A stretch of DNA of 64,000 bases from Candidatus Spongiisociaceae bacterium (GTDB lineage Bacteria; Actinomycetota; Acidimicrobiia; Spongiisociales; Spongiisociaceae), in the NCBI GenBank assembly GCA_965219685.1, contig CBDCOH010000002.1:736001-800000 (forward strand), given 5' to 3'. Both the position numbers and the translations under genes were made by a program. Shown here piece after piece: positions 1 to 64,000 of the stretch. The notes beneath the pieces are model-generated. The model made no database searches. It saw only the letters and a program-made list of their open reading frames with translations, and was not told the origin of the DNA. Positions within the stretch are counted from its first letter, which is position 1. Every line of letters starts with the position of its first letter.

Positions 1-284
1 CCCGGGAGGGTGAACCGAAGCGCCTTCTGGTGCTCGATCCCGATACCAGAGTGCAACTGAACCTGCCTGGCGGAGGTGGCTACGGCGATCCGTTCACCCG
101 CGATCCCGAGGCGGTTCTGTGGGACGTGATCGAAGGGTACGTCTCGATCGAAGGAGCCCGCCAGGACTACGGGGTAGTGGTCGAATACCTGGGCGGAGAC
201 GACCAACTCGTACGTCTCCCCGGCGACTACCGCCTCGATCCCGAGGCCACCTCACTAGCGCGTCAGACCGTTCCGGAGGGCTAG
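1..284 (+). CDS. Hydantoinase B/oxoprolinase family protein, C-terminal end (runs in from before the window)
   Basis: LPGGGGYGDPFTRDPEAVLWDVIEGYVSIEGARQDYGVV is the typical HyuB C-terminal motif; stop TAG at 282-284. Confidence 0.85.
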   Translation, partial: REGEPKRLLVLDPDTRVQLNLPGGGGYGDPFTRDPEAVLWDVIEGYVSIEGARQDYGVVVEYLGGDDQLVRLPGDYRLDPEATSLARQTVPEG

Positions 285-468
285 CGGACAGGTGGGGGAC
301 ACCCGGTCTCGGCAGCCGTTCCAATGCGAGATAGTCGTCGGGAAACACGGGCCATATCCAGTCGACTCTTGACCTCTTGCAACACCAATCGTCCCAGGTA
401 GACAGCCATTCGCTAGACTCGCTAAAACGAACGCCAACCTTCTTGTGCCGGTATATCATTGTTTAGTG

Positions 469-474
469 TATAAT
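469..474 (+). promoter_or_regulatory. Putative -10 box (TATAAT) for the coiled-coil repeat gene
   Basis: Perfect TATAAT in an AT-rich patch of GC-rich DNA; GAGGTG SD precedes ATG 541. Confidence 0.5.
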
Positions 475-540
475 AGTGCCACCATATCCGGTGTCAGCTA
501 CGGACTCCTATACGAGCGGCCGGTAAACCGAGAGGTGCAG

Positions 541-1102
541 ATGGAACAGGTGATCGTCGGTATCGTCAGCCTCATCCTCCTGGTAGTTCTCTACCAGGAG
601 CGGGCTCGCCGTGCCGATGCGGCGGCGCTCCGGCGAGACATGAACGAAGGTTTTGCTGCGCTGCGCGCCGAGTTCAAACGGGATGCGGTCGTGCTGCGTG
701 ATGAGTTGAGGGGGGAGATTGCTGTGACTCGTGATGAGTTGAAGGGGGAGATTGCTGTGACTCGTGATGAGTTGAAGGGGGAGATTGCTGTGACTCGTGA
801 TGAGTTGAAGGGGGACATCCGGGAGTTGAGGGGGGAGATTGCTGTGACTCGTGATGAGTTGAAGGGGGACATCCGGGAGTTGAGGGGGGGAGATTGCTGT
901 GACTCGTGATGAGTTGAAGGGGGACATCCGGGAGTTGAGGGGGGAGATTGCTGCGACGCGGCAGGAGTTGAAGGAAGAGATGAGCCACGGGTTCGCCCGC
1001 ACCGACCGGCGTGTCGACAACCTCACGGCGAGCGTTCTCGCTCTCGCCGAGACTGTCGGACAGGTCAAAGGACGGACCGAGGCCCTCACGGCTACCGGGT
1101 GA
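541..1102 (+). pseudogene. N-terminal TM anchor + tandem-repeat coiled-coil protein, split by a +1 frameshift in a G7 tract (884-890)
   Basis: MEQVIVGIVSLILLVVLY TM segment, RDELKGEIAVT repeats; ORFs 445..909 and 899..1102 join into one 186-aa frame if G7 is read as G6, as in the sister repeat copies. Confidence 0.75.
697..958 (+). repeat. Coding tandem repeat, 33-bp and 54-bp units
   Basis: CGTGATGAGTTGA(A/G)GGGGGAGATTGCTGTGACT units followed by 54-bp units encoding RDELKGDIRELRGEIAVT. Confidence 0.95.
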
Positions 1103-1199
1103 TCCCTCGCGGCGCCGATCGATACGGGTTCGCATACGGCAACCGTAGAACTGACGGTAGCTAACGCTAAACCTTCGATTACCTACTAGAGACTACTAA

Positions 1200-1988
1200 C
1201 TAGGGCGTGTTCACGCTTTTGAGTGTGTCGTGGATGAGGGCGAGGGTGATGAATGCTAGGAAGATCATGTCGAGTTTGTCGTAGCGGGTGAAGACGCGTC
1301 GGTATGCTTTGATCCGTCGGAAGAGCCGTTCGATTTCGTTTCGCCGTTTGTATATGTCGCGGTCGTAGTCCCATTGGTGGCGCCGGTTGGCCTTGGGTGG
1401 GATGACTGGGGTGTATCCGAGAGCGAGGGCTGGTTGCCGTGTTTCGTTCCTTTCGTAGGCGCGGTCTGCTACCAGGAACAGTTGTAGTTGTTCGCCTTCT
1501 GGCTGCTTGGTTCGGGGTCCCAGCCTTTGGAGAAGCTCCCGTCCGTGGGGGCCGTCATGGTCTTGGCCTGGGGATATAGCGTAGATGATGGCAGTCCGGG
1601 CGTCGGCGGCGACCATGTGGATCTTGGTGGTCATACCTCCTCGGGAGCGTCCGATCGCCTGGGGACCCCGTTTTCGGAGAGCACCGGCGGCGTCGGGGTG
1701 GACCTTGACCGTCGTGCTGTCCAAGCCCAGCACGTCGGGGTCGATGAGTTGTTCTTGTTGGAGGCGTTCGAACACCCGAGCCAGGACGCCGCTGGCCGAC
1801 CAGCGGCTGAACCGCATGTAGATGGTGTGCCAGTTCCCGAACCGTTCGGGAAGCCCCCGCCATTTGCAGCCTTGCTCCAGTATGTGCAGCATGGCGTTGA
1901 GGGCGTCGAGGTTGGAGACTTTGACGTTGCCCCGCTGCTTCGGGAACGCGTCTGCTATTAGTTGGTATTGTTCTTCTGTTATCTCTAT
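1200..1988 (-). CDS. IS5-family DDE transposase
   Basis: GCKWRGLPERFGNWHTIY, LDSTTVKVH, SRGGMTTKIH, ADRAY, YKRRNEIERLF motifs; frame extends upstream of ATG 1892 to IEITEEQYQLI starting at ATA 1988. Confidence 0.92.
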   Translation of the reverse strand: MEITEEQYQLIADAFPKQRGNVKVSNLDALNAMLHILEQGCKWRGLPERFGNWHTIYMRFSRWSASGVLARVFERLQQEQLIDPDVLGLDSTTVKVHPDAAGALRKRGPQAIGRSRGGMTTKIHMVAADARTAIIYAISPGQDHDGPHGRELLQRLGPRTKQPEGEQLQLFLVADRAYERNETRQPALALGYTPVIPPKANRRHQWDYDRDIYKRRNEIERLFRRIKAYRRVFTRYDKLDMIFLAFITLALIHDTLKSVNTP

Positions 1989-2035
1989 ATGATAATAATA
2001 TCACATCAGTGTAACTTAGAGTGAACACGCCCTAG
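1200..2035 (-). mobile_element. IS5-family insertion sequence (IS427/IS1031-like)
   Basis: Perfect inverted ends CTAGGGCGTGTTCAC (1200-1214) / GTGAACACGCCCTAG (2021-2035) including the CTAG target; lower GC; encloses a transposase. Confidence 0.95.
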
Positions 2036-2052
2036 AAACCAGGACCAGTCAT

Positions 2053-3423
2053 CTAGGTGGCGATGTAGACGTTCTTGAGTTCGGTGTAGTAGTCGAGGGC
2101 GTCGGGGCCGAGGGCTCGGCCGATGCCGGATTGCTTGAATCCTCCATAGGGCGTGGCGACCCGAACCGACCAGTTGGAGTTCACCGACAACGTACCCGCG
2201 TCCACGGCTCTGGCCACCCGGAGCGCCTTGGAGCCGTTCTCGGTCCAGATCGAACCGGAAAGGCCGTAGATGGTGTCGTTGGCGATGGCAATGGCTTCTT
2301 CCTCATCCTCGAACGGCATGACGCAGGCCACCGGCCCGAAGATCTCCTCGGTCACCACGCGGGCGTCCGCTGACTTCGGGGTGACGACGGTGGGCGCGAA
2401 CCAGAACCCCGGTCCGTCCGGGGCGCTTCCCCGGGCCACGACGGTGGTTTCGTCATCGAGGAACGAAGCGACCTTGGTCCGATGCTCGGCTGTGATCAGG
2501 GGACCCATCTCGGTGGTCTCGTCCATGGGGTTACCCACCCGCATGGCCGACACGTTGGCGGACAGGAGTTCCAGGAAGCGGTCCATCGCCGCTCGTTCCA
2601 CCAGGATCCTGGAGCGCGCGCAGCAATCCTGGCCGGCGTTGCCGAACACCGCGCCGGGAGCGGCCGCGGCAGCGCGCTCGAGGTCGGCGTCGGCGAACAC
2701 GATGTTGGCCGACTTGCCGCCCAACTCCAGGGTCACGCGCTTTAGCGTGGCGGAGGCTCGGGAGCTGATCCGCTTACCTACGTCGGTCGAGCCGGTGAAG
2801 CCGATCTTGGCGACGTCCGGGTGGTCGACGAGCCGCTCGCCCACCAGGCTGCCCGGTCCGGCCAGCACCTGGAACACACCTTCGGGCAGGCCCGCCTCCA
2901 GCGCGATCCGTTCGAGTTCGATGGCGGTGAGCGGGGTGAGTTGCGCCGGTTTCAGGACCACCGTGTTGCCGGCCGCCAGGGCGGGCGCCACCCCCCACGA
3001 AGCGATCGCCAGGGGGAAGTTCCAGGGTGTGATCAGACCCACGACCCCCATCGGTTCCTTGAAGGTCATGTTGACGCCCCCCGGAACGGGAATGGTCTTT
3101 CCGGTTAGGCGTTCGGGGGATCCGGCGTAGTAGGTGAAGGTGGCGGCCACCACCCCGACCTCGCCCAAGGCGTCGTTGATCGGCTTCCCGACGTTGCGGG
3201 ACTCCAAACGCGCCAGGTACACGGCCTGCTCCTCGACGGCTGCTCCGATACGTCTGAGGATCGTGGCCCGATCGCTGGCGGTGACGTTGCGCCACGTCGC
3301 GAAGGCACGCTTGGCTCTCGCCACGGCCCGGTCCGTGGCTTCCAAACCTGCGGCGGGAAGCTTGGCTATCACCTGTTCCGTTGCGGGTTCGATGACCTCG
3401 ATGGAGTCTCCGACCGTCTTCAT
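2053..3423 (-). CDS. Aldehyde dehydrogenase (aminoaldehyde/gamma-glutamyl-aminoaldehyde dehydrogenase-like)
   Basis: ITPWNFP, FTGST, LELGGKS, NAGQDCCA, EEIFGP, GGFKQSG motifs; start uncertain (3423 or 3435). Confidence 0.95.
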   Translation of the reverse strand: MKTVGDSIEVIEPATEQVIAKLPAAGLEATDRAVARAKRAFATWRNVTASDRATILRRIGAAVEEQAVYLARLESRNVGKPINDALGEVGVVAATFTYYAGSPERLTGKTIPVPGGVNMTFKEPMGVVGLITPWNFPLAIASWGVAPALAAGNTVVLKPAQLTPLTAIELERIALEAGLPEGVFQVLAGPGSLVGERLVDHPDVAKIGFTGSTDVGKRISSRASATLKRVTLELGGKSANIVFADADLERAAAAAPGAVFGNAGQDCCARSRILVERAAMDRFLELLSANVSAMRVGNPMDETTEMGPLITAEHRTKVASFLDDETTVVARGSAPDGPGFWFAPTVVTPKSADARVVTEEIFGPVACVMPFEDEEEAIAIANDTIYGLSGSIWTENGSKALRVARAVDAGTLSVNSNWSVRVATPYGGFKQSGIGRALGPDALDYYTELKNVYIAT

Positions 3424-3669
3424 CCGTCTCTCCATTCCTACCCCGGGTGTGACGGATTCCGGCATCGGCCACAAGATGAGAGCCGGAATCTTCCTGACCA
3501 GCAGGGTTCGTTTTCGGACCGACCGCTACCGCGGCCCACCCGTCGACGGCAAGCTACCTGTTCAGCGCGTGCGGACCCAACCGCTAGCATCCTTCTGCGG
3601 TACCTTTCCAGGATACAGCCGAGCCCGAGAGGCGATCCATCCCCGACCGGCTACCGACTGGAGGCTCAA

Positions 3670-5751
3670 GTGCAACTGATCCCACCCTTGGTAGAACCCG
3701 GCTCCAGTTCCGTCCTGCAACTGGAAGTGGTCAAGCCTTACCGCGTGGTCGTGTCGGGCGACGGCTCCTGGGTCGAGGACTCCACCGGCAAGCGCTACCT
3801 GGACGCGATGAGCGGTGGCTCGATGGCGGCCACGCTGGGCCACGGCCGCCGTGACCTGATCGAGCTTGCCTGGGAGCAGTCCCGGCGGGTCGGCTACCTC
3901 GACAACAACCGTCTTACCAACCCTTGGCAGGAGGCTCTTGCGGCCGAGTTGGTGGAACTGGCGCCGGCCGGATTCTCACGGGTGCGTTTCGTGACCGGCG
4001 GGTCCGAAGCCAACGAGGCGGCCATCAGGGGTGCGCGTATGTACCACGTCACCCGGGGCGAGCCGCAGCGCTGGCAGATCATCTCTCCGGCGCAGGCCTA
4101 TCACGGTCCCACGATGCAGACCCTCGCCCTCACCGGCCGTCCCGGGCTGCAGGGCGCGTTCGGCCCCTACCTGAGCAGCCACCGCCACGTCCCTCCTTCG
4201 ACTCGCCGCTTCGACCCCTCCGGGCAGGAGGCGCTCGACGCCCTGGACGAGGCACTGGAGCAGGTCGGCCCCGAGAACGTCTCAGCGTTCTTCTGCGAGC
4301 CGATCAGCGCCGCCTCGCTACCCGCCTACTCACCTCCCGCACGTTTCTGGGAAGGCTTGGCGGAGCGTCGGGACCGGTACGGGTTCCTCATCTGCTTCGA
4401 CGAGGTGGTCACCGGCGTGGGAAGGACCGGCAACTGGTTCGCGGCCAACGATCTGCCCATAGTCCCCGATCTCATCGCAACGGCCAAGGGGCTAGGGGCC
4501 GGGTACACCGCCATCGGGGCCGTTCTGTACGCCGCCCATGTCTACGAGGACATCGCCGCCGGGGCGGACTCGTTCGCCCTCGGCCACACCTGGGACGGTT
4601 CGCCCCTCCCTTGTGCGGTGGGTCTGGCCGTTCTGGGGATCCTGAAGTCCGAAGGATGGGTGGATCACGTCGCGGCCCGCGGCCCGTTGCTGCGTGACCA
4701 GTTGGCGGCGGCTCTCCGGGAATCCGATCTCGTGGGCGACGTCCGGGGACGTGGCTACCTGCTCGGCATCGAGTTCGTGGACCCTCGGGACGGTCACTCG
4801 TTCCTTCCTCCGGAGTTGGGGGTGGCAGGCCGGATCGAGCGGGCCGCGGCGCGCAACGGTCTGTTAGTGCTCGGCACCATGCCCACGCGGGACGGATTCG
4901 CCGGTGACCAGCACCTGTTTGCTCCGCCCTTCCCGACCTCGGATGAGGACCTAGCGGAGATGGTGGAGCGAATGGCGACCGCCGTGGCCGAGGTGGCGGC
5001 CGAAGTGAAGGAAGAACTGGTGTCGGGTCCATCGGCCGGTGGCGACCCGTCCGAAGGACTGTGCGTGCTCATCGTCCAGCACGAGGATCCGACGCCCGCC
5101 GGTTTCGTCCACGAGTGGTTGGAGGACCGGGGTGCCGACGTCGAGATCTACCGGATCGACCTGGAGGACCGCCGCGTCGACCCGACCCGCTACGACCTGA
5201 TCGTCTCGCTCGGATCGGAGTTCGCTGCATTCGACGACTCGATTCCCTGGATCGACCGTGAGAAGGACCTTCTGGTCGAGGCATACGGCGCCGACGTGCC
5301 GATCCTGGGCCTATGTTTCGGTGGCCAGTTGCTGGCCAGGGTTCTGGGTGGCGACTCCTACCGGGGGGAGATCTCCGAAGTGGGTTGGCTTCCGGTACGC
5401 AGCGTCGATGAGGACCTGGTACCCCAAGGACCCTGGTTCCAGTGGCACTTCGACACCTTCTCGGTGCCGCCCGGAGGTGAACTGATCGCCGATACCGAGG
5501 CTGGTCCACAAGCCTTCGTGGTCGGCCGCAGCCTCGGGGTGCAATTCCACCCGGAGGTGAACAACGAGATCATGGAGGACTGGGTTGACGTATACCGCCA
5601 CGAACTCGACGACGAGGGAGTCGATCCCGACGCCCTGCTGGAAGAGACCAGACAACTGGAGCCCCGATCGAAAGCTGTCGCGGCACAACTACTGGAGCGT
5701 TTTGCCGAGGACATAGCCGGCTTGGCCCTGCCGATGCGGGGGAGGGACTGA
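3670..5751 (+). CDS. Class-III PLP aminotransferase fused to a C-terminal type-1 glutamine amidotransferase (GATase1) domain
   Basis: GGSEANE, FDEVVTGVGRTG, TAKGLG (PLP Lys); then VLIVQHE...GLCFGGQLLA...QFHPE (Cys-His-Glu triad); GGAGG SD before GTG. Confidence 0.9.
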   Translation: MQLIPPLVEPGSSSVLQLEVVKPYRVVVSGDGSWVEDSTGKRYLDAMSGGSMAATLGHGRRDLIELAWEQSRRVGYLDNNRLTNPWQEALAAELVELAPAGFSRVRFVTGGSEANEAAIRGARMYHVTRGEPQRWQIISPAQAYHGPTMQTLALTGRPGLQGAFGPYLSSHRHVPPSTRRFDPSGQEALDALDEALEQVGPENVSAFFCEPISAASLPAYSPPARFWEGLAERRDRYGFLICFDEVVTGVGRTGNWFAANDLPIVPDLIATAKGLGAGYTAIGAVLYAAHVYEDIAAGADSFALGHTWDGSPLPCAVGLAVLGILKSEGWVDHVAARGPLLRDQLAAALRESDLVGDVRGRGYLLGIEFVDPRDGHSFLPPELGVAGRIERAAARNGLLVLGTMPTRDGFAGDQHLFAPPFPTSDEDLAEMVERMATAVAEVAAEVKEELVSGPSAGGDPSEGLCVLIVQHEDPTPAGFVHEWLEDRGADVEIYRIDLEDRRVDPTRYDLIVSLGSEFAAFDDSIPWIDREKDLLVEAYGADVPILGLCFGGQLLARVLGGDSYRGEISEVGWLPVRSVDEDLVPQGPWFQWHFDTFSVPPGGELIADTEAGPQAFVVGRSLGVQFHPEVNNEIMEDWVDVYRHELDDEGVDPDALLEETRQLEPRSKAVAAQLLERFAEDIAGLALPMRGRD

Positions 5752-5782
5752 CCATGTCCGATCAACCGGAGGGAGTAGCCAG

Positions 5783-7135
5783 GTGACCATCGACGCCGCA
5801 TCCACCAGCGTGTTTCCCAAGTTTCTGAATCGGGCCTACCCGAATGTCGATCGTGGCCGCGGTGTGTGGCTCCAAACGACCGCCGGTCGGAGCATTCTCG
5901 ACGCCTGCTCCGGTGGGACTATGGCGGCGGGCCTCGGTCACGGAGTCGACGAGATCGTGGATGTGGCTGCGGCCGGTCTGGGAGACATCGTCTATTACTA
6001 CGCCCATCACTTCACCAACCTTCCGCAGGAGGAACTGGCGGCCCGCCTTGCGGAGTTGGCGCCGGAGATGGCCAGAGTCCGCTTCCTGAGCGGTGGTTCG
6101 GAGGCCAACGAGACCGCTCTGCGCCTGGCTCGCCAGTATCACGTGGACCGCGGCGAAGCTGCTCGCTGGAGGGTCATCTCACCGGCGCAGGCCTACCACG
6201 GCGCCACGATGGCGACCCTGTCGCTGGTTGGCCGGCCCGGCCTGCAGGCGCCGTTCGACCCCTACCTCTCCGAGCACCTCCACATCCCGCCGTCCACGGG
6301 CCGGTTCGACCCGACCGGCCAGGCCGCCCTCGACGCTTTGGATGACGCGCTGGAGCAGGCCGGTCCCGGGAATGTCTCGGCCTTCTTCTGCGAACCGGTA
6401 AGCGCGGCTTCGCTGCCCGGCTACTCGGCCCCGTCCTCCTTCTGGGAAGGGCTGGCCGAGCGAAGGGACCGCCACGGTTTCCTGGTCTGCTTCGACGAGG
6501 TGGTCACCGGCATGGGGCGTACGGGAGACTGGTTCGCCTACCAAGGCATGCCGATAACCCCGGACATAGTGACCATCGGGAAGCTCCTCGGTGGTGGCTA
6601 CTTCCCGCTCGCCGCCACCATGTGCCGCCAACCGGTCTACGACGCCCTGGCAAACGGATCGAAGGACTTCGATCTGGGACACACGTGGGACGGGGCCCCT
6701 CTCAGCTGCGCAGTGGGTCTGGCGGTCGTCGACTACATCGAGTCCCATGGTCTGGTCGAGCGGGTGGCCGCGCGTGGACCGGCGCTGCTCGAGGAGTTGC
6801 GGGCGGCTGTCAAAGGCTACGAGATCGTCGGCGAGGTCAGAGGCCGGGGGTTCCTTCTCGGTGTCGAGTACGTGGATCCCCGGGACGGAACCTCGATCCC
6901 ACCGGCGTCCCTAGGGATCGCCGGCCGGATCGACACATCCGCGCTGGACAACGACCTCATCGTCATGTCGACCCATCCCAATGCGGACGGATACGCCGGT
7001 GACCAGACCGTCTTCGCCCCGGCGCTGACCAGCACCGACGAGGAGTTGGGCGAGATGGTCGAAAGGCTCGCCCACGTGATCGGGGAGGTCGACAGGACGG
7101 TAAGGGACATCTTGGCCAACGGAGGAACGACATGA
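5783..7135 (+). CDS. Class-III PLP aminotransferase
   Basis: SGGSEANETA, FDEVVTGMGRTG, TIGKLLGGG; paralog of the preceding aminotransferase domain. Confidence 0.93.
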   Translation: MTIDAASTSVFPKFLNRAYPNVDRGRGVWLQTTAGRSILDACSGGTMAAGLGHGVDEIVDVAAAGLGDIVYYYAHHFTNLPQEELAARLAELAPEMARVRFLSGGSEANETALRLARQYHVDRGEAARWRVISPAQAYHGATMATLSLVGRPGLQAPFDPYLSEHLHIPPSTGRFDPTGQAALDALDDALEQAGPGNVSAFFCEPVSAASLPGYSAPSSFWEGLAERRDRHGFLVCFDEVVTGMGRTGDWFAYQGMPITPDIVTIGKLLGGGYFPLAATMCRQPVYDALANGSKDFDLGHTWDGAPLSCAVGLAVVDYIESHGLVERVAARGPALLEELRAAVKGYEIVGEVRGRGFLLGVEYVDPRDGTSIPPASLGIAGRIDTSALDNDLIVMSTHPNADGYAGDQTVFAPALTSTDEELGEMVERLAHVIGEVDRTVRDILANGGTT

Positions 7136-8424
7136 CCTGGAACCCATCCGACGACGGCTTCGTACTGCTGGGGATGCCGGATGTGCACGGCTCGATCCGG
7201 GGCAAAGCGTTCCGGCCGGGCGCGTTTCGATCAGCCGTCGAGAAGGGAACGGTGATGACCGATCTGTGGCTGGGCCTGGATCCGGTCGACATGCCGATCG
7301 CCGACTACCAGGAGTACGGCATCAATACCGGGGCTCCCGATCTCCTGCTGCAGCCGGACCCGGACAGCCTGCGCCCGCTGGCCTGGCGCCCGGGTTGGGG
7401 CATCTGCCTGGCTGACCCGAGTTGGCCGGACGGTTCAAGGTGCACCCTCGCTTCCCGCGAGGTACTGCGGGACGCACTTGCTGATCTAGGAGGTCTCGGC
7501 TACGAGGTGATGGCGGGTTTCGAGTACGAGGTCCGGATCCGTGACGAGGAGGACAAGCCCCTGTCGTCGGGCATCAGCTACAGCCTGGGGGAGATCGGCC
7601 GATTCGACCGGCTCCTGGAGGTGTTGGTACCGGCACTGGAAGGTCTCGGCGTGGACCTCGAGGCGGTCCACACCGAGGCGGGTCCGGGCCTTCTGGAGTT
7701 GAACATCGCGGCGAAGCGCGGGATGCAGGCCGCCGACGACGCCGCTCTGCTCAAGTTTGCGGTCAAGGAGGTGGCGGCGTCCCTCGGTCTCACGGCCAGC
7801 TTCCTTGCCAAGACCATGCCGCTCGAGGAGGGTTCGAGCGGACACGTACACATGTCGTTCTGGCAGGGCGAACACAATGCCTTCGCCCCCGATGACCACG
7901 GGAGCTTCCCGGATGCGTGCATGGCCGCCATCGGAGGCATCCTCGACCACCTGCCGGCCGCCTCGCTACTCGTGAACCCCACGATCAACTCCTACAAGCG
8001 CCTGGTTCCGGGCTACTTCGCCCCGGTCAACGTGAGTTGGGGCTACGAGAACCGTTCTACCTCGGTGCGGGCCATCCGGGGCGGCCGTCCCGCCCGTTCG
8101 CGCCTGGAGTGCCGCCGACCCGGGGCCGACGCCAACCCGTACCTGGCACTGTCGGCGCTGGTCACGTCCGCCATCCTGGGAATCCGGGACGGGGCGGTGC
8201 CTCCTGCTCCGGAGACCACAGATGTCTCCGAGCGGGCCGACCTGCCCGCTCTGCCCAACTCGTTGGAGAGCGCCCTGGGAGCCTTCCGTGCCGACACCGC
8301 CCTGCAGCAGGCGCTGGGCGCGGAGTTCAGCGGCTACTACGACATATCGCGGGCCTGGGAACTGCGGGCCTGGCAGGAGAGCGTCAGCGATTGGGAGCGG
8401 GAACGCTATACGAGGGCTGTCTAG
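7132..8424 (+). CDS. Glutamine synthetase-like ligase (gamma-glutamyl-amine synthetase, PuuA-like)
   Basis: DVHGSIRGK, GFEYE, HTEAGPGLLE, GSSGHVHMS, NSYKRL, WGYENRS, ECRRPGADANPY. Confidence 0.9.
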   Translation: MTWNPSDDGFVLLGMPDVHGSIRGKAFRPGAFRSAVEKGTVMTDLWLGLDPVDMPIADYQEYGINTGAPDLLLQPDPDSLRPLAWRPGWGICLADPSWPDGSRCTLASREVLRDALADLGGLGYEVMAGFEYEVRIRDEEDKPLSSGISYSLGEIGRFDRLLEVLVPALEGLGVDLEAVHTEAGPGLLELNIAAKRGMQAADDAALLKFAVKEVAASLGLTASFLAKTMPLEEGSSGHVHMSFWQGEHNAFAPDDHGSFPDACMAAIGGILDHLPAASLLVNPTINSYKRLVPGYFAPVNVSWGYENRSTSVRAIRGGRPARSRLECRRPGADANPYLALSALVTSAILGIRDGAVPPAPETTDVSERADLPALPNSLESALGAFRADTALQQALGAEFSGYYDISRAWELRAWQESVSDWERERYTRAV

Positions 8425-8453
8425 CGTCGCCTTGACCGAAGGGAGTTTCGGGA

Positions 8454-8891
8454 ATGACCGTCAGGTTGAATAGAGCGGTGGGGGCCGGAATGGTTGCGTA
8501 CTCGGCTCTGTACGGGATCCAGGTGGTCTTCGGAATCCTCTACTCGGATGCTCTGCCGGCGTCCGATGTGTACGCGGTCATGAACTACATCTCGGCGGCG
8601 GGGATTCTTGTCTCGCTGGCCGTGGCCTGGTGCCGCAAGCGCGGATGTGGCCTTGGGCCCGCCGGTCCGGAACAGTATCTGGCGGTGCAAGCAGGTTTCT
8701 ATGTGGCCCTGGCTCTGGCAATCTGGTTCTTCACTCTCTGGTTGCGGCTGCTCACGCTCGACGACGGTGAGACCGTCCCGGACCCCGACACGGTTATCTG
8801 GTTCCTGGTATCTGCCCTGATCCCGATTGTCTTGGGTACCAACGGCGCCGTACTCTGGAAGTCCGGCAAGTTGGTGAGTCGTGAGTGGTGA
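8454..8891 (+). CDS. Hypothetical membrane protein (about 4 TM segments)
   Basis: Four hydrophobic stretches; GGGAG SD; stop codon lies inside a heptamer array. Confidence 0.65.
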   Translation: MTVRLNRAVGAGMVAYSALYGIQVVFGILYSDALPASDVYAVMNYISAAGILVSLAVAWCRKRGCGLGPAGPEQYLAVQAGFYVALALAIWFFTLWLRLLTLDDGETVPDPDTVIWFLVSALIPIVLGTNGAVLWKSGKLVSREW

Positions 8892-8904
8892 GTGGTGAGT
8901 GGTG
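8872..8904 (+). repeat. Heptamer array (TGGTGAG) x4.7
   Basis: TGGTGAG TCGTGAG TGGTGAG TGGTGAG TGGTG. Confidence 0.9.
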
Positions 8905-9040
8905 TCCAGATAGACCAAGTCGCTGAAGCAGGAGCCTACGAGGTTGCTATTCGGATGGTCCACCCATGCCTCTCTCGTGTCGTGTTGCCGGTGCAAACGT
9001 CCTGCTTGAAACTTCGGAAAAGGGTTGAGGCCCGCCCAAC

Positions 9041-9057
9041 GTAATTACAGTAATTAC
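9041..9057. promoter_or_regulatory. Putative antitoxin operator: tandem palindromes GTAATTAC-A-GTAATTAC
   Basis: Two self-complementary 8-mers just upstream of TATCAT and the TA operon. Confidence 0.6.
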
Positions 9058-9102
9058 TTCGACTATCATGGGCAGGTCGTGGGCGGATAATCGGGAATCA
9101 AG

Positions 9103-9345
9103 GTGAGCGCGAGGGAAGTGAAGCTGATCCGGATCGGCAACTCAAAGGGTATCCGGATACCGAAGACCATTCTCGACCGGTATGGCTGGGAGGACTCCCT
9201 GGTCTTGGAGGAGGCTGAAGACAGTGTCGTCCTGAGGGGGAACGAGGCCGGCAAGCTGTCCTGGGAGCGAACCTACCGTGCGATGGCCTCCGAGCAGGAG
9301 GACTGGAGCGACTTCGACGTAACTGCCGCAGACGGACTGGACTGA
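9103..9345 (+). CDS. mazE: AbrB/MazE/SpoVT-family antitoxin
   Basis: KLIRIGNSKGIRIPK signature; acidic tail EDWSDFDVTAADGLD. Confidence 0.9.
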   Translation: MSAREVKLIRIGNSKGIRIPKTILDRYGWEDSLVLEEAEDSVVLRGNEAGKLSWERTYRAMASEQEDWSDFDVTAADGLD

Positions 9346-9677
9346 TGGCGGACTTCCCCGAGCGGTATGCTGTCCACTTCGCTGATCTCAACCCCACGGT
9401 CGGTAGTGAGATCCACAAAGTTCGTCCCGTTGTGATAGTCAGCCGCAACGAGATGAACAAGTTGGTAAGTACTGTCGTGGTTTGCCCGCTCACCTCCAGG
9501 CTGCATCCACGCTGGCGTGGGCGGCTACAGATCCGTTGTGCGGGCAAGGAAGCCGAGATAGCCGTGGATCAGATCCGAGCCATCGACAAGCAGCGCCTGC
9601 GGAGGCGGATCGACCGGCTGTCCTCGGGCGAGGCCCGCCTGCTACGCCGCACGATCACCGAGATGTACGGGGAGTAG
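9345..9677 (+). CDS. mazF: PemK/MazF-family endoribonuclease toxin
   Basis: DLNPTVGSEIHKVRPVVIVS, VCPLTS, DQIRAIDKQRL; TGATG coupling to the antitoxin. Confidence 0.92.
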   Translation: MADFPERYAVHFADLNPTVGSEIHKVRPVVIVSRNEMNKLVSTVVVCPLTSRLHPRWRGRLQIRCAGKEAEIAVDQIRAIDKQRLRRRIDRLSSGEARLLRRTITEMYGE

Positions 9678-9797
9678 CAGCGCCTAGGCACCTCGTTTTC
9701 CTCAACCTCGAACCTTCGGCAACCCCAATCCTTGTAGTGGTGGCATAGGAATACGGGCACCTGGAGACGGGATGATCTAAGGGCTGCTGGCCTCGCC

Positions 9798-11078
9798 TCA
9801 TCTATAGACCGCTGCACGGACGCCGGGGGACTTGACCAGCCGGCCTCCCTTCCAGACCATGCTGATCTGAGAAGCGTCGCCGAGGATCCTGATGTCGTCG
9901 AGGGGGTTCGTGGCTACCGCTATGACGTCGGCGTCGTAGCCTTCGGCCAGCAACCCTGCCTTGGGCGCCCTTGGGCCTAGCGTCGCCGGACCGTTGGCAG
10001 TGGCCGCCTCGATCGCCTGGAGGGGTGTCATGCCGGCTTTGACCAGGGCGGCGAGTTCCAGTCCGTTGGTGCCCCAAGGCCCGCCGCTAACCATGATGTC
10101 GGCTCCCGTGGCGATGGGAATCCCCGAGGCGATGGCGAGTCGCATCGCGTCGGTGTGTGTTCGGTGGACCTTGGCCTGGGCCTGCCACGCCCAATCGGGG
10201 ATCTGGCCCTTGAGCGACACCAGGTACTCGACGGCGTGGCGGGTCGGTACCGCCATAGTTCCCATCTCCAGCATCAGCTCGGCGGTTTCCCGGTCGAGGG
10301 TGCTGCAGTGCTCGATGGTCTTGACGCCCGCTCGTGTCGCTGCCTTCACACCCGCTAGCCCGTGGCAGTGGGCGCCCACCGCCATCTCCGCCATGGCCGC
10401 CTCCTCGACGATGGCGCGTAACTCCTTGTCGTTGAACTGCCGGTGGTCCGGATGGTCGAAATGGCTCATCGTCCCGCCCGTGGCGTTGATCTTGATCACC
10501 TTGGCGCCCACCCGGATCTGGCGGCGGACGGCCTTTATGCACTCCTCGACCCCGTCGCAGACGGCCACCCATCCCACGCCCGAAGCGGCCAGGTCATCCC
10601 TCCAGGACTCGGGCATCCAGTGGATGTCACTGTGCCCGGCCGTGGGACCGAGTGCCGATCCCGCCCCGTAAATGTTCGGCCCGACCAGGGTTCCCTCGTC
10701 GACCAGGCGACCCAGGTGAACCCCGAGGCCTCCCATCTCGCGCGTGCTGGTGAAGCCTGCCATCAGGAGGGTGTGCGCGTCGCGAGCTGCCCGGACCGCC
10801 AGCATCGGCAGCGGAGTGGTCGCGAGTTGTGTCAGATCGGGTCCCGCAGTTCCGAAGAAGTGGGAGTGGCAGTCCCACATACCGGGCATGACCACAGGCA
10901 CCTGATAGGTCGTGCTTCCCGGAGTCGCAGGGGCGTCCGCCGACAGCCCTGCAAACGTGATCGTCTCGCCATCTATCACCACGCACCCGTCGGGCACAGG
11001 ATCGCCCCGTCCCGGAATCAGCAGTTGGGCCTTGATCCTCACCGACTCACTAGTCACATCGTCCTCCCCGCATCGCAC
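9798..11078 (-). CDS. Amidohydrolase family protein (Xaa-Pro dipeptidase-like TIM-barrel metallohydrolase)
   Basis: PGMWDCHSH, IKINATGG, AHCHG, IEH, GAD, GYDADVIAV; start may be GTG 11057. Confidence 0.9.
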   Translation of the reverse strand: MRCGEDDVTSESVRIKAQLLIPGRGDPVPDGCVVIDGETITFAGLSADAPATPGSTTYQVPVVMPGMWDCHSHFFGTAGPDLTQLATTPLPMLAVRAARDAHTLLMAGFTSTREMGGLGVHLGRLVDEGTLVGPNIYGAGSALGPTAGHSDIHWMPESWRDDLAASGVGWVAVCDGVEECIKAVRRQIRVGAKVIKINATGGTMSHFDHPDHRQFNDKELRAIVEEAAMAEMAVGAHCHGLAGVKAATRAGVKTIEHCSTLDRETAELMLEMGTMAVPTRHAVEYLVSLKGQIPDWAWQAQAKVHRTHTDAMRLAIASGIPIATGADIMVSGGPWGTNGLELAALVKAGMTPLQAIEAATANGPATLGPRAPKAGLLAEGYDADVIAVATNPLDDIRILGDASQISMVWKGGRLVKSPGVRAAVYR

Positions 11079-11119
11079 GATAGGCTAGGTGGCCCGGAGT
11101 TTGCGACGAGGGATCCGGT

Positions 11120-11551
11120 TTGCGAGTCACCCGTAAGGTCTTCATCAACCGCAACCCGGGCATCGTGTTCGGTTACCTCGCCTCCCCGTCAAACGAGCCG
11201 ATCTGGCGCGCAAGCATCCTCAGTGCCACTCCGGACCAACCGGACGTCCTTGAGAGGGGCGCCACCGGCACGAGCCTTGTCAGGTTCATGGGCCGAGACG
11301 TAGACGTACGCTGGGAGATAGTGGAGTTCGATCCCGAAGCCAGGCTATGCAGGGAGTATGCGGCGGGGGTCCGGGGCGGCCGGGACCGCTACACGCTGCA
11401 GCGGTTCGGCATCGGATCCACCATAGTTAACGTTGAAGTAGAAGTTGAGTCGGCTGGTCTGATGGGCCTGCTCGCAACCAGCCGACGTACCTCGATGGAA
11501 CACGAACTCCGCACCGACCTACAACGCCTGAAGGCCATCCTCGAGGGATAG
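11120..11551 (+). CDS. SRPBCC/polyketide cyclase-like protein
   Basis: VFINRNPGIVFGYLASPSNEPIW...DLQRLKAILE pattern. Confidence 0.75.
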   Translation: MRVTRKVFINRNPGIVFGYLASPSNEPIWRASILSATPDQPDVLERGATGTSLVRFMGRDVDVRWEIVEFDPEARLCREYAAGVRGGRDRYTLQRFGIGSTIVNVEVEVESAGLMGLLATSRRTSMEHELRTDLQRLKAILEG

Positions 11552-11599
11552 TCGCCGATTGCCGGTTGCCAGGCTATAGCACTAGGTTGAGGTTGTTAG

Positions 11600-11693
11600 C
11601 ACCACTCACCATTCACCATTCACCATTCACCATTCACCATTCACCACTCACCACTCACCACTCACCACTCACCACTCACCACTCACCACTCAC
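11600..11693 (-). repeat. Heptamer array, 13 units (CACCAYT on +)
   Basis: CACCACT, 5x CACCATT, 7x CACCACT; abuts the TAG of the minus-strand GS-like gene. Confidence 0.97.
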
Positions 11694-13057
11694 TAATAAA
11701 GCTCTAGGTACTCGTTGGTTTCCCAGGCGCTGATCTCGTCGGTGCGTTGCGAGTCGGGGTCATCGTTCTCCTCGGCGGAGTACCGACCCAGTTCGTAGCG
11801 ACGCACCGCCAGCATGGCATCCTTGAACTCCTGGCCGAAGAATTCGGTGGTGGCCGCACTAGCCTCGAAGTGGTCCAGTGCCTCGCCGAGGGTGGCCGGG
11901 AGCTTCTCTAGTGACTCATCCTCTTCGGCAGGAACTCCCTTGCGGGAAGGCGCCGGGGGCTCCAGTCCGTTCTCGATCCCGTCCAATCCGGCAGCCAGTA
12001 TCGCCGCGCTGGCCAGGTACGGGTTCATCAAGGCGCTCGGAGAGCGGGTCTCGATCCGCGTGGCGTCCGGACCGGCCGCCTTCACTCTGAGCAGGGCCGA
12101 GCGGTCCTCGAGTCCCCATGAAATGTTGGTGGGACTAAAGGTGTGGGTACGGCGCCGCCGGCGGCAGTTGATGGTGGGGGCGAGCAGGGCGTCGATGGCG
12201 TTGGCATGGGTGATGAGCCCGGCGACGAACTGGAGACCGGTTTCGCTGAGTCCTTGATCGTGGGATTCGTCAGCCATGACATTCTGCCCGCTGTCCTTGT
12301 CCACCAGCGACATGTGGATGTGGCAGCCGTTCCCGGAGTGTCCAGCCCACGGCTTGGTCATGAAGGTGGCCACGTAGCCGTCCTGATGAGCGATCTGCTT
12401 GGCGCCGTTCTTGAAGGTGAACGCCTTGTCGGGGCCGTCCATACCGGTGCCCGGGGTGAAGTTGATCTCCCACTGGGATCCTGCGTATTCGCAGTTGGAG
12501 GTGATGATGTCGATTCCGGCGTCGGGCATCAGGTCCACGATCCTGTTGATGGTCGGAACCCACTCGTTGCGGACGACGTTGAAGATGTGGTAGCCCTCGA
12601 AAAGGCGTTCGTGGGTCTCGCCGTCGAGGAGGTAGAACTCGAACTCGCATCCGGTCATCGGTGCGAAACCCATGGCCGCGGCCTTGGCCAGTACCCGGCG
12701 GTAGACGGCCCTAGGGGTGGCCTCCAAGGTCTTGCCGTCGTACCACTGCGCGTCGCAGATGAGGCGCGCGGTCTCAGGAGCCCAGGGCACGATCGCGGCT
12801 GTGGCCGGGTCGGGGAACAGGAGTTGGTCTCCGTAGCCGACCTCTTCGTTGTAGAGGCTTCCGGGCACGACATCGGAGCGTGTGTCGAGCACCGCGGTCC
12901 CCCCGTACATGTTGAGGCCTTTCACAGCGAAGCTCCGGGCGGCCTTGAGGGGGACGACCTTGGTGCGGGAAGTCCCATGCAGGTCGGGTAGCTCGAAGCG
13001 CACCCTCTTGATTCCCTGTGACTCCCAGTCGTCGAAGATTTGGTCGAACTCGGACAC
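11693..13057 (-). CDS. Glutamine synthetase-like ligase (second paralog)
   Basis: DLHGTSRTK, GCEFEFY, EYAGSQWE, FMTKP, SGNGCHIHMS, WGLEDRS, ETRSP, NPY. Confidence 0.9.
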   Translation of the reverse strand: MSEFDQIFDDWESQGIKRVRFELPDLHGTSRTKVVPLKAARSFAVKGLNMYGGTAVLDTRSDVVPGSLYNEEVGYGDQLLFPDPATAAIVPWAPETARLICDAQWYDGKTLEATPRAVYRRVLAKAAAMGFAPMTGCEFEFYLLDGETHERLFEGYHIFNVVRNEWVPTINRIVDLMPDAGIDIITSNCEYAGSQWEINFTPGTGMDGPDKAFTFKNGAKQIAHQDGYVATFMTKPWAGHSGNGCHIHMSLVDKDSGQNVMADESHDQGLSETGLQFVAGLITHANAIDALLAPTINCRRRRRTHTFSPTNISWGLEDRSALLRVKAAGPDATRIETRSPSALMNPYLASAAILAAGLDGIENGLEPPAPSRKGVPAEEDESLEKLPATLGEALDHFEASAATTEFFGQEFKDAMLAVRRYELGRYSAEENDDPDSQRTDEISAWETNEYLELY

Positions 13058-13143
13058 CTTCCGAACCTCCTCGTAACCGGCCCTACGATCGGGAACGACC
13101 CAGGCCTACGTCGTGGTCCGCCGATTATAAGTGGTCGGCCCAC

Positions 13144-13276
13144 CACCATTCACCATTCACCATTCACCATTCACCATTCACCATTCACCATTCACCATTC
13201 ACCATTCACCATTCACCATTCACCATTCACCATTCACCATTCACCATTCACCATCCACCATCCACCATCCACCATC
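13144..13276 (+). repeat. Heptamer array, 19 units (15x CACCATT + 4x CACCATC)
   Basis: Direct reading; lies between divergent genes and ends just before a TATCAT -10 box. Confidence 0.98.
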
Positions 13277-13293
13277 CAAGGTATCATCCTTCG

Positions 13294-14640
13294 ATGGCGA
13301 CATCACACCCCCGCGAATCGGCGGTCTTCTACCGCGTTCCCGACGACAAGTACCCGACGATGGTCCGCGCCTCGGGATTCCACCTGTGGGACTCTTCCGG
13401 TAAGCAGTACCTGGACCTGTCCAGCGGCATCTCGGCTACCGCCGGAATAGGGCAGGGCCGGCCGGAGATAGCCGAAGCCATGGCGGACCAGGCGCGTACC
13501 CTTTCCTTCGTCCACAACTCCCGGGTGACCAACGACCAGCAGGAGTTGCTGGCCGCACGCCTCGCCGAGTTGGCCCCGGACGGGGTGGGCAAGGTCATGT
13601 TCACCTCCGGCGGATCGGAGGCCAACGAACTGTCCATCCGCATAGCTCGCCAGTACCACCTGGCCAGGGGTGACTGGGAGCGGACCAAGATCGTTGCCCT
13701 CTCGCCCAGCTATCACGGCGCCACGGTCGGGGCTCTGTCGATGACCGGTCGCTGGGATGTGAACCGGGCTTACGACCCGCATCTCATGCACACGGTAAAG
13801 GTGACGTCGCCGGTCAACTTTCGGGGGCCCTTCGCAGGGCTGGAGGGGGAGGCTCTCGCGGATCGCGCCGCGGCCGCTGTGGACTCCGCCATCGAGGCGA
13901 CCGGACCGCATACGGTATCGGCTGTCATGGTCGAGCCGGTGTCCCCGTCGGCCGGGATGGCGGTGCCTCCTGCCTCGTACTGGCAGAAAGTGCGCGAGAT
14001 CTGCGATCGTCACGGGATCCTGCTCATCACCGATGAGATCGTGACCGGGGCCGGACGGACCGGCGAGTTCCTGGCCATGGAACACTTCGGGGTGGTTGCC
14101 GACCTCTGCAACCTGGCGAAGGGACTCAGCGGTGGATACGTGCCTCTTGGAGCGACGCTCGTCCGGACCGGGATCGTCGACGAGATAGCCGTCCAGAGCC
14201 GCCGGATGGCCGAGGTCCACACCTTCAGTGGCGCACCGATCTCCTGTGCGGTGGGTGTGGCCGTGCTGGAGGTCATCGTCCGGGAAGGTCTGGTCGAACA
14301 GGCGGCCAAGCGAGGGGCCTTCCTACATTTCCTGCTCGAGCACGAGTTGGGCCACCTACCGGTGGTCGGCGAGATCCGCGGTATCGGCCTCATGCAGATG
14401 GTCGAGTACGTGCGGTCGCGTGACGGCCGTGAGAAGTTCCCGCCGGAGTCGAACGTGGCCGCATCCCTGTCCTCCGCCATGTACGAGCGCGGGGTGGTGC
14501 TCAACACGCTCGGCTCGCAGAGTGCCCTGGTGGGGGATTGCACGGTCTTCTTTCCGGCCCTGACCATCGGTGAGTCGGATCTCGAACAAGGGGTCGCCGT
14601 ACTCCGCGAGGTGTTGGAGGAACAGCATGGCCGGTGGTGA
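13294..14640 (+). CDS. Class-III PLP aminotransferase (third paralog), probably leaderless
   Basis: SGGSEANE, SYHGAT, DEIVTGAGRTG, LAKGLSGG; TATCAT 6 nt before ATG 13294; the ORF extension to 13018 is repeat-derived. Confidence 0.92.
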   Translation: MATSHPRESAVFYRVPDDKYPTMVRASGFHLWDSSGKQYLDLSSGISATAGIGQGRPEIAEAMADQARTLSFVHNSRVTNDQQELLAARLAELAPDGVGKVMFTSGGSEANELSIRIARQYHLARGDWERTKIVALSPSYHGATVGALSMTGRWDVNRAYDPHLMHTVKVTSPVNFRGPFAGLEGEALADRAAAAVDSAIEATGPHTVSAVMVEPVSPSAGMAVPPASYWQKVREICDRHGILLITDEIVTGAGRTGEFLAMEHFGVVADLCNLAKGLSGGYVPLGATLVRTGIVDEIAVQSRRMAEVHTFSGAPISCAVGVAVLEVIVREGLVEQAAKRGAFLHFLLEHELGHLPVVGEIRGIGLMQMVEYVRSRDGREKFPPESNVAASLSSAMYERGVVLNTLGSQSALVGDCTVFFPALTIGESDLEQGVAVLREVLEEQHGRW

Positions 14641-15601
14641 GATAACCCTGCGGAAGATCGTCGATGCTTACGAGCGGATGGCGCCGCCGGTCCGCGTCAC
14701 CCCGGTCCTTCCGGTAGCACGATCCTCCGCTGAAGTCGGGAAGGAGCGTCTGTTCCTGAAGGCCGAGCACCTCCAGGTGACCGGGTCGTACAAGGCACGC
14801 GCCGCCTTCCATATCCTCCGCACCCTGGACGACGAGCAGCGCCGGAGGGGGATCGTCATGTCCTCGTCGGGGAACTTCGCCCAAGCCTTCGCCTACGCCG
14901 GACCGGTGGTCGGGTCGCCGGTAGCGATCATCATGCCCGACTACACGGCGGATGTGAAGGTGCAATCCACAAGGGACTACGGAGCCCAGGTGGTCCTCTG
15001 TCCGACCTTCGCCGACCGTGACCCCACCGTCGAGCGCGTGGCGAAGGAGCAGGGGATGTTCGCTCTCCACTCGTTCGAGCACCCTGAAGTTCCGATCGGC
15101 CATTCCGGGATCGGCCTGGAGATCCTCGAACAGGTTCCCGATGTCGAGACCGTCCTGATACCCATATCCAGCGGCGGGCTGGCCGCCGGGATAGCGGTGG
15201 CGATCAAGGAGAACCGCCCGGACGTCGAGGTACTCGGTGTCCAGCCGGAGGGCGGCAACGCGGCCTACCTGTCATGGCAGGCCGGGGAAGTACGAACCAT
15301 CGAGAACTGGAACTCGATGGCGGACGCCCTTTCGGGTCGCCGACCGGGAGAACTGCCCTTCCGTTACCTCCAGCGATACCTCGATGACATCCTGCTGGTC
15401 AGTGAGGAGGCCATCGCGGAGTCGGTGAGGACGATCCTGTTTCGAACCAAGACCTTGGCCGAGCCCGGAGGGGCGACCGCGGCGGCTGCTTTCCTCGACG
15501 GCCTCGTCGACAACGACCGCGTGACCGTGGCCATCGCATCCGGGGGCAACATCCAGCCCTCCGTCCTTGACGCGATCCTGGCCGGGTCTGGTGGGGACTG
15601 A
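14627..15601 (+). CDS. Threonine/serine dehydratase family PLP enzyme
   Basis: LKAEHLQVTGSYKARAA, SSGNFAQ, ISSGGL, EPGG, SGGN; GGAGG SD before ATG 14627. Confidence 0.9.
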   Translation: MAGGEITLRKIVDAYERMAPPVRVTPVLPVARSSAEVGKERLFLKAEHLQVTGSYKARAAFHILRTLDDEQRRRGIVMSSSGNFAQAFAYAGPVVGSPVAIIMPDYTADVKVQSTRDYGAQVVLCPTFADRDPTVERVAKEQGMFALHSFEHPEVPIGHSGIGLEILEQVPDVETVLIPISSGGLAAGIAVAIKENRPDVEVLGVQPEGGNAAYLSWQAGEVRTIENWNSMADALSGRRPGELPFRYLQRYLDDILLVSEEAIAESVRTILFRTKTLAEPGGATAAAAFLDGLVDNDRVTVAIASGGNIQPSVLDAILAGSGGD

Positions 15602-15622
15602 ACCGATGACCGGAGGTAGCGG

Positions 15623-16423
15623 ATGACCGGGTCACGGCCCCGCATAGGGATAGTCGGGTATGGCCTCATCGGTTCCTACGTGTACGAGCAGATCAGTACC
15701 CGACCTGGACTAGGGCTCGACGTGGCGTTCGTTCACAACCGCAGTCCCGAGAAGGTTGCTCACCTTCCGGCCGAACTTGTCCTGGAGGATCTCGGGGACT
15801 TTGCCCGGTACGAGGCCGATCTCGTGGTCGAGTTGGCCCATGCGTCGGTCACGGTGGCCCACGGCGCCACCTTCCTCCGCCATACCGACTACATGCCCCT
15901 GTCGCTCACGGCCCTCGCCGACGCGGAGTTGGAACGGACGCTGCTGGACACCGCCGAAGCCCACGGCACCGGGCTGTACGTTCCCCACGGGGCCGTGGTC
16001 GGATTGGAAGCGATCGCCGAGGGTCGGGACCAGTGGGACGAGGTGACCATGGTGATGCGTAAGAGCCCCTCCAGCATCGACTTTGCCGAGCACCCGACCC
16101 TCACGGGGGAGGGGATCGATGAGGACACGGTGATCTACGACGGACCCACCAGGGGTATTTGCCCGCTCTTTCCCCGCAACGTCAACTCCCACGCCGCTCT
16201 GGCCCTAGGTGGAATCGGATTCGACCGGACCCGATCGGTGCTGGTAGGGGTGACGGACTCCCAAACCTCCGACATCGAGATCACCGCCCGCGGTGAGGCC
16301 GCCGATCTGACCATCAGGCGGGTCAGTCCCATGAAGGGTGTGAGCGGCATGTTCACCCTGATTTCCGCTCTGGGCAGCGTCGTACGCGCCAAGAGTCCGG
16401 GGGCAGGACTACAGATCTGCTGA
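15623..16423 (+). CDS. Aspartate dehydrogenase-domain protein (NadX-like)
   Basis: GIVGYGLIG Rossmann motif, GAVVGLE, RKSP, FPRNVNSHAALAL. Confidence 0.8.
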   Translation: MTGSRPRIGIVGYGLIGSYVYEQISTRPGLGLDVAFVHNRSPEKVAHLPAELVLEDLGDFARYEADLVVELAHASVTVAHGATFLRHTDYMPLSLTALADAELERTLLDTAEAHGTGLYVPHGAVVGLEAIAEGRDQWDEVTMVMRKSPSSIDFAEHPTLTGEGIDEDTVIYDGPTRGICPLFPRNVNSHAALALGGIGFDRTRSVLVGVTDSQTSDIEITARGEAADLTIRRVSPMKGVSGMFTLISALGSVVRAKSPGAGLQIC

Positions 16424-16503
16424 CCGAGTTGGTGGTCTATAGTCTATAGTTTCTAGCCGGTAGTGATGGTGTACGTTTGCTGTCTACAACTACCGACTAC
16501 CGA

Positions 16504-17304
16504 CTAACCGTCGTACCAACCTACGCATCCGGGATATACGTGGCCGCGCGCCGGGACCATGCGGTGGGCGAACCACTCGGATTCCTGGTCGGTGTAGGTG
16601 CAGCGCCCGCTGAAGTAGATCGTGACCAGGCCCCGTCTTGAGTGGTCGGAGACGTTCGGTCCGCTCATGTGGATGATCTCGCCGTGGTGGATGCAGGCAT
16701 CGCCCGCCTCGAGTTCGACCGGCTCGAACTCGAGTTCGTCAGGGTTCAGGTCGGGCGCCGCCCCTCCGAACAGGGCATCCTTGCTGAAGTCCCGGTCGTG
16801 CGCGAATACCTGGCGGTGGCTTCCGGGAACGAACTGGGTGCAACCCCTCTCGAGAGTCGAGTCGTCCAGGGCAAGCCACACCGAGAGTTTTCCCTTCCCG
16901 GACCAGAAGACTTCCCAGTAGGCGTTGTCCTGGTGCGCCGGCGCGCCGCTCCCGCCGGGGGGTTTCAGAAAGGTCTGGTCGGTGTAGTAGACGATGTCGG
17001 GACCGAGCAGGTCCTCCACCACGTCGAGCGTCTTGGGCCGCAGGGTGTAGGACTCGAGGAGTTCGCGGCTTGCGTGCGCGGCATGCATGAGGGCGCGGAA
17101 CTTCTCCGTCCTCGGTATGTCCGCGCGGTCGGCGAGAACGGGGTCGATGTCGATGAGTATGTTCTCGTCGGGTGGGTCCTGTTCAACAAGACCCTCCATG
17201 ATCCTGCGGATGTTGGTGAGTTCGTCGTCATCGACGAAGTTCTCGACCCTCAAGAACCCGTTACGCTCCCAGGTACCGATCTCTTCCGCAGTGAGTGCTT
17301 TCAT
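16504..17304 (-). CDS. Phytanoyl-CoA dioxygenase (PhyH) family Fe(II)/2-oxoglutarate oxygenase
   Basis: FLKPPGG, HQD, WLALDD, VPGSH, HMSGPN...RR. Confidence 0.9.
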   Translation of the reverse strand: MKALTAEEIGTWERNGFLRVENFVDDDELTNIRRIMEGLVEQDPPDENILIDIDPVLADRADIPRTEKFRALMHAAHASRELLESYTLRPKTLDVVEDLLGPDIVYYTDQTFLKPPGGSGAPAHQDNAYWEVFWSGKGKLSVWLALDDSTLERGCTQFVPGSHRQVFAHDRDFSKDALFGGAAPDLNPDELEFEPVELEAGDACIHHGEIIHMSGPNVSDHSRRGLVTIYFSGRCTYTDQESEWFAHRMVPARGHVYPGCVGWYDG

Positions 17305-17468
17305 GCTCCCCAAGTTCCCTCTTCCCGGCGACGAAACTCTACCAAGCGCGGTTTGCCCCTCCGCCCACCGTTCGCGGTCACGCTCGGCCTCGGTCGTGGA
17401 GTCGCCCGGACGTAGCGGCCCGCGGGCGTGCACTTGCCCGACCGGCAACCGCCAACGGACGAGCGACC

Positions 17469-18260
17469 ATGACTGACCACAGGCTCTTGAATCGGTTCGA
17501 CCTGGTGCTGGCCGAGTCCTTCCGCCAGACCATCCGGGACTGCGGGGGTGAGATATGGGAGGCGAACGGGGTGGTTTCGTGGGCCAGTTCCCTCAAGCAG
17601 TCCTCTCCCGCCCATGCCAACGGGGTGATGCGTCTGAACCGGCTGATGTCCGCCAGGGAAGTGATAGGCATCACCTCAGGGTTCTTCCGGGCTCGGGGTC
17701 ACGGTTACACCGTGCTGGTCCGTTCCGACGACCGGGCGCTGCGTGGTGAGATCGAGCGTGCGGGTTGGGGCATGGAGTTCGAGCATGCGGCCCTAGTCAT
17801 GACCGAACGGCCACCGGAGCCGGCGAGCGAGGGAGATGTGGAGACGCGCCGGGTGAAGGACCCGTCCGGCATGCTTGATTTCTGCGCGACGATCACGGCT
17901 GCCATGGGTTCGGACCAGGACGTGCAGCGGTTCGTGAACCTCGGCCTGCGGAGGATCCAGGCCCTGCTCGGGCCTACCAAGGCCGCGTTCCTGGCCTACG
18001 ACGATGGAGCTCCCGCGGCCTGCGCCCTCGGGTCGCTCATCGACGGAGTTGCGTCGATCGGATGGATAGGGGCCAAACCCGAACACCGTCGCCGAGGACT
18101 CGCCACCGCGGTCACCCGAGCCGCCATCCAAACCGGTTTCGACCAGGGCGCAAGCATGGCCGCGGCGCTCAGTCCCGTTGCCGCGGTGGCCTTCCTCGGT
18201 GACATGGGATTCGCGGAGGTAGGGCGTTACCGGGAGTACGTATTCCCGCCCCCGCGCTGA
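17469..18260 (+). CDS. GNAT-family N-acetyltransferase
   Basis: IGAKPEHRRRGLATAVT acetyl-CoA-binding motif near the C-terminus. Confidence 0.8.
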   Translation: MTDHRLLNRFDLVLAESFRQTIRDCGGEIWEANGVVSWASSLKQSSPAHANGVMRLNRLMSAREVIGITSGFFRARGHGYTVLVRSDDRALRGEIERAGWGMEFEHAALVMTERPPEPASEGDVETRRVKDPSGMLDFCATITAAMGSDQDVQRFVNLGLRRIQALLGPTKAAFLAYDDGAPAACALGSLIDGVASIGWIGAKPEHRRRGLATAVTRAAIQTGFDQGASMAAALSPVAAVAFLGDMGFAEVGRYREYVFPPPR

Positions 18261-18502
18261 GAGTTACCGAATCCGTGCGGACGATGAGTTGCAGGAGAGG
18301 GTCTACGGGGTTCCACTCCGTCCTGCTCACACCATGCGAGGTAGTCGCCGATCGATCTCCGGAACTCGCGGCGCAGACGCTGGACATCGGTTGCTTCGAA
18401 TGTGGCGATCGGGTACGGACCGCTGTTGATGACGCTGCCATGGAGCCGATCGACAGAAGCATCGTATTCGACCCTGGCGATGAATCCCTTGTATTCGATC
18501 AT
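18227..18502 (-). CDS. hicB: HicB-like antitoxin, orphan and probably C-terminally truncated
   Basis: MIEYKGFIARVEYD...HGSV...TFEA...EFRRSIGDYLAWCEQDGVEP; no recognisable DNA-binding tail; no intact hicA upstream. Confidence 0.7.
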   Translation of the reverse strand: MIEYKGFIARVEYDASVDRLHGSVINSGPYPIATFEATDVQRLRREFRRSIGDYLAWCEQDGVEPRRPSPATHRPHGFGNSQRGGGNTYSR

Positions 18503-18601
18503 GGGGTCGGTCCCCACCTTCCTAAAGCCGTCGCCGGAGCAGGACATCCTGTAGTCCACCACCGGTCGTAGACTGATCTTCGCAGCTATTGGGAGGTCTC
18601 G

Positions 18602-20497
18602 ATTTTCCACGGTTCCGGCGGAGGTTGGTGGTCCTACCTCAACTATGACCAGAGCCAGCCGAGTCCGGAACTCGACCGCGAGCTACTGAGGCGAGTCTTC
18701 GGCTACGGCCGGCCGTACAGATGGCTGCTCATCGGCGTACTGGTCACCATCCTGGCGATCTCCATCCTGTCTGTGATCCCCCCGCTGCTGATCAGGGAGT
18801 TGGTCGACCGCGCCATCCCGGAGGCCGACATCGGCCGGTTGACGCTGCTCGGTGTGGGCATGGTGGCGGTTCCGTTGGTCAACGTGTCGGTGGGCACCCT
18901 GCAGCGATGGATGTCCGCCAAGGCCGGGGAGGGCATCATCTTCGACCTGCGTTGCAGCCTCTACTCCCACCTGCAGGCCATGTCTCTGCGTTTCTTCACC
19001 GAGACCAAGACCGGGGAGTTGATCTCACGCCTGAACAGTGACGTGGTAGGTGCGCAGACGGCGATCACCGGCACCTTCGTAACCATCATCTCCAACCTCG
19101 TATCGGTGGTCGTGATCCTGGTCGTGATGTTCCGCGCCGAGTGGCGGCTGACGCTGCTGGCGGTGGCCGCGCTACCCCTGTTCGTCTATCCGGCCCGGCG
19201 GGTGGCACAGGTCCTGAGAGGGATCACCCAGCGCCAGATGCAGCACAACGCGGCGATGGCGGCCATTCTCAACGAGACCTTCAACGTGAGCGGCGCCCTG
19301 CTCGTGAAGCTTTTCGGGCGTCGCCGGGAGGAGATGGCCAAGTTCTCCGGCGAAGCCCGGATGGTACGGGATCTCGGCGTTCGCCAGGCCCTGATCGGGC
19401 GTTGGTTCTTCGCTGCGCTCGGACTCGTCGGCGCCATTGGTACGGCGACCGTGTTCTGGGTTGGCGGCTACCTGGTGATCCGGGGCGATCTGAGCCTCGG
19501 GACGGTGGTCATGTTCTCGTCGTTGCTGGTCCAGCTCTACGGTCCGCTGTCCGCCATGTCCAATGCCAGGGTCGAGTTCGCCACCTCCCTGGTCTCGTTC
19601 GAGCGGGTGTTCGAGATCCTCGACCTACCCCACGAGATCGTGGAGCTACCCGACGCGGTCGACATCCGGCCCGTACGGGGAGCAGTCGGGTTCGACCGGG
19701 TCTTCTTCCGGTACCAGGCGGCCGGGTTCGCTGGATTGGCGTCCGCGAACCGCCCATGGGAGCTGGTGGATGGGGATGTTCCGGTCGCCCAGGCGAGCCG
19801 ACCCTGGGCGTTGGAGGACCTGAGCTTCCGGATCGAACCGGGTGAGCTCGCTGCGGTGGTCGGGCCATCGGGCGCCGGCAAGACGACGGTCAGCTACCTG
19901 GTGCCACGACTCTACGACATCGACCGCGGCCAGGTGAGCATCGACGGGGTCGATATCAGACGGGCCAAGCTGGACTCGCTGGAACACTCGATCGGGGTCG
20001 TCACCCAGGAGACGTTCCTGTTCCACGACACGATCGCTGCCAACCTCCGGTACGCCAAGCCCGATGCCGGGCAGGATGAACTGGAGCAGGCCGCCATGGC
20101 GGCCAACATCCACGACTTCGTGGTCTCCCTCACGGACGGCTACGACACGGTCGTGGGGGAGAGGGGATACCGGCTGTCAGGAGGTGAGAAGCAGCGCATC
20201 GCCCTGGCGAGGGTCATCCTCAAGGACCCTCGGATCCTGATACTCGACGAGGCCACCGCCCATCTGGACTCCGAGTCGGAGGCCCTCATCCACGAGGCGC
20301 TGGAGCGGGTGATGGTGGGAAGGACCTCGCTGGTCATCGCTCACCGTCTATCCACTATCCAGGCTGCGGACCGGATACTCGTGCTGGACGAGGGCCGCCT
20401 GGTGGAGGAGGGAACCCATGAGGACCTTCTCGAGTCGGGCGGCCTGTATGCCCGGTTGTACCGGACCCAGTTCAGGCGCCAGAAGACTTCAACCTGA
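18602..20497 (+). CDS. ABC exporter, fused permease/ATPase (MsbA/MdlB-like)
   Basis: GPSGAGKTT, LSGGEKQRIA, LILDEATA, IAHRLST; the frame is open upstream of GTG 18773 back to ATT 18602, which follows a GGGAGGT SD. Confidence 0.92.
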   Translation: MFHGSGGGWWSYLNYDQSQPSPELDRELLRRVFGYGRPYRWLLIGVLVTILAISILSVIPPLLIRELVDRAIPEADIGRLTLLGVGMVAVPLVNVSVGTLQRWMSAKAGEGIIFDLRCSLYSHLQAMSLRFFTETKTGELISRLNSDVVGAQTAITGTFVTIISNLVSVVVILVVMFRAEWRLTLLAVAALPLFVYPARRVAQVLRGITQRQMQHNAAMAAILNETFNVSGALLVKLFGRRREEMAKFSGEARMVRDLGVRQALIGRWFFAALGLVGAIGTATVFWVGGYLVIRGDLSLGTVVMFSSLLVQLYGPLSAMSNARVEFATSLVSFERVFEILDLPHEIVELPDAVDIRPVRGAVGFDRVFFRYQAAGFAGLASANRPWELVDGDVPVAQASRPWALEDLSFRIEPGELAAVVGPSGAGKTTVSYLVPRLYDIDRGQVSIDGVDIRRAKLDSLEHSIGVVTQETFLFHDTIAANLRYAKPDAGQDELEQAAMAANIHDFVVSLTDGYDTVVGERGYRLSGGEKQRIALARVILKDPRILILDEATAHLDSESEALIHEALERVMVGRTSLVIAHRLSTIQAADRILVLDEGRLVEEGTHEDLLESGGLYARLYRTQFRRQKTST

Positions 20498-20508
20498 ACC
20501 GGGTGCCC

Positions 20509-20865
20509 TCAGGTCCCTACCATTCTCGAAGCGGAGGGCGATCCGTGGGCGAGCAGCAGCAGGGTCCCGTCGTGGCACATCCACAGGTGATCGTTCGCCC
20601 TGAACCATCGATGGGGTGGCATCACCCGCAGCGCGTCGCCATCATCACCGCGCCACGGACGGTAGGCGAGGACCTCGCAGGCGGGAGCGAGGACGGCGTC
20701 GACCCGACCCACGAGTTCGTAGTCGCCGAAGACCTTGGACATGGCGTCCCACGTGTCCTCTCTGCTTCCGGGACGCCCGAAGTGGAGCCTCCCGCAGTCC
20801 TGGCAGGCAGCCACACCGATGCCGCGATGGATCGAGTGCGTCATGGGGTGGTTCAGGCAACGCAT
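20509..20865 (-). CDS. Small hypothetical protein with Cys/His motifs (possible Zn binding)
   Basis: MRCLNH...CQDC; fills the gap between the ABC gene and the SLH gene. Confidence 0.45.
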   Translation of the reverse strand: MRCLNHPMTHSIHRGIGVAACQDCGRLHFGRPGSREDTWDAMSKVFGDYELVGRVDAVLAPACEVLAYRPWRGDDGDALRVMPPHRWFRANDHLWMCHDGTLLLLAHGSPSASRMVGT

Positions 20866-21021
20866 AAATCCAATGGTGCCACGGTGGTGTGACACGGACG
20901 GTTATTTCCGAAGCGAAGGGGACGGACAGCCGGATCCGCTTCGCTTGGTGTTCTTCGAAGCCTCCGCCTTCACTGTCAGCTGCTGGGAACCTGGAGACGG
21001 TCGCTTCCCGTCTCACCTACC

Positions 21022-23742
21022 ATGAAGGGGTTGATGGCGATGCCCTATGATTTCCGGTCCGGCGGGCGGGCCTGGGCGGCCGTGGCTGTGATGCTGGTGG
21101 TGTCGGCGGGGCTGCTCGGTCAGGCCGCCTTTGGGACGGACTTCGCGGACATCCAAGAGGCCGGGGTTCATCGACCGGCCATCGATGCCCTAGATGGCGA
21201 GGGTGTGTTCAAGGGTACGGAGTGCGCGCCGGATGGCTTCTGTCCCACCGATCCGATCCCACGCTGGGTGGTGGCGGTATGGCTGGTACGGGTACTGGAT
21301 CATGGCGATCCGCGCGCAGCGGGTGGATCATCGTTTGCCGATGTGGACGGTGACGAGTGGTGGGCTCCGTTCGTGGAGCGCCTGGCGGAGCTCGAGGTAA
21401 CGGCGGGCTGCGCGGTCGATCCGTTGCGGTTCTGCCCGGAAGACCCGGTTACGAGAGCGCAGATGGCATCGTTCCTCGTCCGGGCCTTCGACCTGGATCC
21501 CGGTCCTCCGGCGGGTTTCGAGGATTTGGCGCCGGGCGGTGTCCACTCGGGGAGCATCGATGCTCTGGCCGCGGCCGGGATCACCGCCGGATGTTCCGAC
21601 GACCCGTTGCGGTTCTGTCCGGGTGATCCGGTCACGAGGGGTCAGATGGCGACCTTCCTGGCCCGCGCCGAGGGGCTCGTTCCCCTGCCCGGAACGGTCT
21701 CCTACCGGATCGGGTTCACCCGCCGGCACCTTCCAGTCGACAGGGTGTTCGTCAGGGACATCGGCGGCGCGTGGCTGGAGCGGCAGCTGGTCGGTGAGGG
21801 CGGAGGGTGGGGCCCGGTGTGGTCACCGGACGGAACGAGCATCGCGTACACGGGTCGGCTATCGCCCGTTCCCGGCACCGGGCCGAGGCTTATCGTCGTC
21901 GATCCCTATCACAGCAGCGAGCCTCGGGATCTAGGCCCCGGTCGCTCCCCGGTGTGGTCACCGGACGGCACGCGCTTGGCCTTCACCGATTCGGGGCAGG
22001 AGGGGGTCGAGGTTCTCGTGATCGGCGTGGACGGTTCCGGTCGACGAACTCTTGCGGCGGGCGAGGATCCGGCCTGGTCGCCGGATGGCGCCCGCATCGC
22101 CTTCAATCGCTCGGTCGAGGGCGTTGACGGCGTGTTCGTGGTCAATGCCGACGGCACCGGGGAGGCGTACATCGGCGAAGGCAGGCGGCCGGTGTGGTCG
22201 CCGGATGGTGCCCGCATCGCCTTCACCCGCGCGGTCGATAGCGGCGACGACATCTTCGTCACCAACCCCGACGGTTCGGATCAGCGGCGCCTCACCGACG
22301 CGGCGGGGCACGACCGGCGGCCCGTGTGGTCGCCCGACGGAGCGATGATCGCATTCGACACCGAACGTCACGGAGACCTGTCAACCGAGTCCCCGGCAAC
22401 CGAGATCTACGCGATGAGGGCCGACGGTTCCGGCCAGCAGCGGCTGACCGAAGGCGGCGGGAGGAACCGCCGTCCGGTGTGGTCTCCGGACGGCTTCCAT
22501 ATCGCCTTCACCACGGAGGAGTGGGAGTACCACTACACATACGTGATGGGAGCCGACGGGTCCAATCGCGTGCGGCTCACCACCACGACCGATGACCGGG
22601 ATCCGGTGTGGTCTCCGGACGGCTTCCATATCGCCTTCACGAGCAGCCGGGAGAGCAACCATCTGACCATGGCGATAGGTGTCGACGGCACGGGAGAGCG
22701 ACCTCTGGCCGACACGGGATCCGGGACGCCTGTCTGGTCACCCTCCGGCGCGCGCATCGCCTTCTCCTGCTGCGAGGGCTACCTCGGGTACGTGTCGGTC
22801 GTCGACACCGGGACCGGTCTCGCCCGAAGGCTGGTCGACACGGCCGGCACCGATTGGGCTCTCGAACCTGTGTGGTCTCCGGACGGTTCCCGCATCGCCT
22901 TCACCCGCTCGGTCACCAGCGACAACGACATCGGGTTCGTCGACGAGATTTTCTTCATCGACGCCGACGGGACCAACCTCTTGCAGATCACCAGAACGGA
23001 GGGAGGCGCCTACGGGTCTCGCAGGGCGGTCTGGTCGCCCGATGGCACACGCATCGCCTTCACCCGCTTCCGGGATCTCGACCCGGCTCCCTATGTGTCG
23101 AACGTGGACGCAGAACTCCTTGTGGTCAACGTCGACGGATCCGACCAGCGCCAGGTCGCCGATACGCCCGGAGACGACTACGCCCCGGTCTGGTCGCCGG
23201 ACGGCATGCGCATCGCATTCACCCATTCCACCCAGTCGAGAGACCTGATCTTCGTTGTCAGAGCGGACGGGACCGGTCAACGGTTACTGGCCTCCACCAG
23301 GGACGACCAGTGGGGTCCGGAGTGGTCTCCGGACGGTTCCCGGATCGCCTTCACGGGCCTGCCCCGTCGTCAGGGCACCCCCAGCGTCTATGTCGTCAAC
23401 GCCGATGGCGCCGACCTGAAGAGCCTCGGCCTGGGCGCCGGCCCGCGGTGGTCCCCCGACGGCACCCGTATCGCCTTCGTCGACTACGGGGACACCGGCT
23501 CCACCTGGGAGATCGTCTCGATCAACCCCGACGGGACGGACCCGAGACCTCTTACCCGAACCGGGCCCGAGACCCTCCCGACCGGACTGGTGTGGTCACC
23601 TGACGGGAACTACGTAGCGTTCAGCAGCAGCCACGACGGTGACGACGAGATATACGTGGTGAAAGCCGACGGGACCGGCCAGACGCAGCTCACCGGCAAC
23701 GACTTCTTCGCCGACACCGACCCGGTCTGGGTGCGCGAATAG
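21022..23742 (+). CDS. Secreted S-layer-homology (SLH) protein with a TolB/PD40 beta-propeller repeat region
   Basis: Signal-like N-terminus, three SLH-like repeats (FCP.DPVTRAQMASFL), 14 WSP(D/S)G repeats. Confidence 0.9.
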   Translation: MKGLMAMPYDFRSGGRAWAAVAVMLVVSAGLLGQAAFGTDFADIQEAGVHRPAIDALDGEGVFKGTECAPDGFCPTDPIPRWVVAVWLVRVLDHGDPRAAGGSSFADVDGDEWWAPFVERLAELEVTAGCAVDPLRFCPEDPVTRAQMASFLVRAFDLDPGPPAGFEDLAPGGVHSGSIDALAAAGITAGCSDDPLRFCPGDPVTRGQMATFLARAEGLVPLPGTVSYRIGFTRRHLPVDRVFVRDIGGAWLERQLVGEGGGWGPVWSPDGTSIAYTGRLSPVPGTGPRLIVVDPYHSSEPRDLGPGRSPVWSPDGTRLAFTDSGQEGVEVLVIGVDGSGRRTLAAGEDPAWSPDGARIAFNRSVEGVDGVFVVNADGTGEAYIGEGRRPVWSPDGARIAFTRAVDSGDDIFVTNPDGSDQRRLTDAAGHDRRPVWSPDGAMIAFDTERHGDLSTESPATEIYAMRADGSGQQRLTEGGGRNRRPVWSPDGFHIAFTTEEWEYHYTYVMGADGSNRVRLTTTTDDRDPVWSPDGFHIAFTSSRESNHLTMAIGVDGTGERPLADTGSGTPVWSPSGARIAFSCCEGYLGYVSVVDTGTGLARRLVDTAGTDWALEPVWSPDGSRIAFTRSVTSDNDIGFVDEIFFIDADGTNLLQITRTEGGAYGSRRAVWSPDGTRIAFTRFRDLDPAPYVSNVDAELLVVNVDGSDQRQVADTPGDDYAPVWSPDGMRIAFTHSTQSRDLIFVVRADGTGQRLLASTRDDQWGPEWSPDGSRIAFTGLPRRQGTPSVYVVNADGADLKSLGLGAGPRWSPDGTRIAFVDYGDTGSTWEIVSINPDGTDPRPLTRTGPETLPTGLVWSPDGNYVAFSSSHDGDDEIYVVKADGTGQTQLTGNDFFADTDPVWVRE

Positions 23743-23802
23743 TGAGTTCCAGGCTGCCACGCTTCATGGGGTCGGCGCGGTCGGGAGCGCGGCTCTTCAG
23801 GG

Positions 23803-24708
23803 TCAGGGGCTATCGGGCAGCCGGGTCATCCGGACATCCACCTCCAGGCGCGACTCCCCTCCTCCCTCGATGACACCTCGCGTGGGGGGCACGTCGCGGT
23901 AGTCACGACCCACCGCGGTGCGCACGTACCGCTGGTCGGCGACCGTGCGGTTGGTGGGGTCGACCCCTACCCAGCCCACTCCGGGCAGGCGCGTCTCGGC
24001 CCAGGCGTGCGTCGCTGCTCCGAAGGCGGATCCCGCGTCTCCCGGCCCGGTCCCGGTGACGTAGAGGTAGCCCGACACGTATCTCGTGGGGATTCCCCAA
24101 GAGCGGGCGATCGTCACCAACACATGGGTGTAGTCCTGGCATACGCCCTTCCGGGAGGCCAGGATTTCCTCTATCGGCGAATCGACCGACGTGGCCCCCG
24201 AAGTGTACTGGAAGGCGTCGTTGAGGGCCGAGGACAGTGCGAGCACATCGGACAGCGGATCGGCGGCGGGTGCGACACCCAGTTCCGTGACGAACTCGTC
24301 GAGGGCGGGTGAGGGTCTGGCCAGGGGGCTGGCGCCGGTGAAGTCCCACCACCGGGGATCGTTGCCCATCGATCGGACCTCTTCCCATGCACCTGTGGCC
24401 AACCTCTCCGGCAGGCATGGCGGAGGGTCCACCTCCACCGAAGCGGTCGAGACGACCTCCAGCAGCTCGTGCCGGCGGTTGACGGTGAGAACGTGCCTGG
24501 TGTTGCCGAAAGGATCGGTCTCAGTCGTGAGACCCGCAGGGGGCGTGGTGGTGACGGAGAAGTCCAGCAGCCTCTGGCGGGAGGATTCGAGGGGTCGGAT
24601 ACAGAGGGACATGGTACATCTGCGAACCGGTGCGCTGTACTCGAAACGCGACAGGTGTTCGATCCGGTAGCGCTCGGGGCTGCCCGCTCGACCCTCCGGA
24701 CGGGTCAT
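23803..24708 (-). CDS. Transglutaminase family protein
   Basis: YRIEHLSRFEY, GVCQDYTH, RYVSGY, HAWAE, DPTN, GRDYRDVPP; ATGA overlap with the alpha-E gene. Confidence 0.93.
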   Translation of the reverse strand: MTRPEGRAGSPERYRIEHLSRFEYSAPVRRCTMSLCIRPLESSRQRLLDFSVTTTPPAGLTTETDPFGNTRHVLTVNRRHELLEVVSTASVEVDPPPCLPERLATGAWEEVRSMGNDPRWWDFTGASPLARPSPALDEFVTELGVAPAADPLSDVLALSSALNDAFQYTSGATSVDSPIEEILASRKGVCQDYTHVLVTIARSWGIPTRYVSGYLYVTGTGPGDAGSAFGAATHAWAETRLPGVGWVGVDPTNRTVADQRYVRTAVGRDYRDVPPTRGVIEGGGESRLEVDVRMTRLPDSP

Positions 24709-25694
24709 TGGTCGTGGCTGCCGGTCCTCCCCGCAACCGGAGCCACGACCGGGTAGTCGAAGTAGGTCGTGGTGACGAGATCGTGCAGTTGACGGCAGGC
24801 ACTGCGAATCTTCCGGAGCAGGGTATGGCCTTCGGTCGCTCCCGGCCACTCGGTTTTGACCAGTTGGCGGATGTACTCGGCTTGGCCACGGGTGCGGGCG
24901 GTGGACTCGGCGTCCGGCCCCGGGCCGGCGGCGGTCAGTTCCCTGCACAATGCCGATACCGAAAGGCTGAGCGAATCCGGAAGCTGTGGATTGGTGGCAA
25001 GCAGGCTCAACACCCGCTCGGGTTCGATGGCGGCGCTGGAAGCGCGGTTGTAGGCCTCGAACGCGTAGTAGTGGCGCAGCAGGCTGGTCCAGTAGGCGTC
25101 GGCCGGAACCTCGAACAGCCGGACCGCGTCTATCTGGGCGATCAGCAGGGACGCGGACAGCTGGGCCCGCTCCAGGTAGTTCCCCAACTGCACGAAATGC
25201 CAGGCGTCGTCGCGGTACAGAGTTGATGAGGTCACCCCACGGAAGGTGTCGATCTGTGCAGCCGTCTCCGCGTAGAAGTTCTCCGGAGACCGCAGCCAGA
25301 TGTCCTGGATCTCCATGTCCTGGAGCCGGAGGTATGACTGGTTGAGGCATGTCCACATCTCGGCCGATATATGGTGGCGCATCTGGCGTGCGTTCTCCCG
25401 TCCTTGTACGAAGCAGGTGCGGATCGAGTCGGGGTTGGTAGGTTCGAAGGTGAGGTCGTCGGTCAGGGTGAACGAGTCGACCAGCGTGAACAGGTCATCG
25501 CTGTCGAGTTCGAGCGCCCCTGTGTGCGGCTCCCGCTCAAGGGCGCCGTAGATACGGTGCCAGCCGAAGTAGATGTCCCGGGGCGGGCTGTCCACCAGTG
25601 ACTCGCTCTGCTGCCTGAGCAGCCGGCACAGATGGCTGGCCCGTTCCAGGTAGCGGCCCATCCAGTAGAGGCCGGCGGCACTTCGTGACAGCAT
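24705..25694 (-). CDS. Alpha-E domain protein (DUF403)
   Basis: MLSRSAAGLYWMGRYLERA, RENARQMR...ISAEMW, GNYLERA. Confidence 0.93.
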   Translation of the reverse strand: MLSRSAAGLYWMGRYLERASHLCRLLRQQSESLVDSPPRDIYFGWHRIYGALEREPHTGALELDSDDLFTLVDSFTLTDDLTFEPTNPDSIRTCFVQGRENARQMRHHISAEMWTCLNQSYLRLQDMEIQDIWLRSPENFYAETAAQIDTFRGVTSSTLYRDDAWHFVQLGNYLERAQLSASLLIAQIDAVRLFEVPADAYWTSLLRHYYAFEAYNRASSAAIEPERVLSLLATNPQLPDSLSLSVSALCRELTAAGPGPDAESTARTRGQAEYIRQLVKTEWPGATEGHTLLRKIRSACRQLHDLVTTTYFDYPVVAPVAGRTGSHDQ

Positions 25695-25700
25695 GGCCGA

Positions 25701-27143
25701 TCAGTTCTCCAGAACCCAGAAGTCCTTGCCGCCCCCTCCCTGGCTGGAGTTAACCACCAGGCTGCCGCGGCGGAGGGCGATGCGGCAGAATGCTCCGGGC
25801 ACGATGCGGGTCTCACGCCCGGTCAGGATGAAGGGACGCAGGTCCACGTGCCGAGGCTCGATACGGCCCTCTATCAGGCAGGGCGCGCGGGACAGGGCGA
25901 GTGTGGGCTGGGAGATGTAGCCGGCGGGGTCAGCCCTCAGCAGCGCCGCGAACTCGTTGCGCTCGGAAGGTGTCGAGTGGGGGCCTATCAGCATCCCGTA
26001 ACCCCCCGACTCACCCACCTGCTTGACCACCAGGTGCTCCAGGTTGTCCAGGGTGTACTCGAGGTCCTCGGGGCGACGGCACAGGTACGTGTCAACGTTC
26101 TGGAGGAGGGGTTCGGCGCCGAGGTAGTAGCGGATCATGTCGGGCACGAAGGCGTAGACGCTCTTGTCGTCCGCCACGCCTGTGCCTGGGGCGTTCACCA
26201 GGGAAACGTTCCCTAGGCGCGCGGCGTGGAGCAGGCCCGGGACCCCGAGCAGCGAGTCAGGGCGGAACACCAATGGATCCAGGAAGTCGTCATCCACGCG
26301 CCGGTATATCACGTCCACCCGCCTCAGTCCGGAAGTGGTCCGCATGTACACGTGCCCGTCCTCGACCACCAGATCCCGTCCTTCCACCAGGTCGGCGCCT
26401 ATCTGGCGGGCCAGGAACATGTGCTCGTAAAAGGCTGAGTTGAAGATACCGGGGGTCAGCAGCGCCATGGTCGGCTCGGTGCGGCCCTCCGGCGCCAACT
26501 CGCGTAGCGTCTCGGCGAGGATGAGGCCGTAGTTCTCGATGTCCCGCACGCGTGACCTGCGGTACAGGAGCCGGTGCGCCGACTTGGTGGCTTTCCGGAT
26601 GGCAAGCATGTAGGACACACCCGACGGAACTCGCAGGTTGTCCTCAAGGACGCGGAAACCGTCCGTCGTACGGACCAGATCCGTCCCGCAGACCGCCACC
26701 CAGACGCCCCGGGGAGCCTCGAAACCGCGCATCTCCAAACGGTATTGCGGGCAGCCTCGGACCATGTCGGCCGGTATGACCCCATCCCTGACGATGCGGG
26801 CCTCCCCGTAGATGTCCTGGAGGAAGCGGTTGAGCGCGGACAGACGCTGCTCCAGTCCGGCTGTCAGCATGCCCCACTCCGTCGCCGACATCACCCGCGG
26901 AATGCAGTCGATGGGGATAATGCGTTCGGTCTCCTCGTCGTCGCCGTAAACGGTGAAGGTGATCCCTTCATTGGTGAACGAGCGGGTGACCCACTCGCCG
27001 ATGGCGCTCAGGTCGGGAGGTGACAGCCGTCCGAGTGCGTCGTGGAGCTCACGGGCGGGGAGACGGGCCGAGCCATCGGCTTCGAACATCTCGTCGAAGA
27101 CAGCGTCTTCCAGGTCGTAGGCGTCGAAGTTCACCGCGACCAC
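25701..27143 (-). CDS. Circularly permuted type-2 ATP-grasp protein
   Basis: LEDNLRVPSGVSY, YRRVDDDFLDP, GVADDK, SGGYGMLIG, VNSSQGGGGKD. Confidence 0.95.
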   Translation of the reverse strand: MVAVNFDAYDLEDAVFDEMFEADGSARLPARELHDALGRLSPPDLSAIGEWVTRSFTNEGITFTVYGDDEETERIIPIDCIPRVMSATEWGMLTAGLEQRLSALNRFLQDIYGEARIVRDGVIPADMVRGCPQYRLEMRGFEAPRGVWVAVCGTDLVRTTDGFRVLEDNLRVPSGVSYMLAIRKATKSAHRLLYRRSRVRDIENYGLILAETLRELAPEGRTEPTMALLTPGIFNSAFYEHMFLARQIGADLVEGRDLVVEDGHVYMRTTSGLRRVDVIYRRVDDDFLDPLVFRPDSLLGVPGLLHAARLGNVSLVNAPGTGVADDKSVYAFVPDMIRYYLGAEPLLQNVDTYLCRRPEDLEYTLDNLEHLVVKQVGESGGYGMLIGPHSTPSERNEFAALLRADPAGYISQPTLALSRAPCLIEGRIEPRHVDLRPFILTGRETRIVPGAFCRIALRRGSLVVNSSQGGGGKDFWVLEN

Positions 27144-27269
27144 CCGTCCCCGCCGTCACTCGACGTATCGACCCCTGTCACATCATCCCTTCGGTGTTTC
27201 CCTACCACCACCAGGCTAGAGCCTCGCAGGACGGCCCGAGGGATGCTACCGATAACACCACGTCTCCGG

Positions 27270-27809
27270 CTACGTCCGATCGAGCGGGTGATGCTTCGTC
27301 AACCCGGTCCCGCCGGCCGCCGGCCCGGCGTGTCGGGCGGGTTGGGGGATCAGTAGGACGGGGACCCTGGATGCGGTGGCGACCTTCATCGAGATGCTGC
27401 TCCATGCTGACTCGTCGAACAGGCGCCGGGTCGTGCCCAGCACGATCACGTCGGCGGCGACGGCCTCGGCAGTTCCGATGATCCCCTCCGCGACGTCGTC
27501 TGCTTCCACGAACACGGTGCGGGGCTCGATGTTGCGAGCATGCAGTGCCGCTAAGACCGGCGCCGCCATCTTCGAGCCTCTCTCGTCCACGTAGCGCTCG
27601 GCAGCGCTGAGGGTTCCTGGTTCGGCATGCTCGCCGGGAGTGTCATCGAAGGGTCGCCAGTCGTCGTCGGTTAACTCATCGAGGAAATCGTGGGGTGTCT
27701 GGGTGACATTCGTGACTGTCACCCTTCCGCCTCTCCCCGCCAGGACCTCGACGAAGTGGGCGACCGGCTCCGGAGGAAGTACCCCGGCCGTGGCTACAAG
27801 CAGGTGCAT
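27270..27809 (-). CDS. Universal stress protein
   Basis: ADVIVLGT...SSISMKVATASRVPVLLIP; TAGATT box 7 nt before ATG. Confidence 0.8.
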   Translation of the reverse strand: MHLLVATAGVLPPEPVAHFVEVLAGRGGRVTVTNVTQTPHDFLDELTDDDWRPFDDTPGEHAEPGTLSAAERYVDERGSKMAAPVLAALHARNIEPRTVFVEADDVAEGIIGTAEAVAADVIVLGTTRRLFDESAWSSISMKVATASRVPVLLIPQPARHAGPAAGGTGLTKHHPLDRT

Positions 27810-27964
27810 TACCCAGAATCTAGGCGCTCATCCGGGCCGGCGCGGGTCAGATTCGGCCTGTTATCAACGTGGGAGGATGCCGGGATCGGTCGCTGTCGCG
27901 GTTACTCTCGCACTGTCGCCTTCGCCCGGAAGGCGGCCACGTTTGCGTCGAGACAGGAGGCGGA

Positions 27965-28465
27965 GTGCCTGAGCCCGCATTGATCAATCGGGTCACCTGG
28001 ATGATCCCGAACGCCTTGGCGTTGGTGGGATCACGCTCGGGAGACGAATGGAACGGGATGACCGCTTCGTGGATAACGCAACTGTCGATGGAACCGGTGA
28101 TCATCGGGATCGGTGTCGACAACAAGGCGGTCACCCACCGACTCATCAGCCGCGGAGGTTCCTTCAGCGTCAACCTGTGGTCGCCCGGCGACACCCGGGT
28201 GTTCGTCAAGTTCTCCAAACCTGCGCGCAAAGACGGGATGACGCTCAACCGGAGGTCCATCCGGGAGGGCGTGACGGGAGTGCCGATCTTCGAGGAGTCG
28301 ATCGCGTGGATGGAGTGCGAGGTGCGTCGAACGATCGACTTCGGTACTCACACGCTCTTCGCGGGCGAGCTGGTAGCAGCAGGCATCACCGACGACCCGG
28401 GCAGGGCGGCATGGATGGGTGACACCCGGATGAAGTACGGAGGCGTGAAGCGGGGAGGGCACTGA
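27965..28465 (+). CDS. Flavin reductase family protein
   Basis: NGMTASWITQLSMEP, FSVNL, AWMECEV, GTHTLFAGE. Confidence 0.88.
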   Translation: MPEPALINRVTWMIPNALALVGSRSGDEWNGMTASWITQLSMEPVIIGIGVDNKAVTHRLISRGGSFSVNLWSPGDTRVFVKFSKPARKDGMTLNRRSIREGVTGVPIFEESIAWMECEVRRTIDFGTHTLFAGELVAAGITDDPGRAAWMGDTRMKYGGVKRGGH

Positions 28466-28511
28466 TGCCTGCCTCGCAGCCCTGCCATTCCCTAGCCGCT
28501 GCGACAGCCTG

Positions 28512-29270
28512 ATGGACGCCCGGGTCGAAGGCAAGGTCGCGCTGGTCACCGGCGCGTCCCGCGGTATCGGCAAGGCGATCGCGGCGGGATTCCTGGCCGC
28601 CGGAGCGCGCGGGGTCGTGATCACCAGCCGCAAGAGAGGGAACATCGAGACCGCCGCGCTCGGGCTTGACAATCCTGACCGCGTCGCACCGGTGGTCGCG
28701 AAGGCGGACACCGAGGAAGGGGCGGCCCTGGCAGTCGACGTGGCGGTCGACCGCTTCGGTGGTTGTGACATCCTGGTCAACAATGCCGGTACCAACCCGG
28801 CCTACGGGCCTCTGGTGGACGTGGATCTAGGTGCCTTGAAGCGGACGTGGGATGTGAACCTGCTCGGGCCGCTGCTGTGCACGAGGGCGGCGTGGGACCG
28901 CTGGATGAAGGATCACGGTGGGGTCGTCTGCAACAACGCCTCGGTGGGAGGTCGGCTCCCGGGACGGGGGATGGGCGCCTACAACGTCTCCAAGGCCGCC
29001 CTGATATACATGACCCGCCACCTCGCCTATGAACTGGCGCCACGGGTGCGCGTCGTCGGCGTGGCGCCAGGGGTGGTTAGAACGCGTCTATCGGAAATCC
29101 TGTGGCAGAACGAGGACAAGGCGGCTTCGCTGCATCCACTTGGAAGGATCGGCGAGCCCGTCGACATAGCCTCGGCGGTGGTGTTCCTCTGTTCCGCGCA
29201 GGCCTCCTGGATCACCGGCGCCACGCTCGACGTCGACGGCGGCATAGCCAACGCGTCAGCGTATGTTTAG
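28512..29270 (+). CDS. Short-chain dehydrogenase/reductase
   Basis: TGASRGIG, NNAG, YNVSK. Confidence 0.95.
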   Translation: MDARVEGKVALVTGASRGIGKAIAAGFLAAGARGVVITSRKRGNIETAALGLDNPDRVAPVVAKADTEEGAALAVDVAVDRFGGCDILVNNAGTNPAYGPLVDVDLGALKRTWDVNLLGPLLCTRAAWDRWMKDHGGVVCNNASVGGRLPGRGMGAYNVSKAALIYMTRHLAYELAPRVRVVGVAPGVVRTRLSEILWQNEDKAASLHPLGRIGEPVDIASAVVFLCSAQASWITGATLDVDGGIANASAYV

Positions 29271-29380
29271 TGAGTGGTGAGTGGTGAGTGGTGAGTGGTG
29301 AGTGGTGAGTGGTGAGTGGTGAGTGGTGAGTGGTGATCTTACAGCTTCACCATTCACGATTCACCATTCACGATTCACCA
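29271..29380. repeat. Two head-to-head heptamer arrays: (TGAGTGG)x9 + spacer + (CAC[C/G]ATT)x4
   Basis: 29271-29336 and 29348-29380, separated by TCTTACAGCTT. Confidence 0.97.
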
Positions 29381-30160
29381 GGCAGCCGAAGGCTGGCAAG
29401 AAGGACACCAGAAGGTGCTACGACCGCCTGCCATTGCCTTGCGGATGCGGGCGCCGCAGCGGCGACATGGTTTGCCGGCCCGTTGGTACACGTAGTGGTT
29501 CATGCCCGGGCGCCGGGATCCGGTAGTGGTGCGGGGCCGGCCTGCGTTCGCACGCAGGTGCCGGGAGGCTCTGAGCAGGATGCGCTCCAGTAGATGGTCG
29601 TCGATCTGCTCGATGGCGGTGGAGGGATGGAGTCCGAACTCGAACAGCACCTCGTTTCGGTAGACGTTCCCGACTCCGGAAGCCACCGACTGGTCCAGCA
29701 TCACCGCGGAGACGCTGGTGGCGCCGTCTAGGAGGCGGGCCCGGCTGATCGATCCGTCGATGTCCGGCGCGGCGAGGGAGAGGTCCGGGCCGAGGTTGGC
29801 GACGAAGGCCCACTCTTTGGGTGAACGGTCCACCGAGACCGACGGAGCGTCGTAGCACCGGAGCGCCCATCCGCCGGTCTCCAGCACGACCCGGGCGGGG
29901 CCGTCGCCCCGGGCTCCGGTGGGTGGTCCGAATCTCCACCGTCCGGTCATTCCGAGATGCACCCGCAGCGTCCAGCCGCCGCTGAAGTCGATCAGGAGGT
30001 GTTTGCCGACCGCTTCGACCCTGTCAACGCGCGCTCCGCGAAGCCGGTGGGCATGGCGACGGATGGATGGCGCTGTCCCGCCCAGCCGCCGCAGGGTCCT
30101 GCTCGCGACCCGCTCGCGGATCCGGTTGGCGATCCCATGCACCGTATCGCCCTCAGGCAC
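29375..30160 (-). CDS. nei: Fpg/Nei-family DNA glycosylase
   Basis: N-terminal MPEGD, GKHL, HLGMTG, GVGNVY, C-terminal CxxC...CPSCQ zinc finger. Confidence 0.93.
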   Translation of the reverse strand: MPEGDTVHGIANRIRERVASRTLRRLGGTAPSIRRHAHRLRGARVDRVEAVGKHLLIDFSGGWTLRVHLGMTGRWRFGPPTGARGDGPARVVLETGGWALRCYDAPSVSVDRSPKEWAFVANLGPDLSLAAPDIDGSISRARLLDGATSVSAVMLDQSVASGVGNVYRNEVLFEFGLHPSTAIEQIDDHLLERILLRASRHLRANAGRPRTTTGSRRPGMNHYVYQRAGKPCRRCGARIRKAMAGGRSTFWCPSCQPSAAW

Positions 30161-30170
30161 TCCCGCTCCC

Positions 30171-33100
30171 TCAGCTGCCGCGGTAGGCCAATCCCCGGAG
30201 GCTGATGGCGAAACCGCTCTGGAGGAGGAGTTGCCCGAGAGGATGGTCGCCGGCCGGCTCCCCGTCGATGGCCTCGATGTTCAGGCGCCGTTGGCGTACC
30301 CCGATCTCGGTCAGCGCACCCGCGACTGCCTCGTGAAGGTCCGGATCATGGTTGAGCAGCGCTGCCTTCCGCCCTCCCCGCTCGAGGTAGAGGAGAGGCA
30401 GTCCTTCGTGGAGGATCACGTACGCCCCGGCCGAACGGGAGGCTCGGCCCTTAGTCTGTTCCGGCCACGGGAGGAGCGATCCGTAGGGATTGGCCGGGTC
30501 GGCGGCCGCCAGTATGACCACGCCATCCGCGTGATCCTCGGCTCTCAACCGGTCGATGGCGCCCGGAAGCGCGAACTGCAGTCCTCCCATGCCCTCCACG
30601 AAGTATCCGCGCCGGATCCTTCCCGTCTCCTCCATGTGGTTGAGAACCGGATACATGGTGGTGAGGCCTCCGGGGATGCCTTCGGCTAGTGCCCCGGCCC
30701 GCGTGAGAACTCCCTGGCGTTCCAGGAGCAGGTCGGTCCAGGCCGTCGCCCAGGCAGCGTCAGTTCGGGGCGTACCCGCGAGGTCGTGTACCAGCGACCA
30801 GCGGCCCGACGCGGAGGGGGGGAGCGTGGATGGGAGATGGGGGCGCGCACGCCCGGAGCGCCGGCGCACTCTTCTCAAGCGGAGCGAGCGGAGGGGAGCG
30901 AGCGTGTCGTTGGTCAACTCACCAGACCACACCAGGTCCCAGAGCGCCTCGAGGGTTTCCTCGAGCCGCGTTCCTCCCGCGGCGGTGTGGATGTCGCGGA
31001 AGAAGGACGCCCCCCGGTCCCGTAGGTGGTCGCGGATGGAATCGTGTAGGTCCGAGTCCGGAAGTTCCTCCTCGGAAGGGCGATGAAGGACCGGAAACTG
31101 GTCCCGGAGGAAAAGGGCAACGCGCCCATCCCGAGGCCCGATCGGACCCCGTCCTATCCACACCACCTCGCCCGATGCCATCAGCTGGTCGAGCATCCCG
31201 GGTGTGTAGTCGAGGCGGGCCGTCAGCACGTCTCGCTCGAGGATCGATGCCGGCACCGAAACGCCTTGGAGAGTGCGGATCGTCTCGACGAGGGCCGCCA
31301 TGTGACGCCGACCGGTGCGGCCGACCCCCTGCCATGCCGGGAGGAAGCGCCCGAGGGCCGGCTGCTCCACGGCCTCGATCTCGCGGCGCAGCACCGCCAG
31401 GCTGCGTCTCTTCAGACGCCGCAAGACCCCGGCGTCTACCCACTCCTGGCCGTCCCCGCCGGGCCGGAACGCCCCACGGGTCAGGTTTCCCGAGTGTTGC
31501 AGTTCACTTAGCACTCCGCGTATGACGGCCGGGGGGAGTCCGAGAGCAGCCCCGGCTGCCTCGGCGGTGAAGGGGCCGTGGGTCCGTGCATAACGGCCTA
31601 CGATCTCACCAAGGGGATCCGGCGCCGGCTCCAGGAAGGCGTGGGGCGTACCGGGAGGCGGCTGGACTCCCACCGCGTCACGTAGTCTGGCTGCGTCTTC
31701 CACGGCGGCCCATACCGGTACCCCCCGGATGTGGACCCGGATGGCCCTCCGGGCCGACTTCAGGTCAGCGAGGAGAGGCCCGGCCTCGCCGGCGGAGAGG
31801 CGTGCGGCCACCGAGTCCTCGTCGAGCGGACCCAGGGATCGCAGGAGGTCGTGCACACCGTCAATTCCCTTGACCTTGCGGTGGTCGGAGAGGAACTGCA
31901 GGTCGAGTTCCACCGATGCCACCACATCTTCGTTGAGGAGTTCTCTCAGTTCTCCCTCACCGAGCAACTCGCGCAGGAGATCCCGATCGAGAGTCAGTGC
32001 CGCGGCCCGGCGTTCGGCGGGCGCCGTGTCCCCCTCGTAGAGGTACGAGGCAACGAACTCGAACAGGAGGGATGAGGAGAAGGGGCTGGCGCTGGTCGTG
32101 TCCACCTCGACCACCCTTACCTTGCGGGACCTGATGTCGCCGAGGAGGCTCTTGGACGCGGGGAGGTCGAACACGTCCTGGAGGATCTCCCGGTAGGTCT
32201 CGAGCACGATGGGGAACGAGCCGAAGCGTGTCACTATGGCCATGAGATCGGAGGCTCTGCGGCGCTGGAGCCAGAGAGGCGTCCGGCCGCCCGGCCGGCG
32301 GCGGGGGAGCAGCAGGGCGCGCGCAGCCGCTTCCCGGAACCGGGCGGCGAACACAGCCGTGCCTGCGAGTTCCTCTACCAGGATCGATTCGAGTTCCTCG
32401 GGATCGATCAGCAGGTCCTCGAGAGAGGGCAGATCGTCGGTGTCGACGAACCGGAAGGAGATGCCGTCGTCGCTCCAGATCACGTCGAGGTTGCGACCGT
32501 ATCGGTTGCGGAGACTCTGGCTGATCGCCATGGCCCAGGGAGCGTGAACGCGACCACCCATGGGGGAAAGGATGGCTATCCGCCAGTCGCCTATCTCGTC
32601 CCTGAAACGTTCCACGACCACGGTCCGGTCGGTGGGGAGCACCCCGGTGGCATCCTTCTGTTCCGAGATGAAGGCAGCCAGGTTGGTCGCCGCCCACGAG
32701 TCGAGATGATGCCGTTCCTGCAGCGTCCGGGCAGCCTCCTCCCCCTCGAGTGCGCCGACGACGCGGATGAACCGTCCGATGGCTTGGCCTGTTTCCAGAG
32801 TCCGTCCCGGACCGTCTCCTCTCCAGAACGGCATCCGTGCGGAGGGTTCCGCCGGGGCCGGAATCACCTCAACCCGGTCGGCGGTGATGTTGCTGATTCG
32901 CCAGGTGGAGGTACCGAGAATGAACACGTCGCCGGGACGGGACTCGTAGACCATCTCCTCGTCCAGTTCACCAACCCGGCTGCCGTCGGGAAGGTTCACC
33001 GTGTAGAGACCGCGGTCGGGAATCGTTCCCGGATTGGTAACCGCTAGCCGCTGGGCGCCCGACCGCGCCGAGAGGGAGTGTGTCACCCGATCCCAGACAA

Positions 33101-34568
33101 GGCGTGGTCTCAATTCACCGAACAGCTCCGACGGGTAGCGTCCCGCGAGCATGTCGAGTATCGAATCGAAAGGTCCCCGGCCGAGGTCGCGATACGGTCC
33201 CGCCCGGCGAACCAGCCGGAACAGGTCATCGACCTGCCAGTCGTCCATGGCGACGGCTGCCACGATCTGCTGGGCGAGGACATCGAGGGGGCTCTGCGGC
33301 ACGGTGGTGGGTTCGACCGCTCCGGACAGCATGAGCCCGGTGACCACGGTCGCCTCCAGTAGATCCCCCCGGAACTTCGGGAAGACCTTCGCCAGGCTCG
33401 TCGCGCCGACCTGATGGCCGGCCCGGCCCACCCTTTGGAGGCCGGAGGCGACGCTAGTGGGTGACTCGATGTGGATGACAAGGTCGACAGCGCCCATGTC
33501 GATGCCGAGTTCCAGTGTCGAAGTGGCGACGACGGCGGGGAGTTCCCCCAGTTTCAACTGGTCCTCGATCAACACGCGCTGCTCGCGGGATACAGAGCCG
33601 TGGTGTGCTCGGGCGATCTCGTCGCCCGCCAGATTGTTCAGTTCGGTACACAGCCGCTCTGCGAGCCGGCGGGAGTTGGCGAACACGATCGTCGATCGGT
33701 GGTCCCTGATCAGGTCGAGCACTCTCGGATATACCGAAGGCCAGATCGAGCGGTAGCCGGCGTCGGTGGGTTCCGAGTTGAGAGGGTCCGGTGGTGTCGG
33801 CGCCGCCATGTCCGCCACGGGCACCACGATCTCCACCTCGAGCCGCCGGTCGCTGACCACGTCGATGATCGTCACGGGCCGCGGGTTCCAGTTGGGTCCG
33901 TGGGCGACCCCGCCGCCTAGGAATTCGGCGATCACAGGTAGGGGCCGCTGGGTCGCGGACAGACCGATGCGCTGGGGAGCGATGTCGGCTACCTCTTCGA
34001 GCCGCTCGAGGGAGAGGGCCAGGTGGGAGCCGCGCTTGGTGGATGCAACCGCATGCACCTCGTCGACAATCACCCATCGGACCGGCGCAAGGATTCGCCG
34101 GGCCTGGCTCGTGAGTATCAGGTAGAGCGACTCCGGCGTGGTGATCAAGATGTCCGGGGGGTGACGTTGCATGCGCCGCCGCTCGGATGCCGGGGTGTCG
34201 CCGGTGCGGATGGCTGCGACGACTTCCGATAGAGGGGCCATCTGGTGGCGGGCGGCAGCATGGTGGATCCCTGTGAGCGGGGCCTTCAGGTTGCGTTCAA
34301 CATCGTGGGCTAGCGCTTTCATCGGCGATATGTACAGCACCCTGCAGCGATCGGCTCGCTTTGGGACGGGTTCGGTCAGCAACCGGTCGAGCGTATAGAG
34401 GAACGCCGCCAGGGTCTTTCCCGATCCCGTCGGTGCGTGGATGAGGGTGTGGGTCCCGGAGGCGATGGCCGGCCAACCCCTCGACTGTGCAGGGGTGGGT
34501 CCCGCGAACGACTCCTCGAACCAGGTGGCCGTGGCGAGAGAGAACAGGTCGGTCAAGTCGCTGAGCAT
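30171..34568 (-). CDS. lhr: Lhr-family ATP-dependent helicase (long form)
   Basis: APTGSGKT, TTPESL, DEVH, HHGS, LELGID, QRVGRAGH, DPANPYG; the N-terminal extension to 34808 is repeat-derived. Confidence 0.95.
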   Translation of the reverse strand: MLSDLTDLFSLATATWFEESFAGPTPAQSRGWPAIASGTHTLIHAPTGSGKTLAAFLYTLDRLLTEPVPKRADRCRVLYISPMKALAHDVERNLKAPLTGIHHAAARHQMAPLSEVVAAIRTGDTPASERRRMQRHPPDILITTPESLYLILTSQARRILAPVRWVIVDEVHAVASTKRGSHLALSLERLEEVADIAPQRIGLSATQRPLPVIAEFLGGGVAHGPNWNPRPVTIIDVVSDRRLEVEIVVPVADMAAPTPPDPLNSEPTDAGYRSIWPSVYPRVLDLIRDHRSTIVFANSRRLAERLCTELNNLAGDEIARAHHGSVSREQRVLIEDQLKLGELPAVVATSTLELGIDMGAVDLVIHIESPTSVASGLQRVGRAGHQVGATSLAKVFPKFRGDLLEATVVTGLMLSGAVEPTTVPQSPLDVLAQQIVAAVAMDDWQVDDLFRLVRRAGPYRDLGRGPFDSILDMLAGRYPSELFGELRPRLVWDRVTHSLSARSGAQRLAVTNPGTIPDRGLYTVNLPDGSRVGELDEEMVYESRPGDVFILGTSTWRISNITADRVEVIPAPAEPSARMPFWRGDGPGRTLETGQAIGRFIRVVGALEGEEAARTLQERHHLDSWAATNLAAFISEQKDATGVLPTDRTVVVERFRDEIGDWRIAILSPMGGRVHAPWAMAISQSLRNRYGRNLDVIWSDDGISFRFVDTDDLPSLEDLLIDPEELESILVEELAGTAVFAARFREAAARALLLPRRRPGGRTPLWLQRRRASDLMAIVTRFGSFPIVLETYREILQDVFDLPASKSLLGDIRSRKVRVVEVDTTSASPFSSSLLFEFVASYLYEGDTAPAERRAAALTLDRDLLRELLGEGELRELLNEDVVASVELDLQFLSDHRKVKGIDGVHDLLRSLGPLDEDSVAARLSAGEAGPLLADLKSARRAIRVHIRGVPVWAAVEDAARLRDAVGVQPPPGTPHAFLEPAPDPLGEIVGRYARTHGPFTAEAAGAALGLPPAVIRGVLSELQHSGNLTRGAFRPGGDGQEWVDAGVLRRLKRRSLAVLRREIEAVEQPALGRFLPAWQGVGRTGRRHMAALVETIRTLQGVSVPASILERDVLTARLDYTPGMLDQLMASGEVVWIGRGPIGPRDGRVALFLRDQFPVLHRPSEEELPDSDLHDSIRDHLRDRGASFFRDIHTAAGGTRLEETLEALWDLVWSGELTNDTLAPLRSLRLRRVRRRSGRARPHLPSTLPPSASGRWSLVHDLAGTPRTDAAWATAWTDLLLERQGVLTRAGALAEGIPGGLTTMYPVLNHMEETGRIRRGYFVEGMGGLQFALPGAIDRLRAEDHADGVVILAAADPANPYGSLLPWPEQTKGRASRSAGAYVILHEGLPLLYLERGGRKAALLNHDPDLHEAVAGALTEIGVRQRRLNIEAIDGEPAGDHPLGQLLLQSGFAISLRGLAYRGS

Positions 34569-34607
34569 CGTTGCATTGAGCGTATCGCGCGCCCGTGACA
34601 AGGTGGC

Positions 34608-34789
34608 TGGTGAGTGGTGAGTGGTGAGTGGTGAATGGTGAGTGGTGAATGGTGAATGGTGAATGGTGAAAGGTGAATGGTGAATGGTGAATGGTGAATG
34701 GTGAATGGTGAATGGTGAATGGTGAATGGTGAATGGTGAATGGTGAATGGTAGTCCGTTGTCTGTTGACCGTTGTCCGTTGTCCGTTGG
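34608..34789 (+). repeat. Composite heptamer array: 20x TGGTGAR-type, then TGGTAGT, then 5x CCGTTGT-type
   Basis: Direct reading; the 7-bp register is unbroken across the motif switch. Confidence 0.97.
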
Positions 34790-34849
34790 TCGAGCTAGGT
34801 CGTGTCACGATGAGACCAGGTGTGGTTGCCGTTCACCGGCAACCGGTTT

Positions 34850-35623
34850 CTAGCCGCGCGCGGCCGTGACTATCCGCGCGGCGCGAGCGGGGTCCACGGG
34901 GCGGTGGACATCCCCCCGCTCTTTGGTGGCTGTGCCGACGATGATGCCGTCTACCCGTCCTGCCAGTATCCCGATCTGCCGCTCGATGACCCCTGACCCC
35001 ACGAGCAGCCGTGCATCCGGGACCGCCGCCCTGACCCTGTCGACGAGTTCCGGATCGGTCGGGCGGCCGGTTGCCGGTCCCGACAGGATCAGCCCGTCGC
35101 ACATCGCCCGGTGCCACAGGTCCGCGGCGGCTTCTTCTATGCGCATCCCCGGCGGTGGGGTCGCGTGTTTCACGAAGACGTCTGCGAGAATCTCGATCTT
35201 GGGGTTGAGCGTGGCGCGCAGGCGGGCCATCTGCGCAGCTCGACCTTCGACCAAGCCCTGATCGGTGTACATCACTCCGGAGAGCACGTTGACCCTGACG
35301 AAATTGGCATCGCAGGCAGCGGCGATCGAAAGGGCGGCGACACTGTCGTTGCGGAGCACATTGACCCCGACCGGTACTCTCACCGCCGTCCGGGTGGCCG
35401 CCACCACGCGGGTCATGGATGCGACCGTGATGTCGGGGACGTCGTCGGCGAAGTAGGGAGCATCGCCGTAGTTCTCGACCAGGACCGCGTCGAAGCCTGC
35501 CCTCTCGAGAGTCGAGGCATCGTCCACGGCCCGGTCGACCACACGCGAGAGCGGGGGCTGGTAGCGAGGGGAGCCCGGGAGAGGTCCGATGTGGACCATT
35601 CCGATCAGTTGGAGGGAGGCCAT
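34850..35623 (-). CDS. BtpA/SgcQ-family TIM-barrel protein
   Basis: IGMVHIGPLPGSP, ENYGDAPY, GVNVLRND, DVFVKHA. Confidence 0.92.
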   Translation of the reverse strand: MASLQLIGMVHIGPLPGSPRYQPPLSRVVDRAVDDASTLERAGFDAVLVENYGDAPYFADDVPDITVASMTRVVAATRTAVRVPVGVNVLRNDSVAALSIAAACDANFVRVNVLSGVMYTDQGLVEGRAAQMARLRATLNPKIEILADVFVKHATPPPGMRIEEAAADLWHRAMCDGLILSGPATGRPTDPELVDRVRAAVPDARLLVGSGVIERQIGILAGRVDGIIVGTATKERGDVHRPVDPARAARIVTAARG

Positions 35624-36360
35624 CAGTAGGTGCGCATCACCTGCAAGGCTGTCTCGGCTACTTCGCCCTTGACGACCAGGTTCTCCACATCATCCGGGTG
35701 GAGGCGGTGCATCCCCACGCGGCATATCTCACCTGCGGGTCCCCGGATGATCTGGTCGGTGTCCTCGGGACCCGCGGTGTACTTCGCATACATGGGTCCT
35801 ATGCCCTCGATGCGGACCGGCTCCTCGTACTCGTAGCCGGCCTGTTCGAACGACCAGGGAAGGATCTTCTGGATAATCACGATTATGTGCCTCAGGCGAT
35901 CCGTGTCCTGCGCCTCCTCACCGACTGCGGCATGGATGTCGAGCCCGTGTGCCCATGTCTCGGCCAAACGTAGGGTGGCGAAGCTGCGCGCCGACATCTC
36001 GCTGAAGAACCAGGGCACCCGATCACGGGCCGAAGCGCGGCTTAGGGCGTCGACGACCTTCGCCCTTCCCAGGCGCCACCATTCGATCACGTCCTGGGGG
36101 CGCATATCGCGGCCGCGCTCGACGCCCGCCTCCGTGAAATCGTCAAACGTCTCGTAATCGTCGAGATCGTCGAGCATGGAGCCGTCCTCGGCGAGCGCGT
36201 TGTGCGCGTACTCCTCGGTGTGAGCGAGGTGGGAGATCGTGTCGCGGATGTCCCACTCTTCCGAAGGGGTGAGCGCGGTCCAGTTGCGCACCTTGACTCG
36301 CTGCAAGAACTGGTCGAGTTGCTGCTGCTCTGCTACCAGGTCGGAGAGTATCTCGCGCAC
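35623..36360 (-). CDS. Mycothiol-dependent maleylpyruvate isomerase family metalloprotein
   Basis: TPSEEWDIRDTISHLA, RLAETWAHGLDI; TAGACT 7 nt before GTG 36360. Confidence 0.85.
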   Translation of the reverse strand: MREILSDLVAEQQQLDQFLQRVKVRNWTALTPSEEWDIRDTISHLAHTEEYAHNALAEDGSMLDDLDDYETFDDFTEAGVERGRDMRPQDVIEWWRLGRAKVVDALSRASARDRVPWFFSEMSARSFATLRLAETWAHGLDIHAAVGEEAQDTDRLRHIIVIIQKILPWSFEQAGYEYEEPVRIEGIGPMYAKYTAGPEDTDQIIRGPAGEICRVGMHRLHPDDVENLVVKGEVAETALQVMRTY

Positions 36361-36448
36361 CCGCACAAGTCTACTATGTCGCGCCGGCCCCGAAGTCGTG
36401 TCCTGCCGGGCCGCCCAGGCTTCCGCCGGTGGCCTTTCCGCTGGGAGG

Positions 36449-37522
36449 TCAGCGGGTGAGGGGTCGGGGTAGCGGGCCCTCGAAACCGGGCGTACTGTAG
36501 GCGAAGCCGTTGAGACGGTTGATGAGGTTTCGCAGGCGCCCGTTCTTGCGCCGGTCGAAAGCCAGGCCCACCCTCGTGCAATCCAGGGCATCGTCGTCCC
36601 GTATCTCGGCGGGGGCGGCAGGGACGATCTCGATCCTTCCCTCGGTCACGATGTCGATGAACTCCTCGTTGATTGCCTCGATTTGACCGTGGGTCGGCGA
36701 ATGCCGCAGCCGGAGGATCAGGCGCCCTTCCACGTACCTCTGTGAGTGGTAGTTCACGTAGAAGCGGCATATTTCATCCGCCGCCTCCTCGACCGAACCG
36801 GTGATCCGGTACAGGGAGGGGTCTTCGGGGCTGATCATCCCGTTGGCCAGCAGCCGCTCCTCCACGAACCTCCGCCACCCGGGCCAGTACGAGTGGCCGG
36901 ACTCCATGAGCACCACCGGCTGGACCGGCGCCTTTCCGGTCTGGATCAGGGTCAGTAACTCGAAGGCCTCGTCCATCGTTCCGAACCCGCCGGGGAAGAT
37001 GGCGAACGCGTGGGACTCCTTGACGAACCCGAGCTTGCGGGTGAAGAAGTACTTGAAGTTTATGAGGCGGCGTTCCGGAACGTAGGGGTTGGCATGGGCC
37101 TCGAACGGGAGCCGTATGTTGACGCCGAACGATCCTTCGCTGCCGGCCCCACGGTTGCCGGCCTCCATGATTCCACCACCCGCACCCGTGACCACCATCC
37201 ATCCTCGTCGGCGCCACATGTGGTCGGCGAAGCGCTGGGCGAGGCGGTAGTCGGCATGGTGCCGCGGTGTCCTGGCCGAACCGAAGATCGTGACCTTCGG
37301 GATGTTGCCGTAGGACCGGAACACGCGGGCGGAGTACCGCATCTCCTTCAGGGCGCTGTTGAAGAGTTTCAACTCTCCCCGGTCGGGTTTGTCGCGGTGC
37401 AGCTTGAGGGCGGTGGTCATCAACTCTGCGATCAGGTCCGCGTTGCCACCGTCCCCGGTCCGTCTGATCAACTCTTCGATTCCCCGGTCGAGGTCCCGGT
37501 CTCCCATCGCGTATCCACCCAT
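36449..37522 (-). CDS. LOG-family protein (long form)
   Basis: IFGSAR, TGAGGGIMEAGN, YFFTRK, PGGFGTMDE. Confidence 0.9.
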   Translation of the reverse strand: MGGYAMGDRDLDRGIEELIRRTGDGGNADLIAELMTTALKLHRDKPDRGELKLFNSALKEMRYSARVFRSYGNIPKVTIFGSARTPRHHADYRLAQRFADHMWRRRGWMVVTGAGGGIMEAGNRGAGSEGSFGVNIRLPFEAHANPYVPERRLINFKYFFTRKLGFVKESHAFAIFPGGFGTMDEAFELLTLIQTGKAPVQPVVLMESGHSYWPGWRRFVEERLLANGMISPEDPSLYRITGSVEEAADEICRFYVNYHSQRYVEGRLILRLRHSPTHGQIEAINEEFIDIVTEGRIEIVPAAPAEIRDDDALDCTRVGLAFDRRKNGRLRNLINRLNGFAYSTPGFEGPLPRPLTR

Positions 37523-37647
37523 GTTCGTTAGGGTAACCGGGTGGCGCATTCAGTTGGTCGAGTGAGGAGATCCGAGCGGCAACCGGCGGCGAGCGCGGGC
37601 TACCGCGGAGACATCCCCGCCATCGACCCCGATCCCACCGCTGACCC

Positions 37648-38976
37648 ATGATCGATGCGACGCATCGTTTGGGAAGCCCGCGCACCGAGAGCCGGATCGG
37701 ACCCGGCCGGATGGGATCACGGGAGTACCGGCGGGCCGTGGCGAACAACCGGCATTCGGTCGGATTGCCCGCCGAGACCCGCGCTGAGATCGAAGCCGCG
37801 GGCATCGTCCTTCCTGACCCGGATGCGGTGAGGCGTTACCGGCTTCAACGGGTGCGGGATCGTCTCAGCGACCTTGACTATGCAGGGATTATCCTCTACG
37901 ACCCCGTACATATCCGCTACGCGTGCGATACGACCAACATGACCCTGTGGTCCGCGCACAACCCTTGCCGTTACCTCTGGGTGGGCGCGGAGGGGCCCAT
38001 GATTCTCTTCGACTTCTCGGAGACTGCCTTCCTCGCAGGCCATAACCCCTTGGTGGACGAGGTCCGGCCGGCTACCCAATGGATGTACGAGCTCTCGGGG
38101 ATCGAGATGGAATGCCGTCTCCGTAGATGGTCTTCGGAGTTGGCGTCCCTGGTGGGGGAATACGGGTCCGGCAACCGGCGGGTGGCCATTGACCGAGCCG
38201 GCCCAGGTGCCATCCATGCTCTGGACCGGCGGGGACTCCAACTCCGTAGCGGGGGCGAGGTCATGGAGGTGGCTCGCTCGGTGAAGAGCCCGGAGGAGGT
38301 GACGTTGATGCGAGCCGCGCTGGTGGCCGCCGAGAAGTCCCTGGAGGCGATGAGGGCTTCACTCAAGCCCGGCATGACCGAGTTGGATCTGTGGGCAGTG
38401 CTCCATTCGGAGAACATCCGCCGCGGAGGTGAGTGGATCGAGAACCGTTTCCTCTGTTCCGGTCCGCGTACCAACCCCTGGTTCCACGAGGCCGCCGGGC
38501 GGGTCATCGAAGACGGGGATCTGGTGGCGTTCGACACCGACCTGATAGGCATCTTCGGGATGTGCGTCGACATCTCGCGCACGTGGATCGCAGGCTCGCG
38601 GCGTCCCAATGCCAACCAGCAGGATGTCTTTGCCCGGGCCGAGGAGACGATCCGGCGCAACATCGAGATGGTTCGCCCTGGTGTCACGTTCCGAGAGCTC
38701 ACATTCGATTCCTGGTCTCCCGATGTCGACGAGTTCCACCAGTACTCGAACCAGTACCACGGCGTGGGTATGGCCGACGAATGGCCGATGATCGTGTTTC
38801 CTCACACCTGGGACGAGGCCGGTTATGACGGTGTGATCGAGCCCGGAATGGTGCTCTGTGTTGAGTCCTTCGTGGCCAGGCGGGGTTGGGGAGAGGGGGT
38901 CAAGCTGGAGGAACAGGTGCTGGTGACCGAGCACGGTCACGAGCTTCTGTCCGGCTATCCGATAGGCCTCCGATGA
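37648..38976 (+). CDS. M24-family metalloenzyme, DddP (DMSP lyase)-like, copy 1
   Basis: DPVHIRYACDTTNMTLWSAHNP, ENIRRGGEWIE, SGPRTNPWF, FDTD...DISR, HGVGMADEWP, LCVE, KLEEQV. Confidence 0.8.
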   Translation: MIDATHRLGSPRTESRIGPGRMGSREYRRAVANNRHSVGLPAETRAEIEAAGIVLPDPDAVRRYRLQRVRDRLSDLDYAGIILYDPVHIRYACDTTNMTLWSAHNPCRYLWVGAEGPMILFDFSETAFLAGHNPLVDEVRPATQWMYELSGIEMECRLRRWSSELASLVGEYGSGNRRVAIDRAGPGAIHALDRRGLQLRSGGEVMEVARSVKSPEEVTLMRAALVAAEKSLEAMRASLKPGMTELDLWAVLHSENIRRGGEWIENRFLCSGPRTNPWFHEAAGRVIEDGDLVAFDTDLIGIFGMCVDISRTWIAGSRRPNANQQDVFARAEETIRRNIEMVRPGVTFRELTFDSWSPDVDEFHQYSNQYHGVGMADEWPMIVFPHTWDEAGYDGVIEPGMVLCVESFVARRGWGEGVKLEEQVLVTEHGHELLSGYPIGLR

Positions 38977-39037
38977 CCGCAACTCTTGGGTTCGAAGGGA
39001 CGGCTATCTGCGTCGAGGCTGGCGACCGCGACCCCCG

Positions 39038-40363
39038 ATGACGGCCGGCCCGCACCGGACCGGACCGCGAGTTCGCAGCCGGATCGGCCCTGGCGGAGGC
39101 AGAAGTGCCGAGTACCGGCGGGCCGTGACCGACAACTGGCACTCCATCGGACTGCCCCCGGATGCACTCTCGGAGATCGAGGCCGCCGGGTTAGACCTTC
39201 CCGATATCGACGCCGTGCGCAGCTACCGGCTCGACCGGGTCCGGAGCCGGATACGAGAGCTCGACTACGCGGGGATCATCCTCTACGACCCGGTTCATAT
39301 CCGCTACGCGTCCGACACCACCAACATGTCGCTCTGGACCGCTCACAACCCCTGCCGGTATCTCTGGGTCGGCGCAGAGGGTCCCATGATCCTGTTCGAC
39401 TACGGGGCGGCCGCATACCTGGCCGGGCACGCCGATCTGGTCCACGAGGTGCGGCCCGCGACCCAGTGGATGTACGAGCTGTCCGGGATCGAGATGGACC
39501 GGAACCTGCGGCGATGGTCCTCGGAGTTGGCTGCCCTGGTAGCGGAGCACGGGGGCGGAAACCGCCGGGTGGCGATCGACCGGGCGAGTCCCGATGCCAT
39601 CCATGCCCTCGAGGGGCGCGGCCTCGAACTCCGCAACGGTGGGGAGGTCATGGAGGTGGCCAGGTCAGTCAAGAGCGCCGGAGAGATCGCGCTGATGAGG
39701 GCGGCGATCGCCGTCACCGATCACTCCCTCGACGCCATGCGTTCGGCACTCGAGCCGGGTATCACCGAGCTCGAGCTGTGGGCCGTGCTCCACTCCGAGA
39801 ACATCAGACGCGGCGGCGAGTGGCTCGAGACGCGCCTCCTGTCGTCCGGTCCGCGCACCAACCCCTGGTTCCAGGAGGCCGCCCCCCGGGTGATCGAGAA
39901 CGGTGACCTCGTAGCGTTCGACACCGACCTGATCGGCCCGTACGGGATGTGCGTGGACATCTCGAGAACATGGATAGCCGGTGACAGACCTCCGAACGCC
40001 AACCAACTCGATGTCTTCGGGCGGGCGGAGGAGATGATCCATCGGAACATGGCGATGCTCCGGCCCGGCGTCACCTTCCGCGAGCTGACATTCGACACCT
40101 TCGTGCCCGACATCGAGGAGTTCCACCACTACACGACCCAGTTCCACGGGGTCGGCATGGCCGATGAGTGGCCCATGATCGGGTTCCCCCACACGTGGGA
40201 CCAGTCCGGATGGGATGGTGTGGTGGAGGCCGGAATGGTACTTTGCGTCGAGACGTTCGTGGGTCGGCGGGGTTGGGGGGAGGGCGTCAAGCTGGAGCAA
40301 CAGGTGCTGGTGACGGATAGCGGCGCCGAACTCCTTTCCGGCTACCCTCTCGACCTGCGATGA
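39038..40363 (+). CDS. M24-family metalloenzyme, DddP-like, copy 2
   Basis: Same motifs, with GGEWLETRLLSSGPRTNPWFQE; colinear paralog of copy 1. Confidence 0.82.
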   Translation: MTAGPHRTGPRVRSRIGPGGGRSAEYRRAVTDNWHSIGLPPDALSEIEAAGLDLPDIDAVRSYRLDRVRSRIRELDYAGIILYDPVHIRYASDTTNMSLWTAHNPCRYLWVGAEGPMILFDYGAAAYLAGHADLVHEVRPATQWMYELSGIEMDRNLRRWSSELAALVAEHGGGNRRVAIDRASPDAIHALEGRGLELRNGGEVMEVARSVKSAGEIALMRAAIAVTDHSLDAMRSALEPGITELELWAVLHSENIRRGGEWLETRLLSSGPRTNPWFQEAAPRVIENGDLVAFDTDLIGPYGMCVDISRTWIAGDRPPNANQLDVFGRAEEMIHRNMAMLRPGVTFRELTFDTFVPDIEEFHHYTTQFHGVGMADEWPMIGFPHTWDQSGWDGVVEAGMVLCVETFVGRRGWGEGVKLEQQVLVTDSGAELLSGYPLDLR

Positions 40364-40376
40364 CGTACCCGGCGCG

Positions 40377-42581
40377 GTGATCGACTTCGACGGGACGCAG
40401 GTCCCCATCGAGGATGGAGACACCGTTCTCACCGCTGTTCTCCGGGCCGGTCTGCGGCCGTGGCGCGGATGCCTCTGCGCCGAGGGTGACTGCCCCTACT
40501 GCCTGGTCACCCTGGAGGGAACCTCGTACGTGCGCGCCTGCCGGACACCGGCTTCGGACGGCGCGAAAGTCGAGTCGCATCCGAGCGACGGGTATCCGGC
40601 GCTCCGTCCATCCGACCATGCGGCCACCGGGGAGAGGGCTGTCGGGTTCGAAATGGTCCATTGCGACACCGTGGTGATCGGCCAGGGGCGTTCGGGGAGG
40701 GACGCGGCTGCCGAGGCGCTTGAACGAGGCCGCACCGTGGTCACCCTCGATACGTCGGTCGGCAGGGAGGCGGTCGGTGTCTACGCCGGTCCCGAGGTAG
40801 TAGCCCGAACCCCCGATGGCATGGTGAGGATCTTCTGCGAGGAGGTCGTAGTGGCGACCGGATCGGTGGAGGTGCAGCCGGTCTGCCCGGGGAACCAGTT
40901 GGCCAGCATCGTGACCAGGCGGGCAGCCGAACGGTTGGCGGCTGCCGGCGTGGATCTGGGAAGGGTGGTGTCGGTCGGTGTGCCACCGGATGGAGTCGAC
41001 CACGAGCCGGCCCGGGGCGAGTTGGTCCGCTTCGTCGGCGACGGGACCGTGCAGCGGGTGGTGACCCTTGACGAGGAGACCGGCGCCGAACGCACCTATC
41101 CCTGCGATACCGCCGTGATCGGTCTCGGATCCGGCCCGAGGGACACCCTCGCCCGGATGGCTCACGGTTTGCCGGGGGTGCGTACGGTGGGGAGCGCCGC
41201 CGGATCTCTCGACCAGCCGCCGGTGCCGCTAGCGGGCGTCATCTGTCCGTGTTCCGACGTCACCGTGGATGACCTGCGTTCGGTGTGGGATCGCGGGTTC
41301 CACGAGTTGGAGTTGATCAAGCGGTCCACGCTGGCAGGCACGGGCGCCTGCCAGGGGTCGGTCTGCATGCCGCACGTGCGCAGCTTCGTGGCCGCCGACG
41401 GGGGCGAGCTCCCACCGTCGTTCACCGCCCGCCCGGTGGTTACCCAGATCACACTGGGTGAGGCCGCCGCGGGCTGGTACCAACACACCGACCGGCGGAC
41501 CGCCCTCCACGACGAGCATCTCGCACAGGGAGCCGTGATGGAACGATCCGGGGGTTGGTGGAGACCCTGGACCTACGGCGATGCAGACCGCGAGTACTGG
41601 GCGGTTCGTTCGGGTGTGTCGATCTGTGACGTGAGCACCCTCGGGAAGATCCTGGTGTCGGGTCCGGACGCGGACGCATTCCTGGAGGGCATCTACCCGA
41701 CCACGATCACCCCGATCCGCGCCGGCCGGTCAAAGTACGTCCTGGTGCTCGACGAGCGCGGCTACGTGTTCGACGACGGGCTCGTCTGCCGTGAGAAGCC
41801 GGACCGGTTCCTGCTCACCACCACCTCCGCCGGCGCAGGCTACTTCGAGATGTGGCTGCGTGACTGGGCGGAGACCTGGGGTATGGACGTGCGGATCCTG
41901 GACCGGACCCTGTCCTGGGGGGCGATAAACGTGACCGGCCCCCGGTCGGGCGAGCTCCTCACCCGGCTGGGGGCCGCTGACCGGCTGCCGTCCTTCATGG
42001 GCCACACAGACATGGAGGTGGCGGGGGTGGCGTGCCGGGTTGTGAGAATGAGCTTCACCGGCGAGATCTCCTACGAACTGCACCACCAGGCGAGCCACTC
42101 GCGACGCCTATGGGGTGCTCTGATGGAGTTCGGCGCGGACCTGGGCGTGTGGCCGCACGGGATCGAGGTGCTCGAGGAGTTGCGGCTCGAGAAGGGCCAC
42201 ATTCTGGTGGGGCTGGACAGCCTGTCCGACTCCACGCCCCGCCGGCTGGGCCACGGGTGGGCGGTCCGGATGGACAAGGGGGACTTCGTGGGGCGCCCCG
42301 CGGTGTCCCGGACCTCCGGAATGGATCTGGACAGGTTGCTCGTGGGCTTGGAGATGGAGGGGGATCCGCCGCCTCAGGGCGCCATCCTGCGTGTGCAGGG
42401 TGACTACGCGGGATTCGTGACTTCCAGCACCTGGTCGCGGGTGTTGGGCCGCTCAGTGATGCTGGCCTGGTTGTACGCGCGGGACGGCGGGTTTGCGGAC
42501 GACATCCTGATCGAAGGGCGTCCGGCCCGGAGGGTGGCCGTGCCCTTCTACGATCCGGAGGGGCAGCGTGTCCGGGCCTGA
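40377..42581 (+). CDS. Sarcosine oxidase alpha-like subunit (2Fe-2S + BFD-like Cys cluster + GcvT folate-binding domain)
   Basis: CLCAEGDCPYC, CPC...GACQGSVC, TARP, DVSTLGKI, LRLEKGH. Confidence 0.85.
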   Translation: MIDFDGTQVPIEDGDTVLTAVLRAGLRPWRGCLCAEGDCPYCLVTLEGTSYVRACRTPASDGAKVESHPSDGYPALRPSDHAATGERAVGFEMVHCDTVVIGQGRSGRDAAAEALERGRTVVTLDTSVGREAVGVYAGPEVVARTPDGMVRIFCEEVVVATGSVEVQPVCPGNQLASIVTRRAAERLAAAGVDLGRVVSVGVPPDGVDHEPARGELVRFVGDGTVQRVVTLDEETGAERTYPCDTAVIGLGSGPRDTLARMAHGLPGVRTVGSAAGSLDQPPVPLAGVICPCSDVTVDDLRSVWDRGFHELELIKRSTLAGTGACQGSVCMPHVRSFVAADGGELPPSFTARPVVTQITLGEAAAGWYQHTDRRTALHDEHLAQGAVMERSGGWWRPWTYGDADREYWAVRSGVSICDVSTLGKILVSGPDADAFLEGIYPTTITPIRAGRSKYVLVLDERGYVFDDGLVCREKPDRFLLTTTSAGAGYFEMWLRDWAETWGMDVRILDRTLSWGAINVTGPRSGELLTRLGAADRLPSFMGHTDMEVAGVACRVVRMSFTGEISYELHHQASHSRRLWGALMEFGADLGVWPHGIEVLEELRLEKGHILVGLDSLSDSTPRRLGHGWAVRMDKGDFVGRPAVSRTSGMDLDRLLVGLEMEGDPPPQGAILRVQGDYAGFVTSSTWSRVLGRSVMLAWLYARDGGFADDILIEGRPARRVAVPFYDPEGQRVRA

Positions 42582-42975
42582 ACGCTTCGAGCGGATCGGG
42601 GCCACCAGGATCGTGGCCGACCCTGCGGCACTCGACGAGATCGAGGCGCCGGACGGCGGGCACCTGTTCCGACTTGCGCCTGACGATCTGCTGGTGCTAC
42701 CGCCCCTGGCGGCTCCCGATGTGGCCGACCGGCACGCCATATTCGAACCCGAGGCAGGCTTCTCGGCGGCACGGTTCGACCGCTCCGAGCTGGCCCGGCT
42801 CCAAGCCGTGTCGGCATGGGAGTTCCCCCGGCGCCGTCCGGCTTTCGCCCAGGGCCATGTCGCCGGCATACCGGTCAAGGTGATGTTCGATGACGGCGCG
42901 GCGCTGGTACTGGTTCCGACGGTGCTGGTGCACCACTTGGCGGAGCGCCTCGGTCTTGAGGACCCGCAGCTGTGA
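42568..42975 (+). CDS. Probable sarcosine oxidase gamma-like subunit
   Basis: RLAPDDLLV motif; overlaps both alpha and beta. Confidence 0.6.
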   Translation: MSGPERFERIGATRIVADPAALDEIEAPDGGHLFRLAPDDLLVLPPLAAPDVADRHAIFEPEAGFSAARFDRSELARLQAVSAWEFPRRRPAFAQGHVAGIPVKVMFDDGAALVLVPTVLVHHLAERLGLEDPQL

Positions 42976-44186
42976 ACGAGTTCATCGAAGCCCAGGTGGC
43001 CTTCGGTTGGAAGGACCTGCGATCGTCCTACGACGTGGTGATCGTGGGAGGCGGCGGGCACGGTCTGTCGACCGCCTACCACCTGGCCACCCGCCATGGG
43101 ATTACCAACGTGGCGGTGCTGGAACGCGGTTACATCGGGTCGGGCAACTCGGGTCGCAACACCACCGTGATCAGGGCCAACTACGGCATCCCCGAGGCGG
43201 TCCGCTTCTACCAGCGGAGCGTCGACCTCTACTCCAGGTTGGAGGAGGAGACCGGGCGCTGGATCATGCACGACCGCAAGGGCCTCCTGTGGCTGGTCCA
43301 CGGGATTCCCGGCACGCGCAACGAACGGGCCCGGGCCATCGTCAACCAGGCCTTCGGAGCCGACACCGTGTACGTGACGCCGGAGGAGGTGGGCGAGATC
43401 TGCCCGGAGGTGGACCTGAACGCGGGCGGAGGCGACTACCGGGTGACGGGAGGCTCCTACAGCCCCCACGCAGCGACGGCACGTCACGACCGGGTGGTGT
43501 GGGCCCTGGCAGAGGGCGCTATGAAGCGGGGTGTGCACGTCCATCAGCGCACCGCGGTAACCGGGTTGCTCAAATCCGGAGAGCGGGTAACGGGGGTGCT
43601 CACCGATCGAGGACCGGTGGCGGCCGGCGTCGTTGTGAGCGCCGTGGGAGGCCATGTGTCGACCCTGGCTGCGATGGCCGGGGTGAGGCTCCCGATCCGC
43701 ACCCATCCTCTCCAGGCCTTCGTCACCAACCACTACGCCCGTTCCTTCCGTCCCATCGTGGCCTCGGCGGACATGGGTTTCTACGTCAGCCAGACGCCGA
43801 GAGGGGAGATGCTCCTGGGTTCGGGCATCGACAGCCAGCCCAGCTACTCGTACCGTTCCAGCTACGAGTTCCTCTCGTACTGCTCACTCCCCGCGGTCAC
43901 CCTGCTCCCGTTCCTCCGGGACCTGACGATCCTGCGCCAGTGGGCCGGAGTCTGCGACATGTCGGTCGACATGTCCCCGATCATGGGATACACGGGAGTG
44001 GACGGGTTCCTGGTCACCACCGGATGGGGCACCTGGGGGTTCAAAGGAATCCCCGCCGGCGGCGAGCAGATGGCGGAACTGATAGCCACCAACCGCACGC
44101 CCGAGTTGATCGCCCCGTTCTCCCTGAACCGCTTCAAGAAGGACCGCCTGATGTTCGACCCCGGTTCGACCGGAACCACCCACTGA
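42972..44186 (+). CDS. soxB: Sarcosine oxidase beta-like FAD subunit
   Basis: GGGGHGLSTAY, GSGNSGRNTTVIRANY, ARHD, GWGTWGFK. Confidence 0.9.
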   Translation: MNEFIEAQVAFGWKDLRSSYDVVIVGGGGHGLSTAYHLATRHGITNVAVLERGYIGSGNSGRNTTVIRANYGIPEAVRFYQRSVDLYSRLEEETGRWIMHDRKGLLWLVHGIPGTRNERARAIVNQAFGADTVYVTPEEVGEICPEVDLNAGGGDYRVTGGSYSPHAATARHDRVVWALAEGAMKRGVHVHQRTAVTGLLKSGERVTGVLTDRGPVAAGVVVSAVGGHVSTLAAMAGVRLPIRTHPLQAFVTNHYARSFRPIVASADMGFYVSQTPRGEMLLGSGIDSQPSYSYRSSYEFLSYCSLPAVTLLPFLRDLTILRQWAGVCDMSVDMSPIMGYTGVDGFLVTTGWGTWGFKGIPAGGEQMAELIATNRTPELIAPFSLNRFKKDRLMFDPGSTGTTH

Positions 44187-44413
44187 TGGTCCTCCGTCTT
44201 GACTGCCCCCACTGTGGCCCCCGCCCGGTCGACGAGTGGGTCTACGGCGAGGTTCCCGACCCTCCCGACGATCTGACCGGAGCCGACGAACGTGACGTGG
44301 ACAGGGGCTTCATGATGGGCAACACGGAGGGCCTCAAACACGAGCGCTGGTTCCACGCGGGAGGGTGCCGCCGCTGGCAGACCATCACGCGGGACACCAC
44401 CCTCGACTATTGA
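44186..44413 (+). CDS. soxD: Sarcosine oxidase delta-like subunit
   Basis: CPHCGPRP..EW.YG, ERWFHAGGCRRW..RDT; TGATG coupling. Confidence 0.88.
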   Translation: MVLRLDCPHCGPRPVDEWVYGEVPDPPDDLTGADERDVDRGFMMGNTEGLKHERWFHAGGCRRWQTITRDTTLDY

Positions 44414-44552
44414 ATACCGAAGCCAGTCGATAGCCCACCTGATAGAACCAATCCTTAAGTGTTACAAATAGTTGTACTGACCATCAGAGTAGTGGTAGGC
44501 ATTGCTGGGGGATCATGCCTCTGCAGGTACGTATTACGGCTAGTTTGAAGGT

Positions 44553-44804
44553 ATGACAATGCTGAGTTTCAGAATGGCCGCAGAGGAGGTAGCTGAGGTC
44601 GGCAGGTGGGCCGAAAGGCTAGGGGTCGGGAGGTCGGAGTTGATACGCGAGTCATTGCGCCGGCACCTCAGGTGGTTGGGGTCGACGGACGACTCCGAGC
44701 GGTGGGACGCTGAGCCGCTGAGAGAGGAGGAGTCGGCACTCGCAGCGATCGCAGACTGGGGAGTTGCCGAGGACTGGTCGGATTGGAGCGATGCGGCGCG
44801 GTGA
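44553..44804 (+). CDS. Ribbon-helix-helix (CopG-like) antitoxin
   Basis: MLSFRM...GRSELIRESL, acidic Trp-rich tail; palindrome CGTA-T-TACG at 44530-44538 upstream. Confidence 0.8.
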   Translation: MTMLSFRMAAEEVAEVGRWAERLGVGRSELIRESLRRHLRWLGSTDDSERWDAEPLREEESALAAIADWGVAEDWSDWSDAAR

Positions 44805-45099
44805 GATCTGGTTCGCCGCTACGCCCGGAGGAGGCCGCCCGGTTCTTGTCCTAGCTCGTGATCCGGTTGCCGGTCGGATCGGGTCCGTTGTGGTGGCAAC
44901 GTTGACCAGATCCCGCCGCGGACTCGTGTCCGAAATGTTCCTGACCGCCGAGCGGGACGGTGTGCCCACGGACTGTGTCGTGAACTTCGACAACATTCAT
45001 ACGATCCCGCGATCCTCCTTCCGTCGTTTGATCGTGAGGTTGCGGCCGGAACGCATCGTTGAAGCCTGCAGAGTTCTCCGCGACTCCGCGGGGTGCTGA
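44791..45099 (+). CDS. mazF: PemK/MazF-family toxin
   Basis: MRRGEIWFA...RPVLVL, VVNFDNIHTI. Confidence 0.88.
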   Translation: MRRGEIWFAATPGGGRPVLVLARDPVAGRIGSVVVATLTRSRRGLVSEMFLTAERDGVPTDCVVNFDNIHTIPRSSFRRLIVRLRPERIVEACRVLRDSAGC

Positions 45100-45190
45100 T
45101 CGGGTACTGATGTAGGGCACCCTTAGACCATGCATCATCCGGTAGCCAACGGCTCTCGAACACGGGTCGAAAGCCCGGCCCTGATCTCTC

Positions 45191-46123
45191 CTACGAATGA
45201 CCGCCCACTGCCCACTGGCTGCTTCCCACTGACAGACACACCCCGTCCAGGATGTCGTGACCGGTCACGGTTATCCGCGACAGACCGAGCAACCGCAGCG
45301 CTGTCTCTGCTACGACCGCCCCACCGAGGATGATCGGCGCTCTTTTCGGGTTGAGGGAGGGAATGGCCTCCTTCTCCGCCAGGCTGAGTGAGCCCAGCCA
45401 TTCGACGATCCGCTCCGCCTCCTCGAGGCCGAGGGTGGTTCCCTCCACCTCGTGGGAGTCGTAGCTGTCCAGTCCCAGGTGCATCGCAGCGAGACTGGTC
45501 CACGTGCCCGCTGCTCCCATCGCCCCTGAGCGCCGCGGCAGATCGGAGGCGGTCATCACGCGGGTTGCTTCCCGGCGAGCCGCGGCGAGGTCGTGGACGG
45601 TGGCCGGGTGGTTGGGAAGGCAACGCTCGGTGAGCCGGATGGAACCGATGTCGGTGGAAACACCGCCCTCGTCGGTGACGATCTCGGTGCTTCCACCACC
45701 GATATCGACCACCACCGTGGCGCCGGGGTCGGGCATCCCTCCGGTGGCGCCCGCGAACACGAGGTCCGCTTCCTCCTCGCCGCTGATTATGTCCGGCCGG
45801 AATCCCAGCGCCTGAGTGGCGGCCTCGACGAACTCGTCCCGGTTGGAGGCGTCGCGAGTCGCGGAGGTCGCCACGGCTCTGGCCGCATGCACTCCAGCCT
45901 GCCGGATGCGCCGACCGTAGGACTGAAGCACCAGGGCGGTGCGCTCGATTCCGTCCGGCGCCAGCCGTCCCGATCGGTCGACCCCCCGGCCGAGCCCGGT
46001 CACTGTCTCGATGCGCTCCATATCCACGAGGCCGGATTCCGTACGGTCGGCTATCAGCAGCCGGGTGGAGTTGGTTCCCATATCCACCGCGGCAACCCGC
46101 CACGTGCCCCCGCCAGGGGTCAA
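45191..46123 (-). CDS. ppx: Ppx/GppA exopolyphosphatase family protein
   Basis: AVDMGTNSTRL, ATSATRDASN, ISGEEEA, DIGGGSTE; TTG 46123 overlaps the AAA+ stop (TTGA). Confidence 0.9.
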   Translation of the reverse strand: MTPGGGTWRVAAVDMGTNSTRLLIADRTESGLVDMERIETVTGLGRGVDRSGRLAPDGIERTALVLQSYGRRIRQAGVHAARAVATSATRDASNRDEFVEAATQALGFRPDIISGEEEADLVFAGATGGMPDPGATVVVDIGGGSTEIVTDEGGVSTDIGSIRLTERCLPNHPATVHDLAAARREATRVMTASDLPRRSGAMGAAGTWTSLAAMHLGLDSYDSHEVEGTTLGLEEAERIVEWLGSLSLAEKEAIPSLNPKRAPIILGGAVVAETALRLLGLSRITVTGHDILDGVCLSVGSSQWAVGGHS

Positions 46124-47127
46124 GGGTTGAATGGTGGAGCCGGCGGCCCCTTGCGGACGCATGCGGCCCACACCGTTTCGTAGTGGTCCACGTCGTAGGA
46201 GTCGATGTGCGGCAGCACCATGGCCTCCCAAGCACACCGAAGCGGGTCCGCACGGTTGCCGAACATCATGAGGCCCGCAGGAATCCGATCCAGAACTGTG
46301 CGTAGGCTGATCGGCGTCTCGACCCGGGCGCCGGGGTCGGTGGAGAGGAACGACGTGTTGACCTCAGTCGCCAGGCGGCTGATATGTTCGACGTAGGGTC
46401 CTCTCATCGAGGGGTAGCGCCGCAGCAGCATGGCCTCGATCTCCTCTCGGTCGGGGAAGTCCTTCTCCCAGATGACCCAGCGGTCGGCGAACGCCTTGTT
46501 GAGCGTCTGGGTACCGGCGTAGTCGCGCAGGTCGGTCGGGTTCATCGTCCCGAACAGCCGGACGTCGTCCCTCAGGTGCACCGACTCGCCGGTGGGAAGG
46601 TCGAGGGCCGAGTAACGGTCCAGCAGACCGTGCAAGGCGAACAGGGTCTCGGCGCCCGCCGCGTTCAGTTCGGACAGGTTGAGCAGCGCCGGTCCCCTGA
46701 GGGCTCTGGTGATGTCCCCGTCCTCCCAGCGGCTCTCAGTACCCCCCATGCCGTCTCCGTGCAGTTTCACCGAGCCGATGAGGGTGATGTCCCTCACCTC
46801 CCCGGTGAGTGGCACCCGGTAGTAGGGAAGGCGGAGCAGGGCTGCGAACTGTTCGATGTCATGGTCCTTTCCGGTACCCATGTGTCCCCTGACGGCAAGG
46901 TGGAGCGGGACGGTTCCCTCGGGTTTCTCCCTGCGGATGGTCTCCACCTGGGCGAAGCGGTAGAGCATGCCGACATCGACGTAGTGGGGGTCGGGCTCGG
47001 GTATCTTGGCCACGCGCTGGTGGTAGTCCCTGATGCCCTCGCTGGGTACCACCACCGTGTCCAGGGTGATCGGGTCGCCCCCTCCGGTGGGATCCGTGAA
47101 GGTGACAGTCTCTATTGGTTCAGGCAC
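46120..47127 (-). CDS. MoxR/CbbQ/CobS-like AAA+ ATPase with atypical Walker motifs
   Basis: GHMGTGKD, WEDGDIT, LLNLSELN, GTMNP, LNKAFADRW, ISLRT. Confidence 0.85.
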   Translation of the reverse strand: MPEPIETVTFTDPTGGGDPITLDTVVVPSEGIRDYHQRVAKIPEPDPHYVDVGMLYRFAQVETIRREKPEGTVPLHLAVRGHMGTGKDHDIEQFAALLRLPYYRVPLTGEVRDITLIGSVKLHGDGMGGTESRWEDGDITRALRGPALLNLSELNAAGAETLFALHGLLDRYSALDLPTGESVHLRDDVRLFGTMNPTDLRDYAGTQTLNKAFADRWVIWEKDFPDREEIEAMLLRRYPSMRGPYVEHISRLATEVNTSFLSTDPGARVETPISLRTVLDRIPAGLMMFGNRADPLRCAWEAMVLPHIDSYDVDHYETVWAACVRKGPPAPPFNP

Positions 47128-49237
47128 TTCTTCGCTCCTGTGGGGTCATGGCAGGGCTCCGGTGATCGGCCTGCCGTCCTGCCCTGATCCACCATGTGTC
47201 CTCGCCGTACATGGCCAATCCCCGCCGCAGCGCCATGCTGACGCCTAACACCATCGAGTTGGCCAACTCGTCCGGTCTCGAGATCACCTGGTGGTGCCGG
47301 TAGGCGGAGACGACCGTGTCGTCGCCCACGCCGATTCCCAGGACGGTGGTGCCCCGTCCGTCTATCTCCTCCACCGATCGGGCCAGCGCCTTGACCGATC
47401 CCCGTGTCATCCCGTCGGCGAGTACCACCAACACCCTGACCTGGGCGCCGTGATTGGCAAGGCGCTCTGCGGCGTAGGTGATGTTGAACTCGTCGACGTT
47501 GGCGGCCTTCTCGAACAGCGAGACGGGCGGTGCCTCCCGAGGCGCCCGGCGGGCCTCCAAGCCGGCTTCCCCGGTCCGCGCCGCGGTCCAGAAGAGACCG
47601 GCGAGGACGTCGTCGGATCTCCGCCACGGCTCGGTGAAACCCGACAGGACGTAGTGGTTCACGGTGGACGTGAGGCGGTCGGCGGCCGCTCCATGGGTTC
47701 GGCGGAGTTGGCTGATAGCCGCGGTGCGGCGCCTGGAGTAGGTCCATTCGGTGTCGTCGACCTTGGCCGCGAAGGCCCGGTTGAAGATGGCCACCTCGAA
47801 ATCCACCTGCAGTTCATTGCACATGGCGGCGAGCGTCCACGCTCCCAGCATGGCGGCGGCCAGGCCCCAGGGTCGGCGGTCACGGGGAGCGGCCAGGCGG
47901 CGCGGTTGCAGCATGGAAGCCGATCCGTCCACGAGGACGCTCACCGCGTAGGAGCGCCGAGTGGAGATCGAGCGCCGTTCGAACATCCTCTGGTAGAGGC
48001 CCCCTCCGAGCAGCAATGCGGCATGGGGGGACAGGTCGCCCGCATCGTATCCGGAACGCAGCCCTCGTCGCTGGTTGGCCACGAACAGTGGGTGTAGTTC
48101 GCCGGCTATGTTGCGCTGGTGCACGTTCCACTCGCGCGCTGCGTCCATCAGGGCGCTCCGGCCCTGGCGGGCGAAACGCCGGAATGGTTCGGGCACGCGG
48201 CCCACGGTGAGCTTGCCGCTCTGGCCGGTGGGTAGATAGATCACGGGTGCCTGGCTGACCCTGAGGAGTTGGTCGGTTCCCTCCTCGGACGCCTGGTCCA
48301 ACTCGGCCGGGCGGCCGGTCGGGTCCATCTGATGCCGGTCGGGGCTGCGGGTGTCCCGGTAGTGCTCCGCATCCTGGACGATCGGCGAGTAGAGCCGAAC
48401 CCGGTCGAGTCCTTCGGTGATCGCATCCTTCTCTGCTTCCCTTAGGTCGCGCGGGCTCGGCTGCTCCTCTTCCGAGGCGCCGGAGACCAGTCCGTGCATC
48501 CTGGCTACGGCCAGCAAGCGCATCGCCAGCCCGGCTACTTCCCAGGGGTCGTCGGCGTCCCCTGCCTCCTCCAGGATTCCTAGGGCATCGCGCCAGGCCG
48601 TACCGGAGCGAGCGTCCAGCCCCCGTTCTAGGGCCGCGGGCTCCGCATAGTCGCCCACCGTCAGGAAGCACGCGATGGCGAACCGGGCGAGCGGACCGCT
48701 CCGGCGCAAGGCGTGGGCCATGGAGGTCCGGTACAGGTCTGCGAGCACCGAACGCGCTCCCGGGTAGGCCGCGAGTCCCCTCCGCTCCTGGCGAGAGTCC
48801 TCGATCGCGAAGAACAGGGCCTCGGCAGGTGGTCCGCCCGCGCCGACGAGCGCCTCCAGAAGGGTGGTCTTCTCATCGCCGGCCGGATCGTCGCTCTCCG
48901 GTTGCCACTCAGCGGGGACGGCACGTGCCTCGTCGAAGTCGGAGGACACCAGATGCACCACCTCGTGGAGTGCGGACGCGAGGGCGGTCTCTTCCGGTGT
49001 CACCGGGGCCCGCCGCCCGTAGGCCGCCTGGAACAGGCCGGGGTCGATAACCACTTCCGACTCGGACGAACGGCTCGAAGCGCCCAGCACCACCCGCAAA
49101 TCCTCCCGGCCGGTCAGGGTCCTCGCAACCCTCGTAACCGCGCCGGCCACCCGCTGGTACCGGCCCACCACCGCCTCGATAGCGCGTTCCTCCGGGGGAA
49201 GGATCTCGGTGAGGAACGACTTTTGCCTTGATGCCAC
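47120..49237 (-). CDS. CobT/NorD-like protein with a C-terminal vWA domain
   Basis: LHEVVH, IEDSRQE, GYDAGDL, MIDAS VLVDGSASM, VLADG, GIGVG. Confidence 0.8.
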   Translation of the reverse strand: MASRQKSFLTEILPPEERAIEAVVGRYQRVAGAVTRVARTLTGREDLRVVLGASSRSSESEVVIDPGLFQAAYGRRAPVTPEETALASALHEVVHLVSSDFDEARAVPAEWQPESDDPAGDEKTTLLEALVGAGGPPAEALFFAIEDSRQERRGLAAYPGARSVLADLYRTSMAHALRRSGPLARFAIACFLTVGDYAEPAALERGLDARSGTAWRDALGILEEAGDADDPWEVAGLAMRLLAVARMHGLVSGASEEEQPSPRDLREAEKDAITEGLDRVRLYSPIVQDAEHYRDTRSPDRHQMDPTGRPAELDQASEEGTDQLLRVSQAPVIYLPTGQSGKLTVGRVPEPFRRFARQGRSALMDAAREWNVHQRNIAGELHPLFVANQRRGLRSGYDAGDLSPHAALLLGGGLYQRMFERRSISTRRSYAVSVLVDGSASMLQPRRLAAPRDRRPWGLAAAMLGAWTLAAMCNELQVDFEVAIFNRAFAAKVDDTEWTYSRRRTAAISQLRRTHGAAADRLTSTVNHYVLSGFTEPWRRSDDVLAGLFWTAARTGEAGLEARRAPREAPPVSLFEKAANVDEFNITYAAERLANHGAQVRVLVVLADGMTRGSVKALARSVEEIDGRGTTVLGIGVGDDTVVSAYRHHQVISRPDELANSMVLGVSMALRRGLAMYGEDTWWIRAGRQADHRSPAMTPQERRSA

Positions 49238-49295
49238 AAAGCTCTATTTTTGCATACGGCGACAGCCGGCGTTCACCCGGCGTGGACGGCCGGTC

Positions 49296-50120
49296 TCAGG
49301 CGACCACGATCGCCAGCAATGCCGCCAGTCCCAACCCGTAGACCACCAGGGCTCGCAGCAGCGGGGTTCTGGGCGTGGGCGGGATCCTCTGCCACAGCGC
49401 CGCCACGACCATTCCCATCACCAAGCCACCGACGTGCGCTTCCCAGGCGATGCCGGTTGCGAAGAGCGGCAGTGCGAGGTTGATGGCCAGCAGAAGGACG
49501 AGTTGGCGGAACTGGGCCGCCCCGTGAACCGTGCCTCGCAGAGGGAAGGTTCCAACGAGAACCGCCCCGAAGAGGCCGAATATCGCGCCCGAGGCGCCTA
49601 CCGCCCCACCGGCCGACAGGTACTGGAAGGCGACCCCCCCGGCGATCGCCGACGAAAGGTACAGACCCACGAAGGAGATGGCGCCCAGTTGGCGTTCGAG
49701 CCGGGGGCCGAACAGGTACAGGGCGTACATATTGAACAGGATGTGGAGCAGCGAACTGCGCGAGTGGAGGAACGCCGCCGTGATGACCCTCCACCACTCG
49801 CCGCGGCCGACCAGATCGGTGAGGTGGGCGTAGTCCAGCGTGAACTGTGGGTTCTGGCGCTGCAGCAGGTAGAACACCGCCGACACCACGATGATGGTCA
49901 GGACTGCGGGGGTGAATCCGGTGGACAGACCCCGGGCGGTGACCACCCGGGTGGCGGACCGGCCCGCTATGCACTGCGGGCACCTCTGCCCGACAGGGGA
50001 GTCATGCGAGCAGAACCCACAGATCGGCGTCTCGCATCGCGAGCACCGCAGCGCTGTGGCCCGTTCGGGGTGGCGGTAGCAGTGGACCGTATCCGGTGTC
50101 TGCGAGTCTCCGCTGTCCAT
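49296..50120 (-). CDS. Rhomboid intramembrane protease with an N-terminal zinc finger
   Basis: CYRHP...CSRC..PIC..C, HILFNM, GASGAIFG, AHVGG; TACAAT 7 nt before ATG. Confidence 0.92.
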   Translation of the reverse strand: MDSGDSQTPDTVHCYRHPERATALRCSRCETPICGFCSHDSPVGQRCPQCIAGRSATRVVTARGLSTGFTPAVLTIIVVSAVFYLLQRQNPQFTLDYAHLTDLVGRGEWWRVITAAFLHSRSSLLHILFNMYALYLFGPRLERQLGAISFVGLYLSSAIAGGVAFQYLSAGGAVGASGAIFGLFGAVLVGTFPLRGTVHGAAQFRQLVLLLAINLALPLFATGIAWEAHVGGLVMGMVVAALWQRIPPTPRTPLLRALVVYGLGLAALLAIVVA

Positions 50121-50210
50121 CGGGTCGATTGTAAGAGAAAGGCCGGTCAAGCGGAACCCATCCTCCGCGGCCGGATGGAGCGTGTATCTCATCTTGTACC
50201 ATCCGTCGTC

Positions 50211-51461
50211 GTGCAGGTAGAGATTTCCAGGACCTCCAACGGGATGACCGTGGTCACCGAGCCGGTTCCGGGGGTTCGGTCCGTGGCGATCGGGTGCTGG
50301 GTGGATACGGGTAGCAGGGACGAGCGGCCCAACGAGGCAGGCGCTGCCCACTTCCTGGAACACCTCCTGTTCAAGGGTTCGGACCGCCTGTCGGCGCGGG
50401 ACATCTCGGAGACTTTCGATGCCATCGGCGCGCAGAGCAACGCCTTCACGTCCAAGGAGTACACCTGTTTCTGGGCGCGGATGCTCGACTCCGAACTCGA
50501 CACCGGGCTAGACCTGCTGGCCGAGATGCTCCAGCGCCCGGCCTTCCGGACCGACGAGATCGATTCGGAACGCCGGGTCGTCATCGAGGAGATCAACATG
50601 AACGAGGACGACCCCTCGGACGTGGCGATGGAAGCCTTCATGAGGACCATCTTCGACGGTCACCCGTTGGGTCTGCCGGTGCTGGGTACACGGGACTCCA
50701 TCGGCGCCATGAGCCGTGACGACCTCCACGGTTACTGGCGCCGCCGTTACGGCTCGGGCACGGTGGCGGTGACGGTGGCCGGCAACACCGAGCATCGGCG
50801 GGTAGTCGATCTCGTGGAGGAACTGTTCGATTCTTGGGACGCTCATGAAGGTGACCACGACCTGGCTCCTCCGGGGATCGAGGCAAGGGTCGACGTGGTG
50901 CGGCGGGACACGGAGCAACTCCACCTGGTCTACGGCGGTGAGTCGGTGGACCGGACCGACGAGAGCCGCCTGGCGGACGGGGTGATGCATCACATCCTCG
51001 GGGGCGGGATGTCGTCGCGACTGTTCCAGAAGATCCGGGAGGAACGCGGTCTGGCCTACGCGGTGCACAGTTTCGCGATGCGGTTTGCCGAGACCGGCGC
51101 CTGGGGCGTCTACGTCGGGACTACCCCGGCAACCGCCCATACGGTGATGGAGATCCTGACCGAAGAACTGCAGCGACTCATATCCGATGGTGTGACCGAG
51201 GAGGAACTGGAGCGAGCCAAGGGTCACATGCGTGGCGCGCTCGCCCTGGCGATGGAGGACACCAACACACGCATGATCCGCCTGGGTCGTAACCACATCT
51301 TCGGCCTTCCCCATCTCACGCTCGACGAGCGGCTGGCCCGCATCGAAGGCATCACCCGCTCGGCGCTGGCCGAGAGCGCGGCCCGGACCCTTCAGGGACC
51401 TCGGGTCATGGGGGCGGTGGGTCCGTTCGAGAGCCGGGAGTTCGAGGAATACCTGTCATGA
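50211..51461 (+). CDS. M16 (pitrilysin) family zinc peptidase
   Basis: HFLEH inverted zinc motif, NAFTSKE, GGGMSSRLFQKIREERGLAY; alternative start 50175. Confidence 0.93.
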   Translation: MQVEISRTSNGMTVVTEPVPGVRSVAIGCWVDTGSRDERPNEAGAAHFLEHLLFKGSDRLSARDISETFDAIGAQSNAFTSKEYTCFWARMLDSELDTGLDLLAEMLQRPAFRTDEIDSERRVVIEEINMNEDDPSDVAMEAFMRTIFDGHPLGLPVLGTRDSIGAMSRDDLHGYWRRRYGSGTVAVTVAGNTEHRRVVDLVEELFDSWDAHEGDHDLAPPGIEARVDVVRRDTEQLHLVYGGESVDRTDESRLADGVMHHILGGGMSSRLFQKIREERGLAYAVHSFAMRFAETGAWGVYVGTTPATAHTVMEILTEELQRLISDGVTEEELERAKGHMRGALALAMEDTNTRMIRLGRNHIFGLPHLTLDERLARIEGITRSALAESAARTLQGPRVMGAVGPFESREFEEYLS

Positions 51462-52228
51462 TCTCGGTGGGGATATCCGGAGCTCCGGGCCGGATGGGCC
51501 GGCTTTCACTCGGCGCTCTGCTCCCTCTGGAAGAGCTGGCGGTCGGGGGGCTCTATGCCCCTGGCCACGACGGTGAAGACCTCTCGGGCCACCGCTGCTC
51601 GGGCGATCCGGAGGCGCTGCGCGATTGCGACGTGATTCTCGAGTTCACCAATCCGGATGTCGCGCCGGCCAACGTCAGCCGATGGAGATCCTTCGGAGCG
51701 CACGTTGTGATCGGTACGTCGGGATACGACAGCGGACGGCTGGCCACTCTCGCCGACGAGTGGGCGGGGAGTGCCCGGAGGTGCCTGGTCGTACCCAACT
51801 TCTCGGTGGGCGCGGTCCTGATGATGCGGTTCGCTGAGTTGGCGGCGCCTCACTTCGCCTCGGCCGAGATCATCGAGCTGCACCACGAGGACAAGCCCGA
51901 TGCTCCGTCCGGCACGTCCCTCAACACGGCGGCCCGCATCGGAGCGGCCCGCAGGGGTGCCGGCCTCACCCCGCATGGCCGTGGCAGGGAGTTGGTGCCG
52001 GGCGCTCTGGGCGCCGAGGTCGAAGGGGTGCCGATCCATTCCGTGCGGGCTCACGGCTTCGTCGCCCACCAGGAGGTGATCCTCGGTGGGACCGGCGAGT
52101 ACCTGACCATCCGGCACGACACGACCGACTACATCGCGTTCGCCCCCGGCATCATCCTGGCCCTGAGGGCGGTGTCGTCGCTGGCTGAGCCGCTGACGGT
52201 GGGACTCGAGTCCGTCCTCGGTATCTGA
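51458..52228 (+). CDS. dapB: 4-hydroxy-tetrahydrodipicolinate reductase
   Basis: GAPGRMG, ELHHEDKPDAPSGT, HSVR. Confidence 0.95.
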   Translation: MISVGISGAPGRMGRLSLGALLPLEELAVGGLYAPGHDGEDLSGHRCSGDPEALRDCDVILEFTNPDVAPANVSRWRSFGAHVVIGTSGYDSGRLATLADEWAGSARRCLVVPNFSVGAVLMMRFAELAAPHFASAEIIELHHEDKPDAPSGTSLNTAARIGAARRGAGLTPHGRGRELVPGALGAEVEGVPIHSVRAHGFVAHQEVILGGTGEYLTIRHDTTDYIAFAPGIILALRAVSSLAEPLTVGLESVLGI

Positions 52229-52420
52229 GAGAAGTGTTCGGTTAGTCCTGACGCGTACCGCGCTGCGACTGTCCGGTCCCGGCCCACGATCCTGGCCGCC
52301 CGATGTGAGTCCACTGGCTGTGCAGCGCGCTGGAGACACAGGCCGGACAGGCCGACTGTCGCGAGGCGGCTACCGAGAGCGTTCACGGCCGGGTGGAGCC
52401 GCCCGGTACCATCTATGCTC

Positions 52421-52461
52421 TAGGGGGAGGCCCGGTCATTAGGCAGAGGCCCGGTCACTAG
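52421..52461 (+). repeat. 19-bp tandem duplication upstream of dapA
   Basis: TAGGGGGAGGCCCGGTCAT TAGGCAGAGGCCCGGTCAC TAG. Confidence 0.8.
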
Positions 52462-52499
52462 ACACTGGAAGATCCCGTCAATGGGGTGAGGAGGAGAAC

Positions 52500-53381
52500 G
52501 TGGATCCGTTCGGCGCGTTGCTCACCGCCATGATCACCCCGTTCGCGGTCGATGGGTCGGTCGACTATGACAGGATGGCGCGCCTTGCGATCCATCTGGT
52601 CGACAACGGTCACGACGGTCTGCTCGTAACCGGGACGACCGGTGAGTCCCCCACCCTCACCGACAGTGAGAAACTGGCGCTTTACTCGACGGTCGTGGAG
52701 GCGGTTGGGAGCAAGGCCGCGGTGGTGGCGGGCACGGGCACCTACGACACACACCACTCCATAGAACTCTCGGTGCGGGCCGCTGAACTAGGAGTCGACG
52801 GGCTGATGGCGGTCACGCCCTACTACTCGAGGCCGCCCCAATCGGGCTTGGTCGCCCACTTCGTCGCGATCGCGGACTCCACCGGGCTGCCGCTCATCGT
52901 CTACAACATCCCTGGCCGGACCGCCACGTTGATAGAGGCTGAGACCCTTGCGGAGATAGCCGAGCACCCGAACATCGTCGCCACCAAGGACGCGGTTGGT
53001 GACCTCGGGTACACGAAGGCAAGTCTCGAGTTGCTCCCTGAGGACTTCCTCGTCTACTCGGGTGACGACTCGGCAACCCTGCCGATGCTGGAACTCGGAG
53101 GCGTCGGCGTGATCTCGGTGGCCGGCCACTTCGCAGGGCGCCAGATCAAGCGGATGGTCGAGGCACACCGGAGGGGCGACACGGAGGAGGCATGGCGCCT
53201 GCACGACGGGTTGATGCCGCTGTTCGACGCGTGTTTCGCCGAGCCCAACCCGATGCCCACGAAGGCGGGTCTCAACGCGCTGTGGGAGCCGGTGGGGGAT
53301 CCGCGACTCCCGTTGGTACCGGCATCGGTCGACACACGCGACGCGGTGGTCGCCGGGGTGGGCCTGGCCCAGAGGTTGTGA
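52500..53381 (+). CDS. dapA: 4-hydroxy-tetrahydrodipicolinate synthase
   Basis: GTTGESPTL, YNIPGRT, KDA, YSGDD. Confidence 0.96.
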   Translation: MDPFGALLTAMITPFAVDGSVDYDRMARLAIHLVDNGHDGLLVTGTTGESPTLTDSEKLALYSTVVEAVGSKAAVVAGTGTYDTHHSIELSVRAAELGVDGLMAVTPYYSRPPQSGLVAHFVAIADSTGLPLIVYNIPGRTATLIEAETLAEIAEHPNIVATKDAVGDLGYTKASLELLPEDFLVYSGDDSATLPMLELGGVGVISVAGHFAGRQIKRMVEAHRRGDTEEAWRLHDGLMPLFDACFAEPNPMPTKAGLNALWEPVGDPRLPLVPASVDTRDAVVAGVGLAQRL

Positions 53382-55030
53382 GCGTCCGCGTCACTTTTCT
53401 CGGCGGTCTCGGTGAGATCGGGCGGAACTGCGCTGCCATCGAGATCGAGGGCCAGATAGCCCTGATCGACTGCGGCCTGATGTTTCCCGAAGAGGACATG
53501 TGGGGCGTCGATCTGGTCCTCCCCGACTGGCGGTGGTTGGTGGAGCGGCGCGAGGACATCCGTTGCGTGGTGCTGACGCACGGTCACGAGGACCACATGG
53601 GCGGGCTCGGTTACTTTCTCGACGAGGTGAACGTGCCCGTGTTCGGCACCCGGCTGTCCCTGGCCATCGCGGCGGGCCGGGTTGACGAGATGGGTATCGA
53701 GAAGGACTTCCGACCCATCCCCGACGGTCGCTGGGTCATCGAAGGGCCTTTCGCCTTCCAACTCATCCCGGTGTCGCACTCGGTGCCCGAGGGGAGCGGC
53801 GTGGTCTTCGACACATCGGAAGGCCTGGTGGTCCACACCGGTGACTTCAAGCTCGACCCCACTCCGGTCGATGACCGCCGTACCGATCTACCGACGTTCG
53901 CCAGGTTCGGGCGCGAGGGCGTTCGCCTGCTCCTCTCCGACTCCACCAATGCCGAGCGGGATGGGGTCGTCCCGTCCGAGAAGTCCCTGGGTCCGTCGAT
54001 CCGATCCATCGTCCAGCAGGCGCCCGGCCGGGTGATAAGCACGTGCTTCTCCAGCCATCTCCACCGGGTCCAGCAACTGGCGGACGCCGGTCTCGACTCG
54101 GGCCGTTACCTGGCCTTCATCGGACGTTCCATGGAACGGAACGTCCGCATCGGGACCGACCTCGGGGTTCTTCATCTGCCCCAGCACCGGGTGGTCAAGA
54201 TCGGAGAGGCGATGGATCTGCCCCAAGAGGAGGTCATGATCATCACAACCGGGTCGCAGGGAGAGCCTTTCTCGGCACTTTCGCTTGTCGCCGGGGGGCG
54301 CCATCGCTGGGTCAAGCTCGACCAGGACGACACGGTCCTCATCTCCGCCACGCCCGTGCCCGGGAACGAGACCGCCGTTTCGAGGGTCATCTCCGACCTC
54401 ACCCGGAGCGGTGCCAGGGTCTTCCACGGTCGCAACGCCTACGTGCACGTGTCCGGGCACGCTACCGCCGAGGAACTCAAGACATTCCTCAACGTGGTCA
54501 GGCCAACGACCCTCGTCCCGATCCACGGCGAGTATCGCCATCTCAGTGCCCATGCCGACCTCGCGGTCGAGATGGGGGTGCCCGAGGTGCTGGTGCTCGA
54601 GGACGGGGACGCCGTGATTCTCGACGGGGATGAAACCCTCGTGGAGCGGAGTGCGGTGGAGTCGCGATACGTGTACGTGGACGGTTCGGGAGTGGGGGAC
54701 ATCCGCGAGTCCCTGCTCCGGGAGCGTGCCCAATTGGGTGACGACGGGGTTGTGGTGGTGTCGCTCATGCTCGATGCGGACACCGGACGGTTGGCCGCTC
54801 CGCCCGCGCTGACCAGCCACGGATTCATGGACGACGCCGCGGAGCTTCTGGACGATCTGTCCGCCGCGATCGAACGGGCCGTGGCCAAGGACCCGGGCCG
54901 GTTCGAGAAGGCTCCCCACGTCGCCGTTCGCCAGGTCGCCCGCCGGATGATCAAGGCCGAGACCGGGCGGCGGCCCGTCGTCCTACCCGTGATCAGCTCC
55001 CCGGAGCGGATGCCGCGCCGGCGGAGCTAG
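53378..55030 (+). CDS. rnj: Ribonuclease J
   Basis: LGGLGEIGRN, THGHEDH, HTGDFK, TGSQGEP, HVSGH, PIHGE; GTGA coupling to dapA. Confidence 0.96.
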   Translation: MSVRVTFLGGLGEIGRNCAAIEIEGQIALIDCGLMFPEEDMWGVDLVLPDWRWLVERREDIRCVVLTHGHEDHMGGLGYFLDEVNVPVFGTRLSLAIAAGRVDEMGIEKDFRPIPDGRWVIEGPFAFQLIPVSHSVPEGSGVVFDTSEGLVVHTGDFKLDPTPVDDRRTDLPTFARFGREGVRLLLSDSTNAERDGVVPSEKSLGPSIRSIVQQAPGRVISTCFSSHLHRVQQLADAGLDSGRYLAFIGRSMERNVRIGTDLGVLHLPQHRVVKIGEAMDLPQEEVMIITTGSQGEPFSALSLVAGGRHRWVKLDQDDTVLISATPVPGNETAVSRVISDLTRSGARVFHGRNAYVHVSGHATAEELKTFLNVVRPTTLVPIHGEYRHLSAHADLAVEMGVPEVLVLEDGDAVILDGDETLVERSAVESRYVYVDGSGVGDIRESLLRERAQLGDDGVVVVSLMLDADTGRLAAPPALTSHGFMDDAAELLDDLSAAIERAVAKDPGRFEKAPHVAVRQVARRMIKAETGRRPVVLPVISSPERMPRRRS

Positions 55031-55045
55031 CGGCTGGTGGCGTTC

Positions 55046-55360
55046 CACCATTCACCACTGACCATTCACCATTCACCATTCACCACTCACCACTGACCAT
55101 TCACGACTCACCATTCACCACTCACCAATCACGACTCACCACTCACGACTCACCATTCACCATTCACCATTCACCACTGCCCATTCACCATTCACCATTC
55201 ACGACTCACCATTCACCACTGACCATTCACCACTCACCACTCACCACTCACCACTCACCACTGACCATTCACGATTCACCATTCACGATTCACCATTCAC
55301 GACTCACCATTCACCATTCACGACTCACCATTCACGACTCACCATTCACCACTCACCACC
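55046..55360 (+). repeat. Variant heptamer array, 45 units
   Basis: CACCATT/CACCACT/CACGACT/CACGATT/GACCATT units, no indels. Confidence 0.98.
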
Positions 55361-55407
55361 GAAGGTCGTTGAGTAGTTCCCGCGGTTGGTGTAGTGTTTC
55401 CTCCCAC

Positions 55408-57951
55408 ATGACCAAGACGACATCCACCCGTGGGACCACGGGGCGGAGGCGGGTGTCTCAGGTACATGCAAGGAAGGCGACAGCCACGCGACCAGGTTCG
55501 CGTTCGGCAGGTCAGCGGCGGGCAAGGGCAGGTAGCTCCGGGCCGCGCCGCTCGCCCGACCCCAAACGAAGTTCCAGGGCCGGACGGTCCGGGAAGGCAT
55601 CGCGCGCCGGGGGCTCGGCACGTTCCGCACAGAGGTCGACCGGAAGGCAGGCCGAACCGGGCCGTGGACGCCCGCTGCCGGCGACCCTTTACCAGTGGGT
55701 GCGGTTCGGGCTGGGACGCCAGCCTCACGACGTGGTCGGCCTATGCATGGCGCTGGTCGGGGCTTTGATCACTCTGGCATTCTTCGGCGCGGCAGGTCCA
55801 CTGGGGGAGTGGGCGGTCGAAGGGCTTCGCTTCGTGGTAGGAGTATGGGTCTACGTGACTCCCGTGTTCCTGGTGGCACTCGGCGGTTACCTCGTTGTGG
55901 GCAGGCACCAGAACGGGTTCCGGCGGATTCTGGTTGGGGTGCTTTTCTGGTTTGTGGGGAGCCTGGCCCTCTTCCATCTCCTCACCGGCAGTGTTTCCCT
56001 GGCCGGGAACATCGACGGGGTCAAACAGTCGGGTGGGGTGCTGGGATCGCTTGTCGCGTATCCCCTCAACCGGTTGCTTGGATTCGCGGGTGCCTTCCTG
56101 GTGATATGCGTCCTGCTCGCTGCCGGCGTGATGCTGGTCGTGCGGGCGACCGTGCGGGAGGTAGTGGTCGCAGCAGCGGAGTCGCTCGCTCTCGCGGGCC
56201 GGGTCGTCAGGGCCAGGCTGACCACCCGCCCGGTCGGGCGCCGGCGTCCTTCCTCCGGCGGAGAGAAGGCTCCTGCGCCGAGGGTACAACCCCGTCCGGC
56301 CCCTTCCCACAAGGCTCCCCAACGGCCTCCTCCTCGTTCGTCCCCACCGCAGGAGTCCGTCGATCCTTCGCCGCAGGACGACAGGCCCCGCTCGTCCGGC
56401 AACAGGCGGAAGGCTCGACCCTCCCCGCCCCCCGCCGCCGAGAACAGCGTCCCCCACCTACGAGTCGTTCCGACCTCGGAACCCACCCCTCGAGCGTCGG
56501 GAACGAGCGACTACCAGCTTCCTCCCATCGACTTGCTCAAGACGGGTGGGCGGGAAGGCCAGAGCCGTCGCATGCTCGAGGAAACCGCTCGGCAACTCGA
56601 GGAGACCCTCCACCACCACGATGTGAACGCCCGACTCACCAATATCGTTCCCGGCCCTACCGTCACCCGCTACGAGATCGAGCTGGCCCCAGGAGTGAAG
56701 GTGGCGCGGGTCACCAACCTGGCGGGCGACATCGCCTACGCGCTCGCAACTCCCGACGTGCGGCTGCTGGCGCCGATCCCCGGAAGGTCCGCGATCGGGG
56801 TCGAGGTCCCTAACCGTGTCCGGCGCCTCGTCACGCTCGGTGACGTGCTCTCCTCCGACGAGGCCTCCCGGCTGTCGCATCCGCTGGTCGTCGGCCTGGG
56901 CGAGGACATATCGGGTCAGCCCGTGCTCCTGAACCTGGCGGAACTGCCCCACGTGTTGATCGCCGGGGCGACCGGGGCCGGCAAGTCGTCGTGTATCAAC
57001 TCGATCGTCACGTCCTTGCTGGCGCGCACCGAGCCGGATGACGTCCGGTTGATAATGGTCGACCCCAAACGGGTCGAGTTGGGCCAGTACAACGGGGTAC
57101 CCCACCTTCTCACCCGAGTAATCACCAAGCCGAAGAAGGCAGTGGACGCTCTCCAATGGGCGGTGGCGGAGATGGACCGCCGCTACGACCTGCTCGCCGA
57201 GGCGGGCGTCCGTGACATATCGGGCTACCGCGCCGCGTTCGACTCCGGCCGGCTCGGCGACGGTTCCTTTGACCGGTTCCCGTACCTGATCGTCCTCATC
57301 GACGAGTTGAACGACCTGATGATGGTGGCCGGAAGGGACGTGGAGAGCGCCGTCGTGAGGATCGCCCAGATGGCTCGGGCCGTTGGCATCCACCTGGTCA
57401 TCGCCACCCAGCGTCCGTCGGTCAACGTCATCACCGGCGTCATCAAAGCCAATGTTCCCAGCCGGCTGGCGTTCTCGGTGGCTTCCCAGACCGACTCGCG
57501 GGTCATCATCGACACCGTGGGTGCAGAGAAGCTGGTGGGCATGGGAGACATGCTGGTGGTGACTGCCCGGGAGCCGCGCGCCAAACGCGTCCAGGGTGCG
57601 TGGGTGAGCGAGGCCGAGATCGCTGCGGTGGTGGAGTGGGTCAAGGACCAGAAGGCGGCCGATTACCGACGGATCGCTGAGGAAGTGGCTGTGGAGCGCC
57701 GGGCCGCTGCCGAGGCCGACGTCGGGGAGGACGCCGATCTGGTCCGCAGGGCTACGGATTTGGTGGTCCGGTCGCAGTTGGGTTCCACCTCGATGCTGCA
57801 GAGGAAGCTACGGATCGGCTTCGCCCGGGCGGGCCGTATCATGGACATTCTCGAACAGAAGGGGATCGTCGGTCCGTCCGAAGGCTCCAAGGCCCGCGAG
57901 GTGCTCATGACCGTCGACGAGTTGGAGAGCCCGGTCGGCGCTCCGGTCTGA
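55408..57951 (+). CDS. ftsK: DNA translocase FtsK
   Basis: N-terminal TMs, GPTVTRYE, GATGAGKS, DPKRVEL, ATQRPS, gamma domain LQRKLRIGFARAGR. Confidence 0.97.
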   Translation: MTKTTSTRGTTGRRRVSQVHARKATATRPGSRSAGQRRARAGSSGPRRSPDPKRSSRAGRSGKASRAGGSARSAQRSTGRQAEPGRGRPLPATLYQWVRFGLGRQPHDVVGLCMALVGALITLAFFGAAGPLGEWAVEGLRFVVGVWVYVTPVFLVALGGYLVVGRHQNGFRRILVGVLFWFVGSLALFHLLTGSVSLAGNIDGVKQSGGVLGSLVAYPLNRLLGFAGAFLVICVLLAAGVMLVVRATVREVVVAAAESLALAGRVVRARLTTRPVGRRRPSSGGEKAPAPRVQPRPAPSHKAPQRPPPRSSPPQESVDPSPQDDRPRSSGNRRKARPSPPPAAENSVPHLRVVPTSEPTPRASGTSDYQLPPIDLLKTGGREGQSRRMLEETARQLEETLHHHDVNARLTNIVPGPTVTRYEIELAPGVKVARVTNLAGDIAYALATPDVRLLAPIPGRSAIGVEVPNRVRRLVTLGDVLSSDEASRLSHPLVVGLGEDISGQPVLLNLAELPHVLIAGATGAGKSSCINSIVTSLLARTEPDDVRLIMVDPKRVELGQYNGVPHLLTRVITKPKKAVDALQWAVAEMDRRYDLLAEAGVRDISGYRAAFDSGRLGDGSFDRFPYLIVLIDELNDLMMVAGRDVESAVVRIAQMARAVGIHLVIATQRPSVNVITGVIKANVPSRLAFSVASQTDSRVIIDTVGAEKLVGMGDMLVVTAREPRAKRVQGAWVSEAEIAAVVEWVKDQKAADYRRIAEEVAVERRAAAEADVGEDADLVRRATDLVVRSQLGSTSMLQRKLRIGFARAGRIMDILEQKGIVGPSEGSKAREVLMTVDELESPVGAPV

Positions 57952-57987
57952 CGGTACCCAACCTCCAACGGCGTAGCATGGAGTCCG

Positions 57988-59169
57988 ATGGCTTACGTAT
58001 TCGAACTGCCGGACATAGGCGAGGGCCTCACCGAGGCGGACATCATTCGTTGGCACGTTCCGGTGGGTGACAGTGTCGCGATGGACCAGATCCTGGTAGA
58101 GGTCGAGACCGCCAAGGCGGTGGTGGAGATCCCGTCGCCGGCCGCCGGGACGCTGCTACATCACGGCGCCGGCGAAGGTACGACGCTCACGGTCGGAGCG
58201 GTCCTAGCCGTCATCGGCGATGCAGACGAGTCTTGGCGGGGCCACGACCTCGGTACGGATCTCTCAGGTTCCGGCCAAGCGGGCGGAACCGCGGATCCGG
58301 GAGCCCAGAAGCGGGGGCGGCGTCGTTCGGCCGGGGGAGACCGCCCGCAGGCGTTGCCGGTGGTCCGGAGGCTGGCGCGCGAGCACGGCGTCGACTTGGG
58401 ATCCATCGCCGGGTCAGGTCCGGGAGGACGGATCACCAGGGACGATGTCATGGCGGCGGCAAGCCCGGAGCCTCCGCGTGAAACTGTAGGTGGCGAGCGG
58501 GTGCGGCTCTCGATGCTCCGCCGCACCATCGCAGAGCACATGAGTTCCTCCTGGCGGGAGATCCCTCACGTGACCATCTTCCAGGATGTCGACGCCACGC
58601 GTCTGCTGACCGCGCGCCGCGCACTCGCGGGGCGGCACGAGCGGCAGATACCGATGGAGGCCCTCGTCGTCAAGGCGCTCACGCCCGTGCTGGGTCGCTT
58701 CAGGGAGTTCAACGCCACCCTCGACGGTGACGAACTGATCCTCCACAGTTCCCTGGATGTCGGGATTGCGGTCGACACGGCCGACGGGTTGCTAGTGCCC
58801 ACAATCCCGAACGCCGGGGAGATGGGCTTACTGTTGCTGGCGGAGGCTATATCGGATCTGGGGACCCGAGGCAAGGCCCGGACCCTCGCAGCCCACGAAC
58901 TGACCGGTGCCACTTTCACTGTCTCCAACTTCGGGGCTCTGGGAGGGGGTAGGGGAACACCGATCATTCCGTTGGGGACCACCGCCATCCTCGCAGTGGG
59001 ACGAGCCGAGGACACCCCGGTGGTGAGGAACGGCAGCGTGTCGATCGCGCCGATGATGCCGCTGTCGCTCGCATTCGATCACCGTGTGATAGACGGCGGC
59101 GCTGGTCAGCGTTTCGTCGCCATGCTGGTGGAGAACCTCGAGGAGCCGGCTCTGTTCCTGGCCGATTGA
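57988..59169 (+). CDS. Dihydrolipoamide acyltransferase (E2 of a 2-oxo-acid dehydrogenase)
   Basis: LPDIGEG, lipoyl motif ETAKA, GSGPGGRI, DHRVIDG. Confidence 0.93.
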   Translation: MAYVFELPDIGEGLTEADIIRWHVPVGDSVAMDQILVEVETAKAVVEIPSPAAGTLLHHGAGEGTTLTVGAVLAVIGDADESWRGHDLGTDLSGSGQAGGTADPGAQKRGRRRSAGGDRPQALPVVRRLAREHGVDLGSIAGSGPGGRITRDDVMAAASPEPPRETVGGERVRLSMLRRTIAEHMSSSWREIPHVTIFQDVDATRLLTARRALAGRHERQIPMEALVVKALTPVLGRFREFNATLDGDELILHSSLDVGIAVDTADGLLVPTIPNAGEMGLLLLAEAISDLGTRGKARTLAAHELTGATFTVSNFGALGGGRGTPIIPLGTTAILAVGRAEDTPVVRNGSVSIAPMMPLSLAFDHRVIDGGAGQRFVAMLVENLEEPALFLAD

Positions 59170-59195
59170 TGGTGAATGGTGAATGGTGAATGGTG
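59170..59195 (+). repeat. Heptamer array (TGGTGAA)x3.7
   Basis: Starts at the first base after the E2 TGA stop. Confidence 0.92.
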
Positions 59196-59239
59196 TTATT
59201 GTCTACTAAGCTTATATTAGACTACTGACCAGTCCAGAA

Positions 59240-59758
59240 CTATCCATCCAGTTTCTTTTCGTACGTCACGGAGGTCCGCAGCCGGTCCTCGGGTATGTCG
59301 TAGTAGGTGCGCAGCACGGCCACCGGGTCCTCGGAGAGTGAATAACCGGCCTTCCCCAGGTTGCCCCTCGCCTTGTAGTTGGCGCTGTACGTTCCCGCTA
59401 TCAGGAGCGAACCTGGCGGGAGCCTCGCCTCCACGTGTTCCAGAAGCCGGGAACCGACTCCCTGCCGCTGGCAGCGGGGCAGGATGTAGGCATGGCGCAG
59501 GAGCACCACGTCCCCGATCGGCTCGCTACCCATCACGCCAACCAGTTCACCCTCCGCGAAGGCTCCCCACCATGTCATCCTTTGCGCCTCGGCTTCCCAA
59601 CCCGCCTCGTCCATCTCCGGGGAGTGCAACTCACCGTGAGGTATGAACTCCCGGTACCAATCCGCGGCGGCGTTGACAACCTCCACTGCTCGGACCCGAT
59701 CGGCCGAGGTCAACTCGCGGATGTCGATTCTCTCGATCACCGCCTCCCTCACCGGCAT
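59240..59758 (-). CDS. GNAT-family N-acetyltransferase
   Basis: YILPRCQRQGVGSRLL motif. Confidence 0.85.
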   Translation of the reverse strand: MPVREAVIERIDIRELTSADRVRAVEVVNAAADWYREFIPHGELHSPEMDEAGWEAEAQRMTWWGAFAEGELVGVMGSEPIGDVVLLRHAYILPRCQRQGVGSRLLEHVEARLPPGSLLIAGTYSANYKARGNLGKAGYSLSEDPVAVLRTYYDIPEDRLRTSVTYEKKLDG

Positions 59759-59973
59759 ACAGCAGGATAGTGCGGCATCGGTTCGATGCGCGGAACACCC
59801 CATGGGCATGGGTCCGGACGGAGGCCCGCATTCGGGGTGTGTTGCGCGGCGGGCAGGGTGATGTCCGACCTCACCAAGGTCCGACCGTTGCCCGGATGCC
59901 GCGTCTTGGCACCCCCGCCGCCTACTATCGTGACGAAGGAGTACCGGAGGGATGCTGGGAGGCGGAGCTCAGA

Positions 59974-61032
59974 ATGGCCGGAATCGTGCATATCGTGGGA
60001 ACGGGAACCATCGGTGAACCCCTGATCGGCCTCATGGCTGACAACCGGGACGCATTCGGGATCGACGAGGTCACGTTCCATAAGCGTACCCCCCTGCTGC
60101 AGGAGCGGGGCAAGGTGAACGACTTGGTCCGCCGGGGCGGGCATCTCTCGGTCGACGCCGACCGGTGGACCGGGTTCGAGGAGTTGGGTCACGCCCCCAA
60201 GCTGGAGGCTTGGGAGGCGATACAACGCGCAACAGTGGTGATCGACTGCACCCCCGCCGGGAACGAGAACAAGGAGAAGTTCTACCGCCATGCCTCCCAG
60301 GTGACCGGGTTCTTGGCTCAGGGTTCGGAGTTCGGCTTCGGAAAGATGTACGCGCGGGGGATCAACGACGCAGCGCTGGTCCCGGACGAGGACCGCTATC
60401 TCCACATAGTGTCGTGCAACACCCACAACATTGCCGTGCTTCTCAAGACGCTCGGGTTCGACTCCGACGGGACCAACCACATCGTCGAGGCGAAGTTCCT
60501 CTGCATCAGGCGGGCCAACGACATCAGCCAGGCGAAGAAGTTCATTCCCGCCCCCGAGGTCGGGACCCACCCGAAGGGACGCTTCGGGACCCACCATGCC
60601 AAGGATGCCCACCACCTGTTCCAGACGTTGGGCCATGAACTCGACCTGTTCTCTTCCGCTCTCAAAGTGAACAGCCAGTACATGCACGCTCTGCACTTCG
60701 AGATCGTCCTCGACCGCGAGATAACGGTCGAGGAAGCACAGAGCCGTCTGGAGGCCAATCCGCGCGTGGCCATCACCTACAAGAGGTCCGCCGGACAGAT
60801 CTTCTCGTTCGGCCGGGACCACGGCTACTACGGTCGCATCCTCAGCCAGACGGTCGTGCCGGTCGAGACCATGGTGGTGCGAGGAGGTAACCGGATCATC
60901 GGTTTCTGCTTCACCCCTCAGGACGGGAACCCGATGCTGTCCACAGTGGCGGCGACCCTCTGGTACCTGCATCCTGGCGGGTTCGAGGAAAGGCTGAATG
61001 TGATGCGGCGCTACTTCTTCGCCGAGGTCTGA
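59974..61032 (+). CDS. Type II (archaeal-like) glyceraldehyde-3-phosphate dehydrogenase-related protein
   Basis: GTGTIG, VIDCTP, AQGSE, VSCNTH, IRRAND, THHAKD, MH, FGRD. Confidence 0.7.
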   Translation: MAGIVHIVGTGTIGEPLIGLMADNRDAFGIDEVTFHKRTPLLQERGKVNDLVRRGGHLSVDADRWTGFEELGHAPKLEAWEAIQRATVVIDCTPAGNENKEKFYRHASQVTGFLAQGSEFGFGKMYARGINDAALVPDEDRYLHIVSCNTHNIAVLLKTLGFDSDGTNHIVEAKFLCIRRANDISQAKKFIPAPEVGTHPKGRFGTHHAKDAHHLFQTLGHELDLFSSALKVNSQYMHALHFEIVLDREITVEEAQSRLEANPRVAITYKRSAGQIFSFGRDHGYYGRILSQTVVPVETMVVRGGNRIIGFCFTPQDGNPMLSTVAATLWYLHPGGFEERLNVMRRYFFAEV

Positions 61033-61142
61033 TCAGCAAGGGAAGCCGTCACGAAACGTACGATCAAGATCCCCAGGTGTCGCATCGCCCTTTCTGTTCG
61101 CGGAATCACGCCTTAGGCGTGAGTAGACGCATCGGGCCGCTC

Positions 61143-62723
61143 ATGGCCGGTCGGGCGCGAGTTGCGCGGTCCCCCGCAGTGGTGTGGCGTCATCCGCTGA
61201 AGGCATTCGTCATAGTGCTGGCCGGGATCGCCGTCGCGGTTGTCCTGGCTTCAGGCGTAGGTGCGGAGGAGAAGGAGGGTCTCGGCGACGTGCCTGGGGA
61301 TGGATCCCACTCCGCGGCGATCGAGATCCTCGACGCTCTGGACATACTGCACGGTACGGGGTGCACCCCGGGCCTGCTCTGTCCGGACGAACCCGTGTGG
61401 CGCTGGGAGATGGCCGTGTGGCTTGTGCGCGCTCTCGACGGTGAGGAACCCTCGGGAGGAAGCGAGTGGGATTTCGTGGACGTGTACGACCGGCTCTGGT
61501 GGGCGCCCCACGTGGACCGGTTGGCAGATCTTGGCGTGACCGTCGGCTGCTCCTCCGAACCCGAGCGCTTCTGTCCGTACGATTCGGTCACGCGTGGCCA
61601 GATGGCAACCTTCCTGGCCAGGGCGTTCGACCTGGATCCTGCCGGTACCGGCGAGTTTGTCGACATCGGGGGCAGCGTGCACGCTCGCAACATCGGTGCT
61701 CTGGCGGCCGCCGACATAACGGCCGGATGTGCTACGCAACCCAGCCGGTACTGCCCGGCCGAGCCCGTGACCCGCGGCCAGATGGCGACCTTCCTGGCTC
61801 GAGCGCTGGGACTGGTGCCCTTGGCCCGGTTCGGCGACGTGGTCGCCGAGCGTGACATCCGTCACCTCGTGTCGAGCTACACGACCTATCACCCATGCTG
61901 CGCGGCGCGGGTGACCAACATTCAGCTGTTCGCCGACAAACTGAACGGTGCCGTCATAGCTCCCTGGGGCCGGTTCAGTCTCAACCGCCACGTCGGCAAG
62001 CGCACCCGCGAGGATGGCTTTGTACCGGCCGGTACCTTGATCGCCGGGGAACTCGTCAACACGGTCGGAGGCGGGGTCAGCCAGATGGCCACCACCTTCT
62101 ACAACGCCGTGTTCTGGGGTGGGTACAGGGATGTCTCCCACAAGCCTCACAGCTTCTACTTCCCGCGCTATCCGGAGGGTATCGAGGCCACCATCAACTG
62201 GCCGGACGTGGACCTGGTGTTCCGCAACGACACCCCGGCGTACGTGTTGATCGCAACGGAGTACACGGACACTTCCGTGACCGTGAAGTTCTTCGGCGAC
62301 AACGACGGGCGGATCGTCGTGGGGGACTGGAATACTGACGAGGGTACCTTGACGGTCGTCTCCGAGGGAGGTCCCCGGGCCCGGGTGGTGAGTGCCGACG
62401 TTTCCGGCCGTTCTCGCTGGACGAGTCCGCCCGCACCCCTGATACGCGGCAATCCGGAACTGGCCGAAGGCGAGGAGAAGCAGGTGCAGTCGGCCAGAAA
62501 GGGCTGGACGGTGCTCGTCACCCGTACCATCGACCAGGGAGGAAGGAGGAATGTCCGGGAGTGGACAGTCCGGTACTCCCCTAGGCGACCGATCGTCGAG
62601 GTACATCCCTGCGTGCTGTCCGGCTCGTGTCCCGGGTCGGACGAGGCCCCCGAGAATACCGGGCCACCGGTTGGGGCAGCGGAGCATAGGATCCCGACGG
62701 GTATCGGTTCCGGCGTCTCTTAG
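61143..62723 (+). CDS. SLH-domain VanW-family protein
   Basis: SLH repeats (VTRGQMATFL), then RVTNIQL, FSLN, GGGVSQMATT, HS, EATI, DLVFRN. Confidence 0.88.
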   Translation: MAGRARVARSPAVVWRHPLKAFVIVLAGIAVAVVLASGVGAEEKEGLGDVPGDGSHSAAIEILDALDILHGTGCTPGLLCPDEPVWRWEMAVWLVRALDGEEPSGGSEWDFVDVYDRLWWAPHVDRLADLGVTVGCSSEPERFCPYDSVTRGQMATFLARAFDLDPAGTGEFVDIGGSVHARNIGALAAADITAGCATQPSRYCPAEPVTRGQMATFLARALGLVPLARFGDVVAERDIRHLVSSYTTYHPCCAARVTNIQLFADKLNGAVIAPWGRFSLNRHVGKRTREDGFVPAGTLIAGELVNTVGGGVSQMATTFYNAVFWGGYRDVSHKPHSFYFPRYPEGIEATINWPDVDLVFRNDTPAYVLIATEYTDTSVTVKFFGDNDGRIVVGDWNTDEGTLTVVSEGGPRARVVSADVSGRSRWTSPPAPLIRGNPELAEGEEKQVQSARKGWTVLVTRTIDQGGRRNVREWTVRYSPRRPIVEVHPCVLSGSCPGSDEAPENTGPPVGAAEHRIPTGIGSGVS

Positions 62724-62732
62724 ACTGATCTC

Positions 62733-64000
62733 GTGAGAACCCGCTCCGCTCCGACTGTCCATATCACGACGCTCGGGTGTTCGAAGAACCAGGTCGACTC
62801 CGAGAAGGTGGCGGCCATGCTGGACGAGGCAGGTTACCGGGAGGCGCGATCGCCCGGTACGGCTGACGTGGTGATGGTGAACACCTGCGCCTTCATAGAG
62901 GCCGCCCGCCAGGAGTCCGTCGAGACGATTCTCGACCTGCGGGAATCCAAGGGGGAGGATGCCGGATTGGTGGTGATGGGCTGCATGGCACAACGCTACG
63001 GCGCCGAACTCGAGGAGGCCCTCGACGATGTCGATGCGGTGGTCGGTCTCGACCGTTACGGCGAGCTCGTCGGGATGCTCGACTCGATTACCCGTTGGAC
63101 CCCGGTGCGTCTCGTGCCGCGCCGACCGGCGATGGACCTCCTCGACATGGTGAGCCGACCCGCTCCTACCTTCCCCTATGCCTACGTAAAGGTCGCCGAG
63201 GGTTGCGACAAGACGTGCGCGTTCTGCGCCATCCCGCTCATCCGAGGCCCCCAGCGGTCAAGGCGGCCGACCGCTATCCGGGAGGAGATGGCCCGCCTCT
63301 GCGGCGCGGGAGTATCCGAGGTGATCCTCGTGGCGCAGGATCTGGCGGCCTACGGCCGGGACATCGGGGCTCCGTCGGATGAGAACATCGTCGATCTCCT
63401 CCGGTTCGTATCCGACGTGGAAGGTCTGGTGAGGGTCCGTCTCCTCTACCTCTACCCGACGGAGATCCGCCCGGCCCTGATCGAGGAGATCGCCTCCAAC
63501 CCGAAGCTGGCTCCCTACTTCGACCTGAGCCTCCAGCACGCGTCCCGGCGGCTCCTCCGCTCGATGCGACGCCCTGGCAGCACCAGCAGCCACCTGCGCC
63601 TGATCGACAGGATACAGGCTGCCGAGCCCGAGGCGGCCCTGCGGTCCTCCTTCATAGTGGGATACCCGGGCGAGACTGACGATGACGTCGAGGAGTTGGC
63701 CCGTTTCCTGGAGGAGGCGGACCTCGACTGGGCCGGCTTCTTCCCGTACTCAGCGGAGGAGGGCACGATGGCCGTGGAGCTTGCGGACCGGATCGCTGCC
63801 GCTGAGGTGGCGGCCCGGGTACGGGAACTGTCCCGGATCCAGGATGGGATCACCGCCCGGCGGAACGCCGAACAGGTCGGAACGATCCATACAGTGCTGG
63901 TCGACCAGGTCGAGGACGGTGTTCCGGTCGGAAGGTCGTATCGCGAGGCTCCCGATATCGACGGCATGATCTGCCTGGACACCGGCTTGCCGGGCGATTG
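62733..64000 (+). CDS. rimO: Ribosomal protein S12 methylthiotransferase RimO (runs off the window end)
   Basis: Translated by hand: TLGCSKNQVDSE, NTCAFI, radical SAM EGCDKTCAFC, YLYP, SYREAPDIDG. Confidence 0.93.
   Translation, partial: MRTRSAPTVHITTLGCSKNQVDSEKVAAMLDEAGYREARSPGTADVVMVNTCAFIEAARQESVETILDLRESKGEDAGLVVMGCMAQRYGAELEEALDDVDAVVGLDRYGELVGMLDSITRWTPVRLVPRRPAMDLLDMVSRPAPTFPYAYVKVAEGCDKTCAFCAIPLIRGPQRSRRPTAIREEMARLCGAGVSEVILVAQDLAAYGRDIGAPSDENIVDLLRFVSDVEGLVRVRLLYLYPTEIRPALIEEIASNPKLAPYFDLSLQHASRRLLRSMRRPGSTSSHLRLIDRIQAAEPEAALRSSFIVGYPGETDDDVEELARFLEEADLDWAGFFPYSAEEGTMAVELADRIAAAEVAARVRELSRIQDGITARRNAEQVGTIHTVLVDQVEDGVPVGRSYREAPDIDGMICLDTGLPGD

Follow-up and report, generated by a model that had tools for sequence, protein, structure and literature searches.

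The TGGTGAR/CACCAYT arrays of the window (the whole 64-kb stretch of DNA analysed here, to which all coordinates refer) are one family of intergenic heptanucleotide simple-sequence repeats, of the same kind as the cyanobacterial STRR sequences and the G-rich heptamers of Xanthomonas and Nostoc. Their placement follows one rule: the 5' end of the G-rich, C-free strand adjoins the nearest open reading frame (ORF), whatever the direction of that ORF, and the rule is specific neither to the source genome nor to the TGGTGAR unit. We favour, with a probability only slightly above one half (about 0.55), the explanation that these arrays are a new slippage-driven heptamer family of a known kind, whose placement would be maintained by the differing tolerance of the two strands and which would form one-way boundaries as a by-product.

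A sequence-only reading of this DNA had counted eight TGGTGAR/CACCAYT arrays in the window. All eight are found by TRF at the places assigned to them, with 3.9 to 44.9 copies and 82–100% matches, and each consists of three or more head-to-tail 7-bp copies. Five of the spans given by TRF differ by a few nucleotides from those below (11600-11693, 13144-13275, 29270-29336, 55046-55359 and 59169-59195). The arrays are listed here with the other features to which the text refers.

8872..8904, + strand: TGGTGAG array of 4.7 units, in which ORF 8454-8891 ends with its final six codons (LVSREW) and its TGA stop
11600..11695, − strand: array at the GS-like stop, 13.4 units; the first unit, TAGTGAG, contains TAG 11693-11695
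13144..13278, − strand: array before the aminotransferase, about 19 units (TRF 18.9), 15 TGGTGAA and 4 TGGTGGA
16489..16506, − strand: TAGTCGG x2.6, a mini-array of another heptamer; read along the sense strand of the PhyH gene, it includes that gene's TAG stop (16504-16506)
29262..29390, no strand assigned: convergent inverted pair (29268 and 29346 arrays), one long hairpin as RNA
29268..29337, + strand: array at the SDR stop, about 10 units (TRF 9.6); the first unit, TAGTGAG, contains TAG 29268-29270
29346..29380, − strand: array at the Fpg/Nei stop, 5 units, TGGTGAA alternating with TCGTGAA in a 14-nt super-period
34608..34751, + strand: array before lhr, 20.6 units, with its G-rich 5' end 39 nt from the lhr ATG (34568, − strand)
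34753..34788, no strand assigned: GTCCGTT x5.1, an array of an unrelated heptamer that abuts the 34608 array at the latter's 3' end
55044..55361, − strand: array between RNase J and ftsK, about 45 units (TRF 44.9), degenerate, with a 28-nt super-period
59170..59195, + strand: TGGTGAA array at the E2 stop, 3.9 units, directly 3' of the E2 acyltransferase TGA (59167-59169)

The unit notation that fits best is (TGGTG-AR)n-TGGTG, a partial TGGTG closing four of the eight arrays. The family dominates the window, with eight arrays against one of another unit. The TAGTCGG mini-array at the PhyH stop, given its 2.6 copies, could be due to chance. According to the ORF list and the Pfam matches, all eight arrays are intergenic or reach no more than seven codons into the end of an ORF, and comparison of their flanks revealed no common sequence, target motif or target duplication. 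Rfam and tRNA scans of the whole window gave no match, and a dimer scan gave no two-unit TGGTGAR proto-arrays in it. Single units were noticed at two places: a TGGTGAG at 14635..14641 (+) constitutes the Trp codon and TGA stop of the aminotransferase and may be a seed for an array, and a TAGTGAG at 23740-23746 lies at the stop of the PD40/SLH gene.

That the arrays are chance microsatellites or products of assembly has a negligible probability. It is true that long repeats are hard to assemble in general and that the number of units given for the longest arrays may not be exact. However, the dimer pattern, allowing at most one mismatch, yields 102 matches, every one within the eight arrays, against a mean of 0.02 in shuffled sequence, and the placement of such arrays is strongly non-random (see below). 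An assembly artefact in particular is unlikely, on the basis that the arrays reside in a contig of 4,390,481 nt and that like arrays are carried by more than 100 independent assemblies, complete chromosomes included.

Within the window, five arrays begin at or over a stop codon, with TGGTGAR on the sense strand of the gene concerned, and three long arrays lie 15–50 nt upstream of a start, with CACCAYT on the sense strand. In the 8872 array the TGA 8889-8891 sits in the third unit, so that LVSREW is array-coded, and the first unit of the 29346 array likewise supplies the Trp codon and the TGA stop (29375-29377) of the Fpg/Nei gene. Convergent genes end close to the far side of two of these arrays: the SRPBCC gene (11120-11551, + strand) has its stop 48 nt from the 11600 array, and the GNAT gene (stop 59240) has its own 44 nt from the 59170 array. 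The 13144 array occupies a divergent intergenic region, its G-rich 5' end 15–19 nt from ATG 13294 of the class-III aminotransferase and its 3' end 86 nt from the GS-like start at 13057. Besides preceding lhr, the 34608 array is found 98 nt past the BtpA stop (34850), with CACCAYT in the sense direction of lhr as well as of BtpA; in the same way, the 55044 array starts 13–15 nt past the RNase J stop (55030), ends 46–48 nt before the ftsK ATG (55408) and shows CACCAYT in the sense direction of RNase J and of ftsK. The claim that arrays at stops always read TGGTGAR on the sense strand thus holds for the five that touch a stop and fails for the 34608 and 55044 arrays, which have the opposite sense after the co-directional BtpA and RNase J genes. 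Similarly, the three long arrays do read CACCAYT before the aminotransferase, lhr and ftsK, but relative to the GS-like gene, upstream of which it also lies, the 13144 array presents TGGTGAA in the sense direction.

The 5' neighbour of the G-rich strand is the closer one in six of the seven window arrays with both neighbours identified, the exception being the 55044 array (the 8872 array, whose 3' neighbour was not identified, was left out of this comparison). All eight lie within 50 bp of a sense-strand stop (five arrays) or an antisense-strand start (three arrays, at 15–48 nt), and a divergent region is occupied by one of the eight. The arrays are divided 4+/4− between the strands, while the sign of the GC skew is constant in 15 of 16 bins: array placement and strand track gene boundaries, not replication direction.

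The gene names given in the sequence-only reading agree with the Pfam matches for the GS-like gene (11693-13057, − strand; Gln-synt_C), the SDR gene (28512-29270; adh_short), the Fpg/Nei gene (29375-30160, − strand; Fpg/H2TH) and the E2 acyltransferase (2-oxoacid_dh). ORF 8454-8891 encodes 145 aa with four hydrophobic stretches and has no Pfam match. The start codons of the aminotransferase, lhr and ftsK are our own choice. Two of them are supported by the position of the first Pfam match, at residue 22 in the aminotransferase and at residue 25 in lhr; in ftsK the first match begins only at residue 129, leaving that start unconstrained. Gene-caller artefacts running through the open strand were seen at two of these genes, with the lhr ORF extended to 34808 and the ftsK ORF started at 55369.

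A genome scan located TGGTGAR arrays in at least 122 stretches of other genomes, from more than a dozen phylum-level groups; a tally of titles gives about 48 Bacteroidota among the 122 matches listed, and cyanobacterial genomes and complete chromosomes are included. Cultivable, harmless carriers among them are Terrimonas ferruginea DSM 30193, Hymenobacter roseosalivarius DSM 11622 and Mesorhizobium sp. L-8-3; that Actinomycetota do not figure among the matches listed carries no weight. For the analysis of placement we used 87 arrays in 80 loci, of which 76 had both neighbours called; eight were dropped and 68 kept, the gene calls being crude (longest ORFs taken greedily, plus a GC3 filter where GC exceeds 55%). 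The nearer neighbour is on the 5' side in 51 of these arrays and on the 3' side in 15, with two ties (p 1e-5) and median distances of 23.5 and 110 nt. A sense-side stop is found from −20 to +25 nt of the array start in 30 of 44 instances; on the antisense side one stop in 40 comes within 25 nt (Fisher p 7e-11). The stop-abutting polarity recurs in other phyla. Pfam matches are present in 24 of the 30 sense-side ORFs, and several of these matches extend to the native C-terminus (GuaA, RtcB, PNPOx). Arrays are depleted from divergent regions (7 of 76 external arrays) and the inverted pairs of other genomes are all convergent (6 of 6). Anchoring to start codons outside the window is sensitive to the start assumed, amounting to 19 vs 5 with the longest ORF and to 11 vs 8 with the second start. 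The external median is 4 units (28 nt) for both stop tails and start-proximal arrays (p 0.32), and the proposal that long arrays go with promoters is hence not general.

The rule extends to other units. Period 7 accounts for 292 of 538 TRF rows from the carrier loci and the window, with many heptamers other than TGGTGAR among them, and unrelated heptamers oriented by G>C obey the 5'-anchoring by 11 vs 2, in a small sample in which G/C skew and stop triplets are confounded. The notion of a gene-boundary system rather than random microsatellites is borne out as regards non-random placement and a polarity seen in other phyla, but the system is not of a new kind, its geometry being that described in Rehm 2015 (PMC4692102).

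The two strands differ in coding capacity. Every frame of the G-rich strand is closed by stops in 8/8 arrays, three units being sufficient, and the C-rich strand is free of stops in 7/8, the 55044-55361 array having four stops that derive from CTGACCA variant units; the earlier statement on frames thus stands in full for the closed strand and for seven arrays on the open one. Selection might act on the tails as back-up translation terminators or as sites that hold ribosomes, through a TGA in each frame and a GGUGA that would pair with the 16S 3' tail; this we consider very improbable. TGA is the leakiest stop codon and is used by 29 of the 41 window genes; five of the eight arrays touch a stop, and 7 of the 30 external tails encode a ..GEW* end. 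Three units would nevertheless be enough, yet tails reach up to 13 units, and three of the eight arrays lie away from stops. Bacteroidota, numerous among the carriers listed, rely little on Shine-Dalgarno pairing. Arrays of GGGAATC, which has no stop triplet, obey the same placement rule (Rehm 2015), and therefore the supply of stops in all frames is ruled out as the general cause.

Each window array has its own unit variants, amplified in blocks, with 14-nt and 28-nt super-periods also seen. Such private blocks (TGGTGGA x4 at 13144, alternating TCGTGAA at 29346, the 28-nt super-period at 55046) speak against the addition of 7-mers from a fixed template, telomerase-like or reverse-transcriptase-like, which had been suggested and is disfavoured here. 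A template, or an origin of the arrays as ends of mobile elements, might account for the dominance of one unit family in the window and for its presence in distant phyla; we regard both as extremely doubtful, as the flanks are not shared, target duplications are absent and a Pfam search of the window finds no reverse transcriptase or recombinase, save an IS4/5-type DDE transposase fragment (1200-1892) located 7 kb from the nearest array. In agreement with the sequence-only reading, this search identified no candidate enzyme in the window either.

The same result bears on a different proposal, namely that a directional process intrinsic to the arrays, possibly with its own machinery, begins them at ORF ends and extends them outward, the polarity being mutational and not selective. 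It could account for the one geometric rule that spans unrelated units and more than a dozen phylum-level groups. Anchoring is independent of ORF orientation, both in the external arrays and in Rehm 2015; single units lie exactly on two further window stop codons, and TGGTGAR recurs in many phyla. The 5' third is more degenerate than the 3' third in 16 vs 7 of 28 long arrays, but the trend is not significant (p 0.08–0.17). A period-7 signal is in excess in the 3' flanks (0.11, p 4e-9) and lacking in the 5' flanks, an asymmetry which is partly circular, as most 5' flanks are coding. With neither a candidate enzyme among the Pfam matches of the window nor a conserved flank or target motif, such a process is in our view decidedly improbable, and it is with comparable doubt that we raise its more specific form, in which heptamers start at the edges of translated regions and extend outward, in possible coupling to where ribosome cover begins or ends.

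With respect to RNA properties, the C-rich RNA of the four long arrays (96, 135, 144 and 318 nt) contains 46–51% C and 0–5% G, and a folding energy of 0 kcal/mol is obtained for the 96-, 135- and 144-nt arrays in full and for the initial 145 nt of the longest. Stretches of at least about 80 nt of C-rich, G-poor, unstructured RNA, the composition of a rut site, are thus present in 4/8 arrays, the remaining four measuring 26–70 nt, and judging from composition Rho loading on the C-rich strand of the four long ones is plausible. The convergent pair 29262-29390 is predicted to fold as RNA into one long hairpin (−67.7 kcal/mol, z −8.4); a U-tract is absent after this hairpin, which does not qualify as an intrinsic terminator. 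Scans for consensus promoters and terminators around six of the eight arrays gave no match at any array. Weak −10-like hexamers are visible by eye in the spacers before ATG 13294 and ATG 55408, below the scan threshold, and no claim is built on them; a TTCACC from the array, considered as a −35-like element, was not in register with these hexamers and was dropped. Also set aside were possible resemblances of TGGTG to Chi, of the arrays to RNA polymerase pause motifs and to binding sites of HutP/TRAP-like or cold-shock proteins, and a possible pairing with the tRNA CCA end.

These properties raise the possibility that the arrays are retained as working gene-boundary devices, acting as Rho-dependent terminators or insulators when transcribed as CACCAYU and as hairpin terminators when paired, so that function would explain their spread. 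Three of the four long arrays follow stops in that sense (48 nt past SRPBCC, 98 nt past BtpA and 13–15 nt past RNase J), consensus intrinsic terminators were not found near the scanned arrays, and transcripts start or stop at the repeats of Rehm 2015 (PMC4692102) more often than at control repeats. The lengths are less favourable, with a median of 28 nt elsewhere and 26–70 nt in half of the window arrays. Moreover, a terminator needs no contact with the next ORF and would be better placed near the upstream stop, the opposite of what is found at lhr, and the 13144 array, in its divergent region, has no upstream gene to terminate. On balance we judge retention for such a function to be rather unlikely.

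We thus return to slippage and strand tolerance as the preferred explanation. Arrays would lengthen and shorten locally through slipped-strand mispairing or unequal exchange, which we infer because array-private unit variants are amplified in blocks. Where an ORF runs into an array, the array begins at or over the stop, with all three frames closed; where an ORF runs away from it, the array lies 15–50 nt upstream of the start, the sense strand being the G-free, stop-free CACCAYT. Such a rule would be kept by the tolerance of each strand, without dedicated machinery. The G-rich strand, having a TGA every 7 nt and an SD-like GGUGA followed by AUG/GUG mini-ORFs, could not be read through and would therefore persist only behind a stop; the C-rich strand, open and free of structure, would therefore persist in leaders and even inside genes. 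Two external arrays are spanned by a Pfam domain match, in an adenine deaminase (L059) and in HemC (L033), where only the open strand was examined. As a by-product, the longer arrays should serve as one-way transcription boundaries: RNA made toward the anchoring ORF would be unstructured, with 46–55% C and 0–5% G, and suited to Rho entry, RNA made away from it would be C-free, and convergent pairs would give a long hairpin.

Some observations fit this explanation less well. Tolerance accounts for orientation, but not for a G-rich 5' end so close to the ORF when the 3' end is about 100 nt off. The external median of 28 nt, too short for Rho loading, stands against the by-product. To our knowledge cyanobacteria lack Rho, and the cyanobacterial carriers thus also count against it. 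Slippage alone leaves the dominance of one unit in the window (8 vs 1) and its recurrence in many phyla unaccounted for, and the lack of two-unit proto-arrays in the window is a further point against it.

TGGTGAR is a unit family whose tandem (two-unit) string has no match in the searchable literature, and it extends a published placement rule to a high-GC genome and to many phyla. The pair TGGTGAR and GGGAATC, a unit with and a unit without stop triplets, provides a natural contrast that separates the supply of stops from strand composition. If a directional process did operate, TGGTGAR would be its most widespread product and heptamers would be marks of a mechanism, not tolerated debris of slippage. 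There are also consequences for annotation, since gene callers extend ORFs across the open strand, as at lhr, ftsK and protein P0036 of a 79%-identical relative. P0036 reads a repeat as protein, and its sequence suggests that in this relative nei is followed by a (TGGTGGC)n array. Some proteins finish in array-coded residues (LVSREW*, ..GEW*), and arrays of this kind may break short-read assemblies.

Among known systems, REP units are extragenic palindromes clustered at gene 3' ends and between convergent genes. REP/BIME elements resemble the arrays in being dispersed intergenic repeats at such sites with hairpins in mRNA 3' ends, but REP units are palindromic and not heptamer tandems, whereas for TGGTGAR only inverted array pairs form hairpins. 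The rut sites of Rho-dependent terminators are C-rich, G-poor, unstructured RNA and not tandem repeats. Read toward the anchoring ORF, the arrays likewise give C-rich, G-poor, unstructured and untranslated RNA of about 80 nt or more past a stop; unlike natural rut sites they are tandem repeats, and half of those in the window, like most of the external arrays, fall short of the required length. The heptamer STRR, reportedly described in cyanobacteria by Mazel in 1990, and the heptanucleotide long simple sequence repeats (LSSR) share with TGGTGAR the period of 7, a dispersed (for TGGTGAR, eight arrays in 64 kb) and mostly intergenic distribution, few unit families per genome and slippage as the proposed origin. 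The STRR units are, we believe, sequences other than TGGTGAR, and we know of no STRR or LSSR description that includes polarity relative to stops; our search of the STRR literature returned no placement data.

In the majority of bacterial genomes surveyed, heptamers are reported to be the most abundant class of long simple repeat (Mrazek 2007, as summarised in PMC4679880). TAACTGA direct repeats occur in Beggiatoaceae, Cyanobacteria and Bacteroidetes (MacGregor 2015, PMC4679880) and are, by that account, similar to TGGTGAR as heptamer tandems with a patchy cross-phylum spread and stop triplets, near gene boundaries and mixed with other heptamers in some genomes. They differ in lying mostly a few nt upstream of starts, in forward orientation and in 2–6 copies, whereas the three start-proximal window arrays have the reverse sense, C-rich on the coding strand, and are thus not leaders of the TAACTGA type.

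The closest likeness is to the G-rich heptamer repeats of Rehm 2015 (PMC4692102), GGGAATC in Xanthomonas and GGGGA(C/T)T in Nostoc PCC 7120. As reported there, the 5' end of the G-rich strand adjoins the nearest ORF (28 vs 160 nt), the repeats lie at most 50 bp from a sense-strand stop, stop overlap included, or from an antisense-strand start, inverted pairs are convergent, repeats between divergent ORFs are rare and a leading/lagging bias is absent. The TGGTGAR arrays are alike in each of these respects, as intergenic 7-bp tandems with a G-rich and a C-rich strand (23.5 vs 110 nt), near sense stops and antisense starts, with convergent pairs, few in divergent regions and no replication-strand bias. 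They differ in coming from a high-GC genome with a much wider range of carriers, and in the unit itself: by reading of the unit, GGGAATC has no stop triplet on either strand, while the TGA of TGGTGAR closes all frames. TGGTGAR moreover has only GG runs in place of four or more G3 tracts, allowing a two-tetrad structure at most, so that the G3-tract quadruplex proposed in Rehm 2015 does not apply to it. The TGGTGAR arrays therefore behave like the class of Rehm 2015, yet they lie outside its quadruplex-forming definition.

Tandem Repeats Finder recovers eight period-7 arrays of the unit TGGTGAR in the window, with 3.9 to 44.9 copies each, at all eight positions proposed by a sequence-only reading. 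A two-unit pattern with up to one mismatch gives 102 matches, every one within these arrays (shuffle mean 0.02), and the same search finds no two-unit proto-array in the window. The arrays are real, belong to the class of heptamer repeats and obey a geometric rule already published for it. Named by start coordinate and read along the TGGTGAR strand, they are:

8872: holds the end LVSREW-TGA of a hydrophobic 145-aa ORF
11600: the stop TAG of the GS-like gene (minus strand) is the first triplet of the first unit, TAGTGAG; TGGTGAG x6 and TGGTGAA x5 follow
13144: near the start of the aminotransferase gene; TGGTGGA x4, then TGGTGAA x15
29268: the stop TAG of the SDR gene is the first triplet of the first unit, TAGTGAG
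29346: the first unit is the Trp-TGA end of Nei; strict alternation of TGGTGAA and TCGTGAA
34608: near the start of lhr
55046: near the start of ftsK; a 28-nt super-period throughout
59170: begins directly 3' of the TGA of the E2 gene

The window, drawn from a contig of 4,390,481 nt, has a G+C content of 62–68% and a positive GC skew in 15 of 16 bins, and Pfam matches (47 ORFs in the window) describe an ordinary chromosomal gene set with the order dapB-dapA-RNase J-ftsK; tRNA and Rfam scans of the window return no matches. Pfam backs the proposed identities of the GS-like, SDR, Nei, E2, Lhr, FtsK and aminotransferase genes, whereas the 145-aa ORF, proposed as a membrane gene, is hydrophobic but has no Pfam match. 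The closest named relatives of the Nei protein are from Acidimicrobiia (~47% identity). Elsewhere, 33-nt and 54-nt tandem repeats (697–981, 3.6–5.7 copies) lie within or beside an ORF without Pfam match (445–909), which neighbours an IS4/5-type transposase fragment (1200–1892); a MoxR-like AAA_5 ATPase gene (46120–47127) stands at 45135–49237 between two large ORFs of 372 and 705 aa, both without Pfam match, and the region ~44400–45100 has no confident gene call. In the spacer 3' of array 8872, upstream of a small ORF (9091–9345), the palindrome GTAATTAC occurs twice with 1 base between (9035–9062), a pair that looks like a putative operator.

In all eight arrays the 5' end is near a gene boundary, and five touch the stop codon of the incoming gene. 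In three, the 5' end is 15–48 nt from the start of the outgoing gene (aminotransferase, lhr, ftsK), these start codons being our choice: those of the aminotransferase and lhr agree with Pfam matches opening at residues 22 and 25, and in ftsK the first match opens only at residue 129. The 3' ends are more distant, 44–98 nt, except at RNase J (13–15 nt), as measured for the seven arrays other than 8872. Four arrays lie on each strand without any change of skew sign, which indicates that polarity tracks genes and not replication. The claim that TGGTGAR always follows a stop holds for the stop-touching arrays only: 34608 and 55046 are also downstream of the co-directional BtpA and RNase J genes, whose sense strand carries them as CACCAYT. 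Array 13144 reads TGGTGAA on the sense strand of the GS-like gene, upstream of it. The original observation is confirmed, and its interpretation partly supported.

We have then analyzed other species genomes, in which a scan requiring three exact units gives at least 122 stretches. Classified by record titles, the carriers among the matches listed comprise Bacteroidota (~48), Pseudomonadota (18), Planctomycetota (15), Acidobacteriota (8), Cyanobacteria (6), Verrucomicrobiota, Chloroflexota, Gemmatimonadota and 'delta' groups (4 each), Campylobacterota (3) and a few further groups; Actinomycetota do not appear among them, an absence that carries no meaning. Of 538 Tandem Repeats Finder rows (carrier loci among the matches listed plus the window), 292 have period 7, and other heptamers are plentiful there beside TGGTGAR, some of them one-base variants and many unrelated. 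The carriers are heptamer-rich genomes rather than TGGTGAR specialists.

Placement was examined at 80 loci with 2-kb flanks, among the matches listed, which yielded 87 arrays; the gene calls are crude (longest ORFs taken greedily, GC3 filtering above 55% G+C, arrays masked on the open strand). In TGGTGAR orientation, the neighbours are co-directional with the gene running into the array in 22 cases, co-directional in the opposite sense in 29, convergent in 18 and divergent in 7, one neighbour being missing in 11. Genes entering the 5' end have their stop between −20 and +25 nt from the array in 30 of 44 cases; of 40 genes entering the 3' end, 1 has its stop no more than 25 nt away (Fisher p = 7e-11), 8 ORFs running into the masked array having been removed from this second count beforehand. 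The nearer neighbour is the 5' one in 51 arrays and the 3' one in 15, with 2 ties (n = 68; medians 23.5 vs 110 nt). Pfam matches were obtained for 24 of the 30 abutting ORFs, and in several, among them GuaA (ending IEWE), RtcB and PNPOx, the match extends to the native C-terminus, and the array therefore begins 0–18 nt past the native stop; an array-coded ..GEW end is found in 7 of the 30. All six inverted pairs among the matches listed are convergent. Start anchoring varies with the start taken (19 vs 5 for the longest ORF, 14 vs 4 for the first ATG, 11 vs 8 for the second start). Among 56 arrays of other heptamers, we flagged out 25 adjoining another array and 14 within ORFs (groups that may overlap); 16 kept arrays have both neighbours called, and the 13 whose G and C counts differ, when oriented by G>C, follow the same 5'-nearer rule (11 vs 2), G>C and stop content being confounded because their G-rich strand nearly always holds a stop triplet. 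Composite heptamer tracts are common in these genomes, as 25 of the 56 abut another array.

The two strands of the arrays have opposite properties, the G-rich one being closed in every frame and the C-rich one open. As had been claimed, all three frames of the G-rich strand contain stops in each of the eight window arrays; the C-rich strand is stop-free in seven, the exception being the long degenerate array 55046, where CTGACCA variants create 4 stops. Read from the sequence, the GAA form of the G-rich strand gives GGUGA followed by AUG, and hence seven-codon mini-ORFs. The C-rich RNA of the long arrays is 46–51% C and 0–5% G, its folded stretches having an energy of 0 kcal/mol; the inverted pair 29268 and 29346 folds with −67.7 kcal/mol (z −8.4). 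As stops are scarce or absent on the C-rich strand, the longest lhr (30171–34808) and ftsK (55369–57951) ORFs continue upstream as far as the arrays or across them, and automatic annotation could assign false N-terminal extensions to both. A search within Pfam-supported genes on the open strand only (the closed one being impossible to read through anyway) found short TGGTGAR-family arrays in two external loci, L059 (~632–676, adenine deaminase) and L033 (~1994–2023, porphobilinogen deaminase); they translate to HHSPLTT-like inserts spanned by the domain match, and are candidates for in-frame insertions or for phase-variable sites.

Comparison of the eight arrays shows that units are array-specific and amplified blockwise; four arrays end in a partial TGGTG, and no two of the eight have a flank in common. 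These features are consistent with slippage or unequal exchange acting locally, and disfavour both a mobile element as source and, given the block-amplified variants, the proposed addition of 7-mers from a single fixed template. An unrelated array, GTCCGTT x5.1 (34753–34788), directly abuts the 3' end of array 34608. Single units lie exactly on stop codons of genes without array (TGGTGAG at 14635–14641, Trp plus TGA; TAGTGAG at 23740–23746, TAG then TGA), and may represent seeds or simply tandem stops. The convergent spacer 16424–16506, between Asp-dehydrogenase-like and PhyH genes, holds GTCTATA x2.3, 12 nt past one stop, and TAGTCGG x2.6, containing the PhyH stop on the sense strand; chance could explain both at 2.3–2.6 copies. 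With 41 genes in the window, these monomers and the PhyH mini-array are hints, not statistics. A Nei relative (P0036, 79% identity over 61%) is a frameshifted ORF with GGWWLVA about 2.5 times, which implies a putative (TGGTGGC)n array, a stop-free variant, just 3' of nei in that organism, and would place a different unit at the same gene end.

We favour slightly, with a probability of roughly 0.55, a composite reading in which slippage would generate the arrays, strand-specific tolerance would set the location and orientation of those that survive, and the longer ones would form one-way boundaries as a by-product, admitting Rho when transcription runs towards the anchoring ORF and being blind to it in the other direction. 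A role of Rho cannot be general, because most external arrays are ~28 nt and cyanobacteria, which are not known to possess Rho, are carriers. This composite reading does not explain why anchoring to ORFs is so tight, why a single unit dominates the window or why TGGTGAR recurs across phyla.

In Rehm et al. 2015 (PMC4692102), arrays with the same anatomy are described, of GGGAATC in two Xanthomonas genomes and of GGGGA(C/T)T in Nostoc PCC 7120. They are intergenic without leading/lagging bias, 'almost exclusively' closer to the 5' ORF (28 vs 160 nt) whatever its orientation, and ≤50 bp from a sense-strand stop (overlap included) or an antisense-strand start, with 70–75 convergent inverted pairs and few arrays between divergent ORFs. 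GGGAATC, as read from the unit, lacks stop triplets on both strands and yet has the same placement; stop supply cannot be the general reason for placement, which rules out all-frame stop tails as general cause. The modal number is likewise 4 in Rehm et al., who take it as a quadruplex sign, whereas the TGGTGAR unit is unable to form G3 quadruplexes; our external median of 4 units (~28 nt) may be a truncation effect of the three-unit minimum. MacGregor 2015 (PMC4679880) describes TAACTGA repeats, patchy across phyla, and cites Mrazek 2007 for heptanucleotide units being, in most genomes, the commonest type of long simple repeat, for three Actinobacteria among the ten genomes richest in 5–11-nt repeats, and for polymerase slippage as suggested origin. 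Two-unit TGGTGAR strings gave no matches in the searchable literature. TGGTGAR is a new unit family, in a new host group and with a much wider carrier range, within a known but unexplained kind of repeat; its value lies in a placement rule that spans phyla and in the contrast between a stop-bearing and a stop-free unit.
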